Positions 1 through 64,000 of a DNA stretch of 64,000 nucleotides are shown here, piece after piece. The position numbers were made by a program, and so were the translations under genes. Source of the stretch: Actinophytocola sp. (GTDB lineage: Bacteria; Actinomycetota; Actinomycetes; Mycobacteriales; Pseudonocardiaceae); contig NZ_DATBKY010000172.1 of NCBI RefSeq assembly GCF_036555685.1, forward strand, positions 6,412 through 70,411. The letters are read 5' to 3'. A model generated the notes under the pieces. It made no database searches and had not been told where the DNA came from. It saw only the letters and a program-made list of their open reading frames with translations. Each line of letters starts with the position of its first letter. Within the stretch, counting starts at the first letter, position 1.

Positions 1-1
1 C

Positions 2-247
2 CTCGCGCCCGAGCCGGACGCGGACGACGGCGTCGTCACGACCCAGCCCGTCGAGGAGGCACCGGCCGACGACGTCTACATCGAGCCCGAGCCGGGCCAC
101 GACGAGGACGGCGTCGTGACCATCGACCCCGTCGAGTCCGCCCCGGGCGAGGACGTCCCCATCGGCTCCGACCCGGACGAGAACGACCAGATCATCACCA
201 TCGACCCCGTCGAGTCCGCGCCGGCGGAGGACGTGCCGTTCGACTGA
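2..247 (+). CDS. C-terminal fragment (5'-partial) of a protein ending in acidic Asp/Glu/Pro-rich imperfect repeats
   Basis: Open frame from base 2 to TGA at 245-247 with GC-rich third positions; translates ...DDGVVTTQPVEEAPADDV...DEDGVVTIDPVESAPGEDVP...DQIITIDPVESAPAEDVPFD*. Not in the supplied ORF track because its start lies outside the window. Confidence 0.75.
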   Translation, partial: LAPEPDADDGVVTTQPVEEAPADDVYIEPEPGHDEDGVVTIDPVESAPGEDVPIGSDPDENDQIITIDPVESAPAEDVPFD

Positions 248-290
248 GCGCCGGTCACCCCCGCGCGCCGGAACGAAGGCGGCATCCGGT

Positions 291-323
291 GTCCGGGTCG
301 GCCGGCAGGCGGCCGACCCGGAC
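291..323. terminator. Hairpin between convergent genes (likely bidirectional intrinsic terminator)
   Basis: Perfect 14-bp stem GTCCGGGTCGGCCG / CGGCCGACCCGGAC with a 5-nt loop, between the stop at 247 and the katG stop at 334. Confidence 0.7.
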
Positions 324-333
324 TTCGCGGTAG

Positions 334-3470
<3,137 letters not shown>

Positions 3471-3524
3471 CGAATGGCATTTTATCGGAAGCGGGACACC
3501 GCTCCGGCTCGCGAACATGGCAAC

Positions 3525-4685
3525 GTGGCGCGGAACAAGTCGATCCTCCTGTTGGCCATCGGGCACGCGTGCGTGGACGTCTACCAGGGCTCGGTGGCCG
3601 CGCTCGTGCCGTTCTTCGTCGCCGAGCGGGCCTACGGCTACGCCGCGGCGTCCGGCATCGTGCTCGCCGCGTCGCTGCTGTCGTCGGTCGCGCAGCCACT
3701 GTTCGGCGCGCTGACCGACCGGTGGGCGATGCCGTGGCTGGTGCCGGCGAGCACGTTGCTCGGCGGGCTCGGCATCGCGCTCAGCGGCGTCAGCGGCTCG
3801 TACGCGCTGACACTGGCCTTCGTCGCGGTGTCCGGGATCGGCGTCGCCGCCTACCACCCCGAGTCCGCCCGCATCGCGCGGATCGCCAGCGGCCGCAGCA
3901 ACACCGCGATGGGCTGGTTCTCGCTCGGCGGCAACATCGGGTTCGCGGCCGCGCCCGTCCTCGTCGCGGCCGTCATGGCCGTCGGCGGCCTGCGCCTGAC
4001 GCCGCTGCTCGTCGTGCCGGCCCTCGCCGGCAGCGTGCTGTGCCTGTCCGTCCTGCGCGCGCTCGGCCCGGGACCGCGGTCGAGCAGCCGCGCCGCGCGG
4101 TCCGGGCGGAGCGACGACACGGCGTCGTTCGTGAAGCTCTCCCTCGCCGTGATCTGCCGGTCGATCGTCTTCGTCGGCGTGAGCGCGTTCATCGCCCTCT
4201 ACGCCGCGCAGCGGACGGGCGGGGGGACCGCGGCGGGCAGCGGCGCGCTGTTCCTGCTGTACCTCGGCGGGGCGGTGGGCACGATCCTGGGCAGCCGGCT
4301 GGCCGACCGCTGGGACCGGGTCGGCGTGGTGCGCTGGTCGTACCTGATCACGGTCGGCGCCGTCGCCGGTGTCGTCTTCGTGCCGGGGCCCGCCCTGTAC
4401 GTGTTCGTGGCGCTGACCTCCGCCGGCCTCTACGTCCCGTTCTCGCTGCAGATCACGCTCGCCCAGGACTACCTGCCCACGCGGGTCGGCACCGCCAGCG
4501 GCGTCACCCTCGGCCTGACCGTCAGCATCGGCGGCATCGCGAGCCCGCTCATCGGCACGATCGCCGACCACACCTCCCTGCAGGCGGCCCTCGCGCCGCT
4601 GATCGCGCTGCCCGTGCTGAGCTGGCTGCTGGCCCGCACGTTGCCCGAGCCGGTCGTGACCGAAAACCTTGTGCCACTGCGGTAA
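3525..4685 (+). CDS. MFS transporter (FSR/fosmidomycin-resistance-like)
   Basis: GHACVDVYQG, QPLFGALTDR, AYHPE and FSLGGNIG motifs typical of this MFS group; about 12 hydrophobic segments; start re-picked at GTG 3525. Confidence 0.88.
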   Translation: MARNKSILLLAIGHACVDVYQGSVAALVPFFVAERAYGYAAASGIVLAASLLSSVAQPLFGALTDRWAMPWLVPASTLLGGLGIALSGVSGSYALTLAFVAVSGIGVAAYHPESARIARIASGRSNTAMGWFSLGGNIGFAAAPVLVAAVMAVGGLRLTPLLVVPALAGSVLCLSVLRALGPGPRSSSRAARSGRSDDTASFVKLSLAVICRSIVFVGVSAFIALYAAQRTGGGTAAGSGALFLLYLGGAVGTILGSRLADRWDRVGVVRWSYLITVGAVAGVVFVPGPALYVFVALTSAGLYVPFSLQITLAQDYLPTRVGTASGVTLGLTVSIGGIASPLIGTIADHTSLQAALAPLIALPVLSWLLARTLPEPVVTENLVPLR

Positions 4686-4729
4686 TCTCCGAGATCGACC
4701 AGGTCGGGGCCTGCACTCGGGGGACCCTG

Positions 4730-6367
4730 TTGCCTGCCTACCGCGAGGACATCAGCGCCGGCCGCGCGCGAAAGCGGCTGATCATCGCCGGTGGCGCCGT
4801 GCTGACCGTCGTGATCACCGTGTTCGGCGTACTCCAGCTCCTGCCGTCGGGCGACAACGCGAAGCCCGCGACCGCCGCGGACGAGCCGGCGACCGCCCTC
4901 ACGGCGACCGAGCTGACGAACGAGTTCCTCAACGAGCTCACCGCGGGCGACGCCGCGGCGGCCGGCAAGCTCACCGACGACGCGGCGGCCGCGACCAAGC
5001 AGCTCGGTGACGTCTGGCAGGGGCTCGCGCCGACCTCCCTCGTCGCGAGCCGGGACGAGCTCGTCGAGCCGGCGGCCGGCGCGACCGTGGCCGTCGAGCC
5101 GTTCACGCTCAGCTGGGACCTCGGCGACGGCCGTGCCTGGGAGTACAAGAGCTCGCTGCGGCTCGCCAGGAAGGGCGCGGACTGGCTGGTCCGGTGGCAG
5201 CCGGGCATCGTGCACCCGAACCTCGCCGCCGGGCAGCGGCTCGTGCTGCACGACCTGACCGGGCAGCCCGCCGTGGTCGGCCGCGGCGGCGCGCCGCTGA
5301 TCACGTGGACCGGGGACGGGACGACCGCCAAGGACCCGCGGTTCGCGCCGCTGCTGCTGCCCGCCATGGGCCGTGTCGCGAGGGGACGGACCCCGGCGGA
5401 CGGCTGGTACGTCGCGTCGGCGAACGCCGCCGGCAAGGACGTCCGGGTCCTGCATGGCAGGCCGACGAAGCCGCTCGCCTCGACCCTGAGCCAGCCGGTC
5501 CAGGCGGCGGCCCAGACGGCGGTGGACGGGCAGGCCGCCCCGACGATGATCGTGGCCATCCAGCCGTCGACCGGTGACCTGCTCGCCGTCGCCCAGAACG
5601 CAGCCGCCGGCGACGATCTGGTGGCGCTGCACGGGCTCTTCCCGCCCGGCTCGACGTTCAAGATCGCCACCGCGACCGCCCTCCTCGACGCCGGCATAGC
5701 CGGCATCGAGACCGTCGTGCCGTGCCCCGGCTCGGCCACGATCGGCCAGCGAACCGTGCGCAACGCCGGCTTCGAGCTCGGCGACGTGCCGCTGCGCACC
5801 GCGTTCGCGCAGTCGTGCAACACGACGTTCGCGATGCAGGCGGCGAAGCTGCCGCCCGGCGCGCTCCCCCGCGCCGCGAGCCGGCTGGGCCTCGCCGCCG
5901 ACTTCGCCATCCCCGGCATCAAGACGGAGGCCGGGACCGTGCCGGCCGCGGCGAACTCGACCGAGCAGGTCGAGAACAGCATCGGCCAGGGCCGGGTGGT
6001 GGCCAGCTGCTTCGGCATGGCACTCGTCGCCGCGACGGTCGCCGCCGGTCGTGCGATCACGCCGCGGCTGTGGCGCGACCTCAAGACGACGGTCAACGCC
6101 GGCTACGAGCCGCCGCCCGGCGCGGTGGTCGCCTCGCTGCGGACGATGATGCGCGACGTCGTCACCTCCGGACGCGGCAGCGCGCTCGACCGCTACGGCG
6201 ACGTCCACGGCAAGACCGGCACCGCTCAGTTCGACGACGGCACGCAGGCCCACGGCTGGTTCGCCGGCTACCGCGGCGACCTCGCCTTCGCGACGCTGGT
6301 GAAGGACTCCTCGTCCTCGTCCGCCGCGGTCACCGTCACGGGCGCGTTCCTCGGCGGCATCGGCTGA
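4730..6367 (+). CDS. Penicillin-binding protein (membrane anchor, NTF2-like domain, transpeptidase domain)
   Basis: All three transpeptidase motifs present: PGSTFK (SxxK), QSCN (SxN), GKTGT (KTG); N-terminal hydrophobic anchor. Start approximate. Confidence 0.88.
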   Translation: MPAYREDISAGRARKRLIIAGGAVLTVVITVFGVLQLLPSGDNAKPATAADEPATALTATELTNEFLNELTAGDAAAAGKLTDDAAAATKQLGDVWQGLAPTSLVASRDELVEPAAGATVAVEPFTLSWDLGDGRAWEYKSSLRLARKGADWLVRWQPGIVHPNLAAGQRLVLHDLTGQPAVVGRGGAPLITWTGDGTTAKDPRFAPLLLPAMGRVARGRTPADGWYVASANAAGKDVRVLHGRPTKPLASTLSQPVQAAAQTAVDGQAAPTMIVAIQPSTGDLLAVAQNAAAGDDLVALHGLFPPGSTFKIATATALLDAGIAGIETVVPCPGSATIGQRTVRNAGFELGDVPLRTAFAQSCNTTFAMQAAKLPPGALPRAASRLGLAADFAIPGIKTEAGTVPAAANSTEQVENSIGQGRVVASCFGMALVAATVAAGRAITPRLWRDLKTTVNAGYEPPPGAVVASLRTMMRDVVTSGRGSALDRYGDVHGKTGTAQFDDGTQAHGWFAGYRGDLAFATLVKDSSSSSAAVTVTGAFLGGIG

Positions 6368-6373
6368 CCGGGG

Positions 6374-7072
6374 TCACGAGATCGCCGGATCCGTCGGCTC
6401 CAGCACCATGTCCGCCAGGTGCGTCCCGGGCGGCGCGGACAGCACGAAGAACATCGCCGAGGCCACGGAGTCGGGGGCTAGGTAGCGCTCCGACTCGAAC
6501 GGGCCGCCCTCGAAGCGGCGCACGATGCGCTGCATGTCGGTCGCGACCCGGCCCGGATAGATGCTCGTCACCCGGACACCGTTGCCCATCTCCTCCTGTC
6601 GCAGCGCCTGCGCGAAGACCCGCAGCGCGTGCTTGCTCGCCGCGTACGCCGAGCGGCCGGCCGGCGAGCCGGCGACGACCGTCGAGTTCACGAGAATGAC
6701 CCGGCCGCGCGCAGCCCGTAGGGCGGGCAGCAGATTGCGAGTCATTTCCACTACGCCGAAAAAGTTCACCGCGAAGACGTCCCGCCACACCTCGTCCGGA
6801 GTCGCGATGATCGTGTCCCGCTCGAACACGCCGGCGCAGTGCACCAGGAGGTCGACCTCGGCCAGCTCCGGCGGAACCAGGCCGATGCCCTCCGACGTGG
6901 CCAGATCGACCTGCCAGTGGAATGCGTCGGGTAGCTCCGTCACCATCGACTTGAGCGCCACCGCGTCGCGACCGGCCAGGCACAACGCGTACCCGTCGGC
7001 CAGCAGATTCACGACAGACCGGCCAATTCCCCCAGTAGCCCCTACCACCACAGCGATGGGCTTACCTGCCAC
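6374..7072 (-). CDS. Short-chain dehydrogenase/reductase
   Basis: GATGGIG Rossmann motif, HCAG, YAASK catalytic motif, PGRVAT. Confidence 0.9.
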   Translation of the reverse strand: MAGKPIAVVVGATGGIGRSVVNLLADGYALCLAGRDAVALKSMVTELPDAFHWQVDLATSEGIGLVPPELAEVDLLVHCAGVFERDTIIATPDEVWRDVFAVNFFGVVEMTRNLLPALRAARGRVILVNSTVVAGSPAGRSAYAASKHALRVFAQALRQEEMGNGVRVTSIYPGRVATDMQRIVRRFEGGPFESERYLAPDSVASAMFFVLSAPPGTHLADMVLEPTDPAIS

Positions 7073-7216
7073 CACGATCCCTTTCTGCCGAACGGAGAGC
7101 GCTTGCGCGCAATCCCTATTCGATCCGGCCGAGACCGTCGCTACAGCCATACGCAAGCGAAATCGCTACGACTACTGAGCGTCGCGTGATGTGACCAAAA
7201 TGGACAAAGCATGGCG

Positions 7217-7247
7217 AAAGGCCGCAATCGGCATGATTGCGGCCTTT
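7217..7247 (-). terminator. Hairpin downstream of the DUF4242 gene
   Basis: Perfect 13-bp stem AAAGGCCGCAATC / GATTGCGGCCTTT with a 5-nt loop, 20 nt past the stop at 7267. Confidence 0.65.
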
Positions 7248-7266
7248 CTTCCGTGGCGGCTCCCGA

Positions 7267-7518
7267 TCAGGAACCCTCCTGCACCTGGAAGATCTCGTCG
7301 GCCACCAGCCCGTGCGCGTCCCGGTGCACGGACTCCGCGGCCTTCGCGTCGGGGGCGTCGACCAGGCAGAAGATCTTGCCCTCCGACTCGTCGACCCAGT
7401 ATCTGAGGTAGTTCACCCCGCGGCCTTCCTGCGTCTGCAGGTCGGCCGCGTGCGCCTTGGCGACGTCGTCGATGCTGACCTCGCCGTCGATCGAGTGAAC
7501 ATCCATGAACAGTGCCAT
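7267..7518 (-). CDS. DUF4242 / SCO4226-like small metal-binding protein
   Basis: 83 aa: FMDVH...AHAADL...YLRYWVDE..GKIFCLVDAPD.....VHRDAHG; AAGGAG RBS upstream. Confidence 0.88.
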   Translation of the reverse strand: MALFMDVHSIDGEVSIDDVAKAHAADLQTQEGRGVNYLRYWVDESEGKIFCLVDAPDAKAAESVHRDAHGLVADEIFQVQEGS

Positions 7519-7590
7519 TTCCGGCTCCTTCGTTCGTTGTCGTACACACAGCGAACCTCGCGTGAGCCGGGTCGGCATCGGGCGTGTTCC

Positions 7591-10191
7591 CTAACTTGGC
7601 GGCACGACGGGCATGAGGATCCCTAGCTCGGACGCCGTTGCCACGGCACGCGACCGGGTCGGCACGCCGAGCTTGCGCAGCACGGCCGAGACGTGGTGGC
7701 CGACCGTCTTGCCGGACAGGCCGAGCCGCACCGCCAACTCGGCGTTGGACAGGCCGCGCGCCAGCAGCTGAAGGACCTCCAGCTCCCGCGCGGTGAGGCC
7801 GGCGGGGTTGTTCCGGGTGGCCGGTCGCGGCTCGCGCACGGCCACGCCGCGCAGGCGGACGTCGCGCGCGACCGCCTTGGCGGTGGCCGGCGCGCCCACG
7901 CCGTTCAGGATGCCGAGCGCGGTCCGGACGTCGGCCGGATCGTCCGAACGCGACAGTGCGAACGCGTGCCAGCGGGGGCAGCCGAGGTCGGCCCACAGGT
8001 TCGCGGCGTCCGCCGGCCGGCCGTCCATCAGCGAGGCGAACGGCTCCGGGAGTGTGCGGCCCGGGTCGGCCGGCGCGGCACCGACCTTGCGCCAGTACGC
8101 CAGCTCGGCCATGTCCCACACGTCGCTGTGGTCGCGCATGTCGGTCCACGCGGCCTCGGTCAGGGGCCCGATACTCGCCCCGTCACCCTCGGTCCACGCC
8201 TGCTCGGCCCGGGCCGCCGCGACCAGCGCCACCCGCTGCGGCTCCCCGGTCTGCAGGGCGAGCTGCCACGCCTCGTCCAGCGCGGAGCCCACCGGTGCGC
8301 CGCGGCGCACCGCCAGCACCCCGGCGACCGTGAGCGCCGGGATGCGGGTGATCGGCGGCAGCCGTGGATACGGCAGGATCTGCCCGACCAGCTGCTCGGC
8401 CTCCTCGTGGCGACCGCGCTCGGCCATCAGCCAGGCCAGCCACGACTGCATGTACAGCCACCACGAGTCGAGATCGCGGTCCACGCCGTAGGCGATGCCG
8501 GTGCGCAGCACCTTCTCGGCCTCGTCCATGCGCCGCATCAACCCGAGCTCCCAGCCGAGGTTTGTGTACGCCCGGGCGACGTGCTCCTGCGCGTCCACCG
8601 CCAGCGCGATGTCGAGCGACCGCCGCAGGCGCGCGATGCCGTCCTCCACCGCGCCGCTGATCATGAGGGTCGTGCCCACGTTGTTGAGCGCGTGGGCCAG
8701 CACCTCCTGCTCGCCGAGGCGCTCGGACAGCTCGATCGCGCGCTCACCCCAGGCGAGCGCCGCGTCGCAGTCGTGGTCGAGCATCCGCAGCTGCGACATG
8801 TTGCTGTAGGCCATGGCGAGTTCCGGCCCCGGCTCGTACGCCTCGAGCGTGGTCACCGCCTCGGTGCCGTACCGGTGCGCGTCGGCGTTGCGCGCGAGGA
8901 ACCAGGACAGCCGGGACAGCGACCGCAGCGCCGTGCCCACCGCGGGCTCGTTTCCCGCGGCGCGGTGCAGCCCGAGGGCCTCCTCGCGCGTGGCGAACGC
9001 CTCGTCGAGCTGGTCGGTCAGGTAGCACTCGTAGGACAGGCGGCCGAGCAGGTCGGCGCGCTCCGCGTCGGACAGCACGTGGCCGTGGCGCAGGGCCGTC
9101 CGGTAGTGCGTGGCGGCGGCCCGGTGGCAGCCTAGCGACGCGGCCTGCTCGGCGGCGCGCGGCGCGTGCCGGACGACGGCCTTCGCGAGCCCGCCCCGGT
9201 CGGCGTGGTGGGCGAGGCGCCGGTCGTCGGTGGTGGCGAGCAGCCGGCCGTACACCGCTCGGTGCAGCCGGACCCGGGTGCCGGACAGCAGTCCCTCGTA
9301 GACCGCCTGGCGGGCCAGCTCGTGCCGGAATCCGACCTGGTCGCCCAGGTCGACGAGCAGGCCGCGGCGCACGCACTCGTCGAGCGCCTCCGCCGGCCGG
9401 CCGGAGACGCCGAGCACGAGGTCGGCTTCGGCCTTCGGGCCGACGACCGACGCGGCGGCCAGCACCTCGCGCGCCGCCGGGGTGAGCCGCGCGGCCCGGG
9501 CGTGCACCGCGTCCACGACGCTCGGCGGCAGCCGGGTGGTCCCGGCGGCGAGCACCTCGGTGACGAAGAACGGGTTGCCGCAGGTGCGCTCGTACAGCTC
9601 GACCGGGTCGAAGTCGCCGCCGGCACGCCGGGCGAGCTCGGCCACCGCCCCCTGGGTCAGGAGAGGCACCAGCATCCGCGCGACGACGGCGGCCGTGGCC
9701 AGGTCCCCGAGCACGGCGGTGAGCGGGTGTCCGGGCCCGACCTCGTCGTCCCGGTAGGTGACGACGACCAGGAGCGGCAGGTCGTCCATCCGCCGTCCGA
9801 GGTAGCGGACGAGGTCGAGGGTGGTGTCGTCGGCCCAGTGCGCGTCCTCGACGACGAACAGCGTCGGCCGCTCGCCCAGCGCGCCCCGCACGGCCGCGAA
9901 GAGCGGTCCCCGGCTGGGCCGGTCGCTGTCCAGCTGTTGTTCGACGGCCGCCCCGAGCATCCCGGCGATGTCGGCGAGGGGGCCGAGCGGCCGCGGGGTG
10001 GTGCCACCGTCGCAGGCGCCGCGCAGGACACGCACCCGCTGCCCGGCCAGCTCGGTGAACGCGGCGAGGAGCGTCGTCTTGCCGGCGCCGGCCTCCCCGC
10101 CGAGGAACACCAGCCGCCCACGCCCACCGAGGACCTCGGTCAGGTAGGCGTCCAGCCCCGCGAGCAGCGCGTCCCGCTCCAGCAACGACAC
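7591..10191 (-). CDS. Large ATP-binding LuxR-family regulator (AAA ATPase, TPR-like region, LuxR HTH)
   Basis: Walker A GEAGAGKT, Walker B VVEDAHWAD, GNPFF, C-terminal LTARELEVL...KTVGHHVSAVLRKLG. Confidence 0.93.
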   Translation of the reverse strand: MSLLERDALLAGLDAYLTEVLGGRGRLVFLGGEAGAGKTTLLAAFTELAGQRVRVLRGACDGGTTPRPLGPLADIAGMLGAAVEQQLDSDRPSRGPLFAAVRGALGERPTLFVVEDAHWADDTTLDLVRYLGRRMDDLPLLVVVTYRDDEVGPGHPLTAVLGDLATAAVVARMLVPLLTQGAVAELARRAGGDFDPVELYERTCGNPFFVTEVLAAGTTRLPPSVVDAVHARAARLTPAAREVLAAASVVGPKAEADLVLGVSGRPAEALDECVRRGLLVDLGDQVGFRHELARQAVYEGLLSGTRVRLHRAVYGRLLATTDDRRLAHHADRGGLAKAVVRHAPRAAEQAASLGCHRAAATHYRTALRHGHVLSDAERADLLGRLSYECYLTDQLDEAFATREEALGLHRAAGNEPAVGTALRSLSRLSWFLARNADAHRYGTEAVTTLEAYEPGPELAMAYSNMSQLRMLDHDCDAALAWGERAIELSERLGEQEVLAHALNNVGTTLMISGAVEDGIARLRRSLDIALAVDAQEHVARAYTNLGWELGLMRRMDEAEKVLRTGIAYGVDRDLDSWWLYMQSWLAWLMAERGRHEEAEQLVGQILPYPRLPPITRIPALTVAGVLAVRRGAPVGSALDEAWQLALQTGEPQRVALVAAARAEQAWTEGDGASIGPLTEAAWTDMRDHSDVWDMAELAYWRKVGAAPADPGRTLPEPFASLMDGRPADAANLWADLGCPRWHAFALSRSDDPADVRTALGILNGVGAPATAKAVARDVRLRGVAVREPRPATRNNPAGLTARELEVLQLLARGLSNAELAVRLGLSGKTVGHHVSAVLRKLGVPTRSRAVATASELGILMPVVPPS

Positions 10192-10335
10192 GCCGCAGCC
10201 TAACCCGGCGGAAACGCTCGGGCGAACACCGTCGCGGCGGCACAATATGCGCCGAATCTTTGCTGCGGCAGGGATTTGCTCACCCGACGTCTTCCTCGGT
10301 ACGCGGCGAGTGACTATGGTCGGGCTTGATCGCCT

Positions 10336-11931
10336 ATGTCGCGTGGAGGTCGGGTGCCGGGCAGGCCGGGGAGACGATCGGCGCGGCTTGCTGCCGTTTT
10401 CCTTTCCCTCACGTCACTTGCCGGGTGTTCGGTCAACGCGGTCGAGGTTCCGCGCGCGACTGCCAAGTCGTCGACGAGTGCCCCGGTGCCCGTGCACCGT
10501 GCGGACGTGGCGGCACCCGACGAGGCGACCACCGTGCTCGACGCGGCGCCCGGAGTCGACTCCGCGATCGCGGTGTCGCGTGCGCTGTTCCGCAGCGCAC
10601 CCGTCGTGTTGGTGGCCACGGAGGCGGACCGGGCCGGCATCGCCGAGGCGGCCACGCTGGGCACGGAGATCGGCGCCCCCGTCCTGCTCTACCCGCACCG
10701 CGAAGGTCCACAAAGGACAGCATGGCAACGGGAGCTCGGGCGCCTGGCACCCGGCACGGTGCTCGCCGTCGGCGCGGCAGCGGCAGCGTCGGTGCGGGAG
10801 TCGGTGCGGGAGTCGGTGCGAGCGTCGGAGGCCGGCGTGTCCGTGCGGACGGTCGGCCCGGACGACCGGGCCGCGGCAGCCGACATCCCGGCGGTGAAGC
10901 CGCGGCCGGTGGAGCTCACGCTCCTCGTGGCGCGGTCCCGCGACGACGCCGCGGCCGTGGCGACGGCCCGGGCCGCGGGCGCCGAGGTCGTCACGGTCTC
11001 GGGCGCTGACCCCCGCGCCGACGCCAAGGCGATCGCCGCCTTGCGCGCTGCCCCGACGCGGACGGTCCTGGCCCTCGGCAGTGAGTTCGGGCCGCCCGCG
11101 CGCCTGGAGAACCGGCTAGCCACAGCCGCCCACGGCGCGCAGTTGCCCGGCGGCGGGCAGGTCGTGCTCGCCGGCCGGCGGATCGTCTGCCTCTACGGCC
11201 ATCCCGGCACGCGGTCGCTCGGCGTGCTCGGTGAGCAGGGCATCGACGCGAGCATCGCGCGGGCCAAGCGGATGGCCGGGGCGTACCGGCCGTTCAGCGA
11301 CGTCCCCGTCGTGCCGGCGTTCGAGATCATCGCGACCGTCGCGCAGGGTGCTCCGGGGCCCGACGGCGACTTCTCGGGCGAGTCGAGCGTCGGCGAGCTG
11401 CGGCCCTGGGTCGACAAGGCACGCAAGGCCGGCCTGTACGTGGTGCTCGACCTGCAGCCCGGCCGCTCGGACCTGCTCAGGCAGGCGCGCCGGTACGAGC
11501 CGCTGCTGCGGTTGCCCCACGTGGGACTGGCGGTCGACCCGGAGTGGAAGCTCGGTCCGCGCCAGCGCCCGCTCGGCCAGATCGGCGGTATCGAGGCGGC
11601 CGAGCTCAACCGGACGTCCGCGTGGCTGGCCGGCCTCACCGCACGGCACACGCTGCCGCAGAAGCTCTTCGTCATCCACCAGTTCCGGCTCTCGATGATC
11701 CGCCACGAGGCCGCCCTGAACACCTCGCACGACGAGTTGTCGCTGCTGATCCACATGGACGGTCAGGGCTCGACCGGGCAGAAGAACTCCACCTGGCGGT
11801 CGGTCGTGGCCGCGCGCCCGCGCAACCTCCCCCTCGGCTGGAAGAACTTCTACGACGAGGACCACCCCATGCTCACGCCGCGCCAGACGATGGCGAAGCG
11901 GCCCACCCCGGTGATGATCTCCTACCAGTGA
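10336..11931 (+). CDS. Putative lipoprotein of unknown function (cell-wall-binding-like N-terminus, conserved alpha/beta C-terminal domain)
   Basis: Positively charged N-terminus, hydrophobic stretch and LAGC lipobox; C-terminal YGHPG...DLQPG...DPEW...HQF...MDGQG...GWKNFY segment. Confidence 0.75.
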   Translation: MSRGGRVPGRPGRRSARLAAVFLSLTSLAGCSVNAVEVPRATAKSSTSAPVPVHRADVAAPDEATTVLDAAPGVDSAIAVSRALFRSAPVVLVATEADRAGIAEAATLGTEIGAPVLLYPHREGPQRTAWQRELGRLAPGTVLAVGAAAAASVRESVRESVRASEAGVSVRTVGPDDRAAAADIPAVKPRPVELTLLVARSRDDAAAVATARAAGAEVVTVSGADPRADAKAIAALRAAPTRTVLALGSEFGPPARLENRLATAAHGAQLPGGGQVVLAGRRIVCLYGHPGTRSLGVLGEQGIDASIARAKRMAGAYRPFSDVPVVPAFEIIATVAQGAPGPDGDFSGESSVGELRPWVDKARKAGLYVVLDLQPGRSDLLRQARRYEPLLRLPHVGLAVDPEWKLGPRQRPLGQIGGIEAAELNRTSAWLAGLTARHTLPQKLFVIHQFRLSMIRHEAALNTSHDELSLLIHMDGQGSTGQKNSTWRSVVAARPRNLPLGWKNFYDEDHPMLTPRQTMAKRPTPVMISYQ

Positions 11932-12028
11932 GCGGCGTCCGCTCCTGCCCGGCTGGCCGGGGACGGGGCGGTTGCCGGATCGGCAACGAACGTTGCGCGA
12001 GGCCGCCCGGCGGGCGCATCGTCCGGAT

Positions 12029-12649
12029 GTGGACGAACACTACTGGGACGACAAGTACCACACGCGGGACCGGCTGTGGAGCGGTGAACCGAACGGCGTG
12101 CTGGTCGTGGAGGCCGCCGACCTGACGCCCGGCCAGGCGCTCGACCTCGGCTGCGGCGAGGGCGCGGACGCCCGCTGGCTCGCCGCGCGGGGGTGGCTCG
12201 TGACCGCGGTCGACATCTCGCGGGTCGCGCTCGAGCGGGCCGCCGCCGTGGCCGGCGGCGAAGGCGTGTCGTGGACGCATGGCGACCTCACCGTGTTCCC
12301 GCCGCCGGCCGGGGCCTTCGACCTCGTGTCGGCGATCTACTTCCCGCTCCCCCGCGCCGCGACCCGCGCGCTCGACTCCCTGCTCGCGGCGGTCGCGCCG
12401 GGCGGGACGCTGCTCGTCGCCACCCACAACCTCGACACGTCCCACCGCGAGCACATGGACCCGGCCTTCGACCCGGACGACTACTACTGGCCGCACCAGA
12501 TCGCCGCGGCGCTCGACGGCACGTGGAAGGTCGAGGTCGACGAGATCCGGCCGCGTGTCTCGGCCACGCCGCCCGCCGGCGGACACATCGAGGACATCGT
12601 TCTCAAGGCACGCAAGGGGGCCTGGGCCGCGACACGCGCCGGCCACTGA
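12029..12649 (+). CDS. Class I SAM-dependent methyltransferase
   Basis: WDDKY...WSGEPN N-terminus, LDLGCGEG motif I, VDIS, FDLV; start re-picked at GTG 12029. Confidence 0.9.
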   Translation: MDEHYWDDKYHTRDRLWSGEPNGVLVVEAADLTPGQALDLGCGEGADARWLAARGWLVTAVDISRVALERAAAVAGGEGVSWTHGDLTVFPPPAGAFDLVSAIYFPLPRAATRALDSLLAAVAPGGTLLVATHNLDTSHREHMDPAFDPDDYYWPHQIAAALDGTWKVEVDEIRPRVSATPPAGGHIEDIVLKARKGAWAATRAGH

Positions 12650-12673
12650 CGACCGAGGGTTAGCCTGGCGGCC

Positions 12674-13498
12674 ATGGACCCGGTGGAGGAGGCGCACTAC
12701 TGGCGGCATCCCGCGGTGTCGGGCGTCGACCTGATGCGCGCCCGCTACGTCCGGCACGGGTTCTCGCGGCACACGCACGACACGTTCGCGCTCGGCACGA
12801 TCCGGGCCGGCGCCGAACGCCTGCTCATCGGCACCGAGCGGCACCGCATCGCCGCCGGCGGGGTCGTGCTGCTCAACCCGGACGTCGTCCACGACGGGCA
12901 CCCCGACGCCGGCGACGGCTGCGCGTACCGGGTCTTCTACCCGGCCGTCGACGTGGTCACCGACGCCACCGGCAGCCGCAGCCCGTGGTTCGCCCAGGCC
13001 GTCGTCGACGACCCGGCCGCCGCCGCGGTCATCCGGCAGGCGCACGTCGCGGCCGAGTCGGGCGACCGCCTCGCCTCCGGCACGCTGCTGATGACCACGC
13101 TCGCGACGCTGTGGCGCGGCTACGGTGGCGGCCGCCGGCGGCCCACGACACCGGCCGGCCGCCACGCGGTCGAGCTGGTACGCGACCTGCTGCACGAGCG
13201 GATCGTCGACCCGCCGAGCCTCGCCGAGCTCGCGGCCGAGGTCGGCACCGGCCAGTTCGCGGTGCTGCGGGCCTTCCGCGCCCGCTTCGGGATGCCGCCG
13301 CACGCGTACCTCAACCAGCTGCGCGTGCGCCGTGCCTGCGCGCTGCTCGACGCGGGCACGCCGGCCGCGCAGGTCGCCGTCGCGGTCGGGTTCGCCGACC
13401 AGTCGCACCTGTCGCGGCACTTCCGGCGCGTCGTCGGCGTCGCGCCCGGGCGGTACCAGCGCAAGAACGTACAAGAGCGGGGCGCGCGGCCGACCTAG
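12674..13498 (+). CDS. AraC-family transcriptional regulator
   Basis: FSRHTHD ligand domain, FRARFGMPPHAY and GFADQSHLSRHF HTH motifs. Confidence 0.92.
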   Translation: MDPVEEAHYWRHPAVSGVDLMRARYVRHGFSRHTHDTFALGTIRAGAERLLIGTERHRIAAGGVVLLNPDVVHDGHPDAGDGCAYRVFYPAVDVVTDATGSRSPWFAQAVVDDPAAAAVIRQAHVAAESGDRLASGTLLMTTLATLWRGYGGGRRRPTTPAGRHAVELVRDLLHERIVDPPSLAELAAEVGTGQFAVLRAFRARFGMPPHAYLNQLRVRRACALLDAGTPAAQVAVAVGFADQSHLSRHFRRVVGVAPGRYQRKNVQERGARPT

Positions 13499-13508
13499 CG
13501 TCACCGGC

Positions 13509-14876
13509 ATGGAACCCGACAAGCGCACCCGGCAGGAGTGGACCGCCGCGACCACCGCGTGGGTCGAGGACTTCATGTCGGGGCTGGAGGACGCGCCCGC
13601 GAGCAACCTCGACTCCGGCGTCCCGGCCGAGCTCCTCGCCCCGCCGCCGGACCGCCCCGGCGACCTCGCCGACCTGCTCGGCCGGTTCGGCGACGCGGCC
13701 GGCCGGGCCATCGAGACCGCGGGCCCGCGCTTTTTCGGCTACTTCGCGCCCGGCGGGCTCTACAGCTCGGTCCTGGCCGAGATGCTCGCGTACACGGTCA
13801 ACCGCTACACCGGGCTGGCCGGTCCGGCGCCCGCGCTGGTCGCGCTGGAGCACAGCGTGGTGCGGTGGCTGTGCGACCTGTTCGACCTGCCCGAAGGCGC
13901 GGGCGGGCTGTTCACCTCCGGCGCGTCGATCGCCACGCTCGCCGCGCTGCACGCCGCCCGCGAGGACCGGCTCGGCGGCCCGGACCCGCGGGGCACGGTC
14001 TACGTCACCGGGCACACGCACTACTGCGTCGCCAAGTCGGCGAGGATCGCCGGTCTCACCGCCGACCAGGTGCGTACGGTGCCCGTCGGCCCGGACGAGC
14101 GCATGGACGTCGGCGCGGCCGCGGCGCTGATCGCCCGCGACCGGGCCGCCGGCCGGCGGCCCTTCCTGCTGGTCGGCACCGCCGGGACGACGAGCACCGG
14201 GGTGGTGGACCGCCTTGACGAGGTCGGCGCGCTGGCCCGCCGCGAGGGCCTGTGGTTCCACGTCGACGGCGCGTACGGCGGCGCCTTCCAGCTCACCGAG
14301 CGCGGCCGCGAGGTGCTCACCGGGATCTCCGCGGCGGACTCGCTCACCCTCGACCCGCACAAGAGCATGTTCGTGCCCTACGGCACGGGCGTGCTGCTGG
14401 TCCGCGACCAGCGCCGGCTGCGGGCCGCGCACAGCGCCACCGGCGACTTCCTGCAGGACCTCGACCGCGGCAGCGGCCCGGACTACGCCGACCTCGGCCC
14501 CGAGCTCACCCGCAGCTACCGCGGGCTGCGCCTGTGGCTGCCGCTGCACCTGCACGGCGTGGCCGCGTTCCGCGAGGCGCTCGACGAGAAGCTGGATCTC
14601 GCCGCGCACGTCCACCGCACGCTCTCCGCCGACCCCAACCTCGTGGTCCCCTACCCCGCGGGCCTCACCGTCACCGTGTTCCGCTCCCCTGCTGGCGACG
14701 CGGCGACCGAGGCCCTGCTGGACCGGATCAACGGGACCCGCCGCGTGTACCTGTCGAGCACCCGCGTGTCCGGCCACCACACGATCCGCCTGTGCGTGCT
14801 GAGCGTCCGCAGCCACCGGTCCCATGTGGACGAGGCGCTGGCCGTGATCCGCCAGGCGGCCGCGCAGGCCGCTTAG
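13509..14876 (+). CDS. Group II PLP-dependent decarboxylase (aromatic amino acid / diaminobutyrate decarboxylase-like)
   Basis: HYCVAKSA, GTAGTT, HVDGAYG, DPHK (PLP lysine), PELTR motifs; start at ATG 13509, 10 nt after the AraC stop. Confidence 0.9.
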   Translation: MEPDKRTRQEWTAATTAWVEDFMSGLEDAPASNLDSGVPAELLAPPPDRPGDLADLLGRFGDAAGRAIETAGPRFFGYFAPGGLYSSVLAEMLAYTVNRYTGLAGPAPALVALEHSVVRWLCDLFDLPEGAGGLFTSGASIATLAALHAAREDRLGGPDPRGTVYVTGHTHYCVAKSARIAGLTADQVRTVPVGPDERMDVGAAAALIARDRAAGRRPFLLVGTAGTTSTGVVDRLDEVGALARREGLWFHVDGAYGGAFQLTERGREVLTGISAADSLTLDPHKSMFVPYGTGVLLVRDQRRLRAAHSATGDFLQDLDRGSGPDYADLGPELTRSYRGLRLWLPLHLHGVAAFREALDEKLDLAAHVHRTLSADPNLVVPYPAGLTVTVFRSPAGDAATEALLDRINGTRRVYLSSTRVSGHHTIRLCVLSVRSHRSHVDEALAVIRQAAAQAA

Positions 14877-14955
14877 CCACCGCTTAGCTCCGATGTAGCC
14901 GCCCCTCCTAGCGTCCGGCCCGGATGACCGTTGCACGTCGATGAGGGGAGAACGC

Positions 14956-15312
14956 GTGGCGGGCAAGGGGAAGAGCGAGGTCGATCCGGCCGAGCTGGAC
15001 CGGGCCGCGAGGAAGATGCGGGAGATGGCGGTGCGCGACTTCCACGCCGCCGACGACTTCCAGCGGGGGCTGACCGAGCGCGCGGGGGCCGACTACGTGT
15101 TCGGCCGCTCGCCGGCGGCGCAGGAGATCGCCGCGAAGTGGGACCGGGCCGTCGCGCGGCGCGCACAGGGCGCGGAGGACCTCGGCACACGCACGCAGGA
15201 CATGGCCGAGGACCTCGAGCGCACGGCCGACGAGTACCGCAGGAACGACGACGAGCAGGCCGACACGCTCGGGGGCTTCGAGCGCCGGCTCTCCACATCG
15301 AGCGGGGGCTGA
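14956..15312 (+). CDS. Type VII secretion substrate-like helical protein (EspC/WXG100-like) with YxxxD signal
   Basis: About 118 aa, predicted helical: VDPAELDRAA N-terminus, W near the midpoint, and ...ERTADEYRRNDD (YxxxD). GAGGGGAG RBS before GTG 14956; ATG 14941 is an alternative start. Confidence 0.72.
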   Translation: MAGKGKSEVDPAELDRAARKMREMAVRDFHAADDFQRGLTERAGADYVFGRSPAAQEIAAKWDRAVARRAQGAEDLGTRTQDMAEDLERTADEYRRNDDEQADTLGGFERRLSTSSGG

Positions 15313-15313
15313 G

Positions 15314-15886
15314 ATGGACTTCCGGCACCAGGCGCTGCGCGGCGCCGCCTTGTCCGACGAGATGCTGCGGCTGTCCGAGGCCGCCTCCCGGCTCGGCACC
15401 GGGCCCGATCCGATCGAGCGGCTGTATCTGCTGGACTGCGTGCCCAGCGAGATGCACCACCTCGCCGACAGCGTGCTCGGCCCGGCCAAGACCGTCCACG
15501 AGGTCGGCGACGACTTCGAGAACACCCGCGCGCGGCTGCTGCGCAGGTGGCACGGCGAGGCCGCCGACGCCTTCGCCAGCAGCAGCCTCGACCTGCTCAC
15601 CAGCTACATCACGCGGAGCAAGAACAGCCGCGAGACCGGGCAGGCCGGCAAGGACATCGCCGACGGGCTGGACGACGTCGCCGCGAGTGGGGCCGACTTC
15701 GCGAGCCGGACGGCCGGCGCGGCCGACGACGCCTCGGTCCTCGTCATCACCATGCAGGACGACGCGCCCGAGGACGCCAAGGCGATCGTCCGGCAGGCCG
15801 TGGCCGAAATCGACGCGATGGTCGACGCCAAGCAGGACGAGATCGCGTCGATCGGCAGCCGGCTGGACAAGATCAGCGCGGTCTGA
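15314..15886 (+). CDS. WXG100-family protein
   Basis: 190 aa, helical, with RWHGEAADAF (WxG) motif; starts 1 nt after the preceding stop. Confidence 0.72.
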   Translation: MDFRHQALRGAALSDEMLRLSEAASRLGTGPDPIERLYLLDCVPSEMHHLADSVLGPAKTVHEVGDDFENTRARLLRRWHGEAADAFASSSLDLLTSYITRSKNSRETGQAGKDIADGLDDVAASGADFASRTAGAADDASVLVITMQDDAPEDAKAIVRQAVAEIDAMVDAKQDEIASIGSRLDKISAV

Positions 15887-15891
15887 GGCGC

Positions 15892-17373
15892 TCAGACGTG
15901 GCCGGCCGCCCAGCAGGCGGGGCCGTCGTGGCAGTTCGTCAGGCGCTCGAGAGCGGCATGGAGCCGGCCCAGCCGCGCCGAGCTCAGCGTCCCGGCCAGG
16001 TTGTGCAGCTCGGAGGGGTCGCGGGTGTGGTCGTAGTACTCGCGCGAGCCGTCGGCGTACTCGACGTAGGTGTACGCGTGCGTGCGCATCGCCGCGTACG
16101 TCGGCGGGTCGCCGCTGCCCGGTTCGGGGCGGTCGGGATCGTCGGGCCGGGTGCCGGGGCCGTGGTGTTCCACGAGGTTGGCCGTCCGCCAGCCGATGCC
16201 GGGCCAGCCGACCAGCAGCGGCAGCAGGCTATGTCCGTCCACTCGGGACGGTACGGGTGCGCCGGCGGCGCGCATGAAGGTCGGGGCGAGGTCGATGTTC
16301 GCGACGGCCGCGTGGCTCACCGAGTCCGGTGCCACGTTGGGTCCGGCCACCACGAGCGGCACCCTGATGTCGGTGTCGAACGCCGTCATCTTGCCGGGGG
16401 TCAGCCGGTACTCGCCCATGTGGTAGCCGTTGTCCGAGCTGAACACGATGTACGTGTTGTCCGCGACGCCCGCCTTCTCGAGGGTCGAGCGGAGGTTGGC
16501 GATGAGGTCGTCGACCGCCTGTACCGACTGTGCCCGCTTGCGGAAGGCGTGATCGATCGCGTCGCGCTCGCTCGCGGACAGCGGCCCGTAGCCGGCGAGC
16601 CACGGCGGTGCGTTCTGGGGCAGCGTGTCGTACGCCGGGCCGCGAGGCACGTCCAGGCCGGGGAAGTCGTCCTTGTGGCGCGGGGCCGGCGTGTACGGCG
16701 AGTGCGGTGCGAACGGGGCGACCTCGAGCAGGAACGGCTTGTGATCGCGGGCGGAGCGGGTGATGAAGTCGGAGCCCTTGCCGGCCAGGACGTCGGTGAG
16801 GTAGTCGGCCGGCTGGTGGCCGTAATGCACGACGTCGTGGTTCTGGTTGAGGTTGTACCAGTACTCCCAGTAGCCCGGCCCCGCGACGTCCCATTCGCTC
16901 CAGCCGGGCGGAACGTACGGTTCGGTGCCGCCCTCTCGGTGCGCGGGCATGTACTGGTTGAGGTACTTGCCCATCAGCGCGGTCCGGTATCCGTGGGCCC
17001 GCAGGGCGGCGGCGAAGGTCTCCGACTCCTCGCCGTGGTCGTGGAAGTAGTGGAAGCCGCCGTCCGCGCCGCCGTTCGTGTAGACGCCCGTGTCGTGCGG
17101 GAACCGGCCGGTGAGGATCGACGCCCGGGACGGGCAGCACAGCGAGTCGGTGACCACGTAGTCGGTGAACGTCGTGCCCTCGCCCTGCAGCTTGCGCACC
17201 TGCGGCAGGTACTTCACGAGGTTCCAGGACAGGTCGTCGGTCAGTACGAACACGATGTTCGGCCGCCCGGGGCCGGTCCCGCCGGCGACCGTCTGCGGCG
17301 CGGCGCCGGCCAGGCCGACCAGCACCACGATCACGCCGGCGACGAACGCGAGCCGGCGGCGAACACGTCCCAT
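15892..17373 (-). CDS. Secreted sulfatase (N-acetylglucosamine-6-sulfatase-like)
   Basis: Signal/anchor N-terminus, PNIVFVLTDD, CCPSRASILTG formylglycine motif, GKYLN, SSDNGYHMG. Confidence 0.92.
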   Translation of the reverse strand: MGRVRRRLAFVAGVIVVLVGLAGAAPQTVAGGTGPGRPNIVFVLTDDLSWNLVKYLPQVRKLQGEGTTFTDYVVTDSLCCPSRASILTGRFPHDTGVYTNGGADGGFHYFHDHGEESETFAAALRAHGYRTALMGKYLNQYMPAHREGGTEPYVPPGWSEWDVAGPGYWEYWYNLNQNHDVVHYGHQPADYLTDVLAGKGSDFITRSARDHKPFLLEVAPFAPHSPYTPAPRHKDDFPGLDVPRGPAYDTLPQNAPPWLAGYGPLSASERDAIDHAFRKRAQSVQAVDDLIANLRSTLEKAGVADNTYIVFSSDNGYHMGEYRLTPGKMTAFDTDIRVPLVVAGPNVAPDSVSHAAVANIDLAPTFMRAAGAPVPSRVDGHSLLPLLVGWPGIGWRTANLVEHHGPGTRPDDPDRPEPGSGDPPTYAAMRTHAYTYVEYADGSREYYDHTRDPSELHNLAGTLSSARLGRLHAALERLTNCHDGPACWAAGHV

Positions 17374-17417
17374 ACCGCCAGTGTCGACCAGATCGCGTGG
17401 GAACGGTGTGCGGAGCC

Positions 17418-17450
17418 GCCGTGGGTGGCTCGACCCGAGCCACCCACGGC
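17418..17450 (-). terminator. Hairpin downstream of the SGNH lipase gene
   Basis: Perfect 15-bp stem GCCGTGGGTGGCTCG / CGAGCCACCCACGGC with a 3-nt loop. Confidence 0.7.
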
Positions 17451-17451
17451 A

Positions 17452-17484
17452 GGATCAGGCGGGGATCAGGCGGGGGATCAGGCG
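17452..17484. repeat. Three tandem copies of GGATCAGGCG spanning the lipase stop codon
   Basis: Copies start at 17452, 17463 and 17475; the last contains the TGA of the lipase on the minus strand. Confidence 0.6.
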
Positions 17485-18275
17485 ACCGCCTCCAGCGGGT
17501 TGTAGTAGCCGCCGCGCTGGCCGCTGCTGTTCGGGTGGTACGACTCGTCGATCGGCCAGGTGACGCTGTTGAGCCAGCGGGTACCCGAAGCGCAGATCTC
17601 GTGGCCGGCGAAGCTGTTCCGCGCGTCGATGTAGGTGAACCCGTACGCGGCGGCGCGGCCGGAGATCACCGAGGCGAGCACGTCGGAGGACTGGTTGATC
17701 GCGGCCCGCTTGGTCTCGCTCAGGCCGATCCAGCAGGAGCCGTTGAGCTGGTAGATGTGCGGGTAGCCGAGCACGACCACGCGCGCGCTCGGCGCCCGGT
17801 TGCGGATCTGGGTGTAGACGTTGTTCAGTCGGCCGGGCAGCGTGGTGCGGGCGAAGTCCTGTGCCTGCTGGTTGCGGCTGACGCAGGTCGAGTCGGAGCT
17901 GGTGTTGCAGGTGGTCATGACGTCGGCGAAGCCCGCGTCGTTGCCGCCGATGGAGATCGTCACGAGCGCGGTGTCGGACGTGACCGAGGCGACCTGGCTG
18001 TTCAGCACGTCGCTGGTCACCGCGCCGGAGCAGGCCACGAACGCGAACGACGACGGGGCGTTCGCGTTGGCCCACAGCTGCGGGTAGGAGTTCGCACTGC
18101 GCTTGCAGCTGCCGCTGTTGCCGTAGCTGCCGGCGCCGGTGCCGGACGAGTAGGAGTCGCCGAGCGCGACGTATCTGCCGGTCGCGGCCGAGGCCGGCAT
18201 CGCCAGTCCGGCAACGGTCGCGGCGGTCACCGCGGCGACGAGGAGCGGGCGGAAGAGGGTGCGGGGAAACGACAT
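17478..18275 (-). CDS. Secreted SGNH/GDSL lipase/esterase
   Basis: Signal peptide ending ASA, YVALGDSYSSG (block I), SIGGND (block III), ESYHPN (block V); start re-picked at ATG 18275. Confidence 0.93.
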   Translation of the reverse strand: MSFPRTLFRPLLVAAVTAATVAGLAMPASAATGRYVALGDSYSSGTGAGSYGNSGSCKRSANSYPQLWANANAPSSFAFVACSGAVTSDVLNSQVASVTSDTALVTISIGGNDAGFADVMTTCNTSSDSTCVSRNQQAQDFARTTLPGRLNNVYTQIRNRAPSARVVVLGYPHIYQLNGSCWIGLSETKRAAINQSSDVLASVISGRAAAYGFTYIDARNSFAGHEICASGTRWLNSVTWPIDESYHPNSSGQRGGYYNPLEAVA

Positions 18276-18584
18276 CGTTACCTCCGGGGCAGGGATCCCG
18301 AACGCACCAATGATCCGTGGGAAACCTACTTCCCGGATAGGACTTCTCGTTGCCAGATTCCCATCACGCCGGTTTCCGAGCGAGCGCCCCGGCCGCGAAC
18401 CGTCCGGCGGGGTGGCCGTGGGTGTAGCCGCGCACCCGCTACCGGTACCGCTGCGAGTCGTCAGCCGACACGTCGCGTCCTCCCACTTGATCACCGGACC
18501 GGCGCCACAGTGGCCGCCCGTTTCGGATCCGGGTCGGGGGGTATCCGATTACCCGACAGACGAGCCTGGTGGGAGGGCTGAACG

Positions 18585-18770
18585 ATGTCCAAGGAGACGC
18601 TCGCGCTGCTGCAGCAGGATCACGGCGAGATCCGGCAACTCCTCCATGAGTTCGAAGCGGCCGGTGACGTGGCCGCGGCCGCCAAGGACCAGATCATCAA
18701 GCGGCTCCTGGCCGCGGCACTGCGGGCACACACCCATCGCGGCGGTGTGGACGTGCTGGCGCGCATGTGA
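18585..18770 (+). pseudogene. Truncated hemerythrin-domain gene fragment
   Basis: MSKETLALLQQDHGEIRQLLHEFE... resembles the first helices of actinobacterial hemerythrin/HHE proteins, with a good RBS (GGGAGGG), but the frame ends after 61 codons. Confidence 0.55.
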
Positions 18771-18949
18771 GTCCGAGCGGTACGGCGCGTCGATCCACGT
18801 CGATCCACGGGCACCCGGCCGTTGGACCACTGAGGCCGGCGCTCGACTCGCGGTGGCGGATGTCGCACCGCATGACCGGGATTTGCGTGTCGAAGCCCGG
18901 TCGCGTCGCGCATCTCGTCCACTATGTACAGCTGCTTGCCGACGAAGCC

Positions 18950-19101
18950 GTCGACGGCCACGACGACCACGGCACCGCGCGCGCCCAGCGCGAGCTCGTC
19001 CCACACGAACCAGAACCGGGCCCGGCGAACAGGTACAGGATCAGCGAGTCGTTCGGCGTGATGTGACCGAGGTCCGGCGCCCCCGTGGTGGTGTTCTTGC
19101 C
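18950..19101 (-). pseudogene. Frameshifted remnant of a conservon-type (CvnD/MglA-like) ATP/GTP-binding protein
   Basis: One frame reads KNTTTGAPDLGHITPNDSLILYLFAGP and, after a frameshift near 19020, another reads RFWFVWDELALGARGAVVVVAVD. Together these match the KTTTTVAMDFGRIT...LYLFGTPGQ.RFWFMWD.L..GA.GAVV..D signature. No P-loop start or C-terminus is present. Confidence 0.65.
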
Positions 19102-19209
19102 CCCACACCGGCCAGGTCGTCCACTCCCCCGCGCACGCGAACGTTTCACGTTAAATCCATAGTGGACCAACGAATTGGCCGAAATCCGGCGCACCACCAC
19201 TTGATCGGT

Positions 19210-19221
19210 AGTAGTACTACT
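19210..19221. promoter_or_regulatory. 12-bp perfect palindrome in the AT-rich region upstream of the GMC oxidoreductase
   Basis: AGTAGTACTACT, ending 34 nt before the start at 19255. Confidence 0.35.
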
Positions 19222-19254
19222 GTGTTTTGCTGACTCTCAAGGACGGGAGACTCC

Positions 19255-20856
19255 GTGACACAGTTCGACTACGTCATCGTCGGCGCGGGACCCGCCGGCT
19301 GCGTGCTCGCCAACCGGCTCTCCGCGGACCCCGGGGTCAGCGTGCTGCTGATCGAGGCGGGCGACCAGGACACGAACCCGCTCATCGCCATCCCACGTGG
19401 CTTCGGCGAGCTGCTGGGCGACCCGAACACCGCGTGGCACTACCCCACCCGTCCGTTCGGCCCGGCGCGGCAGCAGGAGTTCTGGGTGCGCGGCAAGACG
19501 CTCGGCGGGTCGAGCGCGGTCAACGGCATGGTCTACAACCGCGGCCAGCCCGCGGACTACGACGCGCTCGAGCGGCTCGGCAACCCCGGATGGGGCTGGG
19601 CGGACATGCTGCCGGTCTTCAAGACGATCGAGGACAACCCGCTCGGCGAGTCCGCCGTCCGCGGCAGCGGCGGACCCCTGCGCGTGTCGACGCCGGATGC
19701 CGGCGACCCGTTGCTCGAGGACATCATCACCGCGGGCACCTCGCTCGGCTGGCGGCGGACGGCCGATCTCAACGAGGCGGACGAGGAGCGCGTCGGCTAC
19801 GCGACCTCGACCATCCGCGACGGCCTCCGGGTCAGCGCGGCCGGCGCGTTCCTGCACCCGGTCATCGGCCGGCCCAACCTGAGCGTGGCCGTGGAGACGC
19901 TCGTCGACCGCGTGCTGCTCGACGGCGGCCGGGCGACCGGCGTGCGGGGCCGGCAGGACGGCGAGATCTTCCAGGCGCACGCGACCCGCGAGGTGATCCT
20001 CGCGGCGGGCTCCCTCGCGACGCCCAAGATCCTGCAGCTGTCCGGCGTCGGACCCGCGGACGCGTTGCGCGCCGCGGGCGTGGACGTCGTGGTGGACAGC
20101 CCGAACGTCGGCGGCCGGATGCGCGAGCACCGCGTGTTCACCATGATGTTCCGGCTCGCCGAGGACCTCGGCTACAACAAGCTGCTCAGCACCGAGGCCG
20201 GCCAGGCGCGGGCCATGGAGGAGTACCAGCGCTCGCGCACCGGTGTGCTCGCCGGGCCGTCGTTCGACATCGTCGGCTTCTTCAAGACCCGCCCGGAGCT
20301 CGACCGCCCGGACGCCCAGTTCCAGATCGCGCCGTTCTCCGTGCTGCCGCCAGAGCCCGGCAAGGCGCTGCAGATCGAGCAGGAGCCGGGGATCATGGCC
20401 GTGGCCTACATCCTGCGGCCGGAGAGCCAGGGCGGCATCCGCATCACCTCGGCGGACCCGGACGCACCACTGGACATCGACACCGGCTACCTCACCGCCG
20501 AGTACGACCGCGTGACGTCCGTCGACGTCTTCCGCGGCATGCGCCGGATGTTCGCCGCCGAGCCGCTCGCGAAGCGGATCGCGCACGAGCTCGTGCCCGG
20601 GCCCAACGTGGACACCGACGAGCAGATCCTCGACGCCGGCCTCGTCATGGGCGGGTGCGGCTACCACGCGATCGGCACCTGCGGGATGGGCCCGGACGAC
20701 GGCGACGTGGTCGACCCGCGGCTGCGCGTGCGCGGGGTGGCGAACCTGCGCGTCGTCGACGCCTCGGTGCTGCCGATCATGGTGTCCGGCAACCTCAACG
20801 GTCCGGTCACAGCGCTGGCGTGGCGGGCCGCCGACCTCATCCTCGCGGGACAGTGA
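19255..20856 (+). CDS. GMC-family FAD oxidoreductase (choline dehydrogenase-like); probable cluster member
   Basis: GAGPAG FAD motif, RGKTLGGSSAVNGMVYNRG, YHAIGTC catalytic His, GNLNGP; GGGAG RBS. Confidence 0.92.
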   Translation: MTQFDYVIVGAGPAGCVLANRLSADPGVSVLLIEAGDQDTNPLIAIPRGFGELLGDPNTAWHYPTRPFGPARQQEFWVRGKTLGGSSAVNGMVYNRGQPADYDALERLGNPGWGWADMLPVFKTIEDNPLGESAVRGSGGPLRVSTPDAGDPLLEDIITAGTSLGWRRTADLNEADEERVGYATSTIRDGLRVSAAGAFLHPVIGRPNLSVAVETLVDRVLLDGGRATGVRGRQDGEIFQAHATREVILAAGSLATPKILQLSGVGPADALRAAGVDVVVDSPNVGGRMREHRVFTMMFRLAEDLGYNKLLSTEAGQARAMEEYQRSRTGVLAGPSFDIVGFFKTRPELDRPDAQFQIAPFSVLPPEPGKALQIEQEPGIMAVAYILRPESQGGIRITSADPDAPLDIDTGYLTAEYDRVTSVDVFRGMRRMFAAEPLAKRIAHELVPGPNVDTDEQILDAGLVMGGCGYHAIGTCGMGPDDGDVVDPRLRVRGVANLRVVDASVLPIMVSGNLNGPVTALAWRAADLILAGQ

Positions 20857-20877
20857 CCACTCCGCCCTGGTTCTCGA

Positions 20878-22428
20878 TCACGACGGCCGTCCCGCCGCAC
20901 GCGGGCCGGTCTCGCGCAGGGCGTTACGGTCGATCTTGCCGTTGACGTTCAGCGGCAGCGAGTCCCGATGGTTCAGCCGCCGCGGCACCATGTGGATCGG
21001 CAGGTACTCGCGCAGCCACCGGACGAGCTGCCGGCCGGGCTGCGGCGTGCCGGTGTAGAACGCGACCAGCTCCGGGCCGTCCGCGCCGCGCTCCGCGATC
21101 ACCACCGCCTGGGTCACGTCCGGGTGGCGGGCGATGGCGGCCTCCACCTCGCCCAGCTCCACCCGGTAGCCCCAGATCTTGAGCTGGTGGTCGAGCCGTG
21201 ACAGGTGGACGAGCTCACCGGCCTCCCACCGCACCCGGTCACCGGTGCGGTAGTAGAACTCCGGCCGCGGCGCGACACCGTCGGCCGGCACGTACCTGTC
21301 GCCCTCCCGGACCAGGAACCGGCCGGCGTCGTCGCGTGGATCCAGGTACCCGGCGAACCGCTGCGCCCCGCGCACGCACAGCTCGCCCTCCTGCGCCGCG
21401 AACCCGTCCTCGTCGACGATCACGTGGTCGAGATAGTCGTACACCGGTCCGATGGGGACGGTGTCGTTCGACGTCGCGGGCCAGCCGGCCGGGTCGGCGG
21501 GGAGGCGGTATTCCGTGCACGCCACGGTCAGCTCCGTGGGGCCGTACACGTTGTCGATGCGGGCGCCCGGCGCGACCGCGCGCCACGCCGCGGCCTGGGC
21601 CCGGGTGAGCTGCTCGCCGATGAAGATGCTCTGCCGCAGCACCGTGGACCGGCCGGTGGGCAGGTTGCCGAGGTTCGCGCTGACCGACACCACGGACGGC
21701 ACCGAGAACCAGTGCGTGATCGCCTTGTCCGCCAGGAAGTCCACCGGGCTGAGCAGGTCGGTCCGGCTCGGCGACACCAGCGTGGCGCCGCCGCCCCATG
21801 TGACGAACAGGTCGAACACCGACGGGTCGAAGGTGAAGTCGAACGTGTGCGACATCCGGCAGCCCGGGCCGACCTCGAAGCGCGCGATGTTGCGTGCCAC
21901 GAACGGCGACACGTTGCCGTGGCTGATCGGCACGCCCTTGGGTCGGCCCGTCGACCCGGAGGTGAACAGCACGTACGCCACGTCGTCGGCCGCGGCCGAC
22001 AACGCCGGTAGCGGGCCCGGCCGGGCGGCCAGCACGTCGGCGGCACCGAGCCGGACGACGGTGCCCGCCGCGCCGGCCAGGCCGTCCAGCTCGGCCACTC
22101 CGTCGTCGGCGAGCAGCACGTCGCAGTCGATCGAACCGCAGATGACCTCGTTGCGGCGCACCGGATGCGACGGGTTGAGCGGCACGACCGTGGCGCCGAG
22201 CCGCAGCGCGGCGAGGTAGCCGGCGAACGCCACGAGGCTGCGGCTCGCCAGCAACGCCACCCGGTCCGGTACCGAGCCCCGGGCGGCGAGGACGGTGCCG
22301 GCCACCGCCTCCGCGCAGCGGCGCAGCTCGCGGTAGGTCAGCACCTCCCCGTCGACCTCGAGCGCGACCGCCTCCGGGTGCCGCTCGGCGGATCGGGCGA
22401 ACCATTCGTAGAGCGTCCTCGACGTCAT
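20878..22428 (-). CDS. Stand-alone amino-acid adenylation (A) domain enzyme
   Basis: LTYREL (A1), FTSGSTGRPKG (A3), FDPS (A4), NVYGPTE (A5), YRTGD (A7), KIWGYRVELGEVE (A8), NGKIDR (A10); no carrier domain. Confidence 0.93.
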   Translation of the reverse strand: MTSRTLYEWFARSAERHPEAVALEVDGEVLTYRELRRCAEAVAGTVLAARGSVPDRVALLASRSLVAFAGYLAALRLGATVVPLNPSHPVRRNEVICGSIDCDVLLADDGVAELDGLAGAAGTVVRLGAADVLAARPGPLPALSAAADDVAYVLFTSGSTGRPKGVPISHGNVSPFVARNIARFEVGPGCRMSHTFDFTFDPSVFDLFVTWGGGATLVSPSRTDLLSPVDFLADKAITHWFSVPSVVSVSANLGNLPTGRSTVLRQSIFIGEQLTRAQAAAWRAVAPGARIDNVYGPTELTVACTEYRLPADPAGWPATSNDTVPIGPVYDYLDHVIVDEDGFAAQEGELCVRGAQRFAGYLDPRDDAGRFLVREGDRYVPADGVAPRPEFYYRTGDRVRWEAGELVHLSRLDHQLKIWGYRVELGEVEAAIARHPDVTQAVVIAERGADGPELVAFYTGTPQPGRQLVRWLREYLPIHMVPRRLNHRDSLPLNVNGKIDRNALRETGPRAAGRPS

Positions 22429-22441
22429 GGCGCCCGGCTGG

Positions 22442-23464
22442 TCAGGCGATGTCGCGCATGGCGCGGTCGCACACGGCCAGCGCGCAGTCGAGCCGGCGCA
22501 GGATGCCGATGGCCACCTCGGGGAGCATGTCCGGGCGGGCCGCGGCGAGCGGGGCGATGACGTGGTTGAGCCAGCCCTCGGCGTGCTCGACGTCGACCAC
22601 GACGTGCTCGAGCAGGTAGTGCATCTCGGCGTCGGTGAGCCCGACCCGCCGCCAGCCCTCGATCTGCCGCTCGAGCCGCCCCGGCACCACGAGCTCGGTG
22701 GCCTGCAGCATGCCGATCGCCTGCGGCGCGAGGCTGCGGTCCGCGGAGGTCTGGAAGTACATGTTGGCCATCCGCAGCTCTTCCACCCAGTAGAAGTCCA
22801 CGTTGGACAGATAGTCGTCGGCGGGTACGCCGATGCGCTTCATCATGTCCAGGCGCAGCTGCCGGTGCGTGCCGGCGAGCTTCCCGTTGCCCATCTCGTC
22901 CCAGAAGTTGCCGGCCAGCTCGATCTTCTGGCCGCCGTGGATGCCCGGTAGCAGCAGCGCGACCAGGTCACCGAAGTGGATGTCGAACGGCGTCTCCTGC
23001 GCCTGGAACTCCCGCAGCTGCTCGAAGGTCGCCCGCTCGGCGAGGAAGTCGAACAGCGGGTGGGTCACGCCGGACGCGTGCTCCTCGCACACCACGGTGG
23101 CCCACTTCCCGAAGCCCTCGGGCGTGGTCGGGATCTCCAGGCCCGCGCCGTACACCTTGCGGTCGCGCGCGAGCCACGCGTCGCCGACGCGGCGGTGCGC
23201 GTTCACGACGACCGGATCCGTGTAGTCGCGCCAGTCCGGGGACCACGGCGGCAGGATCCGGTGCGCGTAGACCTCGTACAGGAAGCGCTGTGCCTCCAGC
23301 TCCGCGGCGGGATCGTCGTCGCCGAAAGCGCGGATGCTCACCTCGTCGGCGCGCCGCTCGAGCTCGTGCAGCGCGTCGGCCGACGGATCGGCGGCGACGG
23401 ACCGGACCAGGCCGCTGAGCTCCGTCGTGGTCGTCGCGCCGGGCTTCACATCCATCTGAGTCAT
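22442..23464 (-). CDS. Heme-oxygenase-like diiron oxidase (iron-containing redox enzyme family)
   Basis: 340 aa; NFWDEMGNG....H (E-x9-H), QATE and EHVVVDVEH (H-x3-D-x2-H) diiron ligand pattern; AAGAAGGAG RBS before ATG 23464. Confidence 0.88.
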   Translation of the reverse strand: MTQMDVKPGATTTTELSGLVRSVAADPSADALHELERRADEVSIRAFGDDDPAAELEAQRFLYEVYAHRILPPWSPDWRDYTDPVVVNAHRRVGDAWLARDRKVYGAGLEIPTTPEGFGKWATVVCEEHASGVTHPLFDFLAERATFEQLREFQAQETPFDIHFGDLVALLLPGIHGGQKIELAGNFWDEMGNGKLAGTHRQLRLDMMKRIGVPADDYLSNVDFYWVEELRMANMYFQTSADRSLAPQAIGMLQATELVVPGRLERQIEGWRRVGLTDAEMHYLLEHVVVDVEHAEGWLNHVIAPLAAARPDMLPEVAIGILRRLDCALAVCDRAMRDIA

Positions 23465-23496
23465 CGTGCACTCCTTCTTGAATCGATCATCTGAGG

Positions 23497-26400
23497 TCAG
23501 CTCTGCGTCGCGATCCGGAACAGCTCGCGGACCGGGGTGTCGGGCGCGGCCGCCGCCCGGGCGAGCACGGCGAGCAGGCCGGCCCGCCACCGCCGCACGG
23601 TCGCCTCGTCGAACAGCGCGGCGTCGTACTCCCAGCCGCCGGCGAGGCTGCCGTCCTGCTGGGGCAGCAGGGAGACCGCGCTCTCGTAGTGCAGGCCGAT
23701 CGGCGCGTACACCGGTCCGATCGGGGCGAAGTCGAACCCGTTGTCGCCGCCGACGAGCTCCATGTCGAACTCGCTCGTCCGGAACGCCCGGCCCGCCATC
23801 GGCGCGTTCTGTACGGAGAAGCAGGCCGCCAGCGCCGCGTCCGGGATCGCCAGCTCGGCACGCAACGTCTCGAACGGCACGGTCGGGCGGCCGAACGCGG
23901 CGGTGGTCACCTCGCGGGTGACACGCAGCAGGTCGGCGAACGTGGCCGCACCGGCCACCGGCACCCGGACCACGAGCCGGTTGACGAACCAGCCGACCAG
24001 CCGCTCCCAGTGCGACCGGACGCGCAACGCGTTCGGCGTGACGACGGCGATCTCGTCCGCGCCGGAGTGGGCGGCGAGGACCGCGGCGTGGGCGGCGAGG
24101 CCGGTCATGTACAGCGACGTGCCGCTGCGCTTGCCGAGCGCGTCCACCGCCGCGCCCAGCTTCCGGTCGACGACCAGGTCGAGGAAGCCGGGCCGGAACT
24201 CGTGGCCCGCGCGCTCGACCTCGGTGGGCAGCCCGATGCCGCCGAGCCCGCGCAGCTGGTCGCGCCACGCGGCCAGGTCCTCTCCGTAGCGCGGGCCGGC
24301 CCGGTACTCGCGGTGCCACTGGACGAACTCGGCATAGTCGCCCTCGATGGGCTTGAGGTCGGGCTCGGTGCCGTCGGCGTAGGCGTGGTAGGCGGTGCCG
24401 ATCTCGTGCAGCGTGATGCCGATGGACCAGCCGTCGATCGCGGTGTGGTGGACCGTCCACTGCACGACGTGGTCGTCCGGGCCGAGCCGGTGCACGCGGG
24501 CGCGGATCAGCGGGCCGGCGGCCAGGTCGAACGGGCGGGCGCCCTCCTCCCGGATGAGCCGGCGGACCGTGCGCTCGGGGTCCGGACCCGCCACATCGGA
24601 CACCTCGACCGGGATCTCGGTCAGGTCCAGCACGCGCTGGACGTATTCGTCGCCCTCGCGGTGCAGGGAGACCCGCAGCGGCGCGTGCCGGCGCACCAGC
24701 AGCGCGAAGGCCCGGCGCAGCGCGCCGAGGTCGAGCCGGCCGCGCATGCGTACCGCGAACGGGGCGTTGTACCAAGGGTCGTGGCCGTAGCCCTCGTCCG
24801 CGCGGAAGAGCGCCTCCTGCGGGAAGGACTGGGGCAGCACGGTTCCCGGCGTCATGCGCGGCACGGGCCGCTCGGCGTAGACCTGGTCCTGGCGCGCGCT
24901 CGCGCGCTCCCGTTCCCGTTCGACCAGCGTGGCCAGCCGGGCGACGGTCGGCTCGGCGAGGAAGTCGGCGAGCCCGATGTCGACGCCCAGCCGGTCCCGC
25001 ACCCGTGCGGTCACCTGGGTGGCCTGCAGCGAGTTGCCGCCCAGCTCGAAGAAGTCGGTCGACTTGTCCACAGTAGACAGCGAGAGCAGCGGCCCGAGGA
25101 CCTCGGTGGCGATGACGCGTTCCAGCTCGGTCCACTCCGTGTCCGTGGCCGTCGCCGCCGGTTCGGGCGGGGCCGGGAGCGCCCGGCGGTCGATCTTGCC
25201 GCTCGGGGTGCGGGGCAGCTCGGCCAGGACGGCGAGCCGGGTGGGAACCATGTAGTCGGGCAGCCGCGCGGCCGCGACCTCGCGGACCTCGTGGAGTGCC
25301 GGCTCCTCACCGGCGGGCACGACGTATGCGGTCAGGTGCCGGCCGGCGTCCGCGCCGTCCCACACCTCGACCGCGACCTGCCGCACCCGTGGGTCGGCGG
25401 CCAGCACCGACTCGACCTCGCCGAGCTCCACCCGGAACCCGCGGAGCTTGACCTGGCGGTCCACCCGGCCGAGGAACTCGAGTACGCCGAGCGACGACCG
25501 GCTGGCGGCGTCGGGCAGCGGCACCGGTGTCCACCGCGCCAGGTCGCCGGTGCGGTACAGCCGCGCGCCCGGTTCGTCGCCGAAGGGGTCGGGCACGAAC
25601 CGGTCGGCGGTGTGGCCGGGCCGGCCGAGGTAGCCGCGGGCGAGCCCGGCCCCGGCGATGCACAGCTCCCCCGGGACGCCCGCCGGCACCGGGCGCAGGT
25701 GCTCGTCGAGCACGTACGCGCGATGGTTGGGCATCGGCAGGCCGATCGGCGGGATCCGCCCGCCGGAGGGTGGCTCGCAGCGCATGAGGGTGACCGCGAC
25801 CGTGGTCTCGGCCGGGCCGTAGCCGTTCCAGAACTCGCGGCGCTCGGTGGCCCACTCGTCGACGAGCACGCCCGGTGGCGCCTCGCCGCCGACCGACACC
25901 AGTCGCAGGTGGGGCAGCGCGGCGGGGTCGAGCAGCGGCATCAGGCTCGGTGGCAGCTCGGCGGCGGTGACGCGCTGCTCGATCAGCAACCGCTGCAGCG
26001 CCTCGACCGAGAGGCGTTCCTCGTCGCCGGCCAGGACCAGCGTCGCGCCGGCACAGAGCGCCGACCACAGGTCGAACACGGACACGTCGAACGTGAGCGC
26101 GGCGAAGCCGAGCAGCCGGGTTTCCGGCCCGATCCCGTAGGCGGTCGCGATGTGCCGGGAGAAGTCGGCGACCGCGCGGTGCTCGACCAGGACGCCCTTC
26201 GGCCGGCCGGTGCTGCCCGATGTGTAGATGACGTAGGCGCCGCCGTCCGGCCGTGCGGTCATCGCATCGACCGGCCGCGCCGCCGTCGATTCCGGCTCCA
26301 GCACGGGAGTCCCGTCCGGGAACCGGTCCGCCAGGTCGGCCGTCGTGACCACTATGGACACTCCGGCGTCGGCGCACAGGTACGCGATGCGGGCCGGCGG

Positions 26401-29400
26401 ATACTTCGGGTCGACGGGCACGTACGCGGCGCCGGCCATCATGATGCCGAGCGGCGCCCACACCGTCGCGGCGGTGCGCGGCAGGCATACCGCGACCCGG
26501 TCCTCCGGGCCGACGCCTCGCTCGCGGAGCTCGGCCGCCAGCCCGGCTGCCCGGTCGAGCAGCTGCCGGTAGGTCAGCTCGCCGTCGGTCGCGACGAGCG
26601 CGGTCGCGTCGGGGTCCTGCTGGACGACCAGGCCGGGAATCGTGGCGGGTGGGTCGTTGAGCAGGCCGCCGTCGCCCGCGCGCAGCAGCTCGGCCCGCTC
26701 CTCGCCGGTGACCAGGTCGGCGGCGTCGATGGGCCGGCCCGGCTCGGCGCGGTCGAGTGAGACGGCGAGGGCGGTACGCCGGATCAGCGCGGTCACGGTG
26801 TGCTCGGTGATCGCCCGCCCGTCGAACACGGCGGTGATCTCGGTGCCGCCGTCGGGTGCGGGCGCGATGTCGAGGCCCACGGTGGCGGCCGCGTGCGGCG
26901 CGAGCCGGCCGGCTCGGTCGTGCACGGCGACGCTGACGAGCGGGTCCTCGGCGAGCATCGAGCGCAGCTTGGACCATGGCACGTCGGCGTTGCGCCGGGC
27001 GGCCTCGAGCGCCTCGGTGGCGGCGTCGGTCAGTCCCGCACCGATCGCGACCCGGACCGGCAGCATCCGGCAGAAGGGCCCGGGCACGCCGTCGAGGTCG
27101 GGGGGCAGGACCGGGCGGGTGACCACGCCGAGGACGACGTCGTCGTCGCGCCCGCAGCGGCCGAGCACGAGCGCGAGGGCGGCGAGCCAGCGCCTCGTCG
27201 TGGCGGTCTCCGCCACGGTGAGGCTGGCCTGTCCACGGGCGGGCGCGCCGGGCGCCACGCGGTCGGCGGGGATGCCCGAGGCCGGGGCGCCGCGAAGGGT
27301 GGTCTTCCAGTACGCCTCCTGCCGTTCCCGCTCGGCGGTGCGCCGCGGATCGACCTGCCAGGCCGCGTAGTCGTCGTAGGTGAGCGTCGTGGCGCCAGCC
27401 GGCTTGTCCATTGTGGACTCGACCCACGGTCGCAACGCCTCGGCCTCGGCGTAGAACTCCTGCTGCACCGACCGAGGTACCCGACCGCGGACCCGCCCCG
27501 GCCGGATGGGCGGGACGGCCCGCTGCGCCGCCCGCAGCCCGGCGAGGAACCCGGTGCGCCGCGGCTCGGGCCACGCGGCGAGGCGGTCCGCGAGCGGCCG
27601 GGACTCGACGTGCTCGCGCCCGGGGTCGGCCCCGATCAGCGCGGGGACGTCGACATGCCCGCTCGCGGACCGCGGCAGCTCGGCGATCTGCCGGACGTCC
27701 GCGGGCAGCAGAGCGCTGGGCACGCGCTGGCGCAGCCGGTTGAGCGACGCGGCCACGTCGACGCCGCGCCCGCCGGCACCGGCGACCCAGGCCCGCTCCC
27801 CCAGGACGACGGCCGCCGCGATGGCATCGTCGCGTTCGAGCTGCGCGGCCACCCAGAGATCCTCGCCACCGGGCCGATCGCCCAGCCGCTCGAGCGTGCC
27901 ATCGCCCCGGCGACGCGCCCGGACTCCGGTACGAACGTCGCCGTCCGCACCGGTGACGACCAGTTCCCCGGCCACGGCATCGGGCACCGGCCGACCGGCC
28001 GGGTCGGCAAGCCAGCCACCCGGAACCGCTCCGAAGTCCTGCTGCCCCGGCGGAACGCAGGCGTACACGCCGCCGGTGGCAGCCGTACCGAACACACGCC
28101 ACGCGCCCGGCACGGCGGGGCCGGCGACCACACCGCCATCGCGCGGGCCAGGCGCGAGCGGGTCGCGGAACTCCGGCGACGCGCCGGCGGCCAACGCGGC
28201 CAGCGCCACCGGCAGCAACGCCGGGTCGTCAGCGCCCAAGGCGAGCACGGCAGGCGAGCCCGGCTCGAACGGCAGCGCGCTCGCCGCCGCCACTGCCTCG
28301 GCCAAGGTCCGGGCCGACGCACCTCGCCAGCGGCCGGATGGCTCATCGGGTGGCGGGGCGTCGGCCGACAGTGCCAGGTGGACGACGGAAACCGGTGGGG
28401 GCACGGCGAACGACGTACCGTCCGGGACGACGAGCACCGCCGCGTCACGGCAGCGTGCGGCCAGCTCGGTGGCCGACGCGTCCAGCGGGACCTGCTCGAC
28501 GTCCGCGCCGAGTGAGAGGGCACCGAGCGCGGCGGCGAGCAGGTCCGGCGACGCGGGTAGGCGGAGCAGCACCCGGTCGCCGGCGCGTACGCCCGCCGCC
28601 CGCAGCTGGGCAGCGGCCGCGCCCGCCGGGGCGTATGCGGGTAGCGGTGCGACCGGGCGCGGCGGCACGGGCTCCACGTCGGCGGGCGCCACCAGCGGGA
28701 TGTCGCTCAACCGCTGGTCGTCCGGTGCGGAGGCCAGCTCCTTTAGCAGCCGTCCGTAGCGGTCGGCGAGCCACTCGGCGACCGGGCGGTCGATGCGGTG
28801 CTCGTCGTACTCCACCCGGACCCAGATCGAATCCGTCGGCAGGGCGACCGACACCACCAGCGGCAGGCCGGTCTGCTCCTGCTGGCGCAGCGCGCGGACG
28901 GTGACCGTGCCGGTCGACTCGGCGGTGTCCGATTCGGACAGGAAGTAGTTCTGGAAGCCCAGCACGCTCTCGTACAGCGGCTCCCCCATCGGCACCGCGC
29001 TGCACCGCTGCGCCGCGGCCACCGGGATGTGCTCGAACGCGCGGCCGGCGATCAGCTGTTCCTGTACCGCGGCGAGCCACGGGCCGACCGGCAGCTCACC
29101 GTCGACGGCGACGCGCACCGGGACCGTGTTGACGAACATGCCCACCCGCTCGGTCACGCCGGGCAGCTCCGCGGGGCGGCCGGACACGGTCGTGCCGAAA
29201 ACCGCGTCGGGGGTGCCCGCGCACCGCGACAGCAGCAGGCCCCACGCGGCGTGGGCGATCGTGCTGGGCAACACCCCCGGCCGGCGGGCCAGGACACCGG
29301 GCACGAAGCGCTCGATCCGGCCGGCCGGTCCGGCCTCGGCGCTGACCCGTCCCACCCGGTCGACGCCGAGCGGGGTGGGGTGCCGCAGGTCGCCGAGCAG

Positions 29401-30003
29401 CCGCTTGAAATGCGCGTTCGCCGCCTCGGTGGTGTCGTGGTCGCGCAGCCACGTCACGAACTCGCGGAACGGCGCGGCCGGGGGCAGCGCCGCCGCCCGC
29501 CCCTCCTGCCGGGCGGCGATCAGCTCGGCCAGGTCCTCCTGCACGGTCGGCATGCTCCAGCCGTCGAGCACGAGGTGGTGTGCCGTCGTGACGAGCCGCC
29601 ACTCGGCCTCGCCCACCCGCAGCGCGTGCGCCCGCAGCAGCGGTGGCCGGCGCATGTCGAACGGCGTCGCCCACTGGGCGGCCAGTGCGGCCCGCACCGC
29701 GGCGTCCACATCGCTACCGCGGGCGTCGGTGACCTCGAGGCGCAGCGGCGCTTCGGCGAACACGACCTGTACCGGGTTCTCGACGCCCTCCCAGACGAAC
29801 CCGGTGCGCAGCACGGTGTGCCGGGACACGAGGTCGTCCAGGCCCTGCCGCAGCGCCACCTCGTCCGGTACACCGGTGACGCCGAGGACGAACTGCTGCT
29901 GGTACACCGGACGGTCCGCGGTCCGCAGCGCGTGCACGAGCATGCCCTGCTGCATCGCGGTCAGCGGGTAGATGTCGCGCACCCGGCGCTTGGTCCCGGC
30001 CAT
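23497..30003 (-). CDS. NRPS: C - A(degenerate) - C(truncated) - A - T - C (about 2168 aa)
   Basis: C1 DIYPLTAMQQGML and HHLVLDG (~29570); eroded A-like region ~28660-27640 with no SGSTG and GHVD in place of GKVD; C-terminal half of a C domain; intact A (YTSGSTGRPKG, GYGPAE, SGKID); T GGNSL (~25030); terminal C with HHTAIDG (~24440). Confidence 0.9.
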   Translation of the reverse strand: MAGTKRRVRDIYPLTAMQQGMLVHALRTADRPVYQQQFVLGVTGVPDEVALRQGLDDLVSRHTVLRTGFVWEGVENPVQVVFAEAPLRLEVTDARGSDVDAAVRAALAAQWATPFDMRRPPLLRAHALRVGEAEWRLVTTAHHLVLDGWSMPTVQEDLAELIAARQEGRAAALPPAAPFREFVTWLRDHDTTEAANAHFKRLLGDLRHPTPLGVDRVGRVSAEAGPAGRIERFVPGVLARRPGVLPSTIAHAAWGLLLSRCAGTPDAVFGTTVSGRPAELPGVTERVGMFVNTVPVRVAVDGELPVGPWLAAVQEQLIAGRAFEHIPVAAAQRCSAVPMGEPLYESVLGFQNYFLSESDTAESTGTVTVRALRQQEQTGLPLVVSVALPTDSIWVRVEYDEHRIDRPVAEWLADRYGRLLKELASAPDDQRLSDIPLVAPADVEPVPPRPVAPLPAYAPAGAAAAQLRAAGVRAGDRVLLRLPASPDLLAAALGALSLGADVEQVPLDASATELAARCRDAAVLVVPDGTSFAVPPPVSVVHLALSADAPPPDEPSGRWRGASARTLAEAVAAASALPFEPGSPAVLALGADDPALLPVALAALAAGASPEFRDPLAPGPRDGGVVAGPAVPGAWRVFGTAATGGVYACVPPGQQDFGAVPGGWLADPAGRPVPDAVAGELVVTGADGDVRTGVRARRRGDGTLERLGDRPGGEDLWVAAQLERDDAIAAAVVLGERAWVAGAGGRGVDVAASLNRLRQRVPSALLPADVRQIAELPRSASGHVDVPALIGADPGREHVESRPLADRLAAWPEPRRTGFLAGLRAAQRAVPPIRPGRVRGRVPRSVQQEFYAEAEALRPWVESTMDKPAGATTLTYDDYAAWQVDPRRTAERERQEAYWKTTLRGAPASGIPADRVAPGAPARGQASLTVAETATTRRWLAALALVLGRCGRDDDVVLGVVTRPVLPPDLDGVPGPFCRMLPVRVAIGAGLTDAATEALEAARRNADVPWSKLRSMLAEDPLVSVAVHDRAGRLAPHAAATVGLDIAPAPDGGTEITAVFDGRAITEHTVTALIRRTALAVSLDRAEPGRPIDAADLVTGEERAELLRAGDGGLLNDPPATIPGLVVQQDPDATALVATDGELTYRQLLDRAAGLAAELRERGVGPEDRVAVCLPRTAATVWAPLGIMMAGAAYVPVDPKYPPARIAYLCADAGVSIVVTTADLADRFPDGTPVLEPESTAARPVDAMTARPDGGAYVIYTSGSTGRPKGVLVEHRAVADFSRHIATAYGIGPETRLLGFAALTFDVSVFDLWSALCAGATLVLAGDEERLSVEALQRLLIEQRVTAAELPPSLMPLLDPAALPHLRLVSVGGEAPPGVLVDEWATERREFWNGYGPAETTVAVTLMRCEPPSGGRIPPIGLPMPNHRAYVLDEHLRPVPAGVPGELCIAGAGLARGYLGRPGHTADRFVPDPFGDEPGARLYRTGDLARWTPVPLPDAASRSSLGVLEFLGRVDRQVKLRGFRVELGEVESVLAADPRVRQVAVEVWDGADAGRHLTAYVVPAGEEPALHEVREVAAARLPDYMVPTRLAVLAELPRTPSGKIDRRALPAPPEPAATATDTEWTELERVIATEVLGPLLSLSTVDKSTDFFELGGNSLQATQVTARVRDRLGVDIGLADFLAEPTVARLATLVERERERASARQDQVYAERPVPRMTPGTVLPQSFPQEALFRADEGYGHDPWYNAPFAVRMRGRLDLGALRRAFALLVRRHAPLRVSLHREGDEYVQRVLDLTEIPVEVSDVAGPDPERTVRRLIREEGARPFDLAAGPLIRARVHRLGPDDHVVQWTVHHTAIDGWSIGITLHEIGTAYHAYADGTEPDLKPIEGDYAEFVQWHREYRAGPRYGEDLAAWRDQLRGLGGIGLPTEVERAGHEFRPGFLDLVVDRKLGAAVDALGKRSGTSLYMTGLAAHAAVLAAHSGADEIAVVTPNALRVRSHWERLVGWFVNRLVVRVPVAGAATFADLLRVTREVTTAAFGRPTVPFETLRAELAIPDAALAACFSVQNAPMAGRAFRTSEFDMELVGGDNGFDFAPIGPVYAPIGLHYESAVSLLPQQDGSLAGGWEYDAALFDEATVRRWRAGLLAVLARAAAAPDTPVRELFRIATQS

Positions 30004-31319
30004 CAGGCCCCCTCCCCGGCCGGCTCCGCCGGCTCGGCCGGTCCGACCCGGCGCACCGGCGAGAACCACACGAGCAGCGGCGCGACCGCGAGGACCACGA
30101 CCGCTGCGAACAGCGCCTCGCGCGGGCCGATCGCGGCGCCCAGCAAGCCGCCGAGCAGCGCGCCGAGCGGCCAGAGTCCCACGGTGAGGAACCGGAACGA
30201 GCCCATCACCCGGCCCTGCAGGTCATCCGGAGTGGACCGTTGGAACAGGCTCTCCACGTTGATCGCGGACACCGCACCGCTCGCCGACATCAGGAACGCC
30301 GCGACGATCAGCATCGGCAGCGCCGCCCCGATGAACGCCGGCGTCAGCGGGATCAGCAGGGTGGACAGGCAGAACCCGGCGAGGCCGGTGCAGATCGCAC
30401 CGCCGACCCCGATCCGGCGCGCGATCGGGCCGGCGGCGAGCGCGCCGACCAGCGCGCCGGGGCCGGTGCCGATCAGCGTGAGGCCGACCAGCGCGGTCGG
30501 CAGGTCCAGCACCGAGACGACATAGATGACGTACAAGGTGGTCTCCGCGGACCACGCCACGTTGCTGATCGCGATCGCCCGCATCAGCGGCCCCAGCACG
30601 GCGTGGCGGGCGAGGAAGCGCAGCCCCTCGAGCAGGTCGTCCCACGCCCGGCGTACCCCGCGCGCACCGTCGGCAGCCTGCCGCGCCGGCTCGGGTTCGC
30701 GGTACTTGATGCGGCCGAGCGTGAACACGGACGCGAGCAGGGACAGGCCGTCCAGGATCACGGCGATCGGCGCGGTGACCGCCTGCACCAGCAGGCCGCC
30801 GATGGTCGGTCCGGTCAGCTGTGCGGTGGCCCGGGCCGACTCCATCCGGCTGTTGGCCTCGATCAGGTGCTCGCGGCCGACCAGGCCCGGCAGGTAGCTC
30901 ATGTACGCGGTGTCGAACCAGACCGTGAGCACCGCGGAGATCAGCAGCGTCGCCCCGAGCAGGCCGATCGAGAGGATCCCGAGCGCGAACTCGACCGGGA
31001 TCATCAGCAGCAGCGCGGCGCGCACGAGGTTCGTGATGATCAGCGTCGGCCGCTTGCGCATGCGGTCGACCCAGATCCCGGCCACGAGGTAGAGCACCGC
31101 GGGCAGCTTGCTCAGCAGGCCCAGCACGCCCAGCTCGTCGGCGCCCGCGTTCAGCGTCTCGATCGCGAGCAGCGGCACCACGATCGTGCTCACGTAGGCG
31201 CCGAACTGGGAGAACGTCTGGCCTGTCCACAGCTTCACGAAGTCGCGGTTGTGCCAGACGGGTGCGGAGAACGGCCGCCACCGGCGGGCGGTTCGGGTCG
31301 TTCCGGTCTTCTCGGCCAC
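30003..31319 (-). CDS. MFS exporter (EntS/macrolide-efflux-like) embedded in the NRPS operon
   Basis: RDFVKLWTGQTFSQFG, WVDRMRKR, QGRVMG; its TGA overlaps the NRPS ATG (TGATG at 30005-30001). Confidence 0.9.
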   Translation of the reverse strand: MAEKTGTTRTARRWRPFSAPVWHNRDFVKLWTGQTFSQFGAYVSTIVVPLLAIETLNAGADELGVLGLLSKLPAVLYLVAGIWVDRMRKRPTLIITNLVRAALLLMIPVEFALGILSIGLLGATLLISAVLTVWFDTAYMSYLPGLVGREHLIEANSRMESARATAQLTGPTIGGLLVQAVTAPIAVILDGLSLLASVFTLGRIKYREPEPARQAADGARGVRRAWDDLLEGLRFLARHAVLGPLMRAIAISNVAWSAETTLYVIYVVSVLDLPTALVGLTLIGTGPGALVGALAAGPIARRIGVGGAICTGLAGFCLSTLLIPLTPAFIGAALPMLIVAAFLMSASGAVSAINVESLFQRSTPDDLQGRVMGSFRFLTVGLWPLGALLGGLLGAAIGPREALFAAVVVLAVAPLLVWFSPVRRVGPAEPAEPAGEGA

Positions 31320-31321
31320 GG

Positions 31322-33340
31322 TCAGCCCACCCCCGCCTCGGCGCGCAGCACGGCGGGTGCCGCGTCGCCCGCGATCGCCACGGGCGCCGCCAGGTAGTGC
31401 CGGCGCACCGGCGATCCGTCGGTCATGCCGAACGCACCGTGCAGGTGGACGGCCTCGCGGCTGGCGTCCAGCGCCAGCGCGCCCGCCTCGGCGAGCACCC
31501 CGGCGGCGAGCGCGGGATCCGGTCCGCCGTCGTCGAACCGCCCGGCCAGGTCGGTGACGAGCGCGGTGAGCGCGTGCAGCCGGACGGCGAGGCGGGCGAG
31601 CCGGAACGCGATGTCCTGGTTGGCGATCAGCGCCCGGCCGAACTGCTCGCGGGTGCGCGCCCGATGGACGGTGTGCGTCAGGCAGCCGCCCGCGAGGCCG
31701 AGCAGCCACGCGGCACGGCGCACCCGCCCGGCGGCGAGCACCTCGGTGCCGTCGGCGAGCACGTCCGCGGCCGCCGCCGGACCGTCGACGGCCCACACCC
31801 GGCCGGTGGCCGTCTGATGTGGACGGAACGGCAAGCCGGTGGCGAGCGCGAGCGCCGGCCCGTCCTGAACGGCCACCACGGCGTCGGCCGAACCGGGGTC
31901 GGCGACGACGGGGCGGTCGGGCTGGCGGAGGTCGGCGAGCACGGCGCGCCAACTGCCGTCCAGCGGGGGCAGCTCGCGACCGGCCCGCACGAGCGCGTCG
32001 ATCGCGGTGAGGGTGTCGAGGATGCCGTCGTCGTGCAGGCCGCGGCCCAGCTCCGCGCAGCAGATCACGGCCGCGCGCAGGCCGAGGTCCAGCCCGCCGC
32101 GCTCGGCCGGCACGGTCAGCCCGAACACCCCGAGCCGGGCCAGCTCCGGCCAGCACGCGCCGGCGGGGTCGCGCTCGTCGTACGCGCCGGCCACGGCCCG
32201 GCACGCCGCGCGCAGCTCGGCGGCCAGCGGCTCGTCGGCGTCGGGCAGCGGCAGGCCGGAGGAGGCGACCAGCTCCAGCATCATCTCCGAGGTGCCGGCG
32301 GACAGGGTCAGTCCGGGCGCCTCGCGGTAGGCGGACTCGAGCACGCCCGGCTGCCGCAGCGCCGCGGGCCCGGCCGTCTCGGCACACCACCACGCGACCG
32401 ACCGGGCGGTCTCGGCGCACCACAGCTTGGTCGCGGCCGCGGCGACCGCGTCCACCCGGCCGGTGTCGAGCTGGTCGACGCAGCGCTCCGCGAGTGCGCG
32501 GCCGGCCGCCGTGTGCGTGCGCAGGCGGCCGTACTCCGCCGCCTGCTCGCTCGCCGGGTGCACGGCGCGCAGCCACCGGTCGGCCTTGGCCACGTAGTCG
32601 ACCCCGGTGCGCTCCAGCGCGAGCGCCTCGGTGATCAGCGGCCACGCGCCGCCGACCGGGCCGATCACCGCGGTGGCCGCTACCTCGACGCCGTCGAGCC
32701 GCACGTCCGCGAAGTCGTCGTCGGCGAGGGAAGCCAGCCGGCCGATCGTGATGCCGGGCAGGTCCAGCGGGACCAGGAACAGCGTGATGCCGCGGTAGGG
32801 CGTGGCCTCGACGCTGGTCCGCGCCGCGACCAGGCCGTAGTCGGCCAGGGCGGTGCCCACGCTGTAGACCTTGTGGCCGCTGATGCGCCAGCCGTCCCCG
32901 GCCCGTGTCGCCGTGGCTTCCAATGTGGACAGATCGGAGCCGACGCCGGGCTCGGAGTAGAGCACGGTCGCGGTCCGCCGGCCGGCGGCGAGGCCGGGGA
33001 GCACGGCGGCGCGCTGTTCGGGTGTGCCGGCGGTCAGCAGGAAGTTGCCGCAGATCTGGACGGACAGGGTGTGCAACACCTCGGGCACCCCACCGGCGAT
33101 GAGCTCGCCGACGACCGCGGCGGCGCAGCGGGCGGGCAGGGCGCGTCCGCCGTAGGCCCGCGGCCACGAGACCGCGAGCAGCCGCTGCTCGCCCAGCAAG
33201 CGGTAGAGCGGCCGCGGGTCGGGCTCGGTCCCCGCCCGACGCGCCTCGGTCACGGCCGCCAAGGCGTCGCGTGCCGCCGGGCCGGCGAGCACCGCGCGGA
33301 CCTCCTTGGCCGCGAGCTCCGCCTCGGGGTCGGTTGTCAC
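31322..33340 (-). CDS. Fused tandem acyl-CoA dehydrogenase-like flavoenzyme (672 aa)
   Basis: N-terminal ACAD (WPRAYGG, SEPGVGSDL, ISGHKVY, ALER, AGTSEMM) followed by a shorter second ACAD-like unit (REQFGRAL, HLHGAFGM); GTGA overlap with the upstream NRPS stop. Confidence 0.85.
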   Translation of the reverse strand: MTTDPEAELAAKEVRAVLAGPAARDALAAVTEARRAGTEPDPRPLYRLLGEQRLLAVSWPRAYGGRALPARCAAAVVGELIAGGVPEVLHTLSVQICGNFLLTAGTPEQRAAVLPGLAAGRRTATVLYSEPGVGSDLSTLEATATRAGDGWRISGHKVYSVGTALADYGLVAARTSVEATPYRGITLFLVPLDLPGITIGRLASLADDDFADVRLDGVEVAATAVIGPVGGAWPLITEALALERTGVDYVAKADRWLRAVHPASEQAAEYGRLRTHTAAGRALAERCVDQLDTGRVDAVAAAATKLWCAETARSVAWWCAETAGPAALRQPGVLESAYREAPGLTLSAGTSEMMLELVASSGLPLPDADEPLAAELRAACRAVAGAYDERDPAGACWPELARLGVFGLTVPAERGGLDLGLRAAVICCAELGRGLHDDGILDTLTAIDALVRAGRELPPLDGSWRAVLADLRQPDRPVVADPGSADAVVAVQDGPALALATGLPFRPHQTATGRVWAVDGPAAAADVLADGTEVLAAGRVRRAAWLLGLAGGCLTHTVHRARTREQFGRALIANQDIAFRLARLAVRLHALTALVTDLAGRFDDGGPDPALAAGVLAEAGALALDASREAVHLHGAFGMTDGSPVRRHYLAAPVAIAGDAAPAVLRAEAGVG

Positions 33341-36300
33341 TGCGCCGCCTCCGGGTCCAGGTCCGCCAGGCCGGCGAGCAGGCCGGCGACCGCCACGTCG
33401 TCGAGGCCCGCGTCCGGGAAGTCGGCCGCGGAGTACACGGTCTCGGCCGTCGCGCAGTGCGCCACGAGCCGGACCAGGTGGTCTCGCACCTGCTCGGCCA
33501 GGCCGTCGGCGCCGGTGACGATCAGGCGGGGACCCGCCAGCGTCACGAGCGTCCGGGGCCCCGCGTCGCCGATCGCGGTCACCTCGGCGGCGTCCGGCAC
33601 GGGCAGGACCCGCACGCCAGGCACGGCCGGGTCGTCGTCCTCGGCTGCCCGGAACGCCTCCTTTACCGCGCGGATCAGCTCGGCGTCACCGCGCACCCGG
33701 CCGACCCGCAGCAGCCCAGGCTCGGCGCGGCCGTCCGCGGAAGGCTCGGCGCGCCGCGTGTCGGCGACCGCGACGGCCGGCTCGCCCGTCGCCGCGATGG
33801 TCGCGGCGATGACGAGGTCGGTGGTCGTGGTGGCGTACGCCTCGTGGGCCGGGCCGGCCAGCGCGGCCACCGTCTCCGGCGGCACGAGCACGCCGAGCCC
33901 GGCCGTCTCGTGTGGACCGTCCGGGCAGAGCCCACGCACGAGCCGGCCCAGCGTCCAGTCGTCTACATGGGACGGATCGGCGGTCAGCCGGCGGCCGTCG
34001 ACGGTGACGCCGGGTACCGTCGGCGTCTCGGCCGCGGGAGCCGGCAGGCGGATCACGGTCGGGCCGGCGATGCCGAGGGGCGCCGACCGCTCGACCGGTT
34101 CCGCCGCGTCGAGCGCCTGGGCGAGCGCGCGGATCGTACGCAGGTCGAGGATCTGCCGGACGGTCAGCTCGAGCCCGTGCCGGCGGGCCTCGGCGACCGC
34201 GTGGATGGCGAGGATCGAGTCGCCGCCGATGTCGAAGAAGTCGTCGGTGACGCCGAAGTCGCCCGCCGGGAGCAGCCACTCCCAGCCTTCCAGCAGGGTC
34301 TCCTCGGTCGGCGTGGCGGGATCCTCCGGTGCCTCCCGGGCAATCGGTGCGGCCGCCGGGTCGTCGCTGACCTCGGCCACCTCGCCGGTCCGACCACAGA
34401 GGACCAGCGTGCCGTCGGGCCGGAGGCGTGCCAGGTCCCCGGTCCGGAAGCGGCGCGCACCGCCCGCGTCCGGCACGAACGCGGCGGCCGTCGCGCCGGG
34501 TGCGGCGGGATACCCGCGGGTGACGCGCGGCCCGCCGACGTGCAGCTCGCCCCGGCAGCCCGACGGCACCGGACGGCCCCACCGGTCCAGCACGGACAGC
34601 CGAACCCCGGGCAGCGGCCGGAGGGGCTCGTCGAGCCGGCCGGCGGCAACGGGCCCCGCGGGGTCGTACAGGGTGACCGCGTCCCAGCCCGCGTCCCGCA
34701 GCCGGGACCGCAAGACGGGTTCGACCTGCTCGCCCGCCAGGACGGCGGCCCGGCGGGGCCGCAACGCCGCGGCGTCGCCGACCGCGAGCATGGCCGCGAG
34801 GTGCGACGGCGTCGTGGTCAGGAAGTCGACCGGATGCGCCGCGAGGAACGAGCCGAGCTCCTGCGGATCGAGCGCGGTCGCCTCGTCGACGACGTGCAGC
34901 GCGCCGCCCCCGGCCAGCGCGCAGAGCACCGGCGTCAGCGACGAGTCGACGGTCGGCGGCTGCACCAGCAGGTGGCTCGCCCCGGCCGGCAGCTCGGCGA
35001 GCAGGCCACGCACCATCGACACGAGGTTGCGATGCGTGAACAGCACGCCGTCGTCGAGCATCAGGCACGCGCCGTTGTCCGGCCGCGCCACCGGGCCGGG
35101 CGGGCCCGGATCCGGCACCGCCGCCACGTCGATCGGCAGCACCTGCACCGAGGCGGGCAAGGCGACGTCGGCGAACGGGAGCGCCAGCGCCAGCCGGGCA
35201 CCGCACCGCGCGGCGACGGCGGACAACTCCGCCGCGGTCTCCCCCGGATCGACCGGCACGCACACCCCACCCGCCTTCAGCACCCCGAGCAGTGCCACCG
35301 CGTACTCGGCGGACCGCGTCAGCGCGACCAGGACCGGGGTTTCCGGACCGGCGCCGTGCGAGCGCAGGCCGTGCGCGACCCGGTTCGCCGCGGCGTCGAG
35401 GCCGGCGAAGGAAAGCGACCCGCCCACCCACACGACCGCCGGTGCGTCGGGCGTGGCCGCCGCCCGCTGCGAGACCAGCTCGTGCAGCAGCGTGTCCTCG
35501 ACAACGGGCGCGGGCACGGCAGGCTCGTCCCACAACGCGTCGAACGTCCATACGGGACGATCCGGCGCGGCGAGGCCGGCGCGCAGCAGGCGCGGGAACA
35601 CCTCGCACACCAGAGCGGCCGCGGCGGGGTCGACCACGTCCGGCCGGTACCGCACGCTCCCGGTGTAGGGCGTGGGCTCGGACTCCAGATCCAGCCACAG
35701 GTCGTGGGTGACGGTGCCCGTGTCGATCAGCGAGGCGTCGACCGCCCGCGGCATGCGGCCCGCCGGCAACCGCGGCGGCGCCGGTGGCTTCAGGTTGATC
35801 GCGGCCTGCGCCAGCGGCGTCACACCCGCCGCCCGCTCGGGCGCCACCGCCGCCACGATCTGGTCGAACGCGACCGAGCCGTGGTCGTGCGCCTCGCCGA
35901 CCACCCGCCGCGCCGCCCGCACGAGCTCGCGGAACGTCGGCCCGCCGGAGAGGTCGAGCCGCAGCACCACCTGGTCGACGAACATGCCGATGACGTCGCG
36001 CAGCTCCGGCAGCGGCCGCCCGGCGACCGGGCTCGCGACCGCGACGTCCGCGCCGCCGAAGACCCGGCCGAGCGTGGCCGCGTACGCCGCGAGCATGCCC
36101 ATGAACGCGGTGGCCCGCTCCGCCCGGACGAACTCGTCGAGGGCCGCCGCGGTGGCGGGCTCGATGGCGAAGTCCAGCCGGCGGCCGCGCTGCGACACCC
36201 GCTCGGGCCGCGGCCTGCCGTGCGTGAGATCCACTGTGGACAGGTCGGCCAGCTGCCCCCGCCAGTAGTCCAGGTCCTGCCGCGCGACCGGCTCGGCGGA

Positions 36301-36852
36301 TCGCTCTTCCTGCCAGGCCGTGAAGTCGGCGTACTGCACCGGCAGCTCCGCCCAGTCCGGCGCCTGGCCGGAGAGCCGCCGCTCGTAGGCCACGGTGAGG
36401 TCGCGGATGAAGATCTCGGCGGAGATGGCGTCCGCGATCGCGTGGTGCAGCACCACGACCAGGCCGTCGGTGTCCGCGCCGAGCCGGACGTGCGTCATGC
36501 GCCACAGCGGGGCGCGGCCGAGGTCGAACACCTCCGTGCCGACCCGCGCGCACAGCTCGAGGTAGGCGGACTCGGAGTCGTCGCTCAGGTCGGCGAACCC
36601 CACGGTCACGGCCTCCGGCACCGCCTCGACGACCTGCCACAAGCTGTTGTCCCGCACCGTGAACCGGGTGCGCAGCGACTCGTGCCTGCCGACCACGTCC
36701 GCCACCGCCGCCCGCAGCACCGCGGGGTCGAACCGGCCGGCGTAGCGGCGTTCGAAGCTGATGTTGTGCACCGGCTCGTCCGGCACCAGCTGCTCGACGA
36801 ACCAGAGCTGCTGCTGGGCCCGCGACGCCCGGACGGTCAGGACATCGCTCAC
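33337..36852 (-). CDS. NRPS: C - A(degenerate) - T - E(degenerate) (about 1171 aa)
   Basis: C with HHAIADA (~36440); A lacks the TSGSTG loop (GACLMLDDGVLFTH), has YDPAG for YGPTE and lacks the A8-A10 subdomain; T GGDSI (~34217); short E-like tail (EAYATTTTDLVIA, VKEAFRA, SAADFPDAGL). Start re-picked at GTG 36852. Confidence 0.85.
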   Translation of the reverse strand: MSDVLTVRASRAQQQLWFVEQLVPDEPVHNISFERRYAGRFDPAVLRAAVADVVGRHESLRTRFTVRDNSLWQVVEAVPEAVTVGFADLSDDSESAYLELCARVGTEVFDLGRAPLWRMTHVRLGADTDGLVVVLHHAIADAISAEIFIRDLTVAYERRLSGQAPDWAELPVQYADFTAWQEERSAEPVARQDLDYWRGQLADLSTVDLTHGRPRPERVSQRGRRLDFAIEPATAAALDEFVRAERATAFMGMLAAYAATLGRVFGGADVAVASPVAGRPLPELRDVIGMFVDQVVLRLDLSGGPTFRELVRAARRVVGEAHDHGSVAFDQIVAAVAPERAAGVTPLAQAAINLKPPAPPRLPAGRMPRAVDASLIDTGTVTHDLWLDLESEPTPYTGSVRYRPDVVDPAAAALVCEVFPRLLRAGLAAPDRPVWTFDALWDEPAVPAPVVEDTLLHELVSQRAAATPDAPAVVWVGGSLSFAGLDAAANRVAHGLRSHGAGPETPVLVALTRSAEYAVALLGVLKAGGVCVPVDPGETAAELSAVAARCGARLALALPFADVALPASVQVLPIDVAAVPDPGPPGPVARPDNGACLMLDDGVLFTHRNLVSMVRGLLAELPAGASHLLVQPPTVDSSLTPVLCALAGGGALHVVDEATALDPQELGSFLAAHPVDFLTTTPSHLAAMLAVGDAAALRPRRAAVLAGEQVEPVLRSRLRDAGWDAVTLYDPAGPVAAGRLDEPLRPLPGVRLSVLDRWGRPVPSGCRGELHVGGPRVTRGYPAAPGATAAAFVPDAGGARRFRTGDLARLRPDGTLVLCGRTGEVAEVSDDPAAAPIAREAPEDPATPTEETLLEGWEWLLPAGDFGVTDDFFDIGGDSILAIHAVAEARRHGLELTVRQILDLRTIRALAQALDAAEPVERSAPLGIAGPTVIRLPAPAAETPTVPGVTVDGRRLTADPSHVDDWTLGRLVRGLCPDGPHETAGLGVLVPPETVAALAGPAHEAYATTTTDLVIAATIAATGEPAVAVADTRRAEPSADGRAEPGLLRVGRVRGDAELIRAVKEAFRAAEDDDPAVPGVRVLPVPDAAEVTAIGDAGPRTLVTLAGPRLIVTGADGLAEQVRDHLVRLVAHCATAETVYSAADFPDAGLDDVAVAGLLAGLADLDPEAAQ

Positions 36853-37079
36853 CGCGACCCGGCCTCCGGTTCCATCGCGCGGCGCAAGCTCTTCGGGCGC
36901 ATGTCCGTCCAGACCTGGTCGATGTGGGCGAGGCACTCGTCGCGGCCGCCGGTGAACCCGGTCGGCCGCCAGCCGGCGGGCGGGTCCTGGTCCGCCGCCC
37001 AGACCGAGTACTGCTCCTCGTCGTTCACCACGACCTGGAAGGTCTCCATTGCTGCTCCCGCTGCTCCGGTCATGATCAT
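36849..37079 (-). CDS. mbtH: MbtH-like protein
   Basis: VVVNDEEQYSVW...PAGW...CLAHIDQVWTDMRPKSL; CAGGAG RBS; overlaps both neighbours (ATGA/GTGA). Confidence 0.95.
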   Translation of the reverse strand: MIMTGAAGAAMETFQVVVNDEEQYSVWAADQDPPAGWRPTGFTGGRDECLAHIDQVWTDMRPKSLRRAMEPEAGSR

Positions 37080-40000
37080 GTTCTCCTGGCCCGGCCGGCC
37101 GTCCGGCGCCGGCCGCGGCGGGCCGCACCACGCTCGGCGGCACCCGACACCACGGCGCGGTCGGCCTGGCCGTCGAGGAACGCGGCCAGCGCGCGCACGG
37201 TCGGGTAGCTGAACAGGTCGACCACCCGTGGCTCGCCGGGCAGCAGCTTCGCCAGGGACACCAGGTCCATGGACGTGCCGCCGAGGTCGAAGAAGTTCTG
37301 GGTCACGCCGACGGACTCCCGCCGCAGCACCGCGCACCACGCGGCGGCCACGACCCGCTCGGTCGGCCCGCCGGGCGGCTCGGCCGGCTCGGCGCGGACC
37401 GGCTCGGTACTCGGCACCGGCTCCGCGGTCAGGCCCGCCCGCAGCGTGCCGAGCTGCGGGATCGCGAACGAGCCGACCGGGGCGAGCGGGTCGGCCAGCG
37501 CGGCGTCGAGCAGGTGGACGAGCGCGGCCAGCATCGTCTCGATCCGTTGCGCGGCAAATAGATCCGGGTTGTAGACGAGCTCGAAGCGCATCCGCCCGTC
37601 GCGTTCGACCAGGTAGGTGGTGAGGTCGAACGGCGAGCCCGGCACGCCGGGCGGCAGCGGCTCGACCCGGATGCCCGGCAGCTCCAGCGGCGCCTGGGCG
37701 AAGTTGTAGACGTTGAACAGCACCTGGACGAGCGCGCCGCGGGACGGGTCGCGCGGCAGGGTCAACGCGTCCACGATCTGCTCGAGGGGTGCGTCCGGGT
37801 GCGCCAGCGCGTCGAACAGCTCGTCGCGGCAACCGGTGACCAGCTCGACGAAGGTGCTGTCGCCGGTGCGGCCCAGCCGCAGCGGCACGATGTCGACGAA
37901 GAAGCCGATCAGGTCGGCGAACGCGGCGTGCCGGCGGTCCGCGACCGGCGAGCCGATGACCACCTCGTCCCGGCCGGCCACGCGGCGGAGCAACTCGCCG
38001 TACGCGGCGAGCACCACGGTCGACGGGGTCGCGCCCAGCTCCGCGGCGAGCGCCCGGATCGCCGCGTCGGTGGCCGGGCGCAGGTCGGCGGCCGCGAACT
38101 CGCCCGCGTAGCTCTGCTCGGCCGGGCGCGGGTGGTCGCGCGGCAGGTCGAGCACGGTCGGCGCGCCGCCGAGGTGCCCGGTCCACCACGCCAGGTCGTC
38201 CTTGCCACGCCGGCCGGACCGCTCCTCGCGCCAGGCGACGTAGTCGGCGAACGCGGCGGGCAGTGGCGGCCGCACCGTGCCGGCGTACGCGGCGGCCAGC
38301 TCCTGGTAGAGGATCCGCTCGGACCAGCCGTCGAACACCGCGTGGTTCGCCGTGATCGCCAGGACGTGCTCCGTCGCGCCGAGCCGCAGCAACCGCGCCC
38401 GCAGCAGCCCGCCCGCGGCGAGGTCGAACCGCGTACCGGCCTCGGCGTGCAGCCGGTCGCGCACCACCCGCTCGCGCTCGTCGGCGGGCAGGGAGCTGAG
38501 GTCCTCGACCGGCAGCGGCACCTCGGCGACCGGGCCGAGAACCGCGTACGGGTGGCCGCCCTCGTGCGGCACCCGCCAGCGCAGCACGTCGTGCCGCGCC
38601 ACCACCTCGACGAGCGCGCGGCGCAATGCGTCGAGGTCGAGGTGCCCGTGCAGCCGCTGCGCGAGCGCGATGTTGTACGCGGCGGCGTCCGGGGCGAGCT
38701 GGTCGAGGAACCACAGCCGGCGCTGGGCCGCGGACAACGCCGGCGGGTTCCCGGTCGGCAGGTCTGTACCGTCCACATCGGACAGCTCGGCGGCGGCCGC
38801 GACCCGCTTGGCGAGCCCGCCGAGCGTGCGGGCGGCGAACACGTCCTCGACCGCGACGTCGCGGCGCAGCTGCTGGCGCAGCGCGGCGACCAGGCGCATG
38901 GCCGCGAGCGAGTGCCCGCCGCCGGCGAAGAAGTCGTCCTCGGCGGACACGGCCGGCACGCCGAGCACGTCGCACCAGATGACGACGACCTCCGCGGGCA
39001 CGCCCGGCACGTCCGCGACTCCGGCGGGCAGCTCCGCCGTCAGGCCGGCCACCAGCGCGGCCACGTCCACCTTGTCCGACGGGGTCAGCGGCAGCTCGGC
39101 GAGCCGGCGGAAGCGGGTCGGCACCATGACGGCCGGCAGCCGGGCGGTGAGGTAGTCGCGCAGCTCGGCGTCGTCCGGCGCGTTCGCCGGCGTGACGAAC
39201 GCGGCCAGGCTCACCTCGGTCCGGCCGGGCACGGCGGCCACCACCGCGTGCCCGACGTCCGGGTGCGCCCGTACGGCCGCCTCGACCTCGGCCAGCTCCA
39301 CCCGCTGGCCACGCACCTTGACCTGGCGGTCGGTGCGGCCGTGGAACCGCAGCTGCCCGTCGGCGCCCCAGCTGACCAGGTCGCCGGAGCGGTAGAGGCG
39401 CTCGCCGGGCACCGCGCCGAACGGGTCGGGCACGAAGCGGTCGGCGGTGAGGCCGGGCGCACCGAGGTAGCCCCGGCTGACACCGGGCCCGCCGATCAGC
39501 AGCTCGCCCGGGACCTCCGGCGGCACCAGGCGGAGGTCCTCGTCGACCACGTACAGGCGGTGGTTGAGCATCGGGCGGCCGATCGGGATCGGCGTGTGCC
39601 ACTCGCCGGACACGACGAACCCGGCGACCGCGACGGTGGTCTCGGTCGGGCCGTAGCCGTTCATCAGCCGCCGTCCGTTCGCGGTCCAGCGGGCCACCTG
39701 CTCGGGGCCGGGCGCCTCGGCCCCGGTCACGACCGCGCGCACGAGCGGCAGGTCGGCCGGGTCGAGGAGCGGGAGCAGCGCGGGCGCCACCTCGGCCCAG
39801 GTCACCTCGTGGGCGACCAGGAAGCGGCGCAACCGGTCCGGGTCCGCCCGGTCGGCCTCGGCGGCGAGCTGCACGGACGCGCCGACCATGAGCGCCACCA
39901 GCAGCTCCAGCACCGACACGTCGAAGGCGATCGACGTGATCGCGAGCGCCCGCGCGCCGTGCTCCATCCGGCCACGCTCGCGGATGCCGGTCATGAACGC

Positions 40001-40558
40001 CGCCACGTTGGCGTGGCTGACGACGACGCCCTTGGGCCGGCCGGTCGAGCCGGACGTGTAGATGACGTAGGCCGCGTTCGCCGGCACGGCCGGGCAGGTG
40101 AAGTCGTCCCGCCCCGCATCCGGAAGGTCGACCATGGACACGTCGGTACCGGCGAACACGGAGCGGCCGGCGGCGTCGGCGACCACGCACGTCACGCCCG
40201 CGTCCCGCGCGGTGTCGGTCAGCCGCAACGCCGGCAGATCGGGGTCGAGGGGAACGTAGGCGCCGCCGGACAGCAGCACGCCGACGAGTGCCACGAGCAG
40301 TCCGGGATGCCGCCCGACGCAGATGCCGACCCGGTCCTCGGGCCGGATGCCGGCCGCGTGCAGCGTCGCGGCGAGCCGGCGGGCGGCGGCCAGCAGCTCC
40401 GCGTAGGTGAGCTCGGTGTCCCACTGGCGCACGGCGACGGCGTCCGGCTGCGCCGTGGCGGTCGCGGCGATCAGCTCGCCCACGGTGCCGTCCGGGATGC
40501 CCGGCCGGTCGGCGACCATCCACTCCGGAGGTACCGCGGACAACGGGGCCGCGCTCAT
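37076..40558 (-). CDS. NRPS: A - T - C - T (1160 aa)
   Basis: Intact A (YTSGSTGRPKG, GYGPTE, RSGD, KVRGQRVEL, DKVD); T1 GGGHSL (~38910); C with NHAVFDG (~38340); T2 FFDLGGTSM (~37272). Confidence 0.92.
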   Translation of the reverse strand: MSAAPLSAVPPEWMVADRPGIPDGTVGELIAATATAQPDAVAVRQWDTELTYAELLAAARRLAATLHAAGIRPEDRVGICVGRHPGLLVALVGVLLSGGAYVPLDPDLPALRLTDTARDAGVTCVVADAAGRSVFAGTDVSMVDLPDAGRDDFTCPAVPANAAYVIYTSGSTGRPKGVVVSHANVAAFMTGIRERGRMEHGARALAITSIAFDVSVLELLVALMVGASVQLAAEADRADPDRLRRFLVAHEVTWAEVAPALLPLLDPADLPLVRAVVTGAEAPGPEQVARWTANGRRLMNGYGPTETTVAVAGFVVSGEWHTPIPIGRPMLNHRLYVVDEDLRLVPPEVPGELLIGGPGVSRGYLGAPGLTADRFVPDPFGAVPGERLYRSGDLVSWGADGQLRFHGRTDRQVKVRGQRVELAEVEAAVRAHPDVGHAVVAAVPGRTEVSLAAFVTPANAPDDAELRDYLTARLPAVMVPTRFRRLAELPLTPSDKVDVAALVAGLTAELPAGVADVPGVPAEVVVIWCDVLGVPAVSAEDDFFAGGGHSLAAMRLVAALRQQLRRDVAVEDVFAARTLGGLAKRVAAAAELSDVDGTDLPTGNPPALSAAQRRLWFLDQLAPDAAAYNIALAQRLHGHLDLDALRRALVEVVARHDVLRWRVPHEGGHPYAVLGPVAEVPLPVEDLSSLPADERERVVRDRLHAEAGTRFDLAAGGLLRARLLRLGATEHVLAITANHAVFDGWSERILYQELAAAYAGTVRPPLPAAFADYVAWREERSGRRGKDDLAWWTGHLGGAPTVLDLPRDHPRPAEQSYAGEFAAADLRPATDAAIRALAAELGATPSTVVLAAYGELLRRVAGRDEVVIGSPVADRRHAAFADLIGFFVDIVPLRLGRTGDSTFVELVTGCRDELFDALAHPDAPLEQIVDALTLPRDPSRGALVQVLFNVYNFAQAPLELPGIRVEPLPPGVPGSPFDLTTYLVERDGRMRFELVYNPDLFAAQRIETMLAALVHLLDAALADPLAPVGSFAIPQLGTLRAGLTAEPVPSTEPVRAEPAEPPGGPTERVVAAAWCAVLRRESVGVTQNFFDLGGTSMDLVSLAKLLPGEPRVVDLFSYPTVRALAAFLDGQADRAVVSGAAERGAARRGRRRTAGRARRT

Positions 40559-41023
40559 CGGGCCGGCTCCGCCGGGACGGCGGTGGTGCGCGGCAGGGCG
40601 CGCGCTCGCCGTTGGCTGCGGGCCCGGCTGGCTAAGTTGCCGGCCGACTCGTCGCCCGTCATCGCGCGACCTCCGCCGGGTCGCCCGGGCGCGGCGACGT
40701 GTCTCGCCGAACCTGCCATGAAGTTCCGGGTAGCCCGGTCGTACGCTCCGGCAGCTCGGCTAATGACAGCGTCATCATCCCCTTGGATTGCTCGGCCGTA
40801 CGCACGGAAAAGCGGCCCGTGCGCGCTCGGGCAACCCTGGCTTGTTATGGCTCGTTAATGTCCAACCGAGTCGGACTCTAACCGTTTGCAACGCCGCGAG
40901 ACAAGCGATCCGCGCGGGTGTCATATCCGCCGGAAGATCGGCGATCCGCGCCATTCTGTGCGCCGATCAGCCGGTCCCGTCTACTCCGGTCGGCGGTACC
41001 TCGGCGGTAGCCGTAACCCGGAA

Positions 41024-41040
41024 TGGTTGCGAAGTAACCA
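41024..41040. promoter_or_regulatory. Imperfect 17-bp palindrome in the divergent promoter region of the NRPS operon
   Basis: TGGTTGC-GAA-GTAACCA; arms complementary at 6 of 7 positions. Confidence 0.3.
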
Positions 41041-41260
41041 AATGCGTGACTCGGGGTGATCGCAGGCGCCACTTCGGACTCCGGTCACCGGTCCCGGGGC
41101 GCGGGCGTCGACCGCTCGGGTGGTGGTCCGGCAATCGAGCGCGGGCGCCCTTTTCGCCGACGCGAAATAAGCGTTTGCCGGATTTATGTCGTTTTGCACG
41201 TGGCACCGCCGAGCCGGTGCCGCCTTTCCCGCTCGGCCGGCGGCGCTTACCGTCGGCACC

Positions 41261-42337
41261 ATGGCCTCGAGGACCGTCCGCGGCGATCGCCCGCGTCCGC
41301 GGGGCCCGCTCGCCACCGCCTGGCGCGGTCCGGCCGGGCGGGTGACGAACCTGGCGCTGCTGACCGCGCTGCTGCTGGCGTTCGCCACCGGCCTCGGCGC
41401 GGTCGCGACGGGCTCCGCCACCGGCCGGTGGGTCGTCATCGCCCACGGGATCGTGGCGATGGCGGTCGTGCTGCTGGTGCCGTGGAAGGGTCGCGTCGTG
41501 CGGCGCGGGCTGCGCCGCCACCGGCTGACCCGCTGGCTGTCGCTGCTGCTCGCGGGCCTCGTGGTGACGACGCTGCTCGCCGGCCTCGGCTACACGACCG
41601 GGCTCGTGCGCACCGTCGGCGGCGTGCTCGTGATGTGGATCCACGTCGCCGCCGCGCTCGTGCTGCTTCCCCTCGCCGTCTGGCACGCCATCGCCCGGCG
41701 GCCCCGGCCACGCCGCGCGGACCTGTCCCGCCGCTCGCTGCTGCGGGCAGGCCTGTTCACGGGTGCCGCGGCCGGCCTGTACCTCGCGCAGACCGCGGTC
41801 GTCACCGTCGCCGGCCTGCCCGGCAGCCGGCGGCGCTTCACCGGCTCCTACGAGGCCGGCTCGTTCGACGCCGCCGCGATGCCCAGCTACTCGTGGCTCG
41901 ACGACACCACCCCGGTCGTCGACCCGGACCGCTGGCGCCTCGCCGTCGACGACGGCCGCACGACGCGTTCGCTCGCACTCGCGGACCTGGCCGCGTTCGG
42001 CACGCGCGTGCGCGCCACGCTCGACTGCACGTCCGGCTGGTATGCCGAGCACGACTGGGCCGGCGTCCCGGTCCGCGCACTGCTCCCCCACCCCGGCGAG
42101 GCACGCAGCGTGCTCGTCCGGTCCAGCACCGGCTACTGGATCCGCTTGCCCGTCGCCGACCTCGACCGCCTGCTGCTCGCCACGACGATCGACGGCAAGC
42201 CCCTACGCCCCGGCCACGGCTACCCGGTCCGACTCGTCGCGCCCGGCCGCCGTGGCTTCTGGTGGGTCAAGTGGGTCGACCGGCTCGAGCTCAGCCGAAC
42301 GCCGTGGTGGTGGCAGTCGCCGTTCCCGCTCACCTGA
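41261..42337 (+). CDS. Membrane-anchored molybdopterin-dependent oxidoreductase (MsrP/sulfite oxidase-like)
   Basis: N-terminal TM helices with His residues, LDCTSGW (Mo-ligating Cys), HGYPVRLVAPGRRGFWWVKWV. Confidence 0.85.
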   Translation: MASRTVRGDRPRPRGPLATAWRGPAGRVTNLALLTALLLAFATGLGAVATGSATGRWVVIAHGIVAMAVVLLVPWKGRVVRRGLRRHRLTRWLSLLLAGLVVTTLLAGLGYTTGLVRTVGGVLVMWIHVAAALVLLPLAVWHAIARRPRPRRADLSRRSLLRAGLFTGAAAGLYLAQTAVVTVAGLPGSRRRFTGSYEAGSFDAAAMPSYSWLDDTTPVVDPDRWRLAVDDGRTTRSLALADLAAFGTRVRATLDCTSGWYAEHDWAGVPVRALLPHPGEARSVLVRSSTGYWIRLPVADLDRLLLATTIDGKPLRPGHGYPVRLVAPGRRGFWWVKWVDRLELSRTPWWWQSPFPLT

Positions 42338-42339
42338 GC

Positions 42340-43305
42340 TCACATCACGAGGACGAGCTTGCCGCGCGTGCCGGGTGCGAGGACACGCCGGTGTGCCTCG
42401 GCGGCCTCCCGCAGCGGCAGCTCGTCGCCGACGACGGGCGCGAGCGTCCCGGAACCGAGCTTGGCCGCGACCGCGGCGAGGGCGGCGGCCGACTCGGCCG
42501 CGGTCGCGTTCCACAGGGCGGTGCCGTGGATCGTGGCCTCCTTGCGCATCGTGAGGCGCGGGGTGAAGTCGAGCGAGCCGCGGCTGCCGACGACGACGAT
42601 CCGGCCGTACCGCGCGACGACCTCGAGGTCGTGGCCGAGGTTGACGTCGGCCAGCATCTCGACGATCACGTCCGGCGCCAGGTCGGCGAGCTCATCGAGG
42701 TAGCCGGCGGACGTGTGGTCGAGGACGTGGTGCGCGCCGGCCGCGCGGACGAGCTCCGCGCCTGCCGGGCTGCCCGCGGTACCGATCACGGTCGCGCCGG
42801 CGTCGCGCGCGAGCTGCGTGGCGGGCAGACCGACACCGCCGCTCGCACCGTGGATCAGCACGGTTTCGCCGGGCTGGAGGGCGGCCTTCTGGAACAGTGC
42901 GCGCCACGCCGTCGCGCACGGGACGCCGATCGCGGCGCCCTGCCGGAAGGTCAGCGAGCCCGGCAGCGGCCGCACGTCGGCGGCGGCGGTGACGGCGAGC
43001 TCCGCGTAGGCGCCGGAGAACCCCGGCGTGCCCAGCGAGCTCACGAAGACCCGGTCGCCGGGCGACACGGACACGACCCCCGCGCCGACCGCGTCGACCA
43101 CGCCGGCGCCGTCGAAGCCCGGCGTGTACGGCAGCTCCGGGGTGAAGAACGCGTAGTGGCCGGTGCGGACGTAGGTGTCGGCGGGGTTGACGCCCGCGGC
43201 GTGCAGCCGGACGCGCACCTGCCCGGCGGCCGGCTCGGGATCGGGCAGCTCCGCGTACTCGAGCACGTCCTCCGCGCCGAACGCCGTGACCCGGACCGCG
43301 TGCAC
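42340..43305 (-). CDS. NADPH:quinone oxidoreductase (zeta-crystallin/MDR family)
   Basis: GVNPAD, PGFDGAGVV, HGASGGVG, GKLVL. Confidence 0.92.
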   Translation of the reverse strand: MHAVRVTAFGAEDVLEYAELPDPEPAAGQVRVRLHAAGVNPADTYVRTGHYAFFTPELPYTPGFDGAGVVDAVGAGVVSVSPGDRVFVSSLGTPGFSGAYAELAVTAAADVRPLPGSLTFRQGAAIGVPCATAWRALFQKAALQPGETVLIHGASGGVGLPATQLARDAGATVIGTAGSPAGAELVRAAGAHHVLDHTSAGYLDELADLAPDVIVEMLADVNLGHDLEVVARYGRIVVVGSRGSLDFTPRLTMRKEATIHGTALWNATAAESAAALAAVAAKLGSGTLAPVVGDELPLREAAEAHRRVLAPGTRGKLVLVM

Positions 43306-43306
43306 G

Positions 43307-43705
43307 TCAGTCGCCGGCCTGCTTGCGGGCGTGGTCGAGCAGCGACTTGCGCGGCGGGTTGAACACGTCGATCTCGCGGCACGTCGTGTCCCTGGTCTGC
43401 GCGCCGTGCGGCACCCATGACGGGATCACGGCGACGTCGCCCGCGCGCATCGTGCGGGTCTCCCCGTCCAAGGTGAACTCGAACTCGCCCTCGAGGACGA
43501 TCGTGATCTGCTCCTCCTCGTGGACGTGCAGCGGGGCGGTCGTGTGCTCCGCGAAGTCCACGAAGTTGACCATGGTGTTCGGCGCGAGCACCGGCCGGAA
43601 CTCCAGGCCCTCGACGAACTCGACGGCCTCGACGTCGCCGACGGTCACGTAGCGGCCGGGCGCGGTCGGCGTGCCACTGGCCTCGGTGCTGAAGTGCTCG
43701 GTCAT
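43307..43705 (-). CDS. Cupin-domain protein
   Basis: HVHEEEQ...LEG...IPSWVPHG metal-binding cupin motifs; FNPPR. Confidence 0.9.
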   Translation of the reverse strand: MTEHFSTEASGTPTAPGRYVTVGDVEAVEFVEGLEFRPVLAPNTMVNFVDFAEHTTAPLHVHEEEQITIVLEGEFEFTLDGETRTMRAGDVAVIPSWVPHGAQTRDTTCREIDVFNPPRKSLLDHARKQAGD

Positions 43706-43832
43706 GGCAGTTCCGCCTCCCCGGGATCAACCCTGTTGGTCGCCTTTGATCGAATCAGTGCGGTCGAGCACGTACCTGTGGCTCTGTCGCGTCCCGGTCC
43801 CCTTGGCTGCGGTTGGGGAGCGCACGGTCCTG

Positions 43833-44348
43833 TCACGGTTCCTCCCGGTGCGGCGTCGTCGAAGTGGCTGCCAGGCTGGTCAGTACCCGCTTGGCGAAGT
43901 TGTCGGGTGTGTAGGCGTAGAGGACGAGCGCGGTCTCGGTGTGCCGGATGCCGGGCAGGGCGAGCAGGCGTTCGAAGTACACCTCGTTGAGGTGGTCCTG
44001 GTCGCGCACCCGCAGCCGCACCTGCAGGTCGTCCTTGCCGGTCACCAGGTCGACGGCCTCGACCTCGGGGATCTGCACGACCTTCCGCGCCAGCTCGCGC
44101 TGGTTGTCGCTGCGCTCGGAGGCGATGCCGACGACGACCGTGAGCGACCGGCCGAGCAGCGCGTAGTCGAGCTCCGCGCGGTAGCCCCGGATCACGCCGA
44201 GCGACTCGAGCCGGCCGATCCGATCGGCGACCGCGGGCGGCGACATGCCGACCGCCCGGGCGATCGCGCGCTGGGATAGCCGGGCGTCGCCGGAGAGGTA
44301 CTCGAGGATCTGCACGTCCGTCTCGTCGAGGCGCGGCGGCAGCGGCAC
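43833..44348 (-). CDS. Lrp/AsnC-family transcriptional regulator
   Basis: LDETDVQILEYLSGDARLS...IARAVGMSPPAV..RIGRLE..GVI; VTGKDD; AAGGAG RBS before GTG 44348. Confidence 0.92.
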   Translation of the reverse strand: MPLPPRLDETDVQILEYLSGDARLSQRAIARAVGMSPPAVADRIGRLESLGVIRGYRAELDYALLGRSLTVVVGIASERSDNQRELARKVVQIPEVEAVDLVTGKDDLQVRLRVRDQDHLNEVYFERLLALPGIRHTETALVLYAYTPDNFAKRVLTSLAATSTTPHREEP

Positions 44349-44444
44349 GGAAATCTCCTTGTCGATTGACACGTCGCGAGCAATCATAGACTGACGAACG
44401 TAAGACTCAAGCCGATCAAGACCGTACGTTTGCGAGGATGGGTC

Positions 44445-45614
44445 GTGAAGTACGCAGACCGGGTGCGCCGAGTCGTGCCCTCCGCGATCAGGGACCTGCT
44501 GCGGCACGGGGCCGACCCGCGGATCATCTCCTTCGGCGGCGGCTACCCGGATCCGGCGCTGTTCCCCATGGCCGAACTGCGCGCGGTCTACGACGAGCTG
44601 CTCGCCGGGAACCCGTTGTCCTTGCAGTACTGCCCGTCCGACGGGCTGCCGGAGCTGCGCGAGCACGTGGCCAAGCGGCTCGCCGCCGACGGCATCGACC
44701 GCGGCGCGGACGACGTGCTGATCATCCAGGGCGCGCAGCAGGGCCTCGACCTCGCCGGGAAGCTCGTGCTGAACCCGGGCGACACGGTGGTCACGGAGAA
44801 CCCGACGTTCCTCGGCGCGCTGATTGCGTTCAACCCGTTCGAGCCGGACTACGCGCCCGTGCGCACCGACGAGTCCGGAATGGACACCGACGACCTCGCA
44901 CGCGTGCTGGCCGGGTCGCCACGGGCTCGGTTGCTGTACACCGTGCCGGAGTTCCAGAACCCGACCGGCGTGACGATGAGCCTCGAGCGCCGGCGCCGGC
45001 TCATCGAGCTGGCAAACGAGTACGACCTGCTGGTCGTCGAGGACACCCCGTACCGCGCGCTGCGCTACGACGGCGAGCACCTGCCGACGCTGAAGAGCCT
45101 CGACACCGAGGGGCGGGTCGTGCACCTCGGCAGCTTCTCCAAGATCCTGGCGCCGGGCATGCGTCTCGGCTGGGCCGTGGCCGACGGCGACGTGCTGGAG
45201 AAGCTGGGGCTGCTCAAGCTCGCCGCGGACACGCAGTGCAGCACGCTCAACATGGCGGCCGTGTCGCTGTACCTGGACCGCTACGACATCGACGCGCACA
45301 TCGTCACGATGCGCGATGCGTACCGGCACAAGCGCGACCTGATGCTGGGCATCCTCGACGACGCCTTCCCCGGCACCGTCCGGCACACGACCCCGCAGGG
45401 CGGCCTGTTCACCTGGCTCACGTTCCCGTCCGGCTTCGACACGGTGGCGTTCATGCGCGACGTCGCGCTGCCCGAGGCGCGCGTGGCGTACGTGCCGGGC
45501 ACGACGTTCTTCCCGACGGAGCCGGAACACAACCACGCGCGGCTGAACTTCTCCGGCCTGCCGGACGATCGCATCAACGACGGCCTGACCCGGCTGGCCG
45601 CGCACCTGCGGTAG
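44445..45614 (+). CDS. PLP-dependent aminotransferase class I/II (2-aminoadipate transaminase-like)
   Basis: IISFGGGYPD, QNPTG, EDTPY, SFSKILAPGMRLG (PLP lysine), GGLFTW, RLNFS. Confidence 0.92.
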   Translation: MKYADRVRRVVPSAIRDLLRHGADPRIISFGGGYPDPALFPMAELRAVYDELLAGNPLSLQYCPSDGLPELREHVAKRLAADGIDRGADDVLIIQGAQQGLDLAGKLVLNPGDTVVTENPTFLGALIAFNPFEPDYAPVRTDESGMDTDDLARVLAGSPRARLLYTVPEFQNPTGVTMSLERRRRLIELANEYDLLVVEDTPYRALRYDGEHLPTLKSLDTEGRVVHLGSFSKILAPGMRLGWAVADGDVLEKLGLLKLAADTQCSTLNMAAVSLYLDRYDIDAHIVTMRDAYRHKRDLMLGILDDAFPGTVRHTTPQGGLFTWLTFPSGFDTVAFMRDVALPEARVAYVPGTTFFPTEPEHNHARLNFSGLPDDRINDGLTRLAAHLR

Positions 45615-45631
45615 CCGTCAGAGTAGGCGCC

Positions 45632-46246
45632 ATGACCGGACACCCGGTGTTCGCCGCGTTGTACGACAGGATGAACGGCGCCGCCGAGCGCGAGATCTTC
45701 GCGCCGCTGCGGGCCCGCCTGCTCGCCGACCTGCCCGGCGTCGTGCTCGACGTCGGCGCCGGCACGGGCGCGAACCTCCCGCACTTCCGTGCCGCCACGC
45801 GGGTGCACGCGGTCGAGCCCGACCCGGCGATGCGGACCCGCCTCACCGCGAAGCTCGACCAGGCGGCCGTGCCCGTGGACGTCACCGCCGCGCCGGCGGA
45901 GACGCTGCCGTTCGCGGACGCCGCCGTGGACGCGGTCGTCTTCACGCTCGTGCTCTGCTCGGTCGCCGACCAGGCGAAGACCCTCGCCGAGGCGCGGCGC
46001 GTGCTCAAGCCGGGCGGCCGGCTCGCGGTTCTCGAGCACGTCCGCAACACCGGCGGCCACGCACGCTGGCAGCGCCTCGCGACCCCGCTGTGCATCTGGC
46101 TGGCCGGCGGCTGCCACCCCAACCGCGACACCCCCACCGCGATCGAGCAGGCGGGCTTCACCTTCGAGGAACGCGAGATCCTCGACCCGCTTCCCAAGAT
46201 CGTGCCGACCCGCCCCTGGCTCTACGCGACGGCCTCCGTGCGCTGA
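45632..46246 (+). CDS. Class I SAM-dependent methyltransferase
   Basis: VLDVGAGTG, VEPD, LVLCSV, LKPGG, GGCHPNRD. Confidence 0.9.
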   Translation: MTGHPVFAALYDRMNGAAEREIFAPLRARLLADLPGVVLDVGAGTGANLPHFRAATRVHAVEPDPAMRTRLTAKLDQAAVPVDVTAAPAETLPFADAAVDAVVFTLVLCSVADQAKTLAEARRVLKPGGRLAVLEHVRNTGGHARWQRLATPLCIWLAGGCHPNRDTPTAIEQAGFTFEEREILDPLPKIVPTRPWLYATASVR

Positions 46247-46435
46247 CCGAACAGGTCAGGCGGCCCGCGGTGGAGAAGTCGCAGAGGTTCGCCGGTCGGG
46301 GCGGCCGGTCGCAGCTGATCTTCACCGCGCCCGCGGCCCACCGCAGCGCGGCGAGGATCGTGGTGCCCGACCGGTCCCGGCACAGCGGAGACAAAACATG
46401 GCGGGCGCGCCTGGGCAGATCAGTAAGGTCGTCCC

Positions 46436-47296
46436 GTGGAACCAGGTGGGGAGGTGTCCGCGCTGCGGGCGCTCATGGACGGTGACCAGGCGCGGGCACG
46501 GGCGGAGCTCGCCGCCCGGGTGCGGCGGCCGCTGCTCAACGCCGCGCTCGCCGCGTACCTCGCGGGCGAGGGCGGCGGGCGGGTGTACGACCAGCCGGCC
46601 GCGTTCACGGCGTTCATCCGGGGTGGCGGCAACATCCGGCTCTACGACGCGACCACCGCCGCGCTCGCCGAGCGGTACGACCGTTTCGGCGTGCGCTCGC
46701 TCGTGGACCTCGGGTGCGGGGACGGCCGGGCGCTCGTCCCGGCGCTGGCGGCGTCCGGCCACTGCCCCGCGGTGACCTTGGTCGAACCGTCGCCCGCGTT
46801 GCTCACCCAAGCAAGTTCGGCGCTCGACGGGTACGGCGGGGCGGTCACGGCGCACGCCACCGATGCCACCACGTTCGCCACCGGAACGGCCGGTGGGTTC
46901 GACCTCGCCGAGTCCACTTTCGCCCTGCACGCGCTGCCGCACGAGGAACGCGCGGCGATGCTGACCGCGCTGCGCGGGCACGTCGGCCACCTCGTGCTCG
47001 CGGAGTTCGACGTGCCCGGCCACCCGCCCGGCAGCACCGAGCACCTCACGTTCCTCGCCGACACCTACGAGCAGGGTCTCGCCGAGTACGGCGCCGACCG
47101 GGACCTCGTGGCACAAGGGTTCCTCATGCCCGTCCTCGCCGGGCAGCTCGCACCCGGCGCCACGCGGAGCACCTGGGAGCAGCCGGCCACGGCGTGGGCC
47201 GACCAGCTCACCGCGTGCGGTTACCGCAACGTCGTGGTCGAGCCCCTGTGCGACTACTGGTCCTCCCCCGCGTTCGTCCTCACCGCCGACGCGTGA
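46436..47296 (+). CDS. Class I SAM-dependent methyltransferase
   Basis: VDLGCGDG, LVEPS, FALH; start uncertain (46436 or 46454). Confidence 0.8.
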   Translation: MEPGGEVSALRALMDGDQARARAELAARVRRPLLNAALAAYLAGEGGGRVYDQPAAFTAFIRGGGNIRLYDATTAALAERYDRFGVRSLVDLGCGDGRALVPALAASGHCPAVTLVEPSPALLTQASSALDGYGGAVTAHATDATTFATGTAGGFDLAESTFALHALPHEERAAMLTALRGHVGHLVLAEFDVPGHPPGSTEHLTFLADTYEQGLAEYGADRDLVAQGFLMPVLAGQLAPGATRSTWEQPATAWADQLTACGYRNVVVEPLCDYWSSPAFVLTADA

Positions 47297-47310
47297 CGGA
47301 CGGGTCGCAC

Positions 47311-48558
47311 ATGGACGGTCGGCTCGCGCGGCGCCTGGGCACGGGCGACGCCGTGGTCATCGGGCTCGGGGCGATGATCGGGGCAGGCGTGTTCGCCGCG
47401 TTCGGGCCGGCGGCGCGGGCGGCCGGCTCCTGGCTGCTCGCCGGCCTCGTGCTCGCCGCCGTGGTCGCCTACTGCAACGCCACCGCCTCGGCGCAGCTGG
47501 CCGCCGCGTACCCGACCTCCGGCGGCACCTACATCTACGGCCGCGAGCGCCTCGGCCACTGGTGGGGCTTCACGGCCGGGTGGGGATTCGTCGCCGGCAA
47601 GACCGCCTCGTGCGCGGCGATGGCACTCACCTTCGCGTCCTACGCCGTGCCCGGTCCGGTGTGGACGCAACGCGCGGCGGCGGTGGCCGCGGTGCTGGCC
47701 CTCGCCGCCCTCAACTACCGGGGCGTCACCAAGACCGCGCTGCTGACCCGCATCCTGGTCGCCGCGAGCCTGACCGCCCTGGCCGTCGTGGTCGTCGGCA
47801 TCGCGGCCGGCGGCCACGCCGGTGCCGCGAACCTCGCCGGGCCGGCGCCGAACGCCTACGGCGTCTTCCAGTCCGCGGGGCTGCTGTTCTTCGCCTTCGC
47901 CGGCTACGCGCGCATCGCCACCATGGGTGAGGAGGTCCGCGATCCGCGGCGCACGATCCCGCGCGCCATCCCCATCGCGCTGCTGATCACCGTCGCGGTC
48001 TACGTCGTGGTCGGCTTGGCGGCGCTGCTCGCGGCGGGCCCGGAGCGGCTGGCCTCGGCCACCGCCCCGCTGGTCGCCGCCGTTCGCGCCGCGGGCGCCG
48101 GCGCGCTCGCGCCGGTAGTGCACGTCGGGGGCGCGGTCGCGGCGCTCGGCGCGCTGCTGGCGCTGATCGCGGGTGTCGGCCGCACCTGCCTCGCCATGGC
48201 CCGCCACCGTGACCTGCCCGCCTGGCTCGCCGCCGTCCACCCCCGCTTCCTGGTGCCACACCACGCCGAGGTCGCGCTCGCCGTCGTGGTCTGCGTGCTC
48301 GTCGCCACGACGGATCTGCGCGGCGTGATCGGCTTCTCCTCGTTCGGCGTGCTGATCTACTACGCGATCGCCAACACGGCCGCGTACACGCAGCCCCCGG
48401 CCCAGCGGCGCTGGCCGCGGGCCCTGAACGTGCTGGGTGTCGCCGGCTGCCTGGCGCTGGTCGCGACGCTGCCGTGGCAGTCGGTCGTCGCGGGCGTGGG
48501 CATGTTCGCCGTCGGGCTGGCCGGCCGTGCGGCCGTGCGCGCACGATCCCGCGCCTGA
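47311..48558 (+). CDS. APC-family amino acid permease
   Basis: IGLGAMIGAGVF, PTSGGTY, FFAFAGY, EEVRDP motifs. Confidence 0.9.
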   Translation: MDGRLARRLGTGDAVVIGLGAMIGAGVFAAFGPAARAAGSWLLAGLVLAAVVAYCNATASAQLAAAYPTSGGTYIYGRERLGHWWGFTAGWGFVAGKTASCAAMALTFASYAVPGPVWTQRAAAVAAVLALAALNYRGVTKTALLTRILVAASLTALAVVVVGIAAGGHAGAANLAGPAPNAYGVFQSAGLLFFAFAGYARIATMGEEVRDPRRTIPRAIPIALLITVAVYVVVGLAALLAAGPERLASATAPLVAAVRAAGAGALAPVVHVGGAVAALGALLALIAGVGRTCLAMARHRDLPAWLAAVHPRFLVPHHAEVALAVVVCVLVATTDLRGVIGFSSFGVLIYYAIANTAAYTQPPAQRRWPRALNVLGVAGCLALVATLPWQSVVAGVGMFAVGLAGRAAVRARSRA

Positions 48559-48607
48559 ACGGCGGTTTCCGTACGGATGCGGCCGCGCGGTTGCTAGGTT
48601 GTGCGCG

Positions 48608-50203
48608 ATGTCGGAGCGAGGACATACCGGACGGCTCGTCGGCGGGCGGTTCGAGCTGCTGGAGCGGCTGGGCAGCGGGGGCATGGGGACGGTGTGGCGC
48701 GCCCGCGATCTGGAGCTGCACCGCGAGGTGGCGATCAAGGAGGTACGGCCTCCCGACGCCGCCCTCTACGAGCACAGCCCCGAACTGGCCGCGCAGCAAC
48801 GGGAACGGGTCATGCGCGAGTCCCGCGCGCTCGCCCGGCTGCAGCACCCCAACGTCGTGTCGATCTACCAGATCCTCGAGAACGAGGGATCGCCGTTCCC
48901 GTGGATCGTCATGGAGCTGGTGCGCGGCACCTCGCTCGACGCCCGCCTGCGCCAGGGCCCGCTCGCACCGCAGGAGGCCGCGCGCATCGGGCGCGGGGTG
49001 CTGGGTGCGCTCCGGGCCGCGCACGCGGCCGGCATTCACCACCGCGACGTGAAGCCGGGCAACGTCCTGCTGCGACCGGACGGCAGCGCGGTGCTCACCG
49101 ACTTCGGCATCGCCGCGCTGCGCGACTCGACCACGCTCACCGCGACCGGCGAGGTGATCGGCTCGCCGGAGTACATCGCGCCGGAGCGGCTGCACGGCGA
49201 CGAGACGCAGACCGCCTCGGATCTGTGGTCGCTCGCGATGCTGCTCTACGTCGCCGTCGAGGGCTACCACCCGATGCGGCGGGCGAGCACGATGGCGACG
49301 CTCGCCGCGGTGATGACCGAGCCGGTGCCGCCACCCCGCCGGGCCGGATCGCTGACGTCCACCCTCACCTCGGTCCTCGTCCCCGACCCGGCCGCCCGGC
49401 CCAACGGCGAGCAGCTCGACCGGATGCTCGCCGCCGCCGAAGCCGGTGTGCCCTCCGGCCCGCAGTACCAGCAGCAGTTCCGGCCACCGCCCCGGTACCC
49501 GCAGCCGGCTGTGCCGAGCTACCAGCAGCCGCCCGAACCCCGACGCAACAAGGCCGGCCTCGTGGCGGCGGCGGTGTCGCTGGCCGCGGTCGTGGCGATC
49601 GCGGCCGCCGTGCTGATCATGACCCGAACGTTCGCGAAGGACGACACCGGCGGCACCACGAACGCCGGCAGCGGCGAGGGCACCACGACCAACACCGTCG
49701 GCTTCCCCGGCACGCAGGCCTCCCCCGCGCAGACGGTGCCCCCGCCCACGCCGGACGCCGCGGAGAACCTGCTCACCCCCGACGGCGCGCGGACCGCCGT
49801 CGCCGCGCTCACCGACGAGATGGGCGGCACCACGGTGTCCCAGCTCAACATCTACGGCGACTACGCGACGGCGACCGCACCGACCAAGGCGGTGGAGAAC
49901 GGGTTCGACGCCTTCGAGTACCGCGACGGCGTGGCCGCCCGCACCGGAGCGGACGGCGTCGACGCCGACCAGGCCGTGCTCGACCTCGCCAAGGTCAACT
50001 GGGACGCGATACCCGCGCTGGCGAAGCGCGCCGCGAAGGACCTGCGCATCGACAAGCCGACCCTGCGCTACCTCGTCGTGCAGCCGGACCTCTTCGACGA
50101 GACCCCGGCGATGCTGTACTACCTCATCGACGACTACGGCGCGGGTTACGTCGAGGCCAACCTGGACGGCAAGGTGCTCAAGGTCTACCCACGAGGCAGC
50201 TGA
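48608..50203 (+). CDS. Hanks-type Ser/Thr protein kinase with TM helix and extracellular domain
   Basis: LGSGGMG, VAIKE, HRDVKPGN, DFG, GSPEYIAPE, DLWS; Pro/Gln linker, TM segment and extracytoplasmic C-terminus. Confidence 0.93.
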   Translation: MSERGHTGRLVGGRFELLERLGSGGMGTVWRARDLELHREVAIKEVRPPDAALYEHSPELAAQQRERVMRESRALARLQHPNVVSIYQILENEGSPFPWIVMELVRGTSLDARLRQGPLAPQEAARIGRGVLGALRAAHAAGIHHRDVKPGNVLLRPDGSAVLTDFGIAALRDSTTLTATGEVIGSPEYIAPERLHGDETQTASDLWSLAMLLYVAVEGYHPMRRASTMATLAAVMTEPVPPPRRAGSLTSTLTSVLVPDPAARPNGEQLDRMLAAAEAGVPSGPQYQQQFRPPPRYPQPAVPSYQQPPEPRRNKAGLVAAAVSLAAVVAIAAAVLIMTRTFAKDDTGGTTNAGSGEGTTTNTVGFPGTQASPAQTVPPPTPDAAENLLTPDGARTAVAALTDEMGGTTVSQLNIYGDYATATAPTKAVENGFDAFEYRDGVAARTGADGVDADQAVLDLAKVNWDAIPALAKRAAKDLRIDKPTLRYLVVQPDLFDETPAMLYYLIDDYGAGYVEANLDGKVLKVYPRGS

Positions 50204-50211
50204 CCGTCCAT

Positions 50212-50646
50212 TCAGGAGTCGCGGCGGCCGCCGCCCAGCCGGCCGAGCACGCCGAAGGCCATCGGGATGAGCAGCCACACCGGCCAGAAGTACTCGACAT
50301 GGCCGTTGCCGATGCTCGTCGCGAGCCAGATCGCGGTGCAGATCACGAAGATGCCGCCGAAGCCGCCGAGCCACGCGCGGACGAGCTGGCCGGCGCGTGC
50401 GGAACGCTTCTCGGGCGGTGGCGCCGGCGTCGCCGCGGGCGCCGCGGCCGGCCGTGGGGCGGCGGACGTGCCGGGCAGGTCGTCGAGCAGCGCGTCCAGC
50501 TCGCCGTAGGTCTTGGCCGCGTACGCCTGCTGCAGGCGCTCGTCGTACTCGGCGAGATCCAGCCGACCCTCGTCGTGCGCCTGCTTCAGCTTCTCCGCCA
50601 CGGCCTGGCGGTCACTGTCGCCGGCCCGCATCTCCTCACGGCCCAT
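50212..50646 (-). CDS. DUF1707 (SHOCT-like) membrane protein
   Basis: RAGDSDRQAVAEKL...GRLDLAEYDERL..AYAAKTYGEL..L..DLP, followed by two TM helices (YFWPVW). Confidence 0.88.
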   Translation of the reverse strand: MGREEMRAGDSDRQAVAEKLKQAHDEGRLDLAEYDERLQQAYAAKTYGELDALLDDLPGTSAAPRPAAAPAATPAPPPEKRSARAGQLVRAWLGGFGGIFVICTAIWLATSIGNGHVEYFWPVWLLIPMAFGVLGRLGGGRRDS

Positions 50647-51451
50647 GTGATCCAGCATGCCAGCCCACCCGATCGCCGGTGCGCGCGAGGGCACCCAGCG
50701 CGGCGACCGCGACGAGCACCCCGATCGCGCACGGTGCCTGCCAGCCCGGCCGGATGCCGTCGCCCAGCAGCGCCATGCCCAGCGCACCCGCGGCGAGCAT
50801 CTCCAGCCCCACGACGATCGCGGCGACCGCGCTCGCACCGCCGCGGCGCAACGCCAGCGCGAACATGACCGCGCCGATCGCGGCGAACGCCGGGATCGCA
50901 TACGCGGCCGGCTGGCGGACGAGCTCGCTCAGCTCGTCGAGCCGCTGGTGCAGCGACCGGACCGCCACCGCGACGCAGCCGAACGCGAGCCCCGCGATCG
51001 CCGCGCGGCCGTCGGGGCTGCCGGTACGTACGGCGACCGGGATCGCGATCGCCATGGCCGCGAGCGCCACGACGAGCACGGTGTCGACGACCGAGGCGTC
51101 GACCGGCGCGTCGCCGGTGCTGCCGCTCGCCGCGACCACCCCGAGCCCGGCGACGCACGCGGCGGCGGCGGCGATCTGGTACCGCCCGGCGCGCGCCGTG
51201 GAAAGCACGTGCGCGCCGATGACCGTCAGCGCCACCTGGCTCGCGACGATCGCCTGGACCGCGAACACCGGCAGGTACCGCAGCGCGTAGGCGGACATCG
51301 CCCACCCGACGAGGTCCAGCGCGAGGCCGCCGACGTACCAGACGCGCGCCCGGCGGTGGCCCATGTCGCGCGCGCCGCGGGCCTGCACGAGCGTGGCGAC
51401 GCTGGAGAGCACGGCCGAGAGCACGGCGGCGACGAACCCGAGCGCGACCAT
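50636..51451 (-). CDS. Multi-pass membrane protein (DMT-superfamily-like)
   Basis: About 9 hydrophobic helices, LPVFAVQ motif; GAGGAGG RBS before ATG 51451. Confidence 0.7.
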   Translation of the reverse strand: MVALGFVAAVLSAVLSSVATLVQARGARDMGHRRARVWYVGGLALDLVGWAMSAYALRYLPVFAVQAIVASQVALTVIGAHVLSTARAGRYQIAAAAACVAGLGVVAASGSTGDAPVDASVVDTVLVVALAAMAIAIPVAVRTGSPDGRAAIAGLAFGCVAVAVRSLHQRLDELSELVRQPAAYAIPAFAAIGAVMFALALRRGGASAVAAIVVGLEMLAAGALGMALLGDGIRPGWQAPCAIGVLVAVAALGALARTGDRVGWHAGSHGP

Positions 51452-51548
51452 GCCCTCCTCCAGCCACCGATGATCAGACACCGATGATCTCAGCAGTTCG
51501 GCCGCGCGCCGGCGCTCAGCCCGGACCGCGGACTCGCCGCTGACCCCG

Positions 51549-52133
51549 TCACCTGACGCCGGCGAGGGCGGTCGTGACGACCTCGCGGACGGCCGCCCGC
51601 TCCGGCGGCACGCCGTCGCGGCCGGCGAACACCAGGTGCCCGGTGCCGATCAGCATGAGGGCGACGTTGTGGACGTCCGCGTCCGCGGCGATGCGACCCA
51701 GCTCGCGCTCGGCGGTGAGGTACGCGGTGATCATGGCCGCGCCCTCGTTCAGCACCGGGACGCCGTGCGGCCGGTCGCGGCGCAGCCGCCTGCGCAGCTC
51801 GTCGCGGGCGATGATGAGGCCGACGATCGACAGGGCGACCGAGCCGAACAGGTCGAGCAGCGCGTCGGTGAGGTGGTCGGCGACGGTGCCCGTGCCGGCG
51901 GCCTCGCGCAGCGTCGCGGTCTGCTTGTCGAACCGGGTGATCCGATCCTCGACGAGCTCGACGAGGAACGCGTCGAAGTCGTCGAAGTGCCGGTGCAGCA
52001 CGCCCTTCGCGACGCCCGCCTCCGTGGTGACCGCGCGGCTGGTGAGCGCGTTCGGCCCGGCGTGGAGCAGGATGCGCTCGGCGGCGTCGAACAGCTTGCC
52101 GCGAACCTCGCGAATCGCCACGCCGGTGGGCAC
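51549..52133 (-). CDS. TetR-family transcriptional regulator
   Basis: LFDAAERILL..G...LTSRAVTTEAGVAKGVLHRHF HTH; AAGGAAGGGAG upstream of GTG 52133. Confidence 0.92.
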   Translation of the reverse strand: MPTGVAIREVRGKLFDAAERILLHAGPNALTSRAVTTEAGVAKGVLHRHFDDFDAFLVELVEDRITRFDKQTATLREAAGTGTVADHLTDALLDLFGSVALSIVGLIIARDELRRRLRRDRPHGVPVLNEGAAMITAYLTAERELGRIAADADVHNVALMLIGTGHLVFAGRDGVPPERAAVREVVTTALAGVR

Positions 52134-52154
52134 GCCGGCTCCCCTTCCTTGCCG

Positions 52155-52193
52155 AGTGGGCGCGTGCCCACTTAAAGTGGGCGCATGCCCACA
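52155..52193. promoter_or_regulatory. Tandem palindromic TetR operators
   Basis: AGTGGGCGCGTGCCCACT (52155-52172) and AGTGGGCGCATGCCCACA (52176-52193) in the 51-bp gap between divergent tetR and methyltransferase genes; the second contains the ATG at 52185. Confidence 0.75.
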
Positions 52194-53015
52194 GTACCGT
52201 CCGAACCCCAGCCGCATCGACACCGGGACGTCGCCGAGTCCTTCGGCGCGGACGCCGAGCGCTACGACCGCGCCCGGCCGGGCTATCCACGCGAGCTGGT
52301 CGACCGCATCGTCGCCGCCTCCCCCGGCCCCGACGTGGTCGACGTCGGCTGCGGCACGGGTATCGCCACCCGGCAGTTCGCGGCGGCCGGCTGCCGCGTG
52401 CTCGGCGTGGAGGTCGACGAGCGGATGGCCGAGCTCGCGCGCCGGGGCGGCCTCGACGTCGAGGTGTCCGCGTTCGAGACCTGGGACCCCGCGGGCCGGA
52501 CCTTCGACGCGGTGATCGCCGCGCAGGCCTGGCACTGGGTCGACCCGCTCGCCGGTGCCGCGGTCGCGGTGCGGGCGCTGCGCCCCGGTGGCCGGCTCGC
52601 CGTGTTCTGGAACGTCTTCCGCGCGCCGGACGACATCGCCGCCGCGTTCGCCGCCGTCTACCGGCGGGTCGTGCCGGACCTGCCGTTCAAGCCGTGGGCG
52701 GGCCCGGCCATCGACCCCTACCGGTCGATGTTCGCCAAGACGGCCGACGGCATGCGCGCGGCGAACGCGTTCGGCGAGCCGGAGGAATGGTGGTTCGACT
52801 GGTCGCGGCCCTACACCCGCGACGAGTGGCTCGAGCAGGTGCCCACGCACGGCGGCCACAGCCGGTTCCCACAGTCCACACAGGACGAGCTGCTGGCCGG
52901 CATCGGCACCGCGATCGACGCCGCGGGCGGCGGCTTCACGATGGGCTACGACACGGTCGTGGTCACCGCGGCACGAAGCCAGCTCCGGTCCGGACGCGAA
53001 ACGGCGGGAGGGTGA
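52185..53015 (+). CDS. Class I SAM-dependent methyltransferase (probably leaderless)
   Basis: SFGADAERYDRARPGYP, VDVGCGTG, AQAWHWVD, LRPGG; no purine-rich RBS before the ATG. Confidence 0.9.
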   Translation: MPTVPSEPQPHRHRDVAESFGADAERYDRARPGYPRELVDRIVAASPGPDVVDVGCGTGIATRQFAAAGCRVLGVEVDERMAELARRGGLDVEVSAFETWDPAGRTFDAVIAAQAWHWVDPLAGAAVAVRALRPGGRLAVFWNVFRAPDDIAAAFAAVYRRVVPDLPFKPWAGPAIDPYRSMFAKTADGMRAANAFGEPEEWWFDWSRPYTRDEWLEQVPTHGGHSRFPQSTQDELLAGIGTAIDAAGGGFTMGYDTVVVTAARSQLRSGRETAGG

Positions 53016-53068
53016 CCACCCCCGATCCGGCGCCTCGAGGCCGGACAACGGGCAATGGAGCCAGCGGC

Positions 53069-53884
53069 TCAGACCCGCTGCGATCGCACCTCGACGAATG
53101 CCCTGATTCCGGCAACCATCCCGTCCAGCGGGACCGCCATCGTGGTACGGGTGGCGATTTCGCCGAGCACCTTCGCGGGGAGCTCGGCGCTGCCGGTGAG
53201 GTCGGCCGCCACCCAGGCGATGGTCCGGCTCGTCACCTTGGGCAGCCGCGCGAGCCCGTCGGCGATCGCCGTCAGCTGCGCGGCACCTGGTGAGCCGGCG
53301 TCGGCGCCCTCCTCGGCGGGCGCGGGCCGGCTGACCCGGCCCTCGGCCTGCTTGCGGAAAACCACGCTCTTCGCGGCCGGCAGCGCCACCAATGGCTCGG
53401 CGCACACCGTGCAGCCGGTGTCGTGCCGGCCGACCGGCCCGTGGACCGTGCAGCTCAGCCGGTCCTGCGCGGTGGTGAGGAACCAGAACGCCCAGCATGA
53501 CTGGCAGCAGAACACGTCGGAGGTCGCGTCGTGCCACTGCTGCGCCAGGGCCGCCTCCTGCTCGCGGACCAGCCGCTGCGCGAACTCCTCGCGCCCGGCC
53601 GCCTCCCGCTCCGCGGCCTCCTCGATCTCGGCGGCCTGCGCGTGCAGCGACGCGTTGGCCACCAGCAGCTCCGCCTTGGCCTGGGTCAACTCGTCGACGA
53701 GCTCTCGAAGATCGCCCAGCTGCCGCTCGGCCCGGCCCAGCGCGATCCGGTGCCGCTCGCGTTGCCGGGCCTGCGCCTGCTCGGTGTCGTCCATGACGCG
53801 GTCGACCGCGACCGCCACCTCGCGCCGCACCGCGTGCTGAACCGGTGCGAACGCGAGCAGCCACGACCAGACCCGCCCGCCCAT
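53069..53884 (-). CDS. Hypothetical protein: coiled coil plus Cys/His-rich putative zinc-binding segment
   Basis: 271 aa; long E/Q/R/A heptad region, then CCQSC...SCTVHG...CTVC; GC-biased codon usage supports it being coding. Start approximate. Confidence 0.65.
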   Translation of the reverse strand: MGGRVWSWLLAFAPVQHAVRREVAVAVDRVMDDTEQAQARQRERHRIALGRAERQLGDLRELVDELTQAKAELLVANASLHAQAAEIEEAAEREAAGREEFAQRLVREQEAALAQQWHDATSDVFCCQSCWAFWFLTTAQDRLSCTVHGPVGRHDTGCTVCAEPLVALPAAKSVVFRKQAEGRVSRPAPAEEGADAGSPGAAQLTAIADGLARLPKVTSRTIAWVAADLTGSAELPAKVLGEIATRTTMAVPLDGMVAGIRAFVEVRSQRV

Positions 53885-53916
53885 GCGGTCACCGTAGCGA
53901 GCCGGCCCAAGATCGA

Positions 53917-54235
53917 CTAGTCGCCACCCCGCTCGATCAACCGGCGAGCCGTTTCGGTGGCGCCGTCCAGGCGCACCCGCGGGGCCAGCGCCCTGGCACG
54001 GCCGGCCACTTCGGACCGCAGGGCCGGTTCGAGCGCGGTCGCCATCGAGCCGCGGTCGGGATGCCTGGCGCGTGGGCGGACCCGACGCCGAGGTCGTGCA
54101 CGCGGGCGGCTGGAACACCGTCCGGTCCGGGTCCGGCCACGGGCCCACTACCGGGTCGGCGGCCAGCTGCTCCGCCGGCGCCACCAGGGGCTGGACCTCA
54201 CCGCGCGACCCGATCGTGGACACCGACACACGCAA
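53917..54235 (-). pseudogene. Internally deleted, frameshifted GT1 (GtfB-like) glycosyltransferase remnant
   Basis: Starts (TTG, RBS GAGGGAG) MRVSVSTIGSRGEVQPLVA; switches frame to AARVHDLGVGSAH..PT and again to MATALEPALRSEVAGRARALAPRVRLDGATETARRLI*. These match the N- and C-termini of actinobacterial GT1 enzymes in only ~320 bp. Confidence 0.65.
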
Positions 54236-54353
54236 TTGGAGCTCCCTCGAAGGCCGGAACGCCCCGACGCCGGCGAATGACGCCGGCGATTTTTGAATGC
54301 GTGCCGAGCGCTACGTCGAGCTGGGCCGAGGCCCGGCTGGTAGAAGTATCGCC

Positions 54354-55118
54354 GTGCGGGACTTCGTGCGGGGCGTTCGGTTCTTCGGCCAGGGGCTGGT
54401 CATGATGCTGCGCTCGCCGCGGCTGCTGCTCATCGGCGCGTTGCCGGCGGTACTGACCGCGCTGCTCCTGCTGGGCGGCATGATCACGCTGTTCTACTGG
54501 CTCGACGACCTGTCGGCGCTGGTCACGCCGTTCGCGGACGGCTGGGGCGAGAGCGTGCGGACGGCCGTGCGGGTAGCGGCGGACGTCGTGCTCGCGGGCG
54601 GGGCGCTGGTGCTCGCGTTGCTCAGCTTCACGGCCCTGACGCTCGCGATCGGCGGACCGTTCTACGAGCACATCGCGGAGCAGGTCGAGGACGAGCTCGG
54701 CGGCGCGCCCGACCAGGTCGAGCTGTCGTGGTTGCGGCTGCTGTGGATGGGCCTGCGCGACGGCATCGTGCTGGTCCTGCGGTCGCTGCTGTACACGATC
54801 CCGCTTCTGGTGGCCGGCTTCGTCCCGGTGGTCGGGCAGACGGTCGTGCCGGTGGCGCTGGCGCTCGTCACCGCCTGGTTCCTCGCGCTCGAGCTCGTGT
54901 CCGTGCCGTTCTACCGGCGCGGCATGGACCTCCGGCAGCGCCGGGCCCTGCTCGCCGGGCGTCGGCCACTCGCGCTCGGGCTGGGCCTGCCCGCGTCGTT
55001 GCTGTGTGCGATCCCGCTGGCCGCCATCGTGGTCATGCCGGTGGCGTTCGCCGGCGGCGTCCTCGTGGCGCGCGAGACCCTGCGAAGCTCCATCGACGGT
55101 TTCACCCGCGCCGGGTGA
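54354..55118 (+). CDS. EI24/CysZ-like membrane protein
   Basis: GPFYEHIAEQVE, IPLL....PVVG, hydrophobic helices. Confidence 0.85.
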   Translation: MRDFVRGVRFFGQGLVMMLRSPRLLLIGALPAVLTALLLLGGMITLFYWLDDLSALVTPFADGWGESVRTAVRVAADVVLAGGALVLALLSFTALTLAIGGPFYEHIAEQVEDELGGAPDQVELSWLRLLWMGLRDGIVLVLRSLLYTIPLLVAGFVPVVGQTVVPVALALVTAWFLALELVSVPFYRRGMDLRQRRALLAGRRPLALGLGLPASLLCAIPLAAIVVMPVAFAGGVLVARETLRSSIDGFTRAG

Positions 55119-55152
55119 GGTGCCGGGTTCGCGCACACGCATAGTCGCGAAC

Positions 55153-56106
55153 ATGGCCAACCAAGCGAAGCGCATCGCCGAGCTCATCGAACCGCTGCGG
55201 GTCGAGCCAGGATCCAGAGTCGACCTCGCCAAGGACTTCGACCCGCGCTACAAGCGACGCGGCTTGAAGAAGAAGCACGGCCGGGAGTTACTCGAAACCG
55301 GCATCGCCCTGCTCGCCGACTACCAGCGGCGGCTGGCGGCGCAGAACACCTACGGCGTGCTCCTGTGCCTCCAGGCGCTGGACGCGGGCGGCAAGGACGG
55401 GACCATCCGGCACGTCATGAGCGGCGTCAACCCGCAGGGCGTACACGTGAGCAGCTTCAAGGTGCCCTCGTCGGAGGAGCTCGACCACGACTACCTGTGG
55501 CGCTACGCCTGCCGCCTGCCCGCGCGCGGCGACATCGGCATCTTCAACCGGTCGCACTACGAGGAGGTCCTCGTCGTCCGGGTGCACCAGGAGAACCTCG
55601 ACCGGCAGCGGCTGCCCGAGTCGGCCAAGAGCGGCAAGCTGTGGCACCGGCGGTACCGGGAGATCAACGAGTGGGAGCGGTACCTGACCGACAACGGCTT
55701 CAAGATCGTGAAACTGTTCCTCAACCTCTCGAAGGAAGAGCAGCGGACCCGGTTCCTCAGGCGGATCGACCGGCCGGACCGGAACTGGAAGTTCTCCTCG
55801 GCCGACGTCCGCGAGCGCAAGTTCTGGGACGACTACCAGAAGGCGTTCTCCGAGATGCTGTCGGCCACCAGCACCGAGCACGCGCCGTGGTACGTGATTC
55901 CCGCCGACCGCAAGTGGTTCGGGCGCATCTGCGCGGCCGCGGTGCTCGCGCACACGTTGATCGAGATCGATCCGCAGTACCCGACGGTGAGCGACGAGCG
56001 ACGGCTCGACCTGCTCGCCGTGCGGCGGGAGCTCGAGGACGAGGCGCCCGAGGGCGCGGAGCGCGACCCGTACGCGGCCGGCCACGGCAAGAAGCGGAAG
56101 GCGTGA
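55153..56106 (+). CDS. ppk2: Polyphosphate kinase 2 family protein (polyphosphate:nucleotide phosphotransferase, class III-like)
   Basis: QALDAGGKDG Walker A, VNPQG, FNRSHYEEVLVVRVH, NWKFS..D..ER..W..YQ, PWYVIPADRKW. Confidence 0.93.
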   Translation: MANQAKRIAELIEPLRVEPGSRVDLAKDFDPRYKRRGLKKKHGRELLETGIALLADYQRRLAAQNTYGVLLCLQALDAGGKDGTIRHVMSGVNPQGVHVSSFKVPSSEELDHDYLWRYACRLPARGDIGIFNRSHYEEVLVVRVHQENLDRQRLPESAKSGKLWHRRYREINEWERYLTDNGFKIVKLFLNLSKEEQRTRFLRRIDRPDRNWKFSSADVRERKFWDDYQKAFSEMLSATSTEHAPWYVIPADRKWFGRICAAAVLAHTLIEIDPQYPTVSDERRLDLLAVRRELEDEAPEGAERDPYAAGHGKKRKA

Positions 56107-56122
56107 CGATCGGAGGCCCGTC

Positions 56123-58849
56123 ATGGTCGTACAGGACCACCCGACGCCGGTAGCGGGGTCGTCGAGCCAGCCGAAGGACTGGTACGCGCGCACCGGGGAG
56201 GACATCGCCACCGCGCTGGGCGTCGACGTGGCGGTCGGCCTGCCGGCGCGGACCGCGGCGGAACGGCTCCGCACGAACGGGCCCAACGCGCTGCCCGAGG
56301 AGAAGCCGAAGCCGACGTGGCGGCGCTTCCTCGACCAGTACACCACCTACATGCAGATCATCCTGCTCGCGGCGGCCCTGGTCTCGTTCCTGATCAAGGA
56401 GTGGAGCACGGGCACGCTGCTCGTCCTGCTGACCGTGTTCAACGCCGTCGTCGGCCTGCGCCAGGAGGGCAAGGCGGAGAGCGCGATGAACGCGCTCAAG
56501 GCCATGATGAAGGCGACCGCGCGGGTCCGGCGTGACGGTACGGAGGCGGAGATCCCGGCCGACCAGCTCGTCGTCGGCGACGTCGTGCTGATCACCAGCG
56601 GCGACCAGGTGCCGGCGGACTGCCGGATCGTCACCGCCAGCGCGCTGCAGATCGACGAGTCCGCGATGACCGGCGAGAGCGTGCCGGCCGCCAAGGACGC
56701 CGCACCGATCGTCGGCGCGGACCTCGGGCCGGGTGACCAGACGAACATGGCGTTCATGAACTCGCCGGTGACCCACGGCAGCGCCACCGCGATCGTCACC
56801 GGTACCGGCGCGGACACCGAGCTCGGCAAGATCTCCGGGATGCTCTCGGCCACCCAGCGGGAGAAGTCGCCGCTGGAACGCGAGCTCAACACGCTGACGC
56901 TGTGGATCGCGAGCGCCGCCGGGCTGACCATGATCGTGATGTTCATCCTGGGCCGCGGCCGCGGCGAGGCATGGGACGACCTGTTCGTCGCCGCGGTGTC
57001 GCTCGCGATCGCGGCGATCCCGGAGGCGCTGCCGACGGTGAGCCAGGTGATCCTCTCGCTCGGCAGCGTGGACCTGGCCAAGCGCAACGCGATCGTGAAG
57101 GACCTGCCGTCGGTGGAGACGCTGGGGTTCACGTCGGCGATCAACTCCGACAAGACCGGCACGCTGACGATGAACCAGATGACCGCCGTCGAGGTGATCG
57201 ACCCAGGGGACCAGTACACGATCACCGGGTCCGGATACAGCCTCGACGGGCGGGTGCAGCACGCGGTCGGCGGCTCGGAGCGCATCGACGACGCGATCCT
57301 GCCGTTCCTCGTCGCCAACGACGGCAAGATCATCGACGGCAAGGTCGTCGGCGACCCGACCGAGGGCGCGCTGCTCGTCCTCGGGCACAAGGCGGGCCTG
57401 GACGTCGAGGCGACGCGGGAGCGGCTGCCGCGGATGGCCACGCTGCCGTTCGACCCGTCCTACAAGCTGATGGCCACGTTCCACGCGACGACCGACGCCA
57501 CCGGCCGGTCGGTCATCCGCTGCTTCGTCAAGGGCGCCGCCCCCGCGGTGATGGCCCGGGCCGCGACGGCGCTCGCCGGCGACGGCACCGTCGTGCCGTG
57601 GGACACCCCGCTGAACCAGCGTGCCGAGGAGCACATGGTGCGCATGGAGGACCAGGGCCGGCGGGTGATGGCCGCGGCCCAGCGCGACCTGGAGCCCGCC
57701 GACTTCGACCCCGGCGGCGACCTGCTCGCCTACGTCACCGAATTGCGGATGACCAGCCTCGTGGCGATGGTCGACCCGCCGCGCGACGAGTCCAAGGACG
57801 CCGTCGCGGCCGCGCAGGCCGCGCACATCCGGGTCCGCATGGTCACCGGCGACGACGTCACCACCGGCGCGGCGATCGCCCGCCAGCTCGGTATCGACGG
57901 TGACGCGATGCTGGGCGCGGAGTTCGCCGCGCTGTCCGAGGAGGAGCGGCTCGCCCGCATCGACGACATCGGCGTCATCGGGCGGGTCGCCCCGGAGCAC
58001 AAGGTCCTGCTCGCGGACACGTTGAAGAAGAAGGGCGACGTCGTCGCGATGACCGGCGACGGGGTCAACGACGCGCCGGCCATCAAGGCGGCCGACATCG
58101 GAATCGCGATGGGCAGCGGTACCGAGGTGGCGAAGAACGCGGGGCGGATGATCCTGTCCGACGACAACTTCGCCACGATCGTGTTCGCCGTTGAGCAGGG
58201 CCGCAAGATCTACGACAACCTCACCAAGTACATCCGGTTCGTGCTGGTGCTGCTCGTCGTGTTCGTGCTGACCTTCCTCGGCGCCAGCCTGTTCAACGTC
58301 GCGGCGGGCGAGCCGTTCACGCCGGCACAGGTGCTGTGGATCCACTTCATCGTCAACGCGCCGTTCGGGTTCGCGCTCGGCTTCGACCGCGAGACACCGG
58401 GGCTCATGTCGCTGAAACCCAGGCCGCGCGGCACATCCGTGCTCACGATGCCGGTGTTCGTGACCGTCGGCCTGTCCGGTCTCGCCGTCACGATCGGGCT
58501 GCTCATGCTGCTCGTGCTCGGCGAGCGGAACTTCGACGCGCAGATCGCCAACTCGATCGCGTTCACCTCGTTCGCGCTGTGCCTGATCGTGGCGGCGGTC
58601 GAGTGCCGCAGCGAGACGGCCAGCGTGCTGACCACGTCCACGTTCGACAGCAAGCACATGAACTGGACGATGTTCGGCGAGTTCGCACTCGCGGTCCTGG
58701 CGGTCCAGACCGACGCGTTCCACACTCTGCTCGGTACGACCAAGCTCAGTATGCAGCAGTTCGCGTGGGCGCTGATCCCCGCCGTGGCGCTGCTGTTGTT
58801 GTGGGAGCTGGGCAAGCTGGTCGCGCGCCGGGCCTCACACGCCCGGTAA
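56123..58849 (+). CDS. Cation-transporting P-type ATPase (type IIA, Ca2+-ATPase-like)
   Basis: TGES, IPEAL, DKTGT phosphorylation site, KGA, MVTGD, TGDGVNDAPA. Confidence 0.95.
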   Translation: MVVQDHPTPVAGSSSQPKDWYARTGEDIATALGVDVAVGLPARTAAERLRTNGPNALPEEKPKPTWRRFLDQYTTYMQIILLAAALVSFLIKEWSTGTLLVLLTVFNAVVGLRQEGKAESAMNALKAMMKATARVRRDGTEAEIPADQLVVGDVVLITSGDQVPADCRIVTASALQIDESAMTGESVPAAKDAAPIVGADLGPGDQTNMAFMNSPVTHGSATAIVTGTGADTELGKISGMLSATQREKSPLERELNTLTLWIASAAGLTMIVMFILGRGRGEAWDDLFVAAVSLAIAAIPEALPTVSQVILSLGSVDLAKRNAIVKDLPSVETLGFTSAINSDKTGTLTMNQMTAVEVIDPGDQYTITGSGYSLDGRVQHAVGGSERIDDAILPFLVANDGKIIDGKVVGDPTEGALLVLGHKAGLDVEATRERLPRMATLPFDPSYKLMATFHATTDATGRSVIRCFVKGAAPAVMARAATALAGDGTVVPWDTPLNQRAEEHMVRMEDQGRRVMAAAQRDLEPADFDPGGDLLAYVTELRMTSLVAMVDPPRDESKDAVAAAQAAHIRVRMVTGDDVTTGAAIARQLGIDGDAMLGAEFAALSEEERLARIDDIGVIGRVAPEHKVLLADTLKKKGDVVAMTGDGVNDAPAIKAADIGIAMGSGTEVAKNAGRMILSDDNFATIVFAVEQGRKIYDNLTKYIRFVLVLLVVFVLTFLGASLFNVAAGEPFTPAQVLWIHFIVNAPFGFALGFDRETPGLMSLKPRPRGTSVLTMPVFVTVGLSGLAVTIGLLMLLVLGERNFDAQIANSIAFTSFALCLIVAAVECRSETASVLTTSTFDSKHMNWTMFGEFALAVLAVQTDAFHTLLGTTKLSMQQFAWALIPAVALLLLWELGKLVARRASHAR

Positions 58850-60562
58850 CTCCCGCGGCGCTTCCGTGCCGGCCGGTGTCCACTGTGCACCGGTCTCGGC
58901 GCGGAACGCGTCGATCGCGCCCTCGACCGTCGGGAAGAAATGGTTCGGGTCGATCGTGTGCGTCAGCCCGTACCGGTCGATCTTGCGCCGTACCGGGTCC
59001 TTGAGCTCCGCGAAGACGAGGCTCGTGCCCTGCTCGTTCAGGGTCTCGTCCAGCTGCTTGACGATGTCGGCGGCGGTGGTGTCCACGTCGGTGATCGGCT
59101 CGGCGGCGACGACGATCCACTTCGGCGGCGGATCCTCCCGGGCGAGCCTGGTGATCTCCTCGCGGAAGGCGGGCACGTTGGCGAAGATCAGCGGCGCGTC
59201 GAACCGGTAGATGACCACGCCCGGCAGCTGCTCGGCGTCCGGATAGGACCGGATGTCGTGGAAGCCGGGCAGGTTCTCCGTCCGGCCGAGCACCGTCTGG
59301 TACGGCCACCAGGCGCGCCGGAAGACGTTGAGGATCGACAGCGCGACCGCGATGGCGATGCCGGCCAGCACGCCGAGCAGCGCGACGCCGAGGAACGCGG
59401 CGATGGACAGCAGGAACTCGGTCCGCCGCTGGCGCCACAGCCGCACCGTGCCCGGCACGTCGGCCAGCGACAGCGACGCGGTGATCACCACGGCCGCCAG
59501 TGCCGGCTGTGGCAGGTTCCGGAACAGTCCGGGCAGCAACACGATCATCAGGATGATCAGGGTCGCGCCGATCACGCCGGTGAGCTGGGTGCGCCCGCCG
59601 GCCTGGTGCGCGACGGCGGTGCGGGACCCGCTGGTGCTGACCGGGAAACCCTGGAAGAGCCCGGACGCGAGGTCGGCGGCGCCGATCCCGAGCATCTCCT
59701 TGTTGCCCTCGATCTGCCTGCCGGCCCGCGAGGCGAACGCGGTGGCCGTCGAGATCGTGTCGGCCAGCGACACCACGGCGATGCCCACCGCCCCGGCCAG
59801 CAGCGGCAGGATGTCGCCGAACCCGACGGCCGGGACGGTCAACGGCGGGAACCCCTTCGGCAGCTCCCCCACCAGGCTGACGCCCCTCCCCTCCAGGTCG
59901 AACACGGACGCGGCCGCGATCGCGAGGATCACCATGATGAGCACCGCCGGGAGCTTCGGCAGCCAGCGCTGCAGCACCAGCACCACCGCGATGCCGCCGA
60001 TCCCGACGGCCGCCGCGGCGCCGACGGTCTTGCCGTCCGCTACCGCGTCGACGAACCCGGCGAACTCGGCGATCAGTCCGTCTGCCTCGACCTTGAACCC
60101 GAGCAGCTTCGGCAGCTGTCCGACGAGGATGGTCAGCGCGAGGCCGTTGAGGTAGCCGATCATCGTGGGCTTGGAGATCAGGTCGGCGATGAACCCGAGC
60201 CTCGCCACGGATGCGATGATCATGATGGCGGCCACCAGGATCGCCAGCATCGACGCGAGGGCGACCGCCCGCTCCGGATCGCCACCCGCGGCGACGAGCG
60301 GCAACACCGTCGCCGCGATCATCGGCCCGAGCGAGGAGTCCGGACCGAGGACCAGGACGCGGGACGGCCCGAACACGGCGTAGCCCAGCAGGCACATGAT
60401 CGACGTGTACAGACCGGTGATCGGCGGCAGGCCGGCCAGCTCCGCGTACGCCATGCCCTGCGGCACGAGCACAGTCGTCAGCACGATGCCGGCGACCACG
60501 TCCTTCACCAGCCACTGGCGGCGGTACGTCCGGACCAGCTCCACACCGGGCACGCGAAGCAC
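58835..60562 (-). CDS. SulP/SLC26 anion transporter with STAS domain
   Basis: DVVAGI....VLVPQGMAYAELAG, GLYTS, SGSRT, C-terminal YRFDAPLIFAN...DTTA STAS domain. Confidence 0.94.
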   Translation of the reverse strand: MLRVPGVELVRTYRRQWLVKDVVAGIVLTTVLVPQGMAYAELAGLPPITGLYTSIMCLLGYAVFGPSRVLVLGPDSSLGPMIAATVLPLVAAGGDPERAVALASMLAILVAAIMIIASVARLGFIADLISKPTMIGYLNGLALTILVGQLPKLLGFKVEADGLIAEFAGFVDAVADGKTVGAAAAVGIGGIAVVLVLQRWLPKLPAVLIMVILAIAAASVFDLEGRGVSLVGELPKGFPPLTVPAVGFGDILPLLAGAVGIAVVSLADTISTATAFASRAGRQIEGNKEMLGIGAADLASGLFQGFPVSTSGSRTAVAHQAGGRTQLTGVIGATLIILMIVLLPGLFRNLPQPALAAVVITASLSLADVPGTVRLWRQRRTEFLLSIAAFLGVALLGVLAGIAIAVALSILNVFRRAWWPYQTVLGRTENLPGFHDIRSYPDAEQLPGVVIYRFDAPLIFANVPAFREEITRLAREDPPPKWIVVAAEPITDVDTTAADIVKQLDETLNEQGTSLVFAELKDPVRRKIDRYGLTHTIDPNHFFPTVEGAIDAFRAETGAQWTPAGTEAPRELPGV

Positions 60563-60684
60563 GACATCACCTCACCCGCCACAGTGCGGACACGAACACC
60601 GCGAGTCGACACGCTCCCCGCGGTCGTGCCCTCACCCGCAGAAGGTGAAGCCGCGGTCGTGCCGGCGTGCCCACACTGGGCGTC

Positions 60685-60951
60685 ATGAGTCGCAACCGCG
60701 GGCGGTCGCACGTGCCCGGCCCGGCCGTCGAGGACGTCGTGGCGGCCACGGTCGCCCGGATGACCGTTCGCCACCCGTCGGTCCCCGACGCCGTCGTGGG
60801 CGGCGTCGTCTATCAGGCCGCGGTCGAGCTCGTCTGCACGGTCGCCGACGGCGAGCAGCTGCGGCGCCAGCTCGAACGCCGTGTGCACGCCCGCCTCCTG
60901 GCGCTGGCCGGCACGCCGGTGCCGATCACGACAGTCCGCGAGAACCGCTAG
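60685..60951 (+). CDS. Small helical hypothetical protein (88 aa)
   Basis: GC-biased codon usage, three amphipathic helices; no recognisable catalytic motif. Confidence 0.55.
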   Translation: MSRNRGRSHVPGPAVEDVVAATVARMTVRHPSVPDAVVGGVVYQAAVELVCTVADGEQLRRQLERRVHARLLALAGTPVPITTVRENR

Positions 60952-61050
60952 CACCAGCGCGAACGTGAGTTCCGCGCAACTCGGACCTCGCACCGCCCGC
61001 CGCCGCGACGTGTTCACGATGGAGGCGCCCGCGCCGGGCACGCGCCCGGC

Positions 61051-63143
<2,093 letters not shown>

Positions 63144-63147
<4 letters not shown>

Positions 63148-64000
63148 CGGTCCTCCTCCAGCCCGAGCACGATCTCGGCGACGGACGGCACCATGCCGTG
63201 CCGGCGGCGGATCACGTCGGCGACGATCCCCGTCCAGCCCGTCTGGTGCGACGCCCCCAGCCCGGCGGCGTTGTCGCCGTGGAAGTACTCGTTGAACATC
63301 AGGTTGTCCCGCCAATCCGGGTCGTGCTGCATCCGGTCCACCCAGCCGAAGCACGGCCGCCGCCCGTCCGGGCCGACGGTGAAGATCGACACAAGCCGGC
63401 CCCACAGGTCGTCCGTCACCTCGTGGAGGGTGCGCAGCTTTCCCGAGCCGGTCGGGTACTCGACGGTCAGGTCCGCACCGAAGAAGCGGTGGTAGCGCTC
63501 CAGCGCGCTGGTGACGAGATAGTTCAACGGGAACCACACCGGCCCCCGCCAGTTGGAGTTGCCGCCGAACATGGCGGTGGCCGACTCGGCGGGCTGGTAG
63601 TCGACACTCGCCCGCACGCCCTCGACCTCGATCGTGTACGGGTGCTCGCGGTGGAACGCGGACAGCGACCGCAGGCCGTATGGCGACAGGAACTCGGCCG
63701 GGTCGAACAGGGTCCGGAACAGCCGCTTCACCCGCTCGACGCCGACCGCGCTCAGCAGCAGCCGGCGCGCTCCGGGCTCCCCACGCAGCACCCCGGCCTC
63801 GGTCAGCTTGACCGGGTCACGCATCCCGTGGCGGTCGAGGAAGCGGGCGAACTGCTTACCGGCCGAGATCGCCGGGTCCAGGATCCGCTCGTCGACGAAC
63901 GTGACCGCGAGCATCGGCACGATGCCGACCATCGAGTGCACCCGCACCGGTACGACGCCGCCGCCCGGGGTGACGACCCGGTCGTAGAACATGCCGTCCG
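63144..64000 (-). CDS. MGH1-like / GH63 glucosidase, C-terminal part (5'-partial)
   Basis: RVHSMVG..P, EFLSPYGLRSLS, GGNSNWRGPVWFPLN, EYFHGDNAAGLGASHQTGWT. Confidence 0.9.

Follow-up and report, generated by a model that had tools for sequence, protein, structure and literature searches.

The sna (threopeptin) cluster of Stackebrandtia nassauensis combines an NRPS of A-T-C-A-T architecture with a PKS, an MbtH-like protein, a PEARL and an ACAD, SnaO, that installs an enone (PMC11212132). The locus described here lies in a window of 64 kb (the whole stretch of DNA that was analysed) and resembles sna in having two carriers around one C domain, followed by an MbtH gene, along with an ACAD and transporters; its sister clusters add a PKS and PEARL-like genes. 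Unlike sna, the window has no PKS, PEARL (Lant_dehydr_N) or thioesterase (TE), and the C domain of its first synthetase (NRPS1) reads NHAVFDG instead of the ureido signature EHHxxHDG. NRPS1 also has a single A domain to its two carriers, and two more NRPS proteins and a heme-oxygenase-like diiron enzyme (HDO) are encoded.

Fic32-Fic33, a two-subunit enzyme from Streptomyces ficellus, has orthologues in DADH/amino-group-carrier-protein clusters. The fused ACAD of the window shares its division into one catalytic and one non-catalytic half, and the N-terminal half is 47% identical to Fic32. The window enzyme differs in being a single 672-aa chain with a C-terminal half just 33% identical, and no LysX/AmCP, sulfotransferase or DegT aminotransferase genes accompany it.

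HrmI and BelK (hormaomycin and belactosin) belong to the same Pfam family as the window's HDO and have identical ligand positions; in their clusters an Fe/2OG partner, HrmJ/BelL, makes a nitrocyclopropane. Unlike those clusters, the window has no such cyclopropanase nearby, and no 2OG-oxygenase family turned up among the genes scanned in its 64 kb. HrmI and BelK oxidise the N6 amine of L-Lys, with N6-hydroxylysine as the HrmI intermediate, and the reactions of HDOs differ widely even where their ligand sets are similar (PMC13108848).

An earlier note, made from the DNA letters, had not recognised the gene set as a characterised cluster, and this holds: NCBIfam gave nothing above cut-off and identity to the closest relatives that have been solved or characterised is only 30-47%, so no named family fits. 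A search for a matching characterised cluster, conducted outside MIBiG, found none. The locus is an uncharacterised, reduced derivative within a wider family of antibiotic-type clusters, not a new type of system.

Operon layout and synthetase domains

The locus is a real, tightly packed operon of eight genes on the minus strand, running from 40558 to 20878 (Table 1). Genes were called by GC3 frame analysis and Pfam, which together with motif scans bear out the eight co-oriented genes and domain strings of the earlier note. All eight frames are open across 19.7 kb, and stop codons overlap the starts that follow them. The MbtH gene starts within the last 4 bp of NRPS1, and the successive junctions measure -4, -4, -4, +2, -1, +32 and +13 bp; spacing of -4 to +32 bp indicates one operon of translationally coupled genes. 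Neither an IdeR iron box, a sigma-70-like site nor an Rfam element was found in the upstream non-coding region. The MFS gene adjoins the ACAD gene throughout the close family.

Table 1. Positions of genes, synthetase segments and flanking features in the 64-kb window.
Feature	Position	Strand	Basis or remarks
Upstream non-coding region, presumed operon promoter	40559-41170	minus	
NRPS1, A-T1-C-T2	37076-40558	minus	Pfam: AMP-binding, 2x PP-binding, Condensation
MbtH-like protein	36849-37079	minus	PF03621, E 1e-19
NRPS2, C-A(dead)-T-E(dead)	33337-36852	minus	Pfam: Condensation, split AMP-binding, PP-binding; plus 257-aa tail
NRPS2 C domain, LCL type, HHAIADA	35533-36852	minus	Pfam, motif scan
NRPS2 dead A domain	34303-35505	minus	Without P-loop, A5, A8, A10 and entire C-terminal subdomain
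NRPS2 T3 (GGDS) and truncated E domain	33337-34290	minus	Motif scan, alignment to relatives
Fused tandem ACAD	31322-33340	minus	Two ACAD domain sets (Pfam)
MFS exporter, EntS-like	30003-31319	minus	MFS_1 / MFS_3
NRPS3, C-A(dead)-C(half)-A-T-C	23497-30003	minus	Pfam: 3 Condensation stretches, 2 AMP-binding stretches, PP-binding
NRPS3 C1, DCL type, IYPLTAMQQGMLVH, HHLVLDG	28684-30003	minus	Sequence, motif
NRPS3 relic A-C di-domain	26704-28671	minus	Pfam positions
NRPS3 A (DVFESGGVAK)-T4-terminal C (HHTAIDG)	23497-26646	minus	Pfam, motif scan, code
HDO (heme-oxygenase-like diiron enzyme)	22442-23464	minus	PF14518, E 6e-39
Stand-alone A domain, code DPFFIIVVAK	20878-22428	minus	Pfam; core motifs intact
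GMC oxidoreductase, choline-dehydrogenase-like	19255-20856	plus	Pfam; NCBIfam below cut-off

The core motifs A3, A5, A7, A8, A10, GGxS and xHxxxD occur in modules, as in a type I modular NRPS. Motif scans returned the same counts as had been claimed: four carriers with an intact serine (GGHS, GGTS, GGDS, GGNS), four C domains with xHxxxD (NHAVFDG, HHAIADA, HHLVLDG, HHTAIDG), three A domains with A3, A5, A7 and the conserved A10 lysine (Lys517), and no TE, the sole GxSxG match sitting within a C-domain motif. The A8 pattern is matched in both in-line A domains and is variant in the stand-alone A, and A10 is matched in the NRPS3 and stand-alone A domains and variant in that of NRPS1. With neither a TE nor an R domain present, the C domain at the C-terminus of NRPS3 (HHTAIDG) is probably the release domain.

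Loading in trans (or repeated loading) is needed, as had been supposed, with one A domain for the two NRPS1 carriers and a dead one in NRPS2. The estimate of a ~4-residue peptide stands as well, but the line need not be non-collinear, since in the order NRPS1, NRPS2, NRPS3 the genes fit a collinear line in which one module has no A domain and another has a dead one. The NRPS1 C domain is of the LCL type, with ANHAVFDG in the window versus AHHAVFDG in orthologues, and the Asn in place of the first His is unique to this sequence. Fourteen orthologues of NRPS1 (72-100% identity) have identical architecture and code. The DCL call for the first C domain of NRPS3 rests on established C-domain signatures.

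Motif losses, Pfam remnants and alignment to intact E domains confirm the labels dead A (NRPS2), half C and dead E. The dead A of NRPS2 retains the first code residues DST, where relatives have DSTKIGHIGK; judged by these residues, it is what remains of an A domain of the Asp type. The 257-aa tail of NRPS2 has no Pfam or PDB match, and it aligns with the C-terminal half of relatives' intact E domains and retains the terminal Y..DFPDAGLD; the half with HHxxxD is deleted. In the middle of NRPS3 just Pfam AMP-binding positions 31-97 and Condensation positions 171-339 are left, so that only the C-terminal lobe of the C domain remains, with no carrier between the two relics. This di-domain is conserved in all close relatives (30-72% identity; omega 0.24-0.47), and the NRPS3 relics and E tail are common to the whole family, including members with all domains active. 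Omega is 0.44-0.52 for the dead A of NRPS2 against the Actinophytocola orthologues and 0.45-0.49 for the T3 and E region. The relic A, C and E domains may serve as structural spacers.

Relatives and adenylation domains

The cluster is neither isolated nor an orphan. Orthologues with identical architecture are present in three Actinophytocola-like genomes, ~20% diverged in protein, and dN/dS is 0.2-0.5 in every domain (0.24-0.52 for the dead domains), with none near 1. Every region of the operon, dead domains included, is under purifying selection. In sister clusters of other actinomycetes (Amycolatopsis, Labedaea and Kutzneria) the Asp-type A domain of NRPS2 is intact, and a PKS module and PEARL-like genes are present. 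The window shows no KS or AT motifs, and tblastn with the A. taiwanensis KS, PEARL and DUF6002 proteins gave no match. On gene content, the cluster is a PKS-less, PEARL-less branch of an NRPS-PKS family found in Pseudonocardiales and other actinomycetes. Independent soil metagenome runs contain 93-95% of its sequence words, and one of them (X1) includes near-identical contigs over 19.9-38.7 kb of the window.

The in-line A domains of NRPS1 and NRPS3 have the codes DVLEVGGVAK and DVFESGGVAK, which belong to the class DVF[D/E]xGGVxK or are a near variant of it; across 12 family members the NRPS3 code either does not vary or reads DIFESGGVAK. The NRPS1 A domain probably takes a long, cationic amino acid of the Lys/Orn/Arg class, and the codes match none that can be assigned with certainty. 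This cationic reading is based on Glu/Asp at position 278 and on what we take to be Orn/Arg codes.

Orthologues of the stand-alone A (77-83% identity) are found only at loci L005/L021, L008/L011 and L012, which are also the only family members without the NRPS2 P-loop and without a PKS. None of the nine relatives with an intact NRPS2 A (DSTK[IV]GH[IV]GK) has an orthologue, and L022, where that domain is intact, has an unrelated stand-alone A. Death of the NRPS2 A and absence of the PKS occur exactly in the lineage that has the stand-alone A. We infer that this gene stands in for the dead NRPS2 domain.

Tailoring enzymes and a neighbouring oxidase

By sequence and predicted fold, the ACAD is a fusion of both subunits of Fic32-33 (PDB 8HK0, ficellomycin pathway). 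It matches 8hk0_A with E 7e-84, and Foldseek aligned an AF2 model (pLDDT 86.8) to 8HK0 ('Fic32-33 complex') with a TM score of 0.89 and 47% identity. The Fic32-like N-terminal half has the catalytic Glu243 at the IVD position, and its ALERTG motif is invariant in 17 homologues. The Fic33-like C-terminal half has no catalytic base, with GR in place of the alpha part's ER, and aligns end to end (E 3e-14) with the beta subunit from L046, itself a match to 8hk0_C (E 1e-157). In NCBIfam the C-terminal half matches the IpdE2 beta-subunit model and the N-terminal half best matches a prolyl-PCP dehydrogenase model, all below cut-off. The fused ACAD reported by the earlier note thus has a solved homologue, which makes it a known kind of NRPS-associated dehydrogenase.

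Fic32-33-type enzymes co-occur with A domains of the DVF[D/E]xGGVxK class in ~60 loci. The module directly upstream of the ACAD gene(s) reads DVFDFGGVCK, DVFDFGGVTK, DVGDFGGVTK or DVFESGGVAK in 53 of ~79 loci, and in L041 the ACAD is placed after a DVFESGGVAK module. The window operon holds DVFESGGVAK and DVLEVGGVAK modules with the ACAD, which is adjacent to neither. Unlike those loci, it has its ACAD gene after a dead Asp-derived module; throughout its family the gene comes after NRPS2 (ancestrally Asp) and not after a DVF-type module, so the enzyme may act on T3. The PKS-less lineage has retained the ACAD, with omega 0.22-0.29, so the enzyme's role is independent of a PKS. A literature search found no paper on the Fic32-33 reaction; the fold, catalytic Glu, gene context and ring chemistry of ficellomycin point to alpha,beta-dehydrogenation of a carrier-bound substrate.

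The best PDB match of the HDO is HrmI (9n1a; E 1e-29 over 290 residues, identity ~30%), by far its nearest characterised enzyme, and the 3-His/3-carboxylate ligands (E190, H200, E257, H287, D291, H294) are complete and invariant. At ~30% identity, the reaction cannot be inferred from that of HrmI (PMC13108848). The nearest orthologues lie either in the window's NRPS family or in an unrelated HMGL-like/ATP-grasp cassette, where close ones (65-70%) sit.

The GMC oxidoreductase gene converges on the operon, and its end lies 21 bp away from the stop codon of the stand-alone A gene. It had been counted as part of the cluster; however, no homologue occurs at any of ~90 related loci, and in L005, the one orthologue with its downstream flank visible, other genes lie beyond the A gene. 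From this comparison it is probably a neighbour outside the conserved unit. As it drops out, two redox enzymes are left, and the 'heavily oxidised' peptide that had been proposed is over-stated.

Proposed pathway, alternatives and significance

With somewhat better than even confidence, we propose that the locus is a functional NRPS operon of an Actinophytocola-like soil actinomycete and a reduced NRPS-PKS derivative that makes a peptide of ~4 residues, rich in basic ones, with desaturation by the ACAD, oxidation by the HDO and replacement of an A domain by the stand-alone one. The first A domain (DVLEVGGVAK) would put a long, probably cationic residue (Lys/Orn/Arg class) on T1 and probably on T2 too, since the sister clusters, which share this A-T-C-T protein, lack a stand-alone A. 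The stand-alone A, with a seemingly shallow hydrophobic pocket, would charge T3 of NRPS2 instead of the dead Asp-type domain, and the NRPS3 A (DVFESGGVAK) would charge T4 with a second residue of the first one's class. The C domains would couple T1 to T2, T3 and T4 in gene order. The fused ACAD, with FAD as cofactor, may introduce an alpha,beta double bond into a residue of the DVF[D/E]xGGV class while that residue is bound to its carrier; the resulting dehydro residue, or Michael acceptor, could then form a ring with the nitrogen of its own side chain. The HDO would oxidise an amino acid before loading or on the peptide, and the likeliest reaction is N-oxygenation at a side-chain amine, the type catalysed by HrmI. 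The C-terminal C domain would free the product and the MFS pump would export it.

A bolder version, which we hold tentatively and regard as rather doubtful, is that the product contains an undescribed non-proteinogenic residue. HrmI-like oxidation of a basic amino acid and Fic32-33-type desaturation on the carrier would together allow ring closure at C-beta by the (N-oxygenated) nitrogen of the side chain. The same reading sees natural editing of an assembly line, in which the PKS module was lost and the dead A domain replaced by a recruited stand-alone A of different specificity.

A decaying remnant, non-productive or silent once the PKS, the PEARLs and an A domain had gone, would fit the three relic domains, the PKS missing relative to sister clusters and the Asn in the NRPS1 C motif, which is confined to the window sequence. 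One metagenome contig has a 1-bp insertion at 27578, and reading frames are broken at the orthologous locus L005/L021. However, the latter is a single metagenome-assembled genome in which assembly indel errors could explain the breaks, and the window itself has eight intact, overlapping frames. The reduced architecture has been kept across ~20% protein divergence with omega of 0.2-0.5 throughout, the NRPS3 relics and E tail occur even in fully active members, and a compensating A gene is present. Exact short contigs on the A, HDO, NRPS3 and NRPS2 genes in a soil metatranscriptome also argue against decay, though these traces are thin and could be DNA carry-over; we judge decay unlikely. A hydroxamate or hydroxy-aspartate siderophore synthetase seems quite unlikely. 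Here the HDO would be an N-hydroxylase (giving N-hydroxy-Lys/Orn), the terminal C domain would close a lactam and the EntS-like MFS protein would export the product. That transporter does match the MFS_3 and EntS models, but the EntS match is far under cut-off (64 versus 324 bits). The MbtH gene, the N6-hydroxylysine intermediate of HrmI and the name 'MbtE' given by JGI to some NRPS1 orthologues agree with a siderophore, yet there is no IdeR/DmdR iron box in the whole 64-kb window with 3 mismatches tolerated. Uptake, reductase and N-acyl/N-formyl transferase genes are absent from the 64 kb, as is any usual N-hydroxylase or acyl-transferase gene. The Asp-type module of relatives and the TauD gene at the HDO's place in the Kutzneria cluster recall beta-hydroxy-Asp siderophores, but the Asp module is dead in the window's lineage, and the ACAD would be left without a role.

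We consider it very unlikely that the ACAD acts like EpnF/SnaO, by decarboxylative dehydrogenation of a released beta-keto acid to give an enone or epoxyketone warhead, as for threopeptin and the epoxyketones. The NRPS1 (A-T-C-T), PKS, MbtH and PEARL-like genes of the sister clusters do resemble the sna cluster, but the ACAD is under purifying selection in a window without PKS, KS or PEARL, the Fic32-33 two-subunit type lies directly behind a PKS-free C-A-T module in >50 loci, and the NRPS1 C domain is without the ureido signature. Just as improbable is a stand-alone A of the VinM/IdnL7 type, which, instead of replacing the NRPS2 A, would either attach a small amino acid to the amino group of an intermediate tethered to a carrier or charge T2. 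T2 indeed has no A domain in cis, and the best PDB matches of the stand-alone A include 6akd (E 1e-93) and 8k4r (E 3e-89), titled 'AMP-dependent synthetase and ligase' and 'non-ribosomal peptide synthetase', which we take to be stand-alone aminoacyl-ACP-forming ligases of beta-amino-acid macrolactam pathways. The similarity is generic, however, because LgrA module 2 scores equally well; sister clusters share the A-less T2 and have no such A gene, and the stand-alone A strictly co-occurs with a dead NRPS2 A.

If the proposed pathway is true, Fic32-33-type dehydrogenases, whose loci number >70 across many actinomycete genera, would be a general, code-linked means of tailoring carrier-bound basic amino acids, beyond ficellomycin and azinomycin, and NRPS chemistry would gain a second clade of HrmI-like diiron enzymes. 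As a short cationic peptide that may contain an electrophilic or N-oxygenated residue, the product is a plausible candidate for a protease inhibitor or antibiotic. Set against its PKS-containing sisters, the window offers a clean natural experiment on module loss, with dead domains kept as scaffolds and loading rescued in trans, and would be useful for NRPS engineering.

Gene content and limits of the operon

The G+C content is 70-77 per cent across the window, and a GC3 frame plot was used to sort the many overlapping open reading frames into genes. The plot resolved eight genes on the minus strand and a convergent GMC gene on the plus strand (see table). The gene junctions, in operon order, measure -4, -4, -4, +2, -1, +32, and +13 bp. 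Because stop and start codons overlap or lie no more than 32 bp apart at every junction, we read the eight genes as a single operon. Pfam and motif scans returned the same counts as the earlier note, namely four carrier serines, four C domains that keep their catalytic histidine, three intact A domains, and no thioesterase. The GC3 signal is blurred in one stretch, where two frames are about equally G+C-rich; this is the most degenerate part of NRPS3, where Ala, Gly, Pro, and Arg abound. A short ATG-started frame lies upstream of NRPS1, and in the Actinophytocola orthologue L008 a called 104-aa gene overlaps the NRPS1 start. Rfam gave zero matches over the whole window, no sigma-70-like promoter was found upstream of NRPS1, and an IdeR iron-box search of the window (a siderophore test) had zero matches.

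Features of the window and of related loci
Feature	Sequence	Position	Strand	Content and evidence
Operon (cluster limits)	window	20878-40558	minus	eight genes; GC3 frame plot
NRPS1	window		minus	A-T-C-T; Pfam and motif scans
MbtH-like protein	window		minus	Pfam and motif scans
NRPS2	window		minus	C, broken A, T, 257-aa tail; Pfam and motif scans
ACAD protein	window		minus	672 aa, two ACAD domain sets; Pfam
MFS transporter	window		minus	Pfam
NRPS3	window		minus	C, A fragment, half C, then A-T-C; Pfam and motif scans
HDO	window		minus	PF14518 heme-oxygenase-like enzyme; Pfam
Stand-alone A	window		minus	516 aa; Pfam and motif scans
GMC gene	window	19255-20856	plus	convergent
Left flank	window	7591-15886
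Blurred GC3 signal	window	27800-28700
Extra C (after position)	window	27578		soil contig of run X1
NRPS1 C motif	window	38150-38170
Short frame	window	40660-40790	minus	ATG start
HDO cassette	L001	7591-14887
HDO cassette	L003	7570-14868
HDO cassette	L006	8641-16558
HDO cassette	L007	8637-16148
PEARL-like region	L091	53-9989		Amycolatopsis taiwanensis DSM 45107
PEARL-like region	L092	1-10004		Micromonospora sediminicola

The GMC oxidase had been counted as part of the cluster in the earlier note. When every part of the cluster was compared by tblastn with about ninety related loci, none of these showed a GMC counterpart, and the orthologous locus L005 has other genes downstream of the A gene. 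We therefore rejected the GMC gene as a cluster member. The flanks have unrelated functions, including a KatG-like peroxidase, LuxR and AraC regulators, a sulfatase, a lipase, a molybdopterin oxidoreductase, an ADH, an aminotransferase, a kinase, and ion transporters. The left flank encodes a LuxR-family regulator of 940 aa that contains AAA and TPR domains, a 533-aa protein without a Pfam match, a methyltransferase, an AraC regulator, and a PLP-dependent decarboxylase, along with a pair of small ESX/WXG100-like proteins; none of its genes is kept beside related clusters.

A reduced branch of an NRPS-PKS family

Relatives were gathered by HDO and ACAD homologue searches and gene-neighbourhood look-ups, combined with an ACAD-profile scan of 185,579 species genomes. 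The order NRPS1-MbtH-NRPS2 (A dead)-ACAD-MFS-NRPS3-HDO-A is limited to Actinophytocola-like genomes (loci L008/L011, L012, and L005/L021). Sister clusters were identified in Amycolatopsis taiwanensis, Labedaea rhizosphaerae, Kutzneria sp., Kineosporia, and several MAGs. As far as the relevant stretch of these loci was recovered, it contains a KS-AT(-KR)-ACP module upstream of the MbtH gene and NRPS2; in A. taiwanensis and Kutzneria this module comes immediately after NRPS1. Their NRPS2 A domain is intact, with the Asp-like code DSTK[IV]GH[IV]GK. An orthologue of the window's stand-alone A is absent from all sister clusters compared; the stand-alone A of the MAG locus L022 is unrelated and differs in code. 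Two sister clusters include the HDO, and in Kutzneria a TauD gene occupies its position.

The genes upstream in A. taiwanensis encode DUF6002, an A-T protein, a KS, and two Lant_dehydr_N (PEARL-like) proteins, and a Micromonospora relative of NRPS1 likewise has a PEARL/A-T-C-T/PKS/MbtH front end. The two PEARL-like genes of A. taiwanensis DSM 45107 lie upstream of its A-T-C-T NRPS; M. sediminicola has one, together with PanD and TE. In both loci the PEARL-like genes are accompanied by DUF6002, a separate A-T protein, and a KS. These genes link the family to the PEARL-NRPS class of threopeptin, whose cluster (sna) is the nearest characterised architecture. By tblastn, the window contains no KS, PEARL, or DUF6002 sequences. 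The cluster represents a reduced offshoot of this larger NRPS-PKS family.

The domains described as dead in the earlier note proved to be true relics rather than annotation errors, as judged from motif scans, Pfam profile coverage, and the family alignment. Missing from the NRPS2 A domain are the P-loop, A5, A8, A10, and the entire C-terminal subdomain, yet it still scores 157 bits against the AMP-binding profile. The middle of NRPS3 retains only A-domain profile positions 31-97 and C-domain positions 171-339. The NRPS2 tail had zero Pfam or PDB matches and no BLASTP match to an intact E domain; its origin is visible by family alignment only. In two relatives (L013 and L041) a full E domain occupies the place of the tail, and the alignment identifies the tail as the C-terminal E half, including the terminal Y..DFPDAGLD, with the HHxxxD-bearing half deleted. 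Against the two same-architecture Actinophytocola genomes (L008/L011 and L012), dN/dS is 0.2-0.5 in every domain (0.21-0.44 in active and 0.24-0.52 in dead domains), ratios that are valid only for comparing regions given that strong GC3 bias distorts dS. The dead domains have dN two to three times higher, and more indels, than the active ones. The relics are relaxed, not neutral.

Four carriers are served by three live A domains. Since the sister clusters also have an A-T-C-T protein without an orthologue of the stand-alone A, the simplest reading is that A1 would load both T1 and T2. In sna, the first C domain stands between two carriers that both receive the same amino acid (PMC11212132). 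The stand-alone A is limited to loci with a dead NRPS2 A and is therefore most likely the T3 loader. Its code, DPFFIIVVAK, predicts a shallow hydrophobic pocket unlike that of the ancestral Asp code, which makes a change of residue at the T3 position probable. The PDB neighbours of the stand-alone A (LgrA module 2, 6akd, and 8k4r) do not discriminate between roles, and the NRPS3 A had only generic A-domain matches in the PDB, with no clue to substrate.

The C domains of NRPS1 and NRPS2 have LCL-type N-termini. The first C domain of NRPS3 carries the DCL-type signature IYPLTxMQxGML, as would be expected if NRPS2 ancestrally had an E domain. No carrier follows the last C domain, which is the probable release catalyst. 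The NRPS1 C motif reads NHAVFDG or HHAVFDG. Ureido-forming C domains bear the signature EHHxxHDG (PMC11212132); it is absent here, and we rejected ureido chemistry for NRPS1. The first position of the motif is Asn in the window and in an identical JGI copy and His in thirteen of thirteen orthologues; the catalytic second His is retained in the window.

The fused ACAD and the diiron enzyme

The N-terminal half of the ACAD matches PDB 8hk0_A (E 7e-84). An AlphaFold model of the protein (pLDDT 86.8, pTM 0.89) has as its top structural match 8HK0, the 'Fic32-33 complex from Streptomyces ficellus' (TM 0.89, 47 per cent identity), a two-subunit ACAD-like dehydrogenase of the ficellomycin pathway. 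The second 8HK0 chain is the product of the gene after the alpha gene in ficellomycin-type loci (E 1e-157), and the C-terminal half aligns with this beta subunit over its full length (33 per cent identity, E 3e-14). The nearest NCBIfam models, below cut-off, are prolyl-carrier-protein dehydrogenases for the N-half and IpdE2, a non-catalytic beta subunit, for the C-half; the HDO, ACAD, A, MFS, GMC, and MbtH proteins had zero NCBIfam matches above cut-off. The MCAD-type catalytic Glu is missing from both halves. The N-half carries Glu243 within an invariant ALERTG, which from ACAD alignments we take to be the isovaleryl-CoA dehydrogenase base position, and the C-half has Gly-Arg instead. With a Glu at the catalytic position in the N-half only, the protein is a single-chain alpha-beta dehydrogenase with one predicted active site. 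Literature searches on Fic32-33 family function found no paper.

One related locus (L046), 89 per cent identical to Fic32, combines the two ACADs (alpha and beta) with a LysX-type ATP-grasp, a C-A-T-TE NRPS, a sulfotransferase, and a DegT aminotransferase. Such gene sets belong to amino-group-carrier-protein/DADH pathways to azabicyclohexane amino acids (PMC11726168). In fifty-three of the roughly seventy-nine loci scanned, the module directly upstream of the ACAD gene(s) is coded DVFDFGGVCK, DVFDFGGVTK, DVGDFGGVTK, or DVFESGGVAK. The in-line A codes of the window are the family-invariant DVFESGGVAK and a near variant, DVLEVGGVAK, with Leu for Phe at the third position; in L041, which has fused counterparts of NRPS2 and NRPS3, it is the DVFESGGVAK module that precedes the ACAD. 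We infer that the ACAD acts on the carrier-bound residue selected by the DVF[D/E]xGGVxK code class. By the usual reading of specificity codes, an acidic residue 278 with small residues 301/322 suggests that this residue may have a long, cationic side chain (Lys/Orn/Arg/DADH type). Ficellomycin has a ring nitrogen bonded to the amino acid C-beta, and alpha,beta-dehydrogenation by the ACAD followed by aza-Michael closure would give such a nitrogen-C-beta bond. We also considered a role like that of EpnF or SnaO (the threopeptin ACAD) on a polyketide beta-keto acid (PMC11212132). This is disfavoured, as the ACAD is retained (omega 0.22-0.29) in a lineage without the PKS.

Across the roughly seventy-nine loci (L011-L089), the Fic32-33-type ACAD pair is 80-89 per cent identical among Streptomyces, Actinophytocola, Herbidospora, and Catellatospora, and a DVFDFGGVCK module almost always precedes it. 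Fused single-chain ACADs are present in several separate cluster types.

The sole strong PDB match of the HDO is HrmI (9n1a, E 1e-29), with BesC, SznF, and RohS near noise; it has no NCBIfam model. Six residues (E190, H200, E257, H287, D291, and H294) are invariant in twenty-two homologues, down to 28 per cent identity, and align with the same residues of HrmI, which has a 3-His/3-carboxylate ligand set (PMC13108848). HrmI and BelK convert the N6 amine of free L-lysine to N6-hydroxylysine and then to a nitro compound, and HDOs with similar ligands and substrates catalyse very different reactions (PMC13108848). Given this divergence, N-oxygenation of a basic amino acid ranks as the leading hypothesis only.

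HDO orthologues occur in Actinomadura macra and Streptomyces sp. NRRL F-4489 (65-70 per cent identity) and in Burkholderia gladioli and a Pseudomonas syringae-group strain (47-53 per cent). All four taxa have a small cassette, (PALP)-HMGL-like-HDO-unknown protein of about 410 aa-ATP-grasp(-ATP-grasp)-MFS, which looks like an uncharacterised ligase-built small-molecule pathway. The occurrence of orthologues in this separate cassette suggests that the HDO may make a free building block rather than act on a carrier. The Pseudomonas cassette adjoins TniB/TniQ and IS66 genes. No HMGL, PALP, or ATP-grasp genes were found in the window.

Occurrence in nature and significance

Several independent soil metagenomes contain 93-95 per cent of the sequence words, and contigs from one run (X1) span 19.9-38.7 kb of the window nearly without difference. 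In a soil metatranscriptome, short contigs match the A, HDO, NRPS3, and NRPS2 genes exactly. These hint at transcription of the operon, with DNA carry-over as an alternative source. One X1 contig has an extra C in the relic A-C region of NRPS3, at depth 15.8 of 47.2, reflecting either a frameshift in a sub-population or an assembly error. Together with the broken reading frames of one orthologous locus (L005/L021), it indicates that some populations may have inactive copies.

The NRPS, the Fic32-33-type dehydrogenase, and the HrmI-like HDO are all parts of known kinds, and the substrates assigned to them are those predicted from sequence. Their combination and the reduced architecture match nothing we identified, and we provisionally call the cluster uncharacterised. 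The cluster is of value chiefly as an entry point to the Fic32-33 enzyme family, to a second clade of NRPS-linked HDOs, and to the natural loss of modules with loading rescued in trans.

Follow-up and report, generated by a model that had tools for sequence, protein, structure and literature searches.

Gene organization of the locus

The analysed window is a 64-kb stretch of actinomycete DNA (64,000 nucleotides, Actinophytocola sp.) with a G+C content of about 73%, in which gene calls were based on GC3 together with Pfam matches. An operon encoded on the minus strand runs in the order NRPS3, MbtH-like protein, NRPS2, ACAD2, MFS transporter, NRPS1, HDO and Afree, and comprises the following features, given by increasing coordinate:

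20878..22428, minus strand: Afree, a stand-alone adenylation (A) enzyme with motifs A1-A10, pocket code DPFFIIVVAK and no carrier
22442..23464, minus strand: HDO, a heme-oxygenase-like diiron enzyme (PF14518), HrmI-like; best PDB match HrmI 9n1a, E 1e-29
23497..30003, minus strand: NRPS1, with a C domain, an A*-C* remnant and A2-T4-C(terminal), from Pfam and motif reading
about 26706-28566, minus strand: decayed A*-C* remnant in NRPS1
30003..31238, minus strand: MFS transporter, from Pfam
31322..33340, minus strand: ACAD2, a fused two-lobe acyl-CoA-dehydrogenase-like protein
33337..36852, minus strand: NRPS2, C2-A*-T3-X
33340..34065, minus strand: X domain in NRPS2, conserved, about 240 aa, with an epimerization/condensation-like half fold
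34093..34320, minus strand: T3, orphan carrier in NRPS2, FFDIGGDSILAIH
34348..35490, minus strand: A* remnant of NRPS2, with the P-loop deleted, A5 degenerate and A8-A10 missing
36849..37049, minus strand: MbtH-like protein
37076..40558, minus strand: NRPS3, A1-T1-C1-T2
37150..37370, minus strand: T2, orphan carrier in NRPS3, FFDLGGTSMDLVSL

The arrangement as a whole is most closely matched by two Actinophytocola MAG contigs (L001 and L002), which display the same gene order and carry Afree orthologues with 79-83% identity whose position after HDO is kept. In the window, Afree constitutes the final gene of the operon; only 13 nt separate the HDO stop from its start, and both genes are translationally close-coupled. 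From the opposite side, a GMC oxidoreductase gene (19255-20856) converges on Afree at a distance of 21 nt. Its product was considered as a pathway member, but the gene is not conserved beside Afree in L002 and was therefore treated as lying outside the cluster.

Regarding the remaining genes, the ACAD2 start overlaps the NRPS2 stop; the N-terminal half of ACAD2 matches PDB entry 8hk0 (E 7e-84), for which a literature search turned up nothing usable, and its C-terminal half matches generic ACADs. The pocket codes of the intact cis A domains were read as about DVLEVGGVAK for A1 (NRPS3) and about DVFESGGVAK for A2 (NRPS1), both displaying Glu at pocket position 278, an Orn-like pattern. Residues 479-666 of NRPS1 have no counterpart in Amycolatopsis taiwanensis. 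The locus of this species (L031) also has two features without counterpart in the window, namely a complete PKS module separating NRPS3 from the MbtH gene, and a LanB-like gene upstream.

Afree is a complete adenylation enzyme without a carrier

Afree corresponds to the ORF at 20878-22428 (minus strand), which starts with ATG, displays a GC3 of 0.95 and encodes 516 aa. Pfam analysis identified an AMP-binding domain (PF00501, E 6e-60, residues 10-362) followed by AMP-binding_C (PF13193, E 2.5e-10, residues 427-498), and no PP-binding domain was found in the protein, which ends 15 residues past A10. All the core motifs A1-A10 are legible in its translation, the first five being LTYRELRR, LRLGATVVPLNP, AYVLFTSGSTGRPKG, FDPS and NVYGPTE, and the last five GELCVRGAQRFAGYL, YRTGDRV, LDHQLKIWGYRVELGEVE, LPIHMVP and NGKIDR. 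The earlier note on this DNA had described the gene as a complete A domain with no carrier, and the ten motifs, the two AMP-binding domains and the lack of PP-binding bear this out.

The specificity pocket was assigned by anchoring on motifs A4, A5 and A10, resulting in D201, P202, F205, F241, I268, I270, V294, V302, A303 and K498. The resulting code, DPFFIIVVAK, is identical to the one previously proposed from a manual alignment. Hence both subdomains and all ten motifs of an ANL-superfamily A domain are present, with the alpha-amine-binding Asp of A4 (D201) and the Lys of A10 (K498) in place. The score against TIGR01733 (AA-adenyl-dom) was marginally under its cut-off (310.5 vs 317.4 bits), because the protein belongs to a divergent subfamily and not owing to any defect. 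An AF2 model of Afree was obtained with a pLDDT of 83.4.

VinM and IdnL7 are the nearest solved relatives

In a sequence search of the PDB, the best single-domain matches to Afree were 6AKD (E 1.6e-93) and 8K4R (E 3e-89), followed by a third match with E 1e-58; the first two correspond to IdnL7 (PMC11253843) and to the VinM-VinL complex (bioRxiv 10.64898/2026.07.20.739675), respectively. The same two entries, VinM-VinL 8k4r and IdnL7 6akd, ranked 1 and 2 when the Afree model was searched with Foldseek, both with 39% identity. Afree shares 44% identity with VinM over 360 aa, as compared with 32-35% for the cis A domains of its own operon; in general, identity was 39-44% to VinM/IdnL7 and 24-35% to canonical A domains. 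A resemblance to VinM-like or DltA-like free-standing ligases had been suggested from the segments FDPSVFDLFVTW and THWFSVPS, both of which are found in Afree, and it turned out to be real, VinM 8K4R and IdnL7 6AKD being the best matches in both sequence and fold.

Like Afree, VinM (vicenistatin) and IdnL7 (incednine) are free-standing proteins of about 500-540 aa with a pocket lined with bulky Phe, and the three have in common the motifs TFDxxF(D/C)xS, (H/V)WFSxPS, YGPTELTV and YRTGDRVR. The bulky-residue pocket of IdnL7/VinM enzymes selects Gly, Ala or Ser (PMC11253843, PMC11284099). In addition, Cys 236, Ala 301 and Thr 331 are highly conserved in the VinM-type pocket, corresponding to C217, A285 and T318 of IdnL7 (PMC11253843). 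At these three positions Afree displays Pro202, Ile270 and Ala303, and thus lacks the VinM-type residues; its DPFFIIVVAK differs accordingly from the VinM code in 8K4R, DCFFFALVTK (i.e., D(C)CFFFALVTK), and VinM and IdnL7 are amide-forming enzymes. Enzymes of the VinM type are further marked by a conserved Tyr in contact with the bent pantoate moiety, and by taking an aminoacyl-carrier instead of a holo-carrier. The genomic context differs as well, since the VinN/L/K/J beta-amino-acid starter cassette and the macrolactam PKS of vicenistatin-type clusters are absent around Afree; specifically, no beta-amino-acid A enzyme, stand-alone ACP, dipeptidyl transferase, peptidase or macrolactam PKS was found in the 64-kb window.

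DltA, too, is a free-standing A enzyme, about 500 aa long, and resembles Afree in the motifs around WxSxPS and xGE; some Afree homologues are annotated as DltA by their source databases. DltA structures compare to the Afree model with a TM of 0.82-0.86 and an identity of 24-26%, and in the NCBIfam DltA models Afree reached 212-213 bits, below the cut-offs of 476 and 560. Position 301, which is Cys in DltA, is Ile in Afree, and no DltC-like stand-alone carrier was found in the 64-kb window.

The DPFF family and its genomic contexts

A database search retrieved more than 100 Afree homologues with 60-84% identity from many actinomycete genera, and the code DPFFIIVVAK or DPFFVIVVAK was present in 105 of 142 aligned sequences. 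Pairwise identities separated three groups: the DPFF group (58-76% internally), a sister group (50-55%, represented by loci L009-L020) and the VinM outgroup (40-47%). The DPFF family is a large, uncharacterised family related to VinM and IdnL7. The code had been taken in the earlier note for an unusual hydrophobic one with Pro at position 236; it is instead a family signature, shared by more than 100 homologues in unrelated clusters, and therefore gives no hint of an exotic or hydrophobic substrate particular to this cluster. The product of HDO as the Afree substrate was discarded as the main explanation for a related reason, as the same pocket occurs in more than 100 homologues with clusters that lack HDO. 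To specificity predictors, DPFFIIVVAK would look like an unusual hydrophobic code; treating it as the signature of a trans-loader family would allow a better annotation of many actinomycete clusters with apparently A-less carriers.

DPFF proteins with 58-76% identity and the same or a near-identical code were located in clusters with an A-less carrier directly before a KS-ACP-R gene, for example loci L025, L026 and L028 (FkbH type), L027, L005-L008 and L030. This carrier can be a PCP on its own (91-125 aa) or form the last C-T of an NRPS with an architecture like C-A-T-C-T. In Actinokineospora, Sphaerisporangium and Saccharothrix, the DPFF gene (73-76% identity) follows an FkbH-like gene or is sometimes fused to one, and a stand-alone PCP lies directly upstream of the KS-ACP-R gene; these FkbH-type clusters also hold a 3-hydroxyacyl-CoA dehydrogenase/ACP/ACAD set, KAS III genes, an MFS gene and a luciferase-like monooxygenase. 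No second A gene was found within the 10-kb flanks of the FkbH-type loci L025, L026 and L028, and a literature search on the FkbH/KS-ACP-R/A cluster type turned up nothing usable. The Streptomyces piniterrae cluster (L027) encodes C-A-T-C-T, KS-ACP-R, the A enzyme, MFS, a monooxygenase, AT and TE, while other Streptomyces and Lentzea clusters combine an A-T-C or T-C protein with a separate PCP of 91-125 aa before KS-ACP-R. A conserved A-T-C-T cassette was ruled out, as NRPS3 shares only about 30% identity with the analogous L027 protein, which reflects a common architecture only. Judging from these gene neighborhoods, the DPFF protein is the obvious candidate loader of the recurring A-less carrier, and the family context speaks for a free carrier thiol as the acceptor, unlike the tethered amine acylated by VinM. 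The sister-group clusters have a different content, namely a second A gene, a PLP decarboxylase, two ACPs and a BtrH_N-like protein.

Two carriers of the operon have no working A domain

A six-frame scan of the whole 64-kb window revealed four carrier domains only, and no stand-alone carrier was found anywhere in it. The cis A domains of T1 and T4 are intact. T2 (FFDLGGTSM) follows C1 in a module without an A domain, and T3 (FFDIGGDSI) follows the A* remnant, which has lost the P-loop (...LMLDD--GVLFTHRN...), displays a degenerate A5 and retains nothing from A8 to A10. Consequently, the operon that includes Afree holds exactly two carriers without a working A domain, and the earlier note had already named both, by their GGTSM and GGDSI motifs, as lacking a functional A domain in cis: T2 has no cis A domain at all, and that of T3 is a dead remnant. 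Both features expected from a trans-acting A enzyme were thus found together, namely the lack of a fused carrier in Afree and the presence, in the same operon, of carriers without a functional A domain in cis.

The best non-self match of T2 was the orphan carrier of the S. piniterrae C-T (L027; 46% identity, 51 bits). Against the orphan carriers of KS-ACP-R clusters, T1 scored 29-40 bits, T3 0-37 and T4 22-28. The likeness of T2 to these A-less carriers may reflect a shared position upstream of a KS and not a shared A partner, because all of those carriers feed a KS, and ancestrally T2 did so too.

As for the X domain that follows T3, no PDB match was obtained by sequence. An AF2 model (pLDDT 82.7) gave TycB3(E) and GrsA PCP-E as top Foldseek matches, with a probability of 1.0 and a TM of 0.36. 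GGDSI-type carriers normally sit upstream of epimerization domains, and the half epimerization/condensation-type fold predicted by the model would fit the GGDSI motif of T3.

The A domain of NRPS2 decays among related clusters

The A domain of NRPS2 (module 3) was found in every state, from intact to absent, among related clusters. It is intact, with P-loop, A8 and A10, in A. taiwanensis, Labedaea rhizosphaerae and Kutzneria sp., where its code was read by eye as about DSTKIGHIGK, which is Asp-like. In the window and the Actinophytocola-type relatives it persists as remnants with differing deletions, and in two metagenomic relatives it is wholly deleted, leaving C-T-X proteins of 752-802 aa. 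Across eight decayed orthologues, A* displays 62% identity and an indel fraction of 0.10, as compared with 74-80% identity and indel fractions of 0.004-0.04 for C2, T3 and X. As these three domains are conserved while A* decays, selection still acts on T3 but not on its cis A domain; it follows that T3 remains functional and has to receive its amino acid in trans. With the cis A domain intact, decaying or deleted, and the carrier and condensation domains conserved throughout, these clusters constitute a natural example of how trans replacement may reprogram an assembly line. On this comparison of sequences, T3 is taken to be a recently orphaned carrier and not the ancestral partner of Afree.

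The free A gene was located in four clusters whose module-3 A domain is decayed or deleted (those of the window, L001, L002 and a 60301-bp contig), and a 158381-bp contig, assigned by its matching length, is probably a fifth. One cluster without it is L032, where the operon stops at HDO with no free A gene after; this contig begins in the ACAD gene, so that module 3 lies outside it. The L032 HDO shares 87% identity with that of A. taiwanensis over 314 aligned residues. The A. taiwanensis locus L031 was read up to the inside of the HDO gene, and the species' own HDO was not among the matches of the HDO search. A metagenome scan based on ACAD yielded short contigs only, and P0264, P0271 and P0283 were located in HMGL-like/ATP-grasp clusters.

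The decayed and intact lineages also differ in T3 itself, where helix II reads GGDSILAIH in the former and GGDSIRAIH in the latter. The altered start of this helix would correspond to the A-facing surface, and the substitution appears to go towards the S-L-L pattern of the usual DPFF-family carriers.

Proposed function of Afree and alternative explanations

With the integration of these findings, we propose that Afree probably loads T2 and/or T3 in trans through thioester formation, its substrate being a small neutral amino acid. The enzyme would activate this amino acid as aminoacyl-AMP, Gly or Ala being most likely and Ser less so, and would then load it onto the phosphopantetheine thiol of a carrier that lacks an A domain of its own and belongs to the same assembly line. 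As the bulky pocket of IdnL7 and VinM takes Gly, Ala or Ser, a small substrate is more likely for Afree, with a small neutral amino acid as the best guess by analogy. Two partners are available. One is T2, at the C1-T2 end of NRPS3, which would be of the partner type of DPFF members elsewhere; the family context and the carrier similarity favour it. The other is T3, in the C2-A*-T3-X protein NRPS2, whose own Asp-type A domain is decayed where Afree is present, and the tracking of module-3 A loss by the free A gene speaks in its favour; Afree may serve both. Once T2 and/or T3 are charged, the peptide would be assembled in the order aa1 (A1), aa2 (T2), aa3 (T3) and aa4 (A2), with release by the terminal C domain. 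Since the ancestral Asp-like residue does not fit the wholly hydrophobic pocket of Afree, loading of T3 would therefore imply a changed product. Charging of T2 and/or T3 in trans, as postulated in the earlier note, thus stands as the function best supported by the sequences, with the amendment that T3 would not be the ancestral partner, given its intact and Asp-like cis A domain in relatives. One point counts against the formation of thioesters: among solved structures Afree is closest to VinM and IdnL7, and both of these are amide-forming enzymes.

Loading of A-less modules in trans by free A enzymes is a well-known arrangement and represents no new mechanism. In the yersiniabactin system, three carriers are charged by the A domain of HMWP2; the ninth module of SyrE, which has no A domain, depends on SyrB1/SyrC for its supply; and trans A domains act on the A-less modules of WS9326A. 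As in these systems, the window encodes A-less carriers (C-T and C-A*-T) together with an A activity able to serve them. In contrast to them, the candidate loader is a bare A protein, instead of an A-T didomain or part of a megasynthase, it belongs to a VinM-related clade, and one of the orphan carriers is visibly losing its cis A domain across relatives.

The alternative that survives best, itself a version of trans loading, is one in which Afree serves T3 alone and A1 loads both T1 and T2 iteratively (A-T-C-T); we regard it as possible, though doubtful. Afree would have been gained at the 3' end of the operon and would have displaced the cis Asp-type A domain, which then decayed, so that a small amino acid would have taken the place of the Asp-like residue at position 3 of the peptide. 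The occurrence of Afree in lineages whose module-3 A domain has decayed or been deleted agrees with this sequence of events, and so does L032, from an A. taiwanensis-like lineage, in which the operon ends at HDO; yet this contig starts in the ACAD gene, leaving module 3 out, and a DPFF-type A gene could sit in the A. taiwanensis cluster beyond the 10-kb flanks. T2 is nearly identical between A. taiwanensis and the window, and this near-identity in both lineages, together with the lack of Afree in L032, suggests that T2 is perhaps loadable without Afree, e.g., by A1; iterative loading of T2 by A1 is possible. Recent recruitment would also fit the location of the nearest non-orthologous Afree relatives (73-76% identity) in unrelated FkbH/KS-ACP-R clusters, and the helix II change of T3 from GGDSIRAIH to GGDSILAIH brings it closer to the usual family carriers. 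However, among the four carriers of the window T3 resembles the usual family partners least (0-37 bits), and the analogous C-A-T-C-T protein of L027 is still accompanied by a DPFF member.

A second alternative is that Afree, like VinM, forms an amide, aminoacylating the amine of a carrier-tethered substrate such as a basic residue on T1 or T4. The target would be a side-chain or alpha-amine, and the outcome a branch or a transient protecting group. The closer identity to VinM and IdnL7 (39-44%) than to canonical A domains (24-35%) speaks for it; moreover, the sister-clade clusters of the L009-L020 type resemble the protecting-group logic of Vin/butirosin, and the Orn-like Glu 278 of A1 and A2 makes tethered amines plausible. 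Against it, the window contains no VinN/VinL/VinK/VinJ set, Afree is missing the pocket residues that define VinM, in FkbH-type and L027-type clusters the DPFF member is the sole A enzyme for an otherwise unloaded carrier, and T2 and T3 would be left with no dedicated loader. We consider this explanation unlikely. The corresponding proposal for the whole clade, that Afree and the more than 100 DPFF proteins are VinM-like ligases acting on a carrier-tethered amine, or on a hydroxyl in the FkbH-fused forms, is similarly improbable; if true, VinM-like DPFF ligases would extend the aminoacyl protecting/branching logic of macrolactams to pure NRPS and small hybrid lines. Direct acylation of a carrier-bound amine had also been contemplated in the earlier note, and of that proposal the relationship to VinM and IdnL7 as nearest matches stands, while the VinM-type pocket residues and context are absent, which leaves it with little probability.

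A third alternative, that Afree is unconnected to T2 and T3 and either acts on a carrier encoded beyond the window or is a passenger gene of recent insertion, is very improbable: it is a lineage-specific addition at the operon end whose closest relatives belong to different pathways, but the 13-nt coupling to HDO, the position kept in L001 and L002 (79-83% identity), the strongly coding codon bias (GC3 0.95) and the lack of any free-standing carrier in the 64-kb window all speak against it. A seryl-ACP ligase of the aminomalonyl pathway (ZmaJ/ClbH-A1 type) was rejected as well, as the window holds no 3-hydroxyacyl-CoA dehydrogenase or free ACP and the Afree pocket offers no polar residue for the Ser hydroxyl.

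Returning to Afree as a trans loader, an MbtH requirement of the enzyme was considered and set aside. MbtH homologues were located only in the window and L031, and none near DPFF family members elsewhere, which makes it unlikely that Afree needs one; more likely, the MbtH-like protein of the operon serves A1 or A2 instead.

Gene clusters surrounding the free-standing A enzymes

Homologues sharing the DPFF-type pocket of the free-standing A enzyme are found in a cluster that is widespread among actinomycetes (loci L025, L026, L028 and L030; proteins P0079, P0085, P0102 and P0113), which comprises genes for RidA, a PCP, a KS-ACP-R protein, a 3-hydroxyacyl-CoA dehydrogenase, an ACP, an ACAD, a KAS III, an FkbH-like protein, the DPFF-type A enzyme itself, an MFS protein and a luciferase-like monooxygenase. 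In some of these genomes, the FkbH and A enzymes constitute a single fused protein of 870-890 aa. A literature search found no paper on this RidA/PCP/KS-ACP-R/FkbH/DPFF-type A cluster.

The sister-clade A enzymes occur in a different cassette, represented by positions 1972-13869 of locus L015 from Actinomadura montaniterrae and laid out similarly in L010 and L017; it encodes an ACP, an A protein, a PLP decarboxylase of the Orn/DAP type, a second ACP, a pair of ACADs, a BtrH_N-like protein and, finally, the sister-clade A enzyme. This arrangement resembles the "load, decarboxylate, protect" logic of butirosin and vicenistatin, but the cassette lies outside any macrolactam PKS.

Domains and enzymes of the NRPS operon

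Five further features of the window stand out, the first of which follows T3, the carrier domain of NRPS2:

33340-34065 (-), X, a conserved domain of ~240 aa following T3 (12791-13714 in the orthologous Amycolatopsis taiwanensis cluster, L031)
31322-33340 (-), ACAD-like fusion protein, with two ACAD-like halves in one chain
22442-23464 (-), HDO, with homologues in loci L033, L034 and L044
26706-28566 (-), decayed module remnant in NRPS1, flanked by the first C domain and the functional A2
14956-15886 (+), pair of small genes with weak EspC and WXG100-like Pfam matches

The X domain is present in all relatives, including those in which the A domain has been deleted. It has no sequence match in Pfam or the PDB, but AF2 predicts with confidence a fold similar to a single epimerization-domain lobe; docking is one possible role. 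The neighboring ACAD-like protein resembles a fused alpha-beta heteromeric ACAD, its N-terminal half matching PDB 8HK0 (E 7e-84), and the overlap of its start codon with the NRPS2 stop suggests that its substrate is bound to T3.

The two working cis A domains, A1 (NRPS3, 37076-40558 (-)) and A2 (NRPS1, 23497-30003 (-)), have similar pocket codes, read by eye as approximately DVLEVGGVAK and DVFESGGVAK, respectively; to our knowledge, neither is among the listed codes. Both carry Glu at position 278, as ornithine-type codes do, which suggests basic substrates, possibly modified by the HrmI-like oxygenase (HDO). The closest solved relative of HDO is HrmI, a lysine N6-oxygenase. The HDO homologues (65-71% identity) lie outside NRPS clusters; their neighbors are an HMGL-like gene, a protein of 412 aa that matches nothing in Pfam, and either one or two ATP-grasp ligases, in what looks like a separate small-molecule pathway employing the same oxygenase.

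Divergence from the Amycolatopsis taiwanensis cluster

L031 (JAFB01000025.1) has retained an entire PKS module (KS-AT-KR..., 1777 aa), which separates the A-T-C-T protein from the MbtH gene, and it carries a LanB-like (Lant_dehydr_N) gene directly upstream. Since the window lineage lacks both, the two lineages should make different products. The NRPS1 remnant begins with an A domain that is highly degenerate and lacks a downstream carrier; next comes a C domain reduced to its C-terminal half, in which HHxxxDG is missing. The remnant is still shrinking, as its residues 479-666 have no counterpart in the A. taiwanensis orthologue.

Just beyond the NRPS cluster, the Pfam matches of the small-gene pair suggest type VII secretion substrates.

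Follow-up and report, generated by a model that had tools for sequence, protein, structure and literature searches.

Truncated adenylation (A) domains that are complemented in trans are a familiar feature of non-ribosomal peptide synthetases (NRPSs), as in kutzneride biosynthesis in Kutzneria, where the A* domain of KtzH is served by KtzN and the live carrier (T) domain that follows it is loaded in trans. Other NRPSs simply keep an inactive A domain. Sib1 of Schizosaccharomyces pombe and related fungal siderophore NRPSs carry in frame a motif-poor A domain (dA) whose job is covered by others, and which sits in a module with its own T and condensation (C) domains, these two being used iteratively (PMC2644324). 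In Dol15D, the inactive A domain of module 2 (Ax) of the dolastatin 15 pathway retains motifs A1-A10, with A3 partly lost, beside an embedded replacement ligase, and a structural role has been proposed for it from AlphaFold models (PMC13643306). Condensation-fold elements without catalytic histidines are known from the X domain of glycopeptide NRPSs (4tx2/4tx3), a full-length two-lobed fold with a proven recruiting role, and from interface-type degenerate C domains. Also known are the C-A didomain platform and the C_Asub-A-T-C_Dsub exchange units (XUC), the latter an engineering rule in which the N-terminal lobe comes from another C domain (bioRxiv 10.1101/2021.08.23.457306; 6ozv, 5t3d, 2vsq); according to that preprint, which cites Meyer 2016, the residues of the C-A interface all lie in the C-terminal subdomain, and this subdomain affects A-domain behaviour. 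Finally, C-starting NRPS subunits can bear N-terminal docking or leader helices, and the classes of docking domains have been reviewed (PMC9113145).

The locus analyzed here touches on all of these systems and coincides with none of them. In an uncultured soil actinomycete, a large assembly enzyme of the antibiotic type, an NRPS, retains in frame the ruins of what was once a module, composed of a dead A domain (A*), a helix resembling the leaders of NRPS subunits and half a C domain (C*). As in KtzH, a shrunken dead A domain is found in an NRPS of the Pseudonocardiaceae with a stand-alone A domain in the operon, but no T domain follows A* and the locus does not qualify as a case of trans-complementation. 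The KtzH-type arrangement better suits the neighbouring NRPS at 33337-37143. Unlike Sib1, the present system is bacterial, the T domain of its fossil is gone, the next C domain is halved and its relatives provide a deletion series; unlike Ax, A* has all its catalytic motifs destroyed and has no replacement domain in the module. The surviving part (C-terminal C lobe, linker, A and T) is the very unit regarded as inseparable in engineering and structural studies, and the break falls, as in the XUC concept, in the linker that joins one lobe of C to the other, but C* stands alone, without any N-terminal lobe. Being a single lobe, C* also falls outside the X and interface-type domains. The helix, for its part, matches in its sequence pattern the leaders of unrelated NRPS subunits, whereas its position is internal. 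The relic is a clear evolutionary snapshot of a known type of decay, and not a new mechanism.

Within the window, by which we mean the whole 64,000-nucleotide stretch of Actinophytocola DNA that was analyzed, the NRPS gene lies on the minus strand and encodes 2168 amino acids, as indicated by the GC3 frame plot, translation and Pfam matches (Table 1); a plus-strand reading was ruled out by GC3 phase. Its open frame (23497-30069, minus strand) holds all the strings quoted in the preliminary description of this DNA. Translation probably begins from the ATG at 30003, whose overlap (ATGA) is with the stop of an upstream MFS gene; the same MFS/NRPS overlap is seen in the relative L002, and the homologue cluster representative P0002 has the identical start methionine. 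The stop codon occupies 23497-23499. The layout reads C1-A*-leader helix-C*-live A-T-C2, with no carrier between A* and C*. The relic region (26700-28660, corresponding to residues 470-1124) is in frame throughout, with no stops and no frameshifts. A soil metagenome run also yielded a Logan contig (3704 nt) that spans 26400-28900 with four substitutions and no gaps, and the layout is common to about 20 homologues, each assembled independently. The absence of stops and frameshifts claimed by the preliminary description is well founded, and the misassembly that it had considered is rejected in view of the gap-free independent contig and the many homologues. Its central proposal of a fossil module comprising a dead A domain, no T domain and half a C domain is likewise sustained by Pfam and by the motif table described below.

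Table 1. Features of the NRPS gene and its relic module (positions are those of the window)
Feature	Residues	Position	Strand	Basis
NRPS gene		23497..30003	-	GC3 frame plot, translation, Pfam, P0002 start Met
C1, intact condensation domain (HHLVLDG at 164-170)	31-455	28705..29979	-	Pfam Condensation, 210 bits
A* core, dead and shrunken	482-735	27865..28626	-	Motif table, Pfam fragment, AlphaFold, composition
A*sub, remnant of A* C-terminal subdomain, A10 Lys replaced (SGHVD)	736-818	27616..27864	-	Motif table, family alignment
Leader-like helix, linker (IRPGR..) and C1 motif VPRSVQQEFY	819-875	27445..27615	-	Reciprocal HMMs; AlphaFold helix at residues 826-851
Deletion scar of C-domain N-terminal lobe (motifs C2, C3/HHxxxDG)	876-896	27382..27444	-	hhalign gap vs live C2 domain
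C*, C-terminal (acceptor-side) lobe	897-1110	26740..27381	-	Pfam Condensation profile 171-339 only
C*-A linker	1111-1148	26626..26739	-	Gapless in family alignment; part of C-A didomain superposition
Live adenylation domain	1149-1635	25165..26625	-	Pfam AMP-binding, 296 bits, and AMP-binding_C; TIGR01733, 442 bits
Carrier (T) domain, T4 in the preliminary description (GGNSL at 1677)	1650-1725	24895..25122	-	Pfam PP-binding
C2, terminal condensation domain (HHTAIDG at 1874)	1745-2184	23518..24837	-	Pfam Condensation, best stretch

The motif table was drawn from a profile-profile alignment (hhalign) of the relic to the live module, in which the A domain retains YTSGSTG at residue 1282 and SGKIDR at residue 1623. 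In A*, the A3 motif YTSGSTGRPKG has become PSGRWRGASAR (residues 577-587), while A4 reads DPAL for FDVS, A5 RVFGTAA for NGYGPAE and A7 VRTGV for YRTGD; the A8 hinge is absent by deletion, and the lysine of A10 is replaced by histidine (SGHVD, residues 803-807, 27649-27663), a lysine that was not found in A* of any homologue. A* therefore lacks the A3 P-loop, the A7 aspartate, A8 and the A10 lysine of a catalytically competent ANL adenylation domain, and measures about 337 residues against 487 in the live A domain, with about 150 residues missing. It is colinear with the live A domain in hhalign; Pfam sees in it a single weak AMP-binding fragment (profile positions 31-97, 36.7 bits). The shrunken A domain with no SGSTG, and with GHVD for GKVD, had been correctly recognized in the preliminary description. 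A folded and catalytically complete domain, which it had contemplated as the contrary outcome, was not found: an A-like fold is predicted, but its catalytic motifs are destroyed. AlphaFold assigns A* an A-like secondary structure at pLDDT 80-93, in a model of a domain short of those missing residues.

Third-position A or T occurs in 41 of 254 codons of the A* core, compared with 105 of 1936 elsewhere in the gene (Fisher p=2e-8), and the GTT, GGA, GGT and CTT codons pointed out by the first reading of the sequence are present at 28011-28056. The excess it noticed is real, but it is restricted to the A* core, where GC3 drops to 0.84 against 0.94, and does not extend to C*, whose GC3 is a normal 0.94. 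This dip is largely specific to the present lineage. Relaxed selection, as suggested there, agrees with the drift of the A* core in GC3 and in GARP content, which reaches 54%, but not with its dN/dS of 0.18-0.32, which resembles that of the live domains (~0.23), nor with the predicted A-like fold. The corresponding values are 0.26-0.34 for the helix and 0.29-0.42 for C*; all are NG86 estimates, which are rough at a GC3 of ~0.95, and dS in A* is twice as high. With dN/dS at 0.18-0.42 everywhere, a neutral spacer is ruled out for the stretch as a whole. Given a dN/dS of ~0.2-0.3 and a predicted folded A-like body, A* is not neutral junk, and the models depict it as a folded pseudo-domain rather than a loose neutral spacer.

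The expected place of a carrier domain is between A* and C*, immediately ahead of the helix, and only some 55 residues separate A10* from the C1 motif. Pfam yields no PP-binding match between residues 470 and 1124, and the GGxS region falls in a gap of the hhalign alignment to the live module, bearing out the earlier remark that no carrier motif is present; neither the GGxS serine nor the four-helix bundle of a carrier domain is found in the relic. What lies there instead is a helix (residues 824-851) that includes RPLADRLAAWPEPRRTGFLAGLR (residues 824-846, 27532-27600) and leads to RSVQQE (residues 866-871), both in the NRPS frame; the whole segment of helix, linker and C1 motif is gapless in the family alignment. 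It follows a leader pattern (..RLAxLPxxxRxxFLxxLR..) and then, after about 20 residues, the C1 motif, with the spacing seen in N-terminal leaders. A regular expression for this pattern matched 6 of 44 NRPS N-termini, against 2 weak matches among 408 internal C starts. When an HMM of the fossil helix was run against 147 unrelated NRPSs, both top matches were protein N-termini (P0111 at 14.2 bits, iE 2e-4); conversely, all 12 top matches in 22 family proteins of an HMM built from 12 N-terminal leaders fell on the embedded helix. These reciprocal searches lend substance to the resemblance noted earlier between the LADRLAA helix and the leaders of C-starting NRPSs. The leader HMM gives the segment 6.6-18 bits, a modest score, compared with 0.5-3.6 bits for the family T-domain profile, and a T-domain remnant was accordingly rejected as the identity of the helix. 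The resemblance lies in sequence profile and spacing, since the helix sits some 800 residues into the polypeptide instead of at its N-terminus. No such leader was found in the other C-starting subunits of the operon. Among solved structures, the PAX pair included, none matched the helix by sequence. Nor did the operon offer a conserved C-terminal tail with which the internal helix could dock, the tails of the first NRPS being unconserved.

The C domain that follows jumps from RSVQQE to TYDDYAAWQ (residues 897-905), and the deletion of the HHxxxDG lobe originally read from this jump is corroborated by hhalign and by Pfam, which matches only positions 171-339 of the 456 in the Condensation profile (43.7 bits). 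Motifs C4-C7 of the C-terminal lobe persist in diverged form (YDDYAAW, GPFCRMLPVR, NADVPW, LVSVAVHD), with many residues invariant across 19 sequences; HHxxxDG and the two-lobed, V-shaped fold of a catalytic condensation domain are absent. Identity within the family is 0.67 in C*, with 3% gaps, versus 0.72-0.75 in the live C domains (0.75 as the pairwise mean of C1, whose dN/dS is 0.21-0.25). AlphaFold models C* at pLDDT 80-93 and places it on the live A domain as a canonical C:A platform (pTM 0.47-0.56), and crystal structures of the Txo1 C-A pair align with the modelled C*-A unit at 4.6-4.9 A across ~710 columns; the canonical packing is weak evidence, because AlphaFold was trained on C-A structures. 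The earlier suggestion that the half C domain may support the live A domain fits its conservation, its freedom from indels and this modelled packing on the A core, all of which are consistent with C* serving as structural support.

The same wreck is found in about 20 homologues from Actinophytocola, Kutzneria, Amycolatopsis and metagenome-assembled genomes, within a syntenic operon that conserves several trans-acting enzymes (an MbtH-like protein, a stand-alone A domain, an acyl-CoA-dehydrogenase-like enzyme and a diiron oxidase). Culturable carriers of the operon include Amycolatopsis taiwanensis and Kutzneria sp. NPDC052558. This synteny and the dN/dS of the live domains argue that the pathway is under selection. 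Independent and nested deletions have taken more than half of the A* core from 6 of the 16 close homologues, so that the core appears dispensable; spacer length is not conserved, contrary to the long spacer envisaged in the preliminary description, and P0009 carries a 190-aa low-complexity insert. Nested independent deletions also affect the remnant of the C N-lobe: five relatives (P0019-21, P0028 and P0043) still have 70-130 residues of it at the scar site, while P0035 has lost more there than the present protein. By contrast, no aligned family member shows a deletion in A*sub, the helix, the linker or C*. Each of the 19 aligned homologues retains A*sub (6% gaps), and across these 19 sequences several residues never vary, in A*sub as well as in the helix and in C*. 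Among the matches listed when 1.84 billion representatives were searched with a profile, there was no unfused or T-bearing relative; about eight family representatives were listed, all T-less, and the remaining entries were giant generic NRPSs. A contig scan with a generic C4 motif, which gives no measure of the taxonomic spread of the family, added one further member (L004) and otherwise almost only unrelated C domains.

We think it probable that the relic marks a former module boundary, where two subunits were fused with loss of a T domain and subsequent decay. An upstream subunit (C1-A, once ending in T) and a downstream one (a helical leader followed by C-A-T-C) would have become a single polypeptide through a deletion in which the junction of the two genes disappeared along with the T domain. 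The upstream A domain would then have lost all its catalytic motifs and been whittled down by lineage-specific in-frame deletions, with what remains of A* still folding, and the downstream C domain, left without a donor carrier, would have shed its catalytic N-terminal lobe (HHxxxDG). The purifying selection on its C-terminal lobe and on the C-A linker may be explained by the structural platform that they would provide for the live A domain. The present protein would operate as a single elongation module to which a terminal C domain is appended, with C1, its only intact upstream condensation domain, accepting the chain from the previous subunit and joining it, across the relic, to the amino acid that the live A domain loads on the single T domain; the epimerase-type C-terminus of that subunit (...YSAADFPDAGLDD...) would match the start of C1 (DIYPLT). 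The idea of a gene fusion had already been put forward, and it is favoured over a T-domain remnant because the leader profiles outscore the T profile. Since all family representatives are T-less, it rests on a short helix match of modest score. Decay in place, in which a single C-A-T-C-A-T-C protein lost its A activity, its T domain and the N-lobe of the next C domain, would imply that the helix derives, in rearranged form, from the T domain or from the linker between T and C. Over an entire A-T-C unit the relic indeed aligns colinearly in hhalign (probability 99.7%, E=7e-26), which also puts parts of the helix on T helices 1 and 4 at low confidence, the T profile does match the segment weakly and the other operon subunits have no such leaders. 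The clear advantage of the leader profile, the near absence of the motif from internal C starts and a helix-to-C1-motif spacing equal to that of N-terminal leaders nonetheless make this course of events unlikely. The colinearity with A-T-C also speaks for the relic of a module boundary, as do the top Foldseek matches of the model, which are dimodular LgrA structures.

The low dN/dS and confidently predicted fold of A* exceed the constraint that a mere relic would need. They could instead reflect a new non-catalytic job, with A*, helix and C* forming a scaffold that fixes how C1 and the T domain lie to each other, or that recruits a trans-acting partner from the operon, in the manner of X or interface domains. 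Constraint on the helix, the confident fold of C*, the invariant residues and the conserved trans-acting enzymes would all suit such a role, but a scaffold is hard to reconcile with the loss of most of the A* core in several close relatives, the insert tolerated in P0009, the compositional drift of A* and the lack of conserved C-terminal tails in other subunits as docking partners, and we consider it improbable. We hold a similarly slim expectation for a narrower version, whereby A*sub, helix and C* were kept on purpose as a rigid adaptor that spaces and orients C1 with respect to the carrier, or the helix still binds a subunit or tailoring enzyme. That the whole structure is an artefact or part of a decaying, non-functional cluster might be entertained for a metagenome assembly with lower GC3 in the A* core of this lineage, but it is highly improbable in view of the independent contig, the recurrence of the layout in separate assemblies and isolates, the open frame of 2168 codons and the purifying selection on the live domains.

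If fusion and decay at a module boundary did take place, the family would offer a dated series of NRPS module loss, running from fusion with carrier loss through the death of the A domain and the shedding of the next C domain's catalytic lobe to piecemeal in-frame deletion. The pieces that were never removed are the C-terminal lobe of the C domain with the linker and the A domain. Because these are never deleted in the family, they independently support the rule that the C lobe, A and T domains behave as one unit, and that the boundary between the two lobes is a safe cut point. Natural minimal variants, such as the relatives of 1885 and 1942 residues, provide templates for the trimming of NRPSs. 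Should the adaptor or docking reading prove true, this locus would be a natural case of a docking site that the fusion of two genes had placed inside a protein.

The largest NRPS of the window carries a degenerate relic between its first condensation domain (C1) and its live adenylation (A) domain (Table). The window has a G+C content of about 75%, and the GC3 phase assigns 23500-30100 to the minus strand, in whose translation every string quoted in the preliminary description is found. The ATG at 30003 is the most likely start of the gene, since it overlaps the stop of the upstream MFS gene (ATGA) and is shared by the representative of the homologue cluster. The same MFS overlap recurs in homologous loci, and the MFS gene runs in a frame other than that of ORF 30223-31281, which accounts for the lack of a Pfam match in this ORF.

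Table. Features of the main NRPS (window positions or residues, aa) and its operon, with mean pairwise identity in the family alignment and Nei-Gojobori dN/dS relative to two homologues whose DNA was available (rough at a GC3 around 0.95)
Feature	Position	Strand	Identity	dN/dS	Remark
NRPS ORF	23497-30069	-			translation; protein of 2168 aa from the ATG
C1	aa 31-455	-	0.75		Pfam/NCBIfam; HHLVLDG present
Relic	26700-28660	-			aa 470-1124
Weak AMP-binding fragment	aa ~482-548	-			Pfam/NCBIfam
A* core	aa 482-735	-	0.58-0.64	0.18-0.32
A*sub	aa 736-818	-	0.54
Helix	aa ~826-851	-	0.63
Condensation fragment	aa ~895-1040	-			Pfam/NCBIfam; limited to profile positions 171-339 of 456
C*	aa 897-1110	-	0.67	0.29-0.42
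Live A	aa 1149-1635	-	0.79-0.81	0.23-0.26	Pfam/NCBIfam; complete
Insert in live A	aa ~1512-1526; ~25500-25545	-
T	aa 1663-1716	-			Pfam/NCBIfam
C2	aa 1745-2184	-	0.72		Pfam/NCBIfam
Stand-alone A	20878-22428
MFS transporter	30003-~31290	-
Neighbouring NRPS	33337-37143	-
MbtH-like gene	~36849-37050	-
First NRPS	37076-40558	-			A-T-C-T
PKS-like gene start, L003	1-1626	-			locus coordinates
Sulfotransferase, L003	16469-17278				locus coordinates

Profile-profile alignment of the relic of 19 homologues with the family's own live A-T-C2 region shows the two to be colinear (probability 99.7%, E=7e-26, 27% identity). In the relic, motif A3 reads PSGRWRGASAR (YTSGSTGRPKG in the live domain), A4 DPAL (FDVS), A5 RVFGTAA (NGYGPAE) and A7 VRTGV (YRTGD), the A8 hinge is deleted, and the Lys of A10, present in no homologue, is replaced by His. 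The carrier core with GGxS and condensation motifs C2 and C3 (HHxxxDG) fall in gaps, and condensation motifs C1 and C4-C7 are kept in diverged form. Hence, as had been described, the stretch comprises a dead, shrunken A domain (A*, about 337 residues vs 487 in the live A), no carrier (T) domain, one helix and, of a C domain, just the C-terminal lobe (C*). Between A7 and A8, the live A domain is interrupted by 13 extra residues (TPVPLPDAASRSSLG), modelled with low AlphaFold confidence; most homologues lack them, and in P0003 they are duplicated in tandem (SMLDPASRSSVSMLDPASRSSV).

An artefact is largely ruled out by a Logan contig of 3704 nt from a soil metagenome run, which spans 26400-28900 gap-free and differs there by four substitutions, and by the same layout in about 20 proteins from separate assemblies, including Actinophytocola MAGs, Kutzneria sp. 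and Amycolatopsis taiwanensis.

In the AlphaFold model of residues 456-1640 (mean pLDDT 77, pTM 0.56), A*, with A-like secondary structure, and C* both reach pLDDT 80-93, and a helix is placed at residues 826-851 with lower confidence. A* is thus predicted to be a folded pseudo-domain. The first-ranked Foldseek match of this model is dimodular LgrA, colinear as A-T-C-A, and the modelled C*-A fits crystal structures of the Txo1 C-A didomain to 4.6-4.9 Å. C* is predicted to pack on the live A like a canonical platform, at low inter-domain confidence and by a method that learned such platforms from solved structures. In a model of residues 23-1148 (mean pLDDT 71), C1-A* fits C-A didomains loosely (about 10 Å); its fold matches include the X domain, a known catalytically dead C-fold domain.

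The alignment of 19 homologues reveals a series of deletions. More than half of the A* core is deleted in six of 16 close relatives, and the core is thus dispensable; its N-terminal half is gone in P0012 and P0013, and almost the whole core in P0014-17, with P0014 measuring only 1885 residues. Where retained, the core appears to be constrained to keep its fold. The junction between C1 and A* accepts large insertions, as evidenced by a 190-residue low-complexity, internally repetitive insert (..VPADDxSxDRLRAAGSLST..) in P0009. In the more distant P0019-21 and P0028, A* is longer but just as dead, and 70-100 residues of an N-lobe without the His survive; about 130 N-lobe residues are left in P0043, and P0035 has also lost the start of the C4 region. 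A*sub, the helix, the IRPGR..PRSVQQEFY linker and the C* lobe show 0-6% gaps and are deleted in no relative. No family member has a T domain at the relic position and, consequently, its loss is older than the family.

Both dN and dS of A* are about twice those of the live domains, and the dN/dS values of the A* core and C*, rough as they are, argue against neutral evolution of the relic. The proposed excess of third-position A/T is genuine in the A* core (GC3 0.84 vs 0.94-0.97 elsewhere in the gene; 41/254 codons vs 105/1936, p=2e-8), but it extends neither to C*, whose GC3 is normal, nor much beyond this lineage, the dip in A* being small in homologues (0.88-0.91 vs 0.90-0.94). The amino acid content of A* has also drifted (GARP 54% vs 37-42%; FYMINK 2% vs 9-13%).

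The resemblance of the helix to N-terminal leaders of C-starting subunits supports the earlier proposal that two subunit genes were fused with loss of a T domain. Among 147 unrelated NRPSs from a profile search, 6 of 44 protein N-termini bear an RLAxLPxxxRxxFL-like pattern ahead of the C1 motif, and the pattern has just two poor matches in 408 internal C starts. The two best matches of an HMM of the fossil helix are N-termini (P0111 residues 12-38, 14.2 bits, iE 2e-4; P0108 residues 7-30). An HMM built from 12 leaders has its best 12 matches in 22 full-length family proteins all on the fossil helix, and the isolated helix segment scores 6.6-18 bits with the leader HMM vs at most 3.6 bits with that of the family's T region. 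This support comes from a short motif with modest scores, and a search for unfused relatives found none. No N-terminal leader is present on the operon's other C-starting subunits, and by sequence the leader class matches no solved structure.

The intact catalytic set consists of C1, A, T and C2 only. The preceding subunit ends in an epimerase-type tail (..YSAADFPDAGLDD..), and C1 begins with DIYPLTxMQQGML. C1 would take the chain from that subunit and couple it to the amino acid borne by the single T, which would therefore have to get past the relic to reach C1. Presumably, C* and the linker have been retained because the C-terminal lobe bears the C-A interface, which a preprint indicates to influence A-domain behaviour (bioRxiv 10.1101/2021.08.23.457306).

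Operon synteny is common to the window and three further loci, in the order A-T-C-T NRPS, MbtH, C-A*-T-x NRPS, fused acyl-CoA-dehydrogenase-like gene, MFS, main NRPS, haem-oxygenase-like oxidase and stand-alone A. The MbtH-like gene (METFQVVVNDEEQYSVWAADQDPPAGWRPTGF...), which separates the first NRPS gene from the second, is masked by longer overlapping ORFs. The first NRPS has a second carrier (..NFFDLGGTSMDL..) without its own A in its C-terminal ~110 residues, followed by a basic tail that is not conserved. The AMP-binding match before T in the neighbouring NRPS is only partial (best stretch, profile positions 3-100), so that, besides its one stand-alone A, the operon has two A domains that are dead. 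In L003, a distantly related locus (GCA_038329965.1 contig), the operon is bordered by a PKS-like gene start (a ketosynthase-type N-terminus) and a sulfotransferase and not by the A-T-C-T NRPS, oxidase and stand-alone A; the cluster periphery thus varies between clades.

The kutzneride system has a truncated A* with loading in trans. Working NRPSs known to contain a degenerate A domain also include Sib1 (dA; PMC2644324) and Dol15D (Ax; PMC13643306). The present relic differs in combining a dead A that lacks a T with an embedded subunit leader and a solitary C-terminal lobe, in being broken exactly at the boundary between lobes that engineers use, and in the natural series of further deletions kept in relatives. 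The relic belongs with the known degenerate NRPS domains and is not a new mechanism; its value is as an example for NRPS evolution and engineering.
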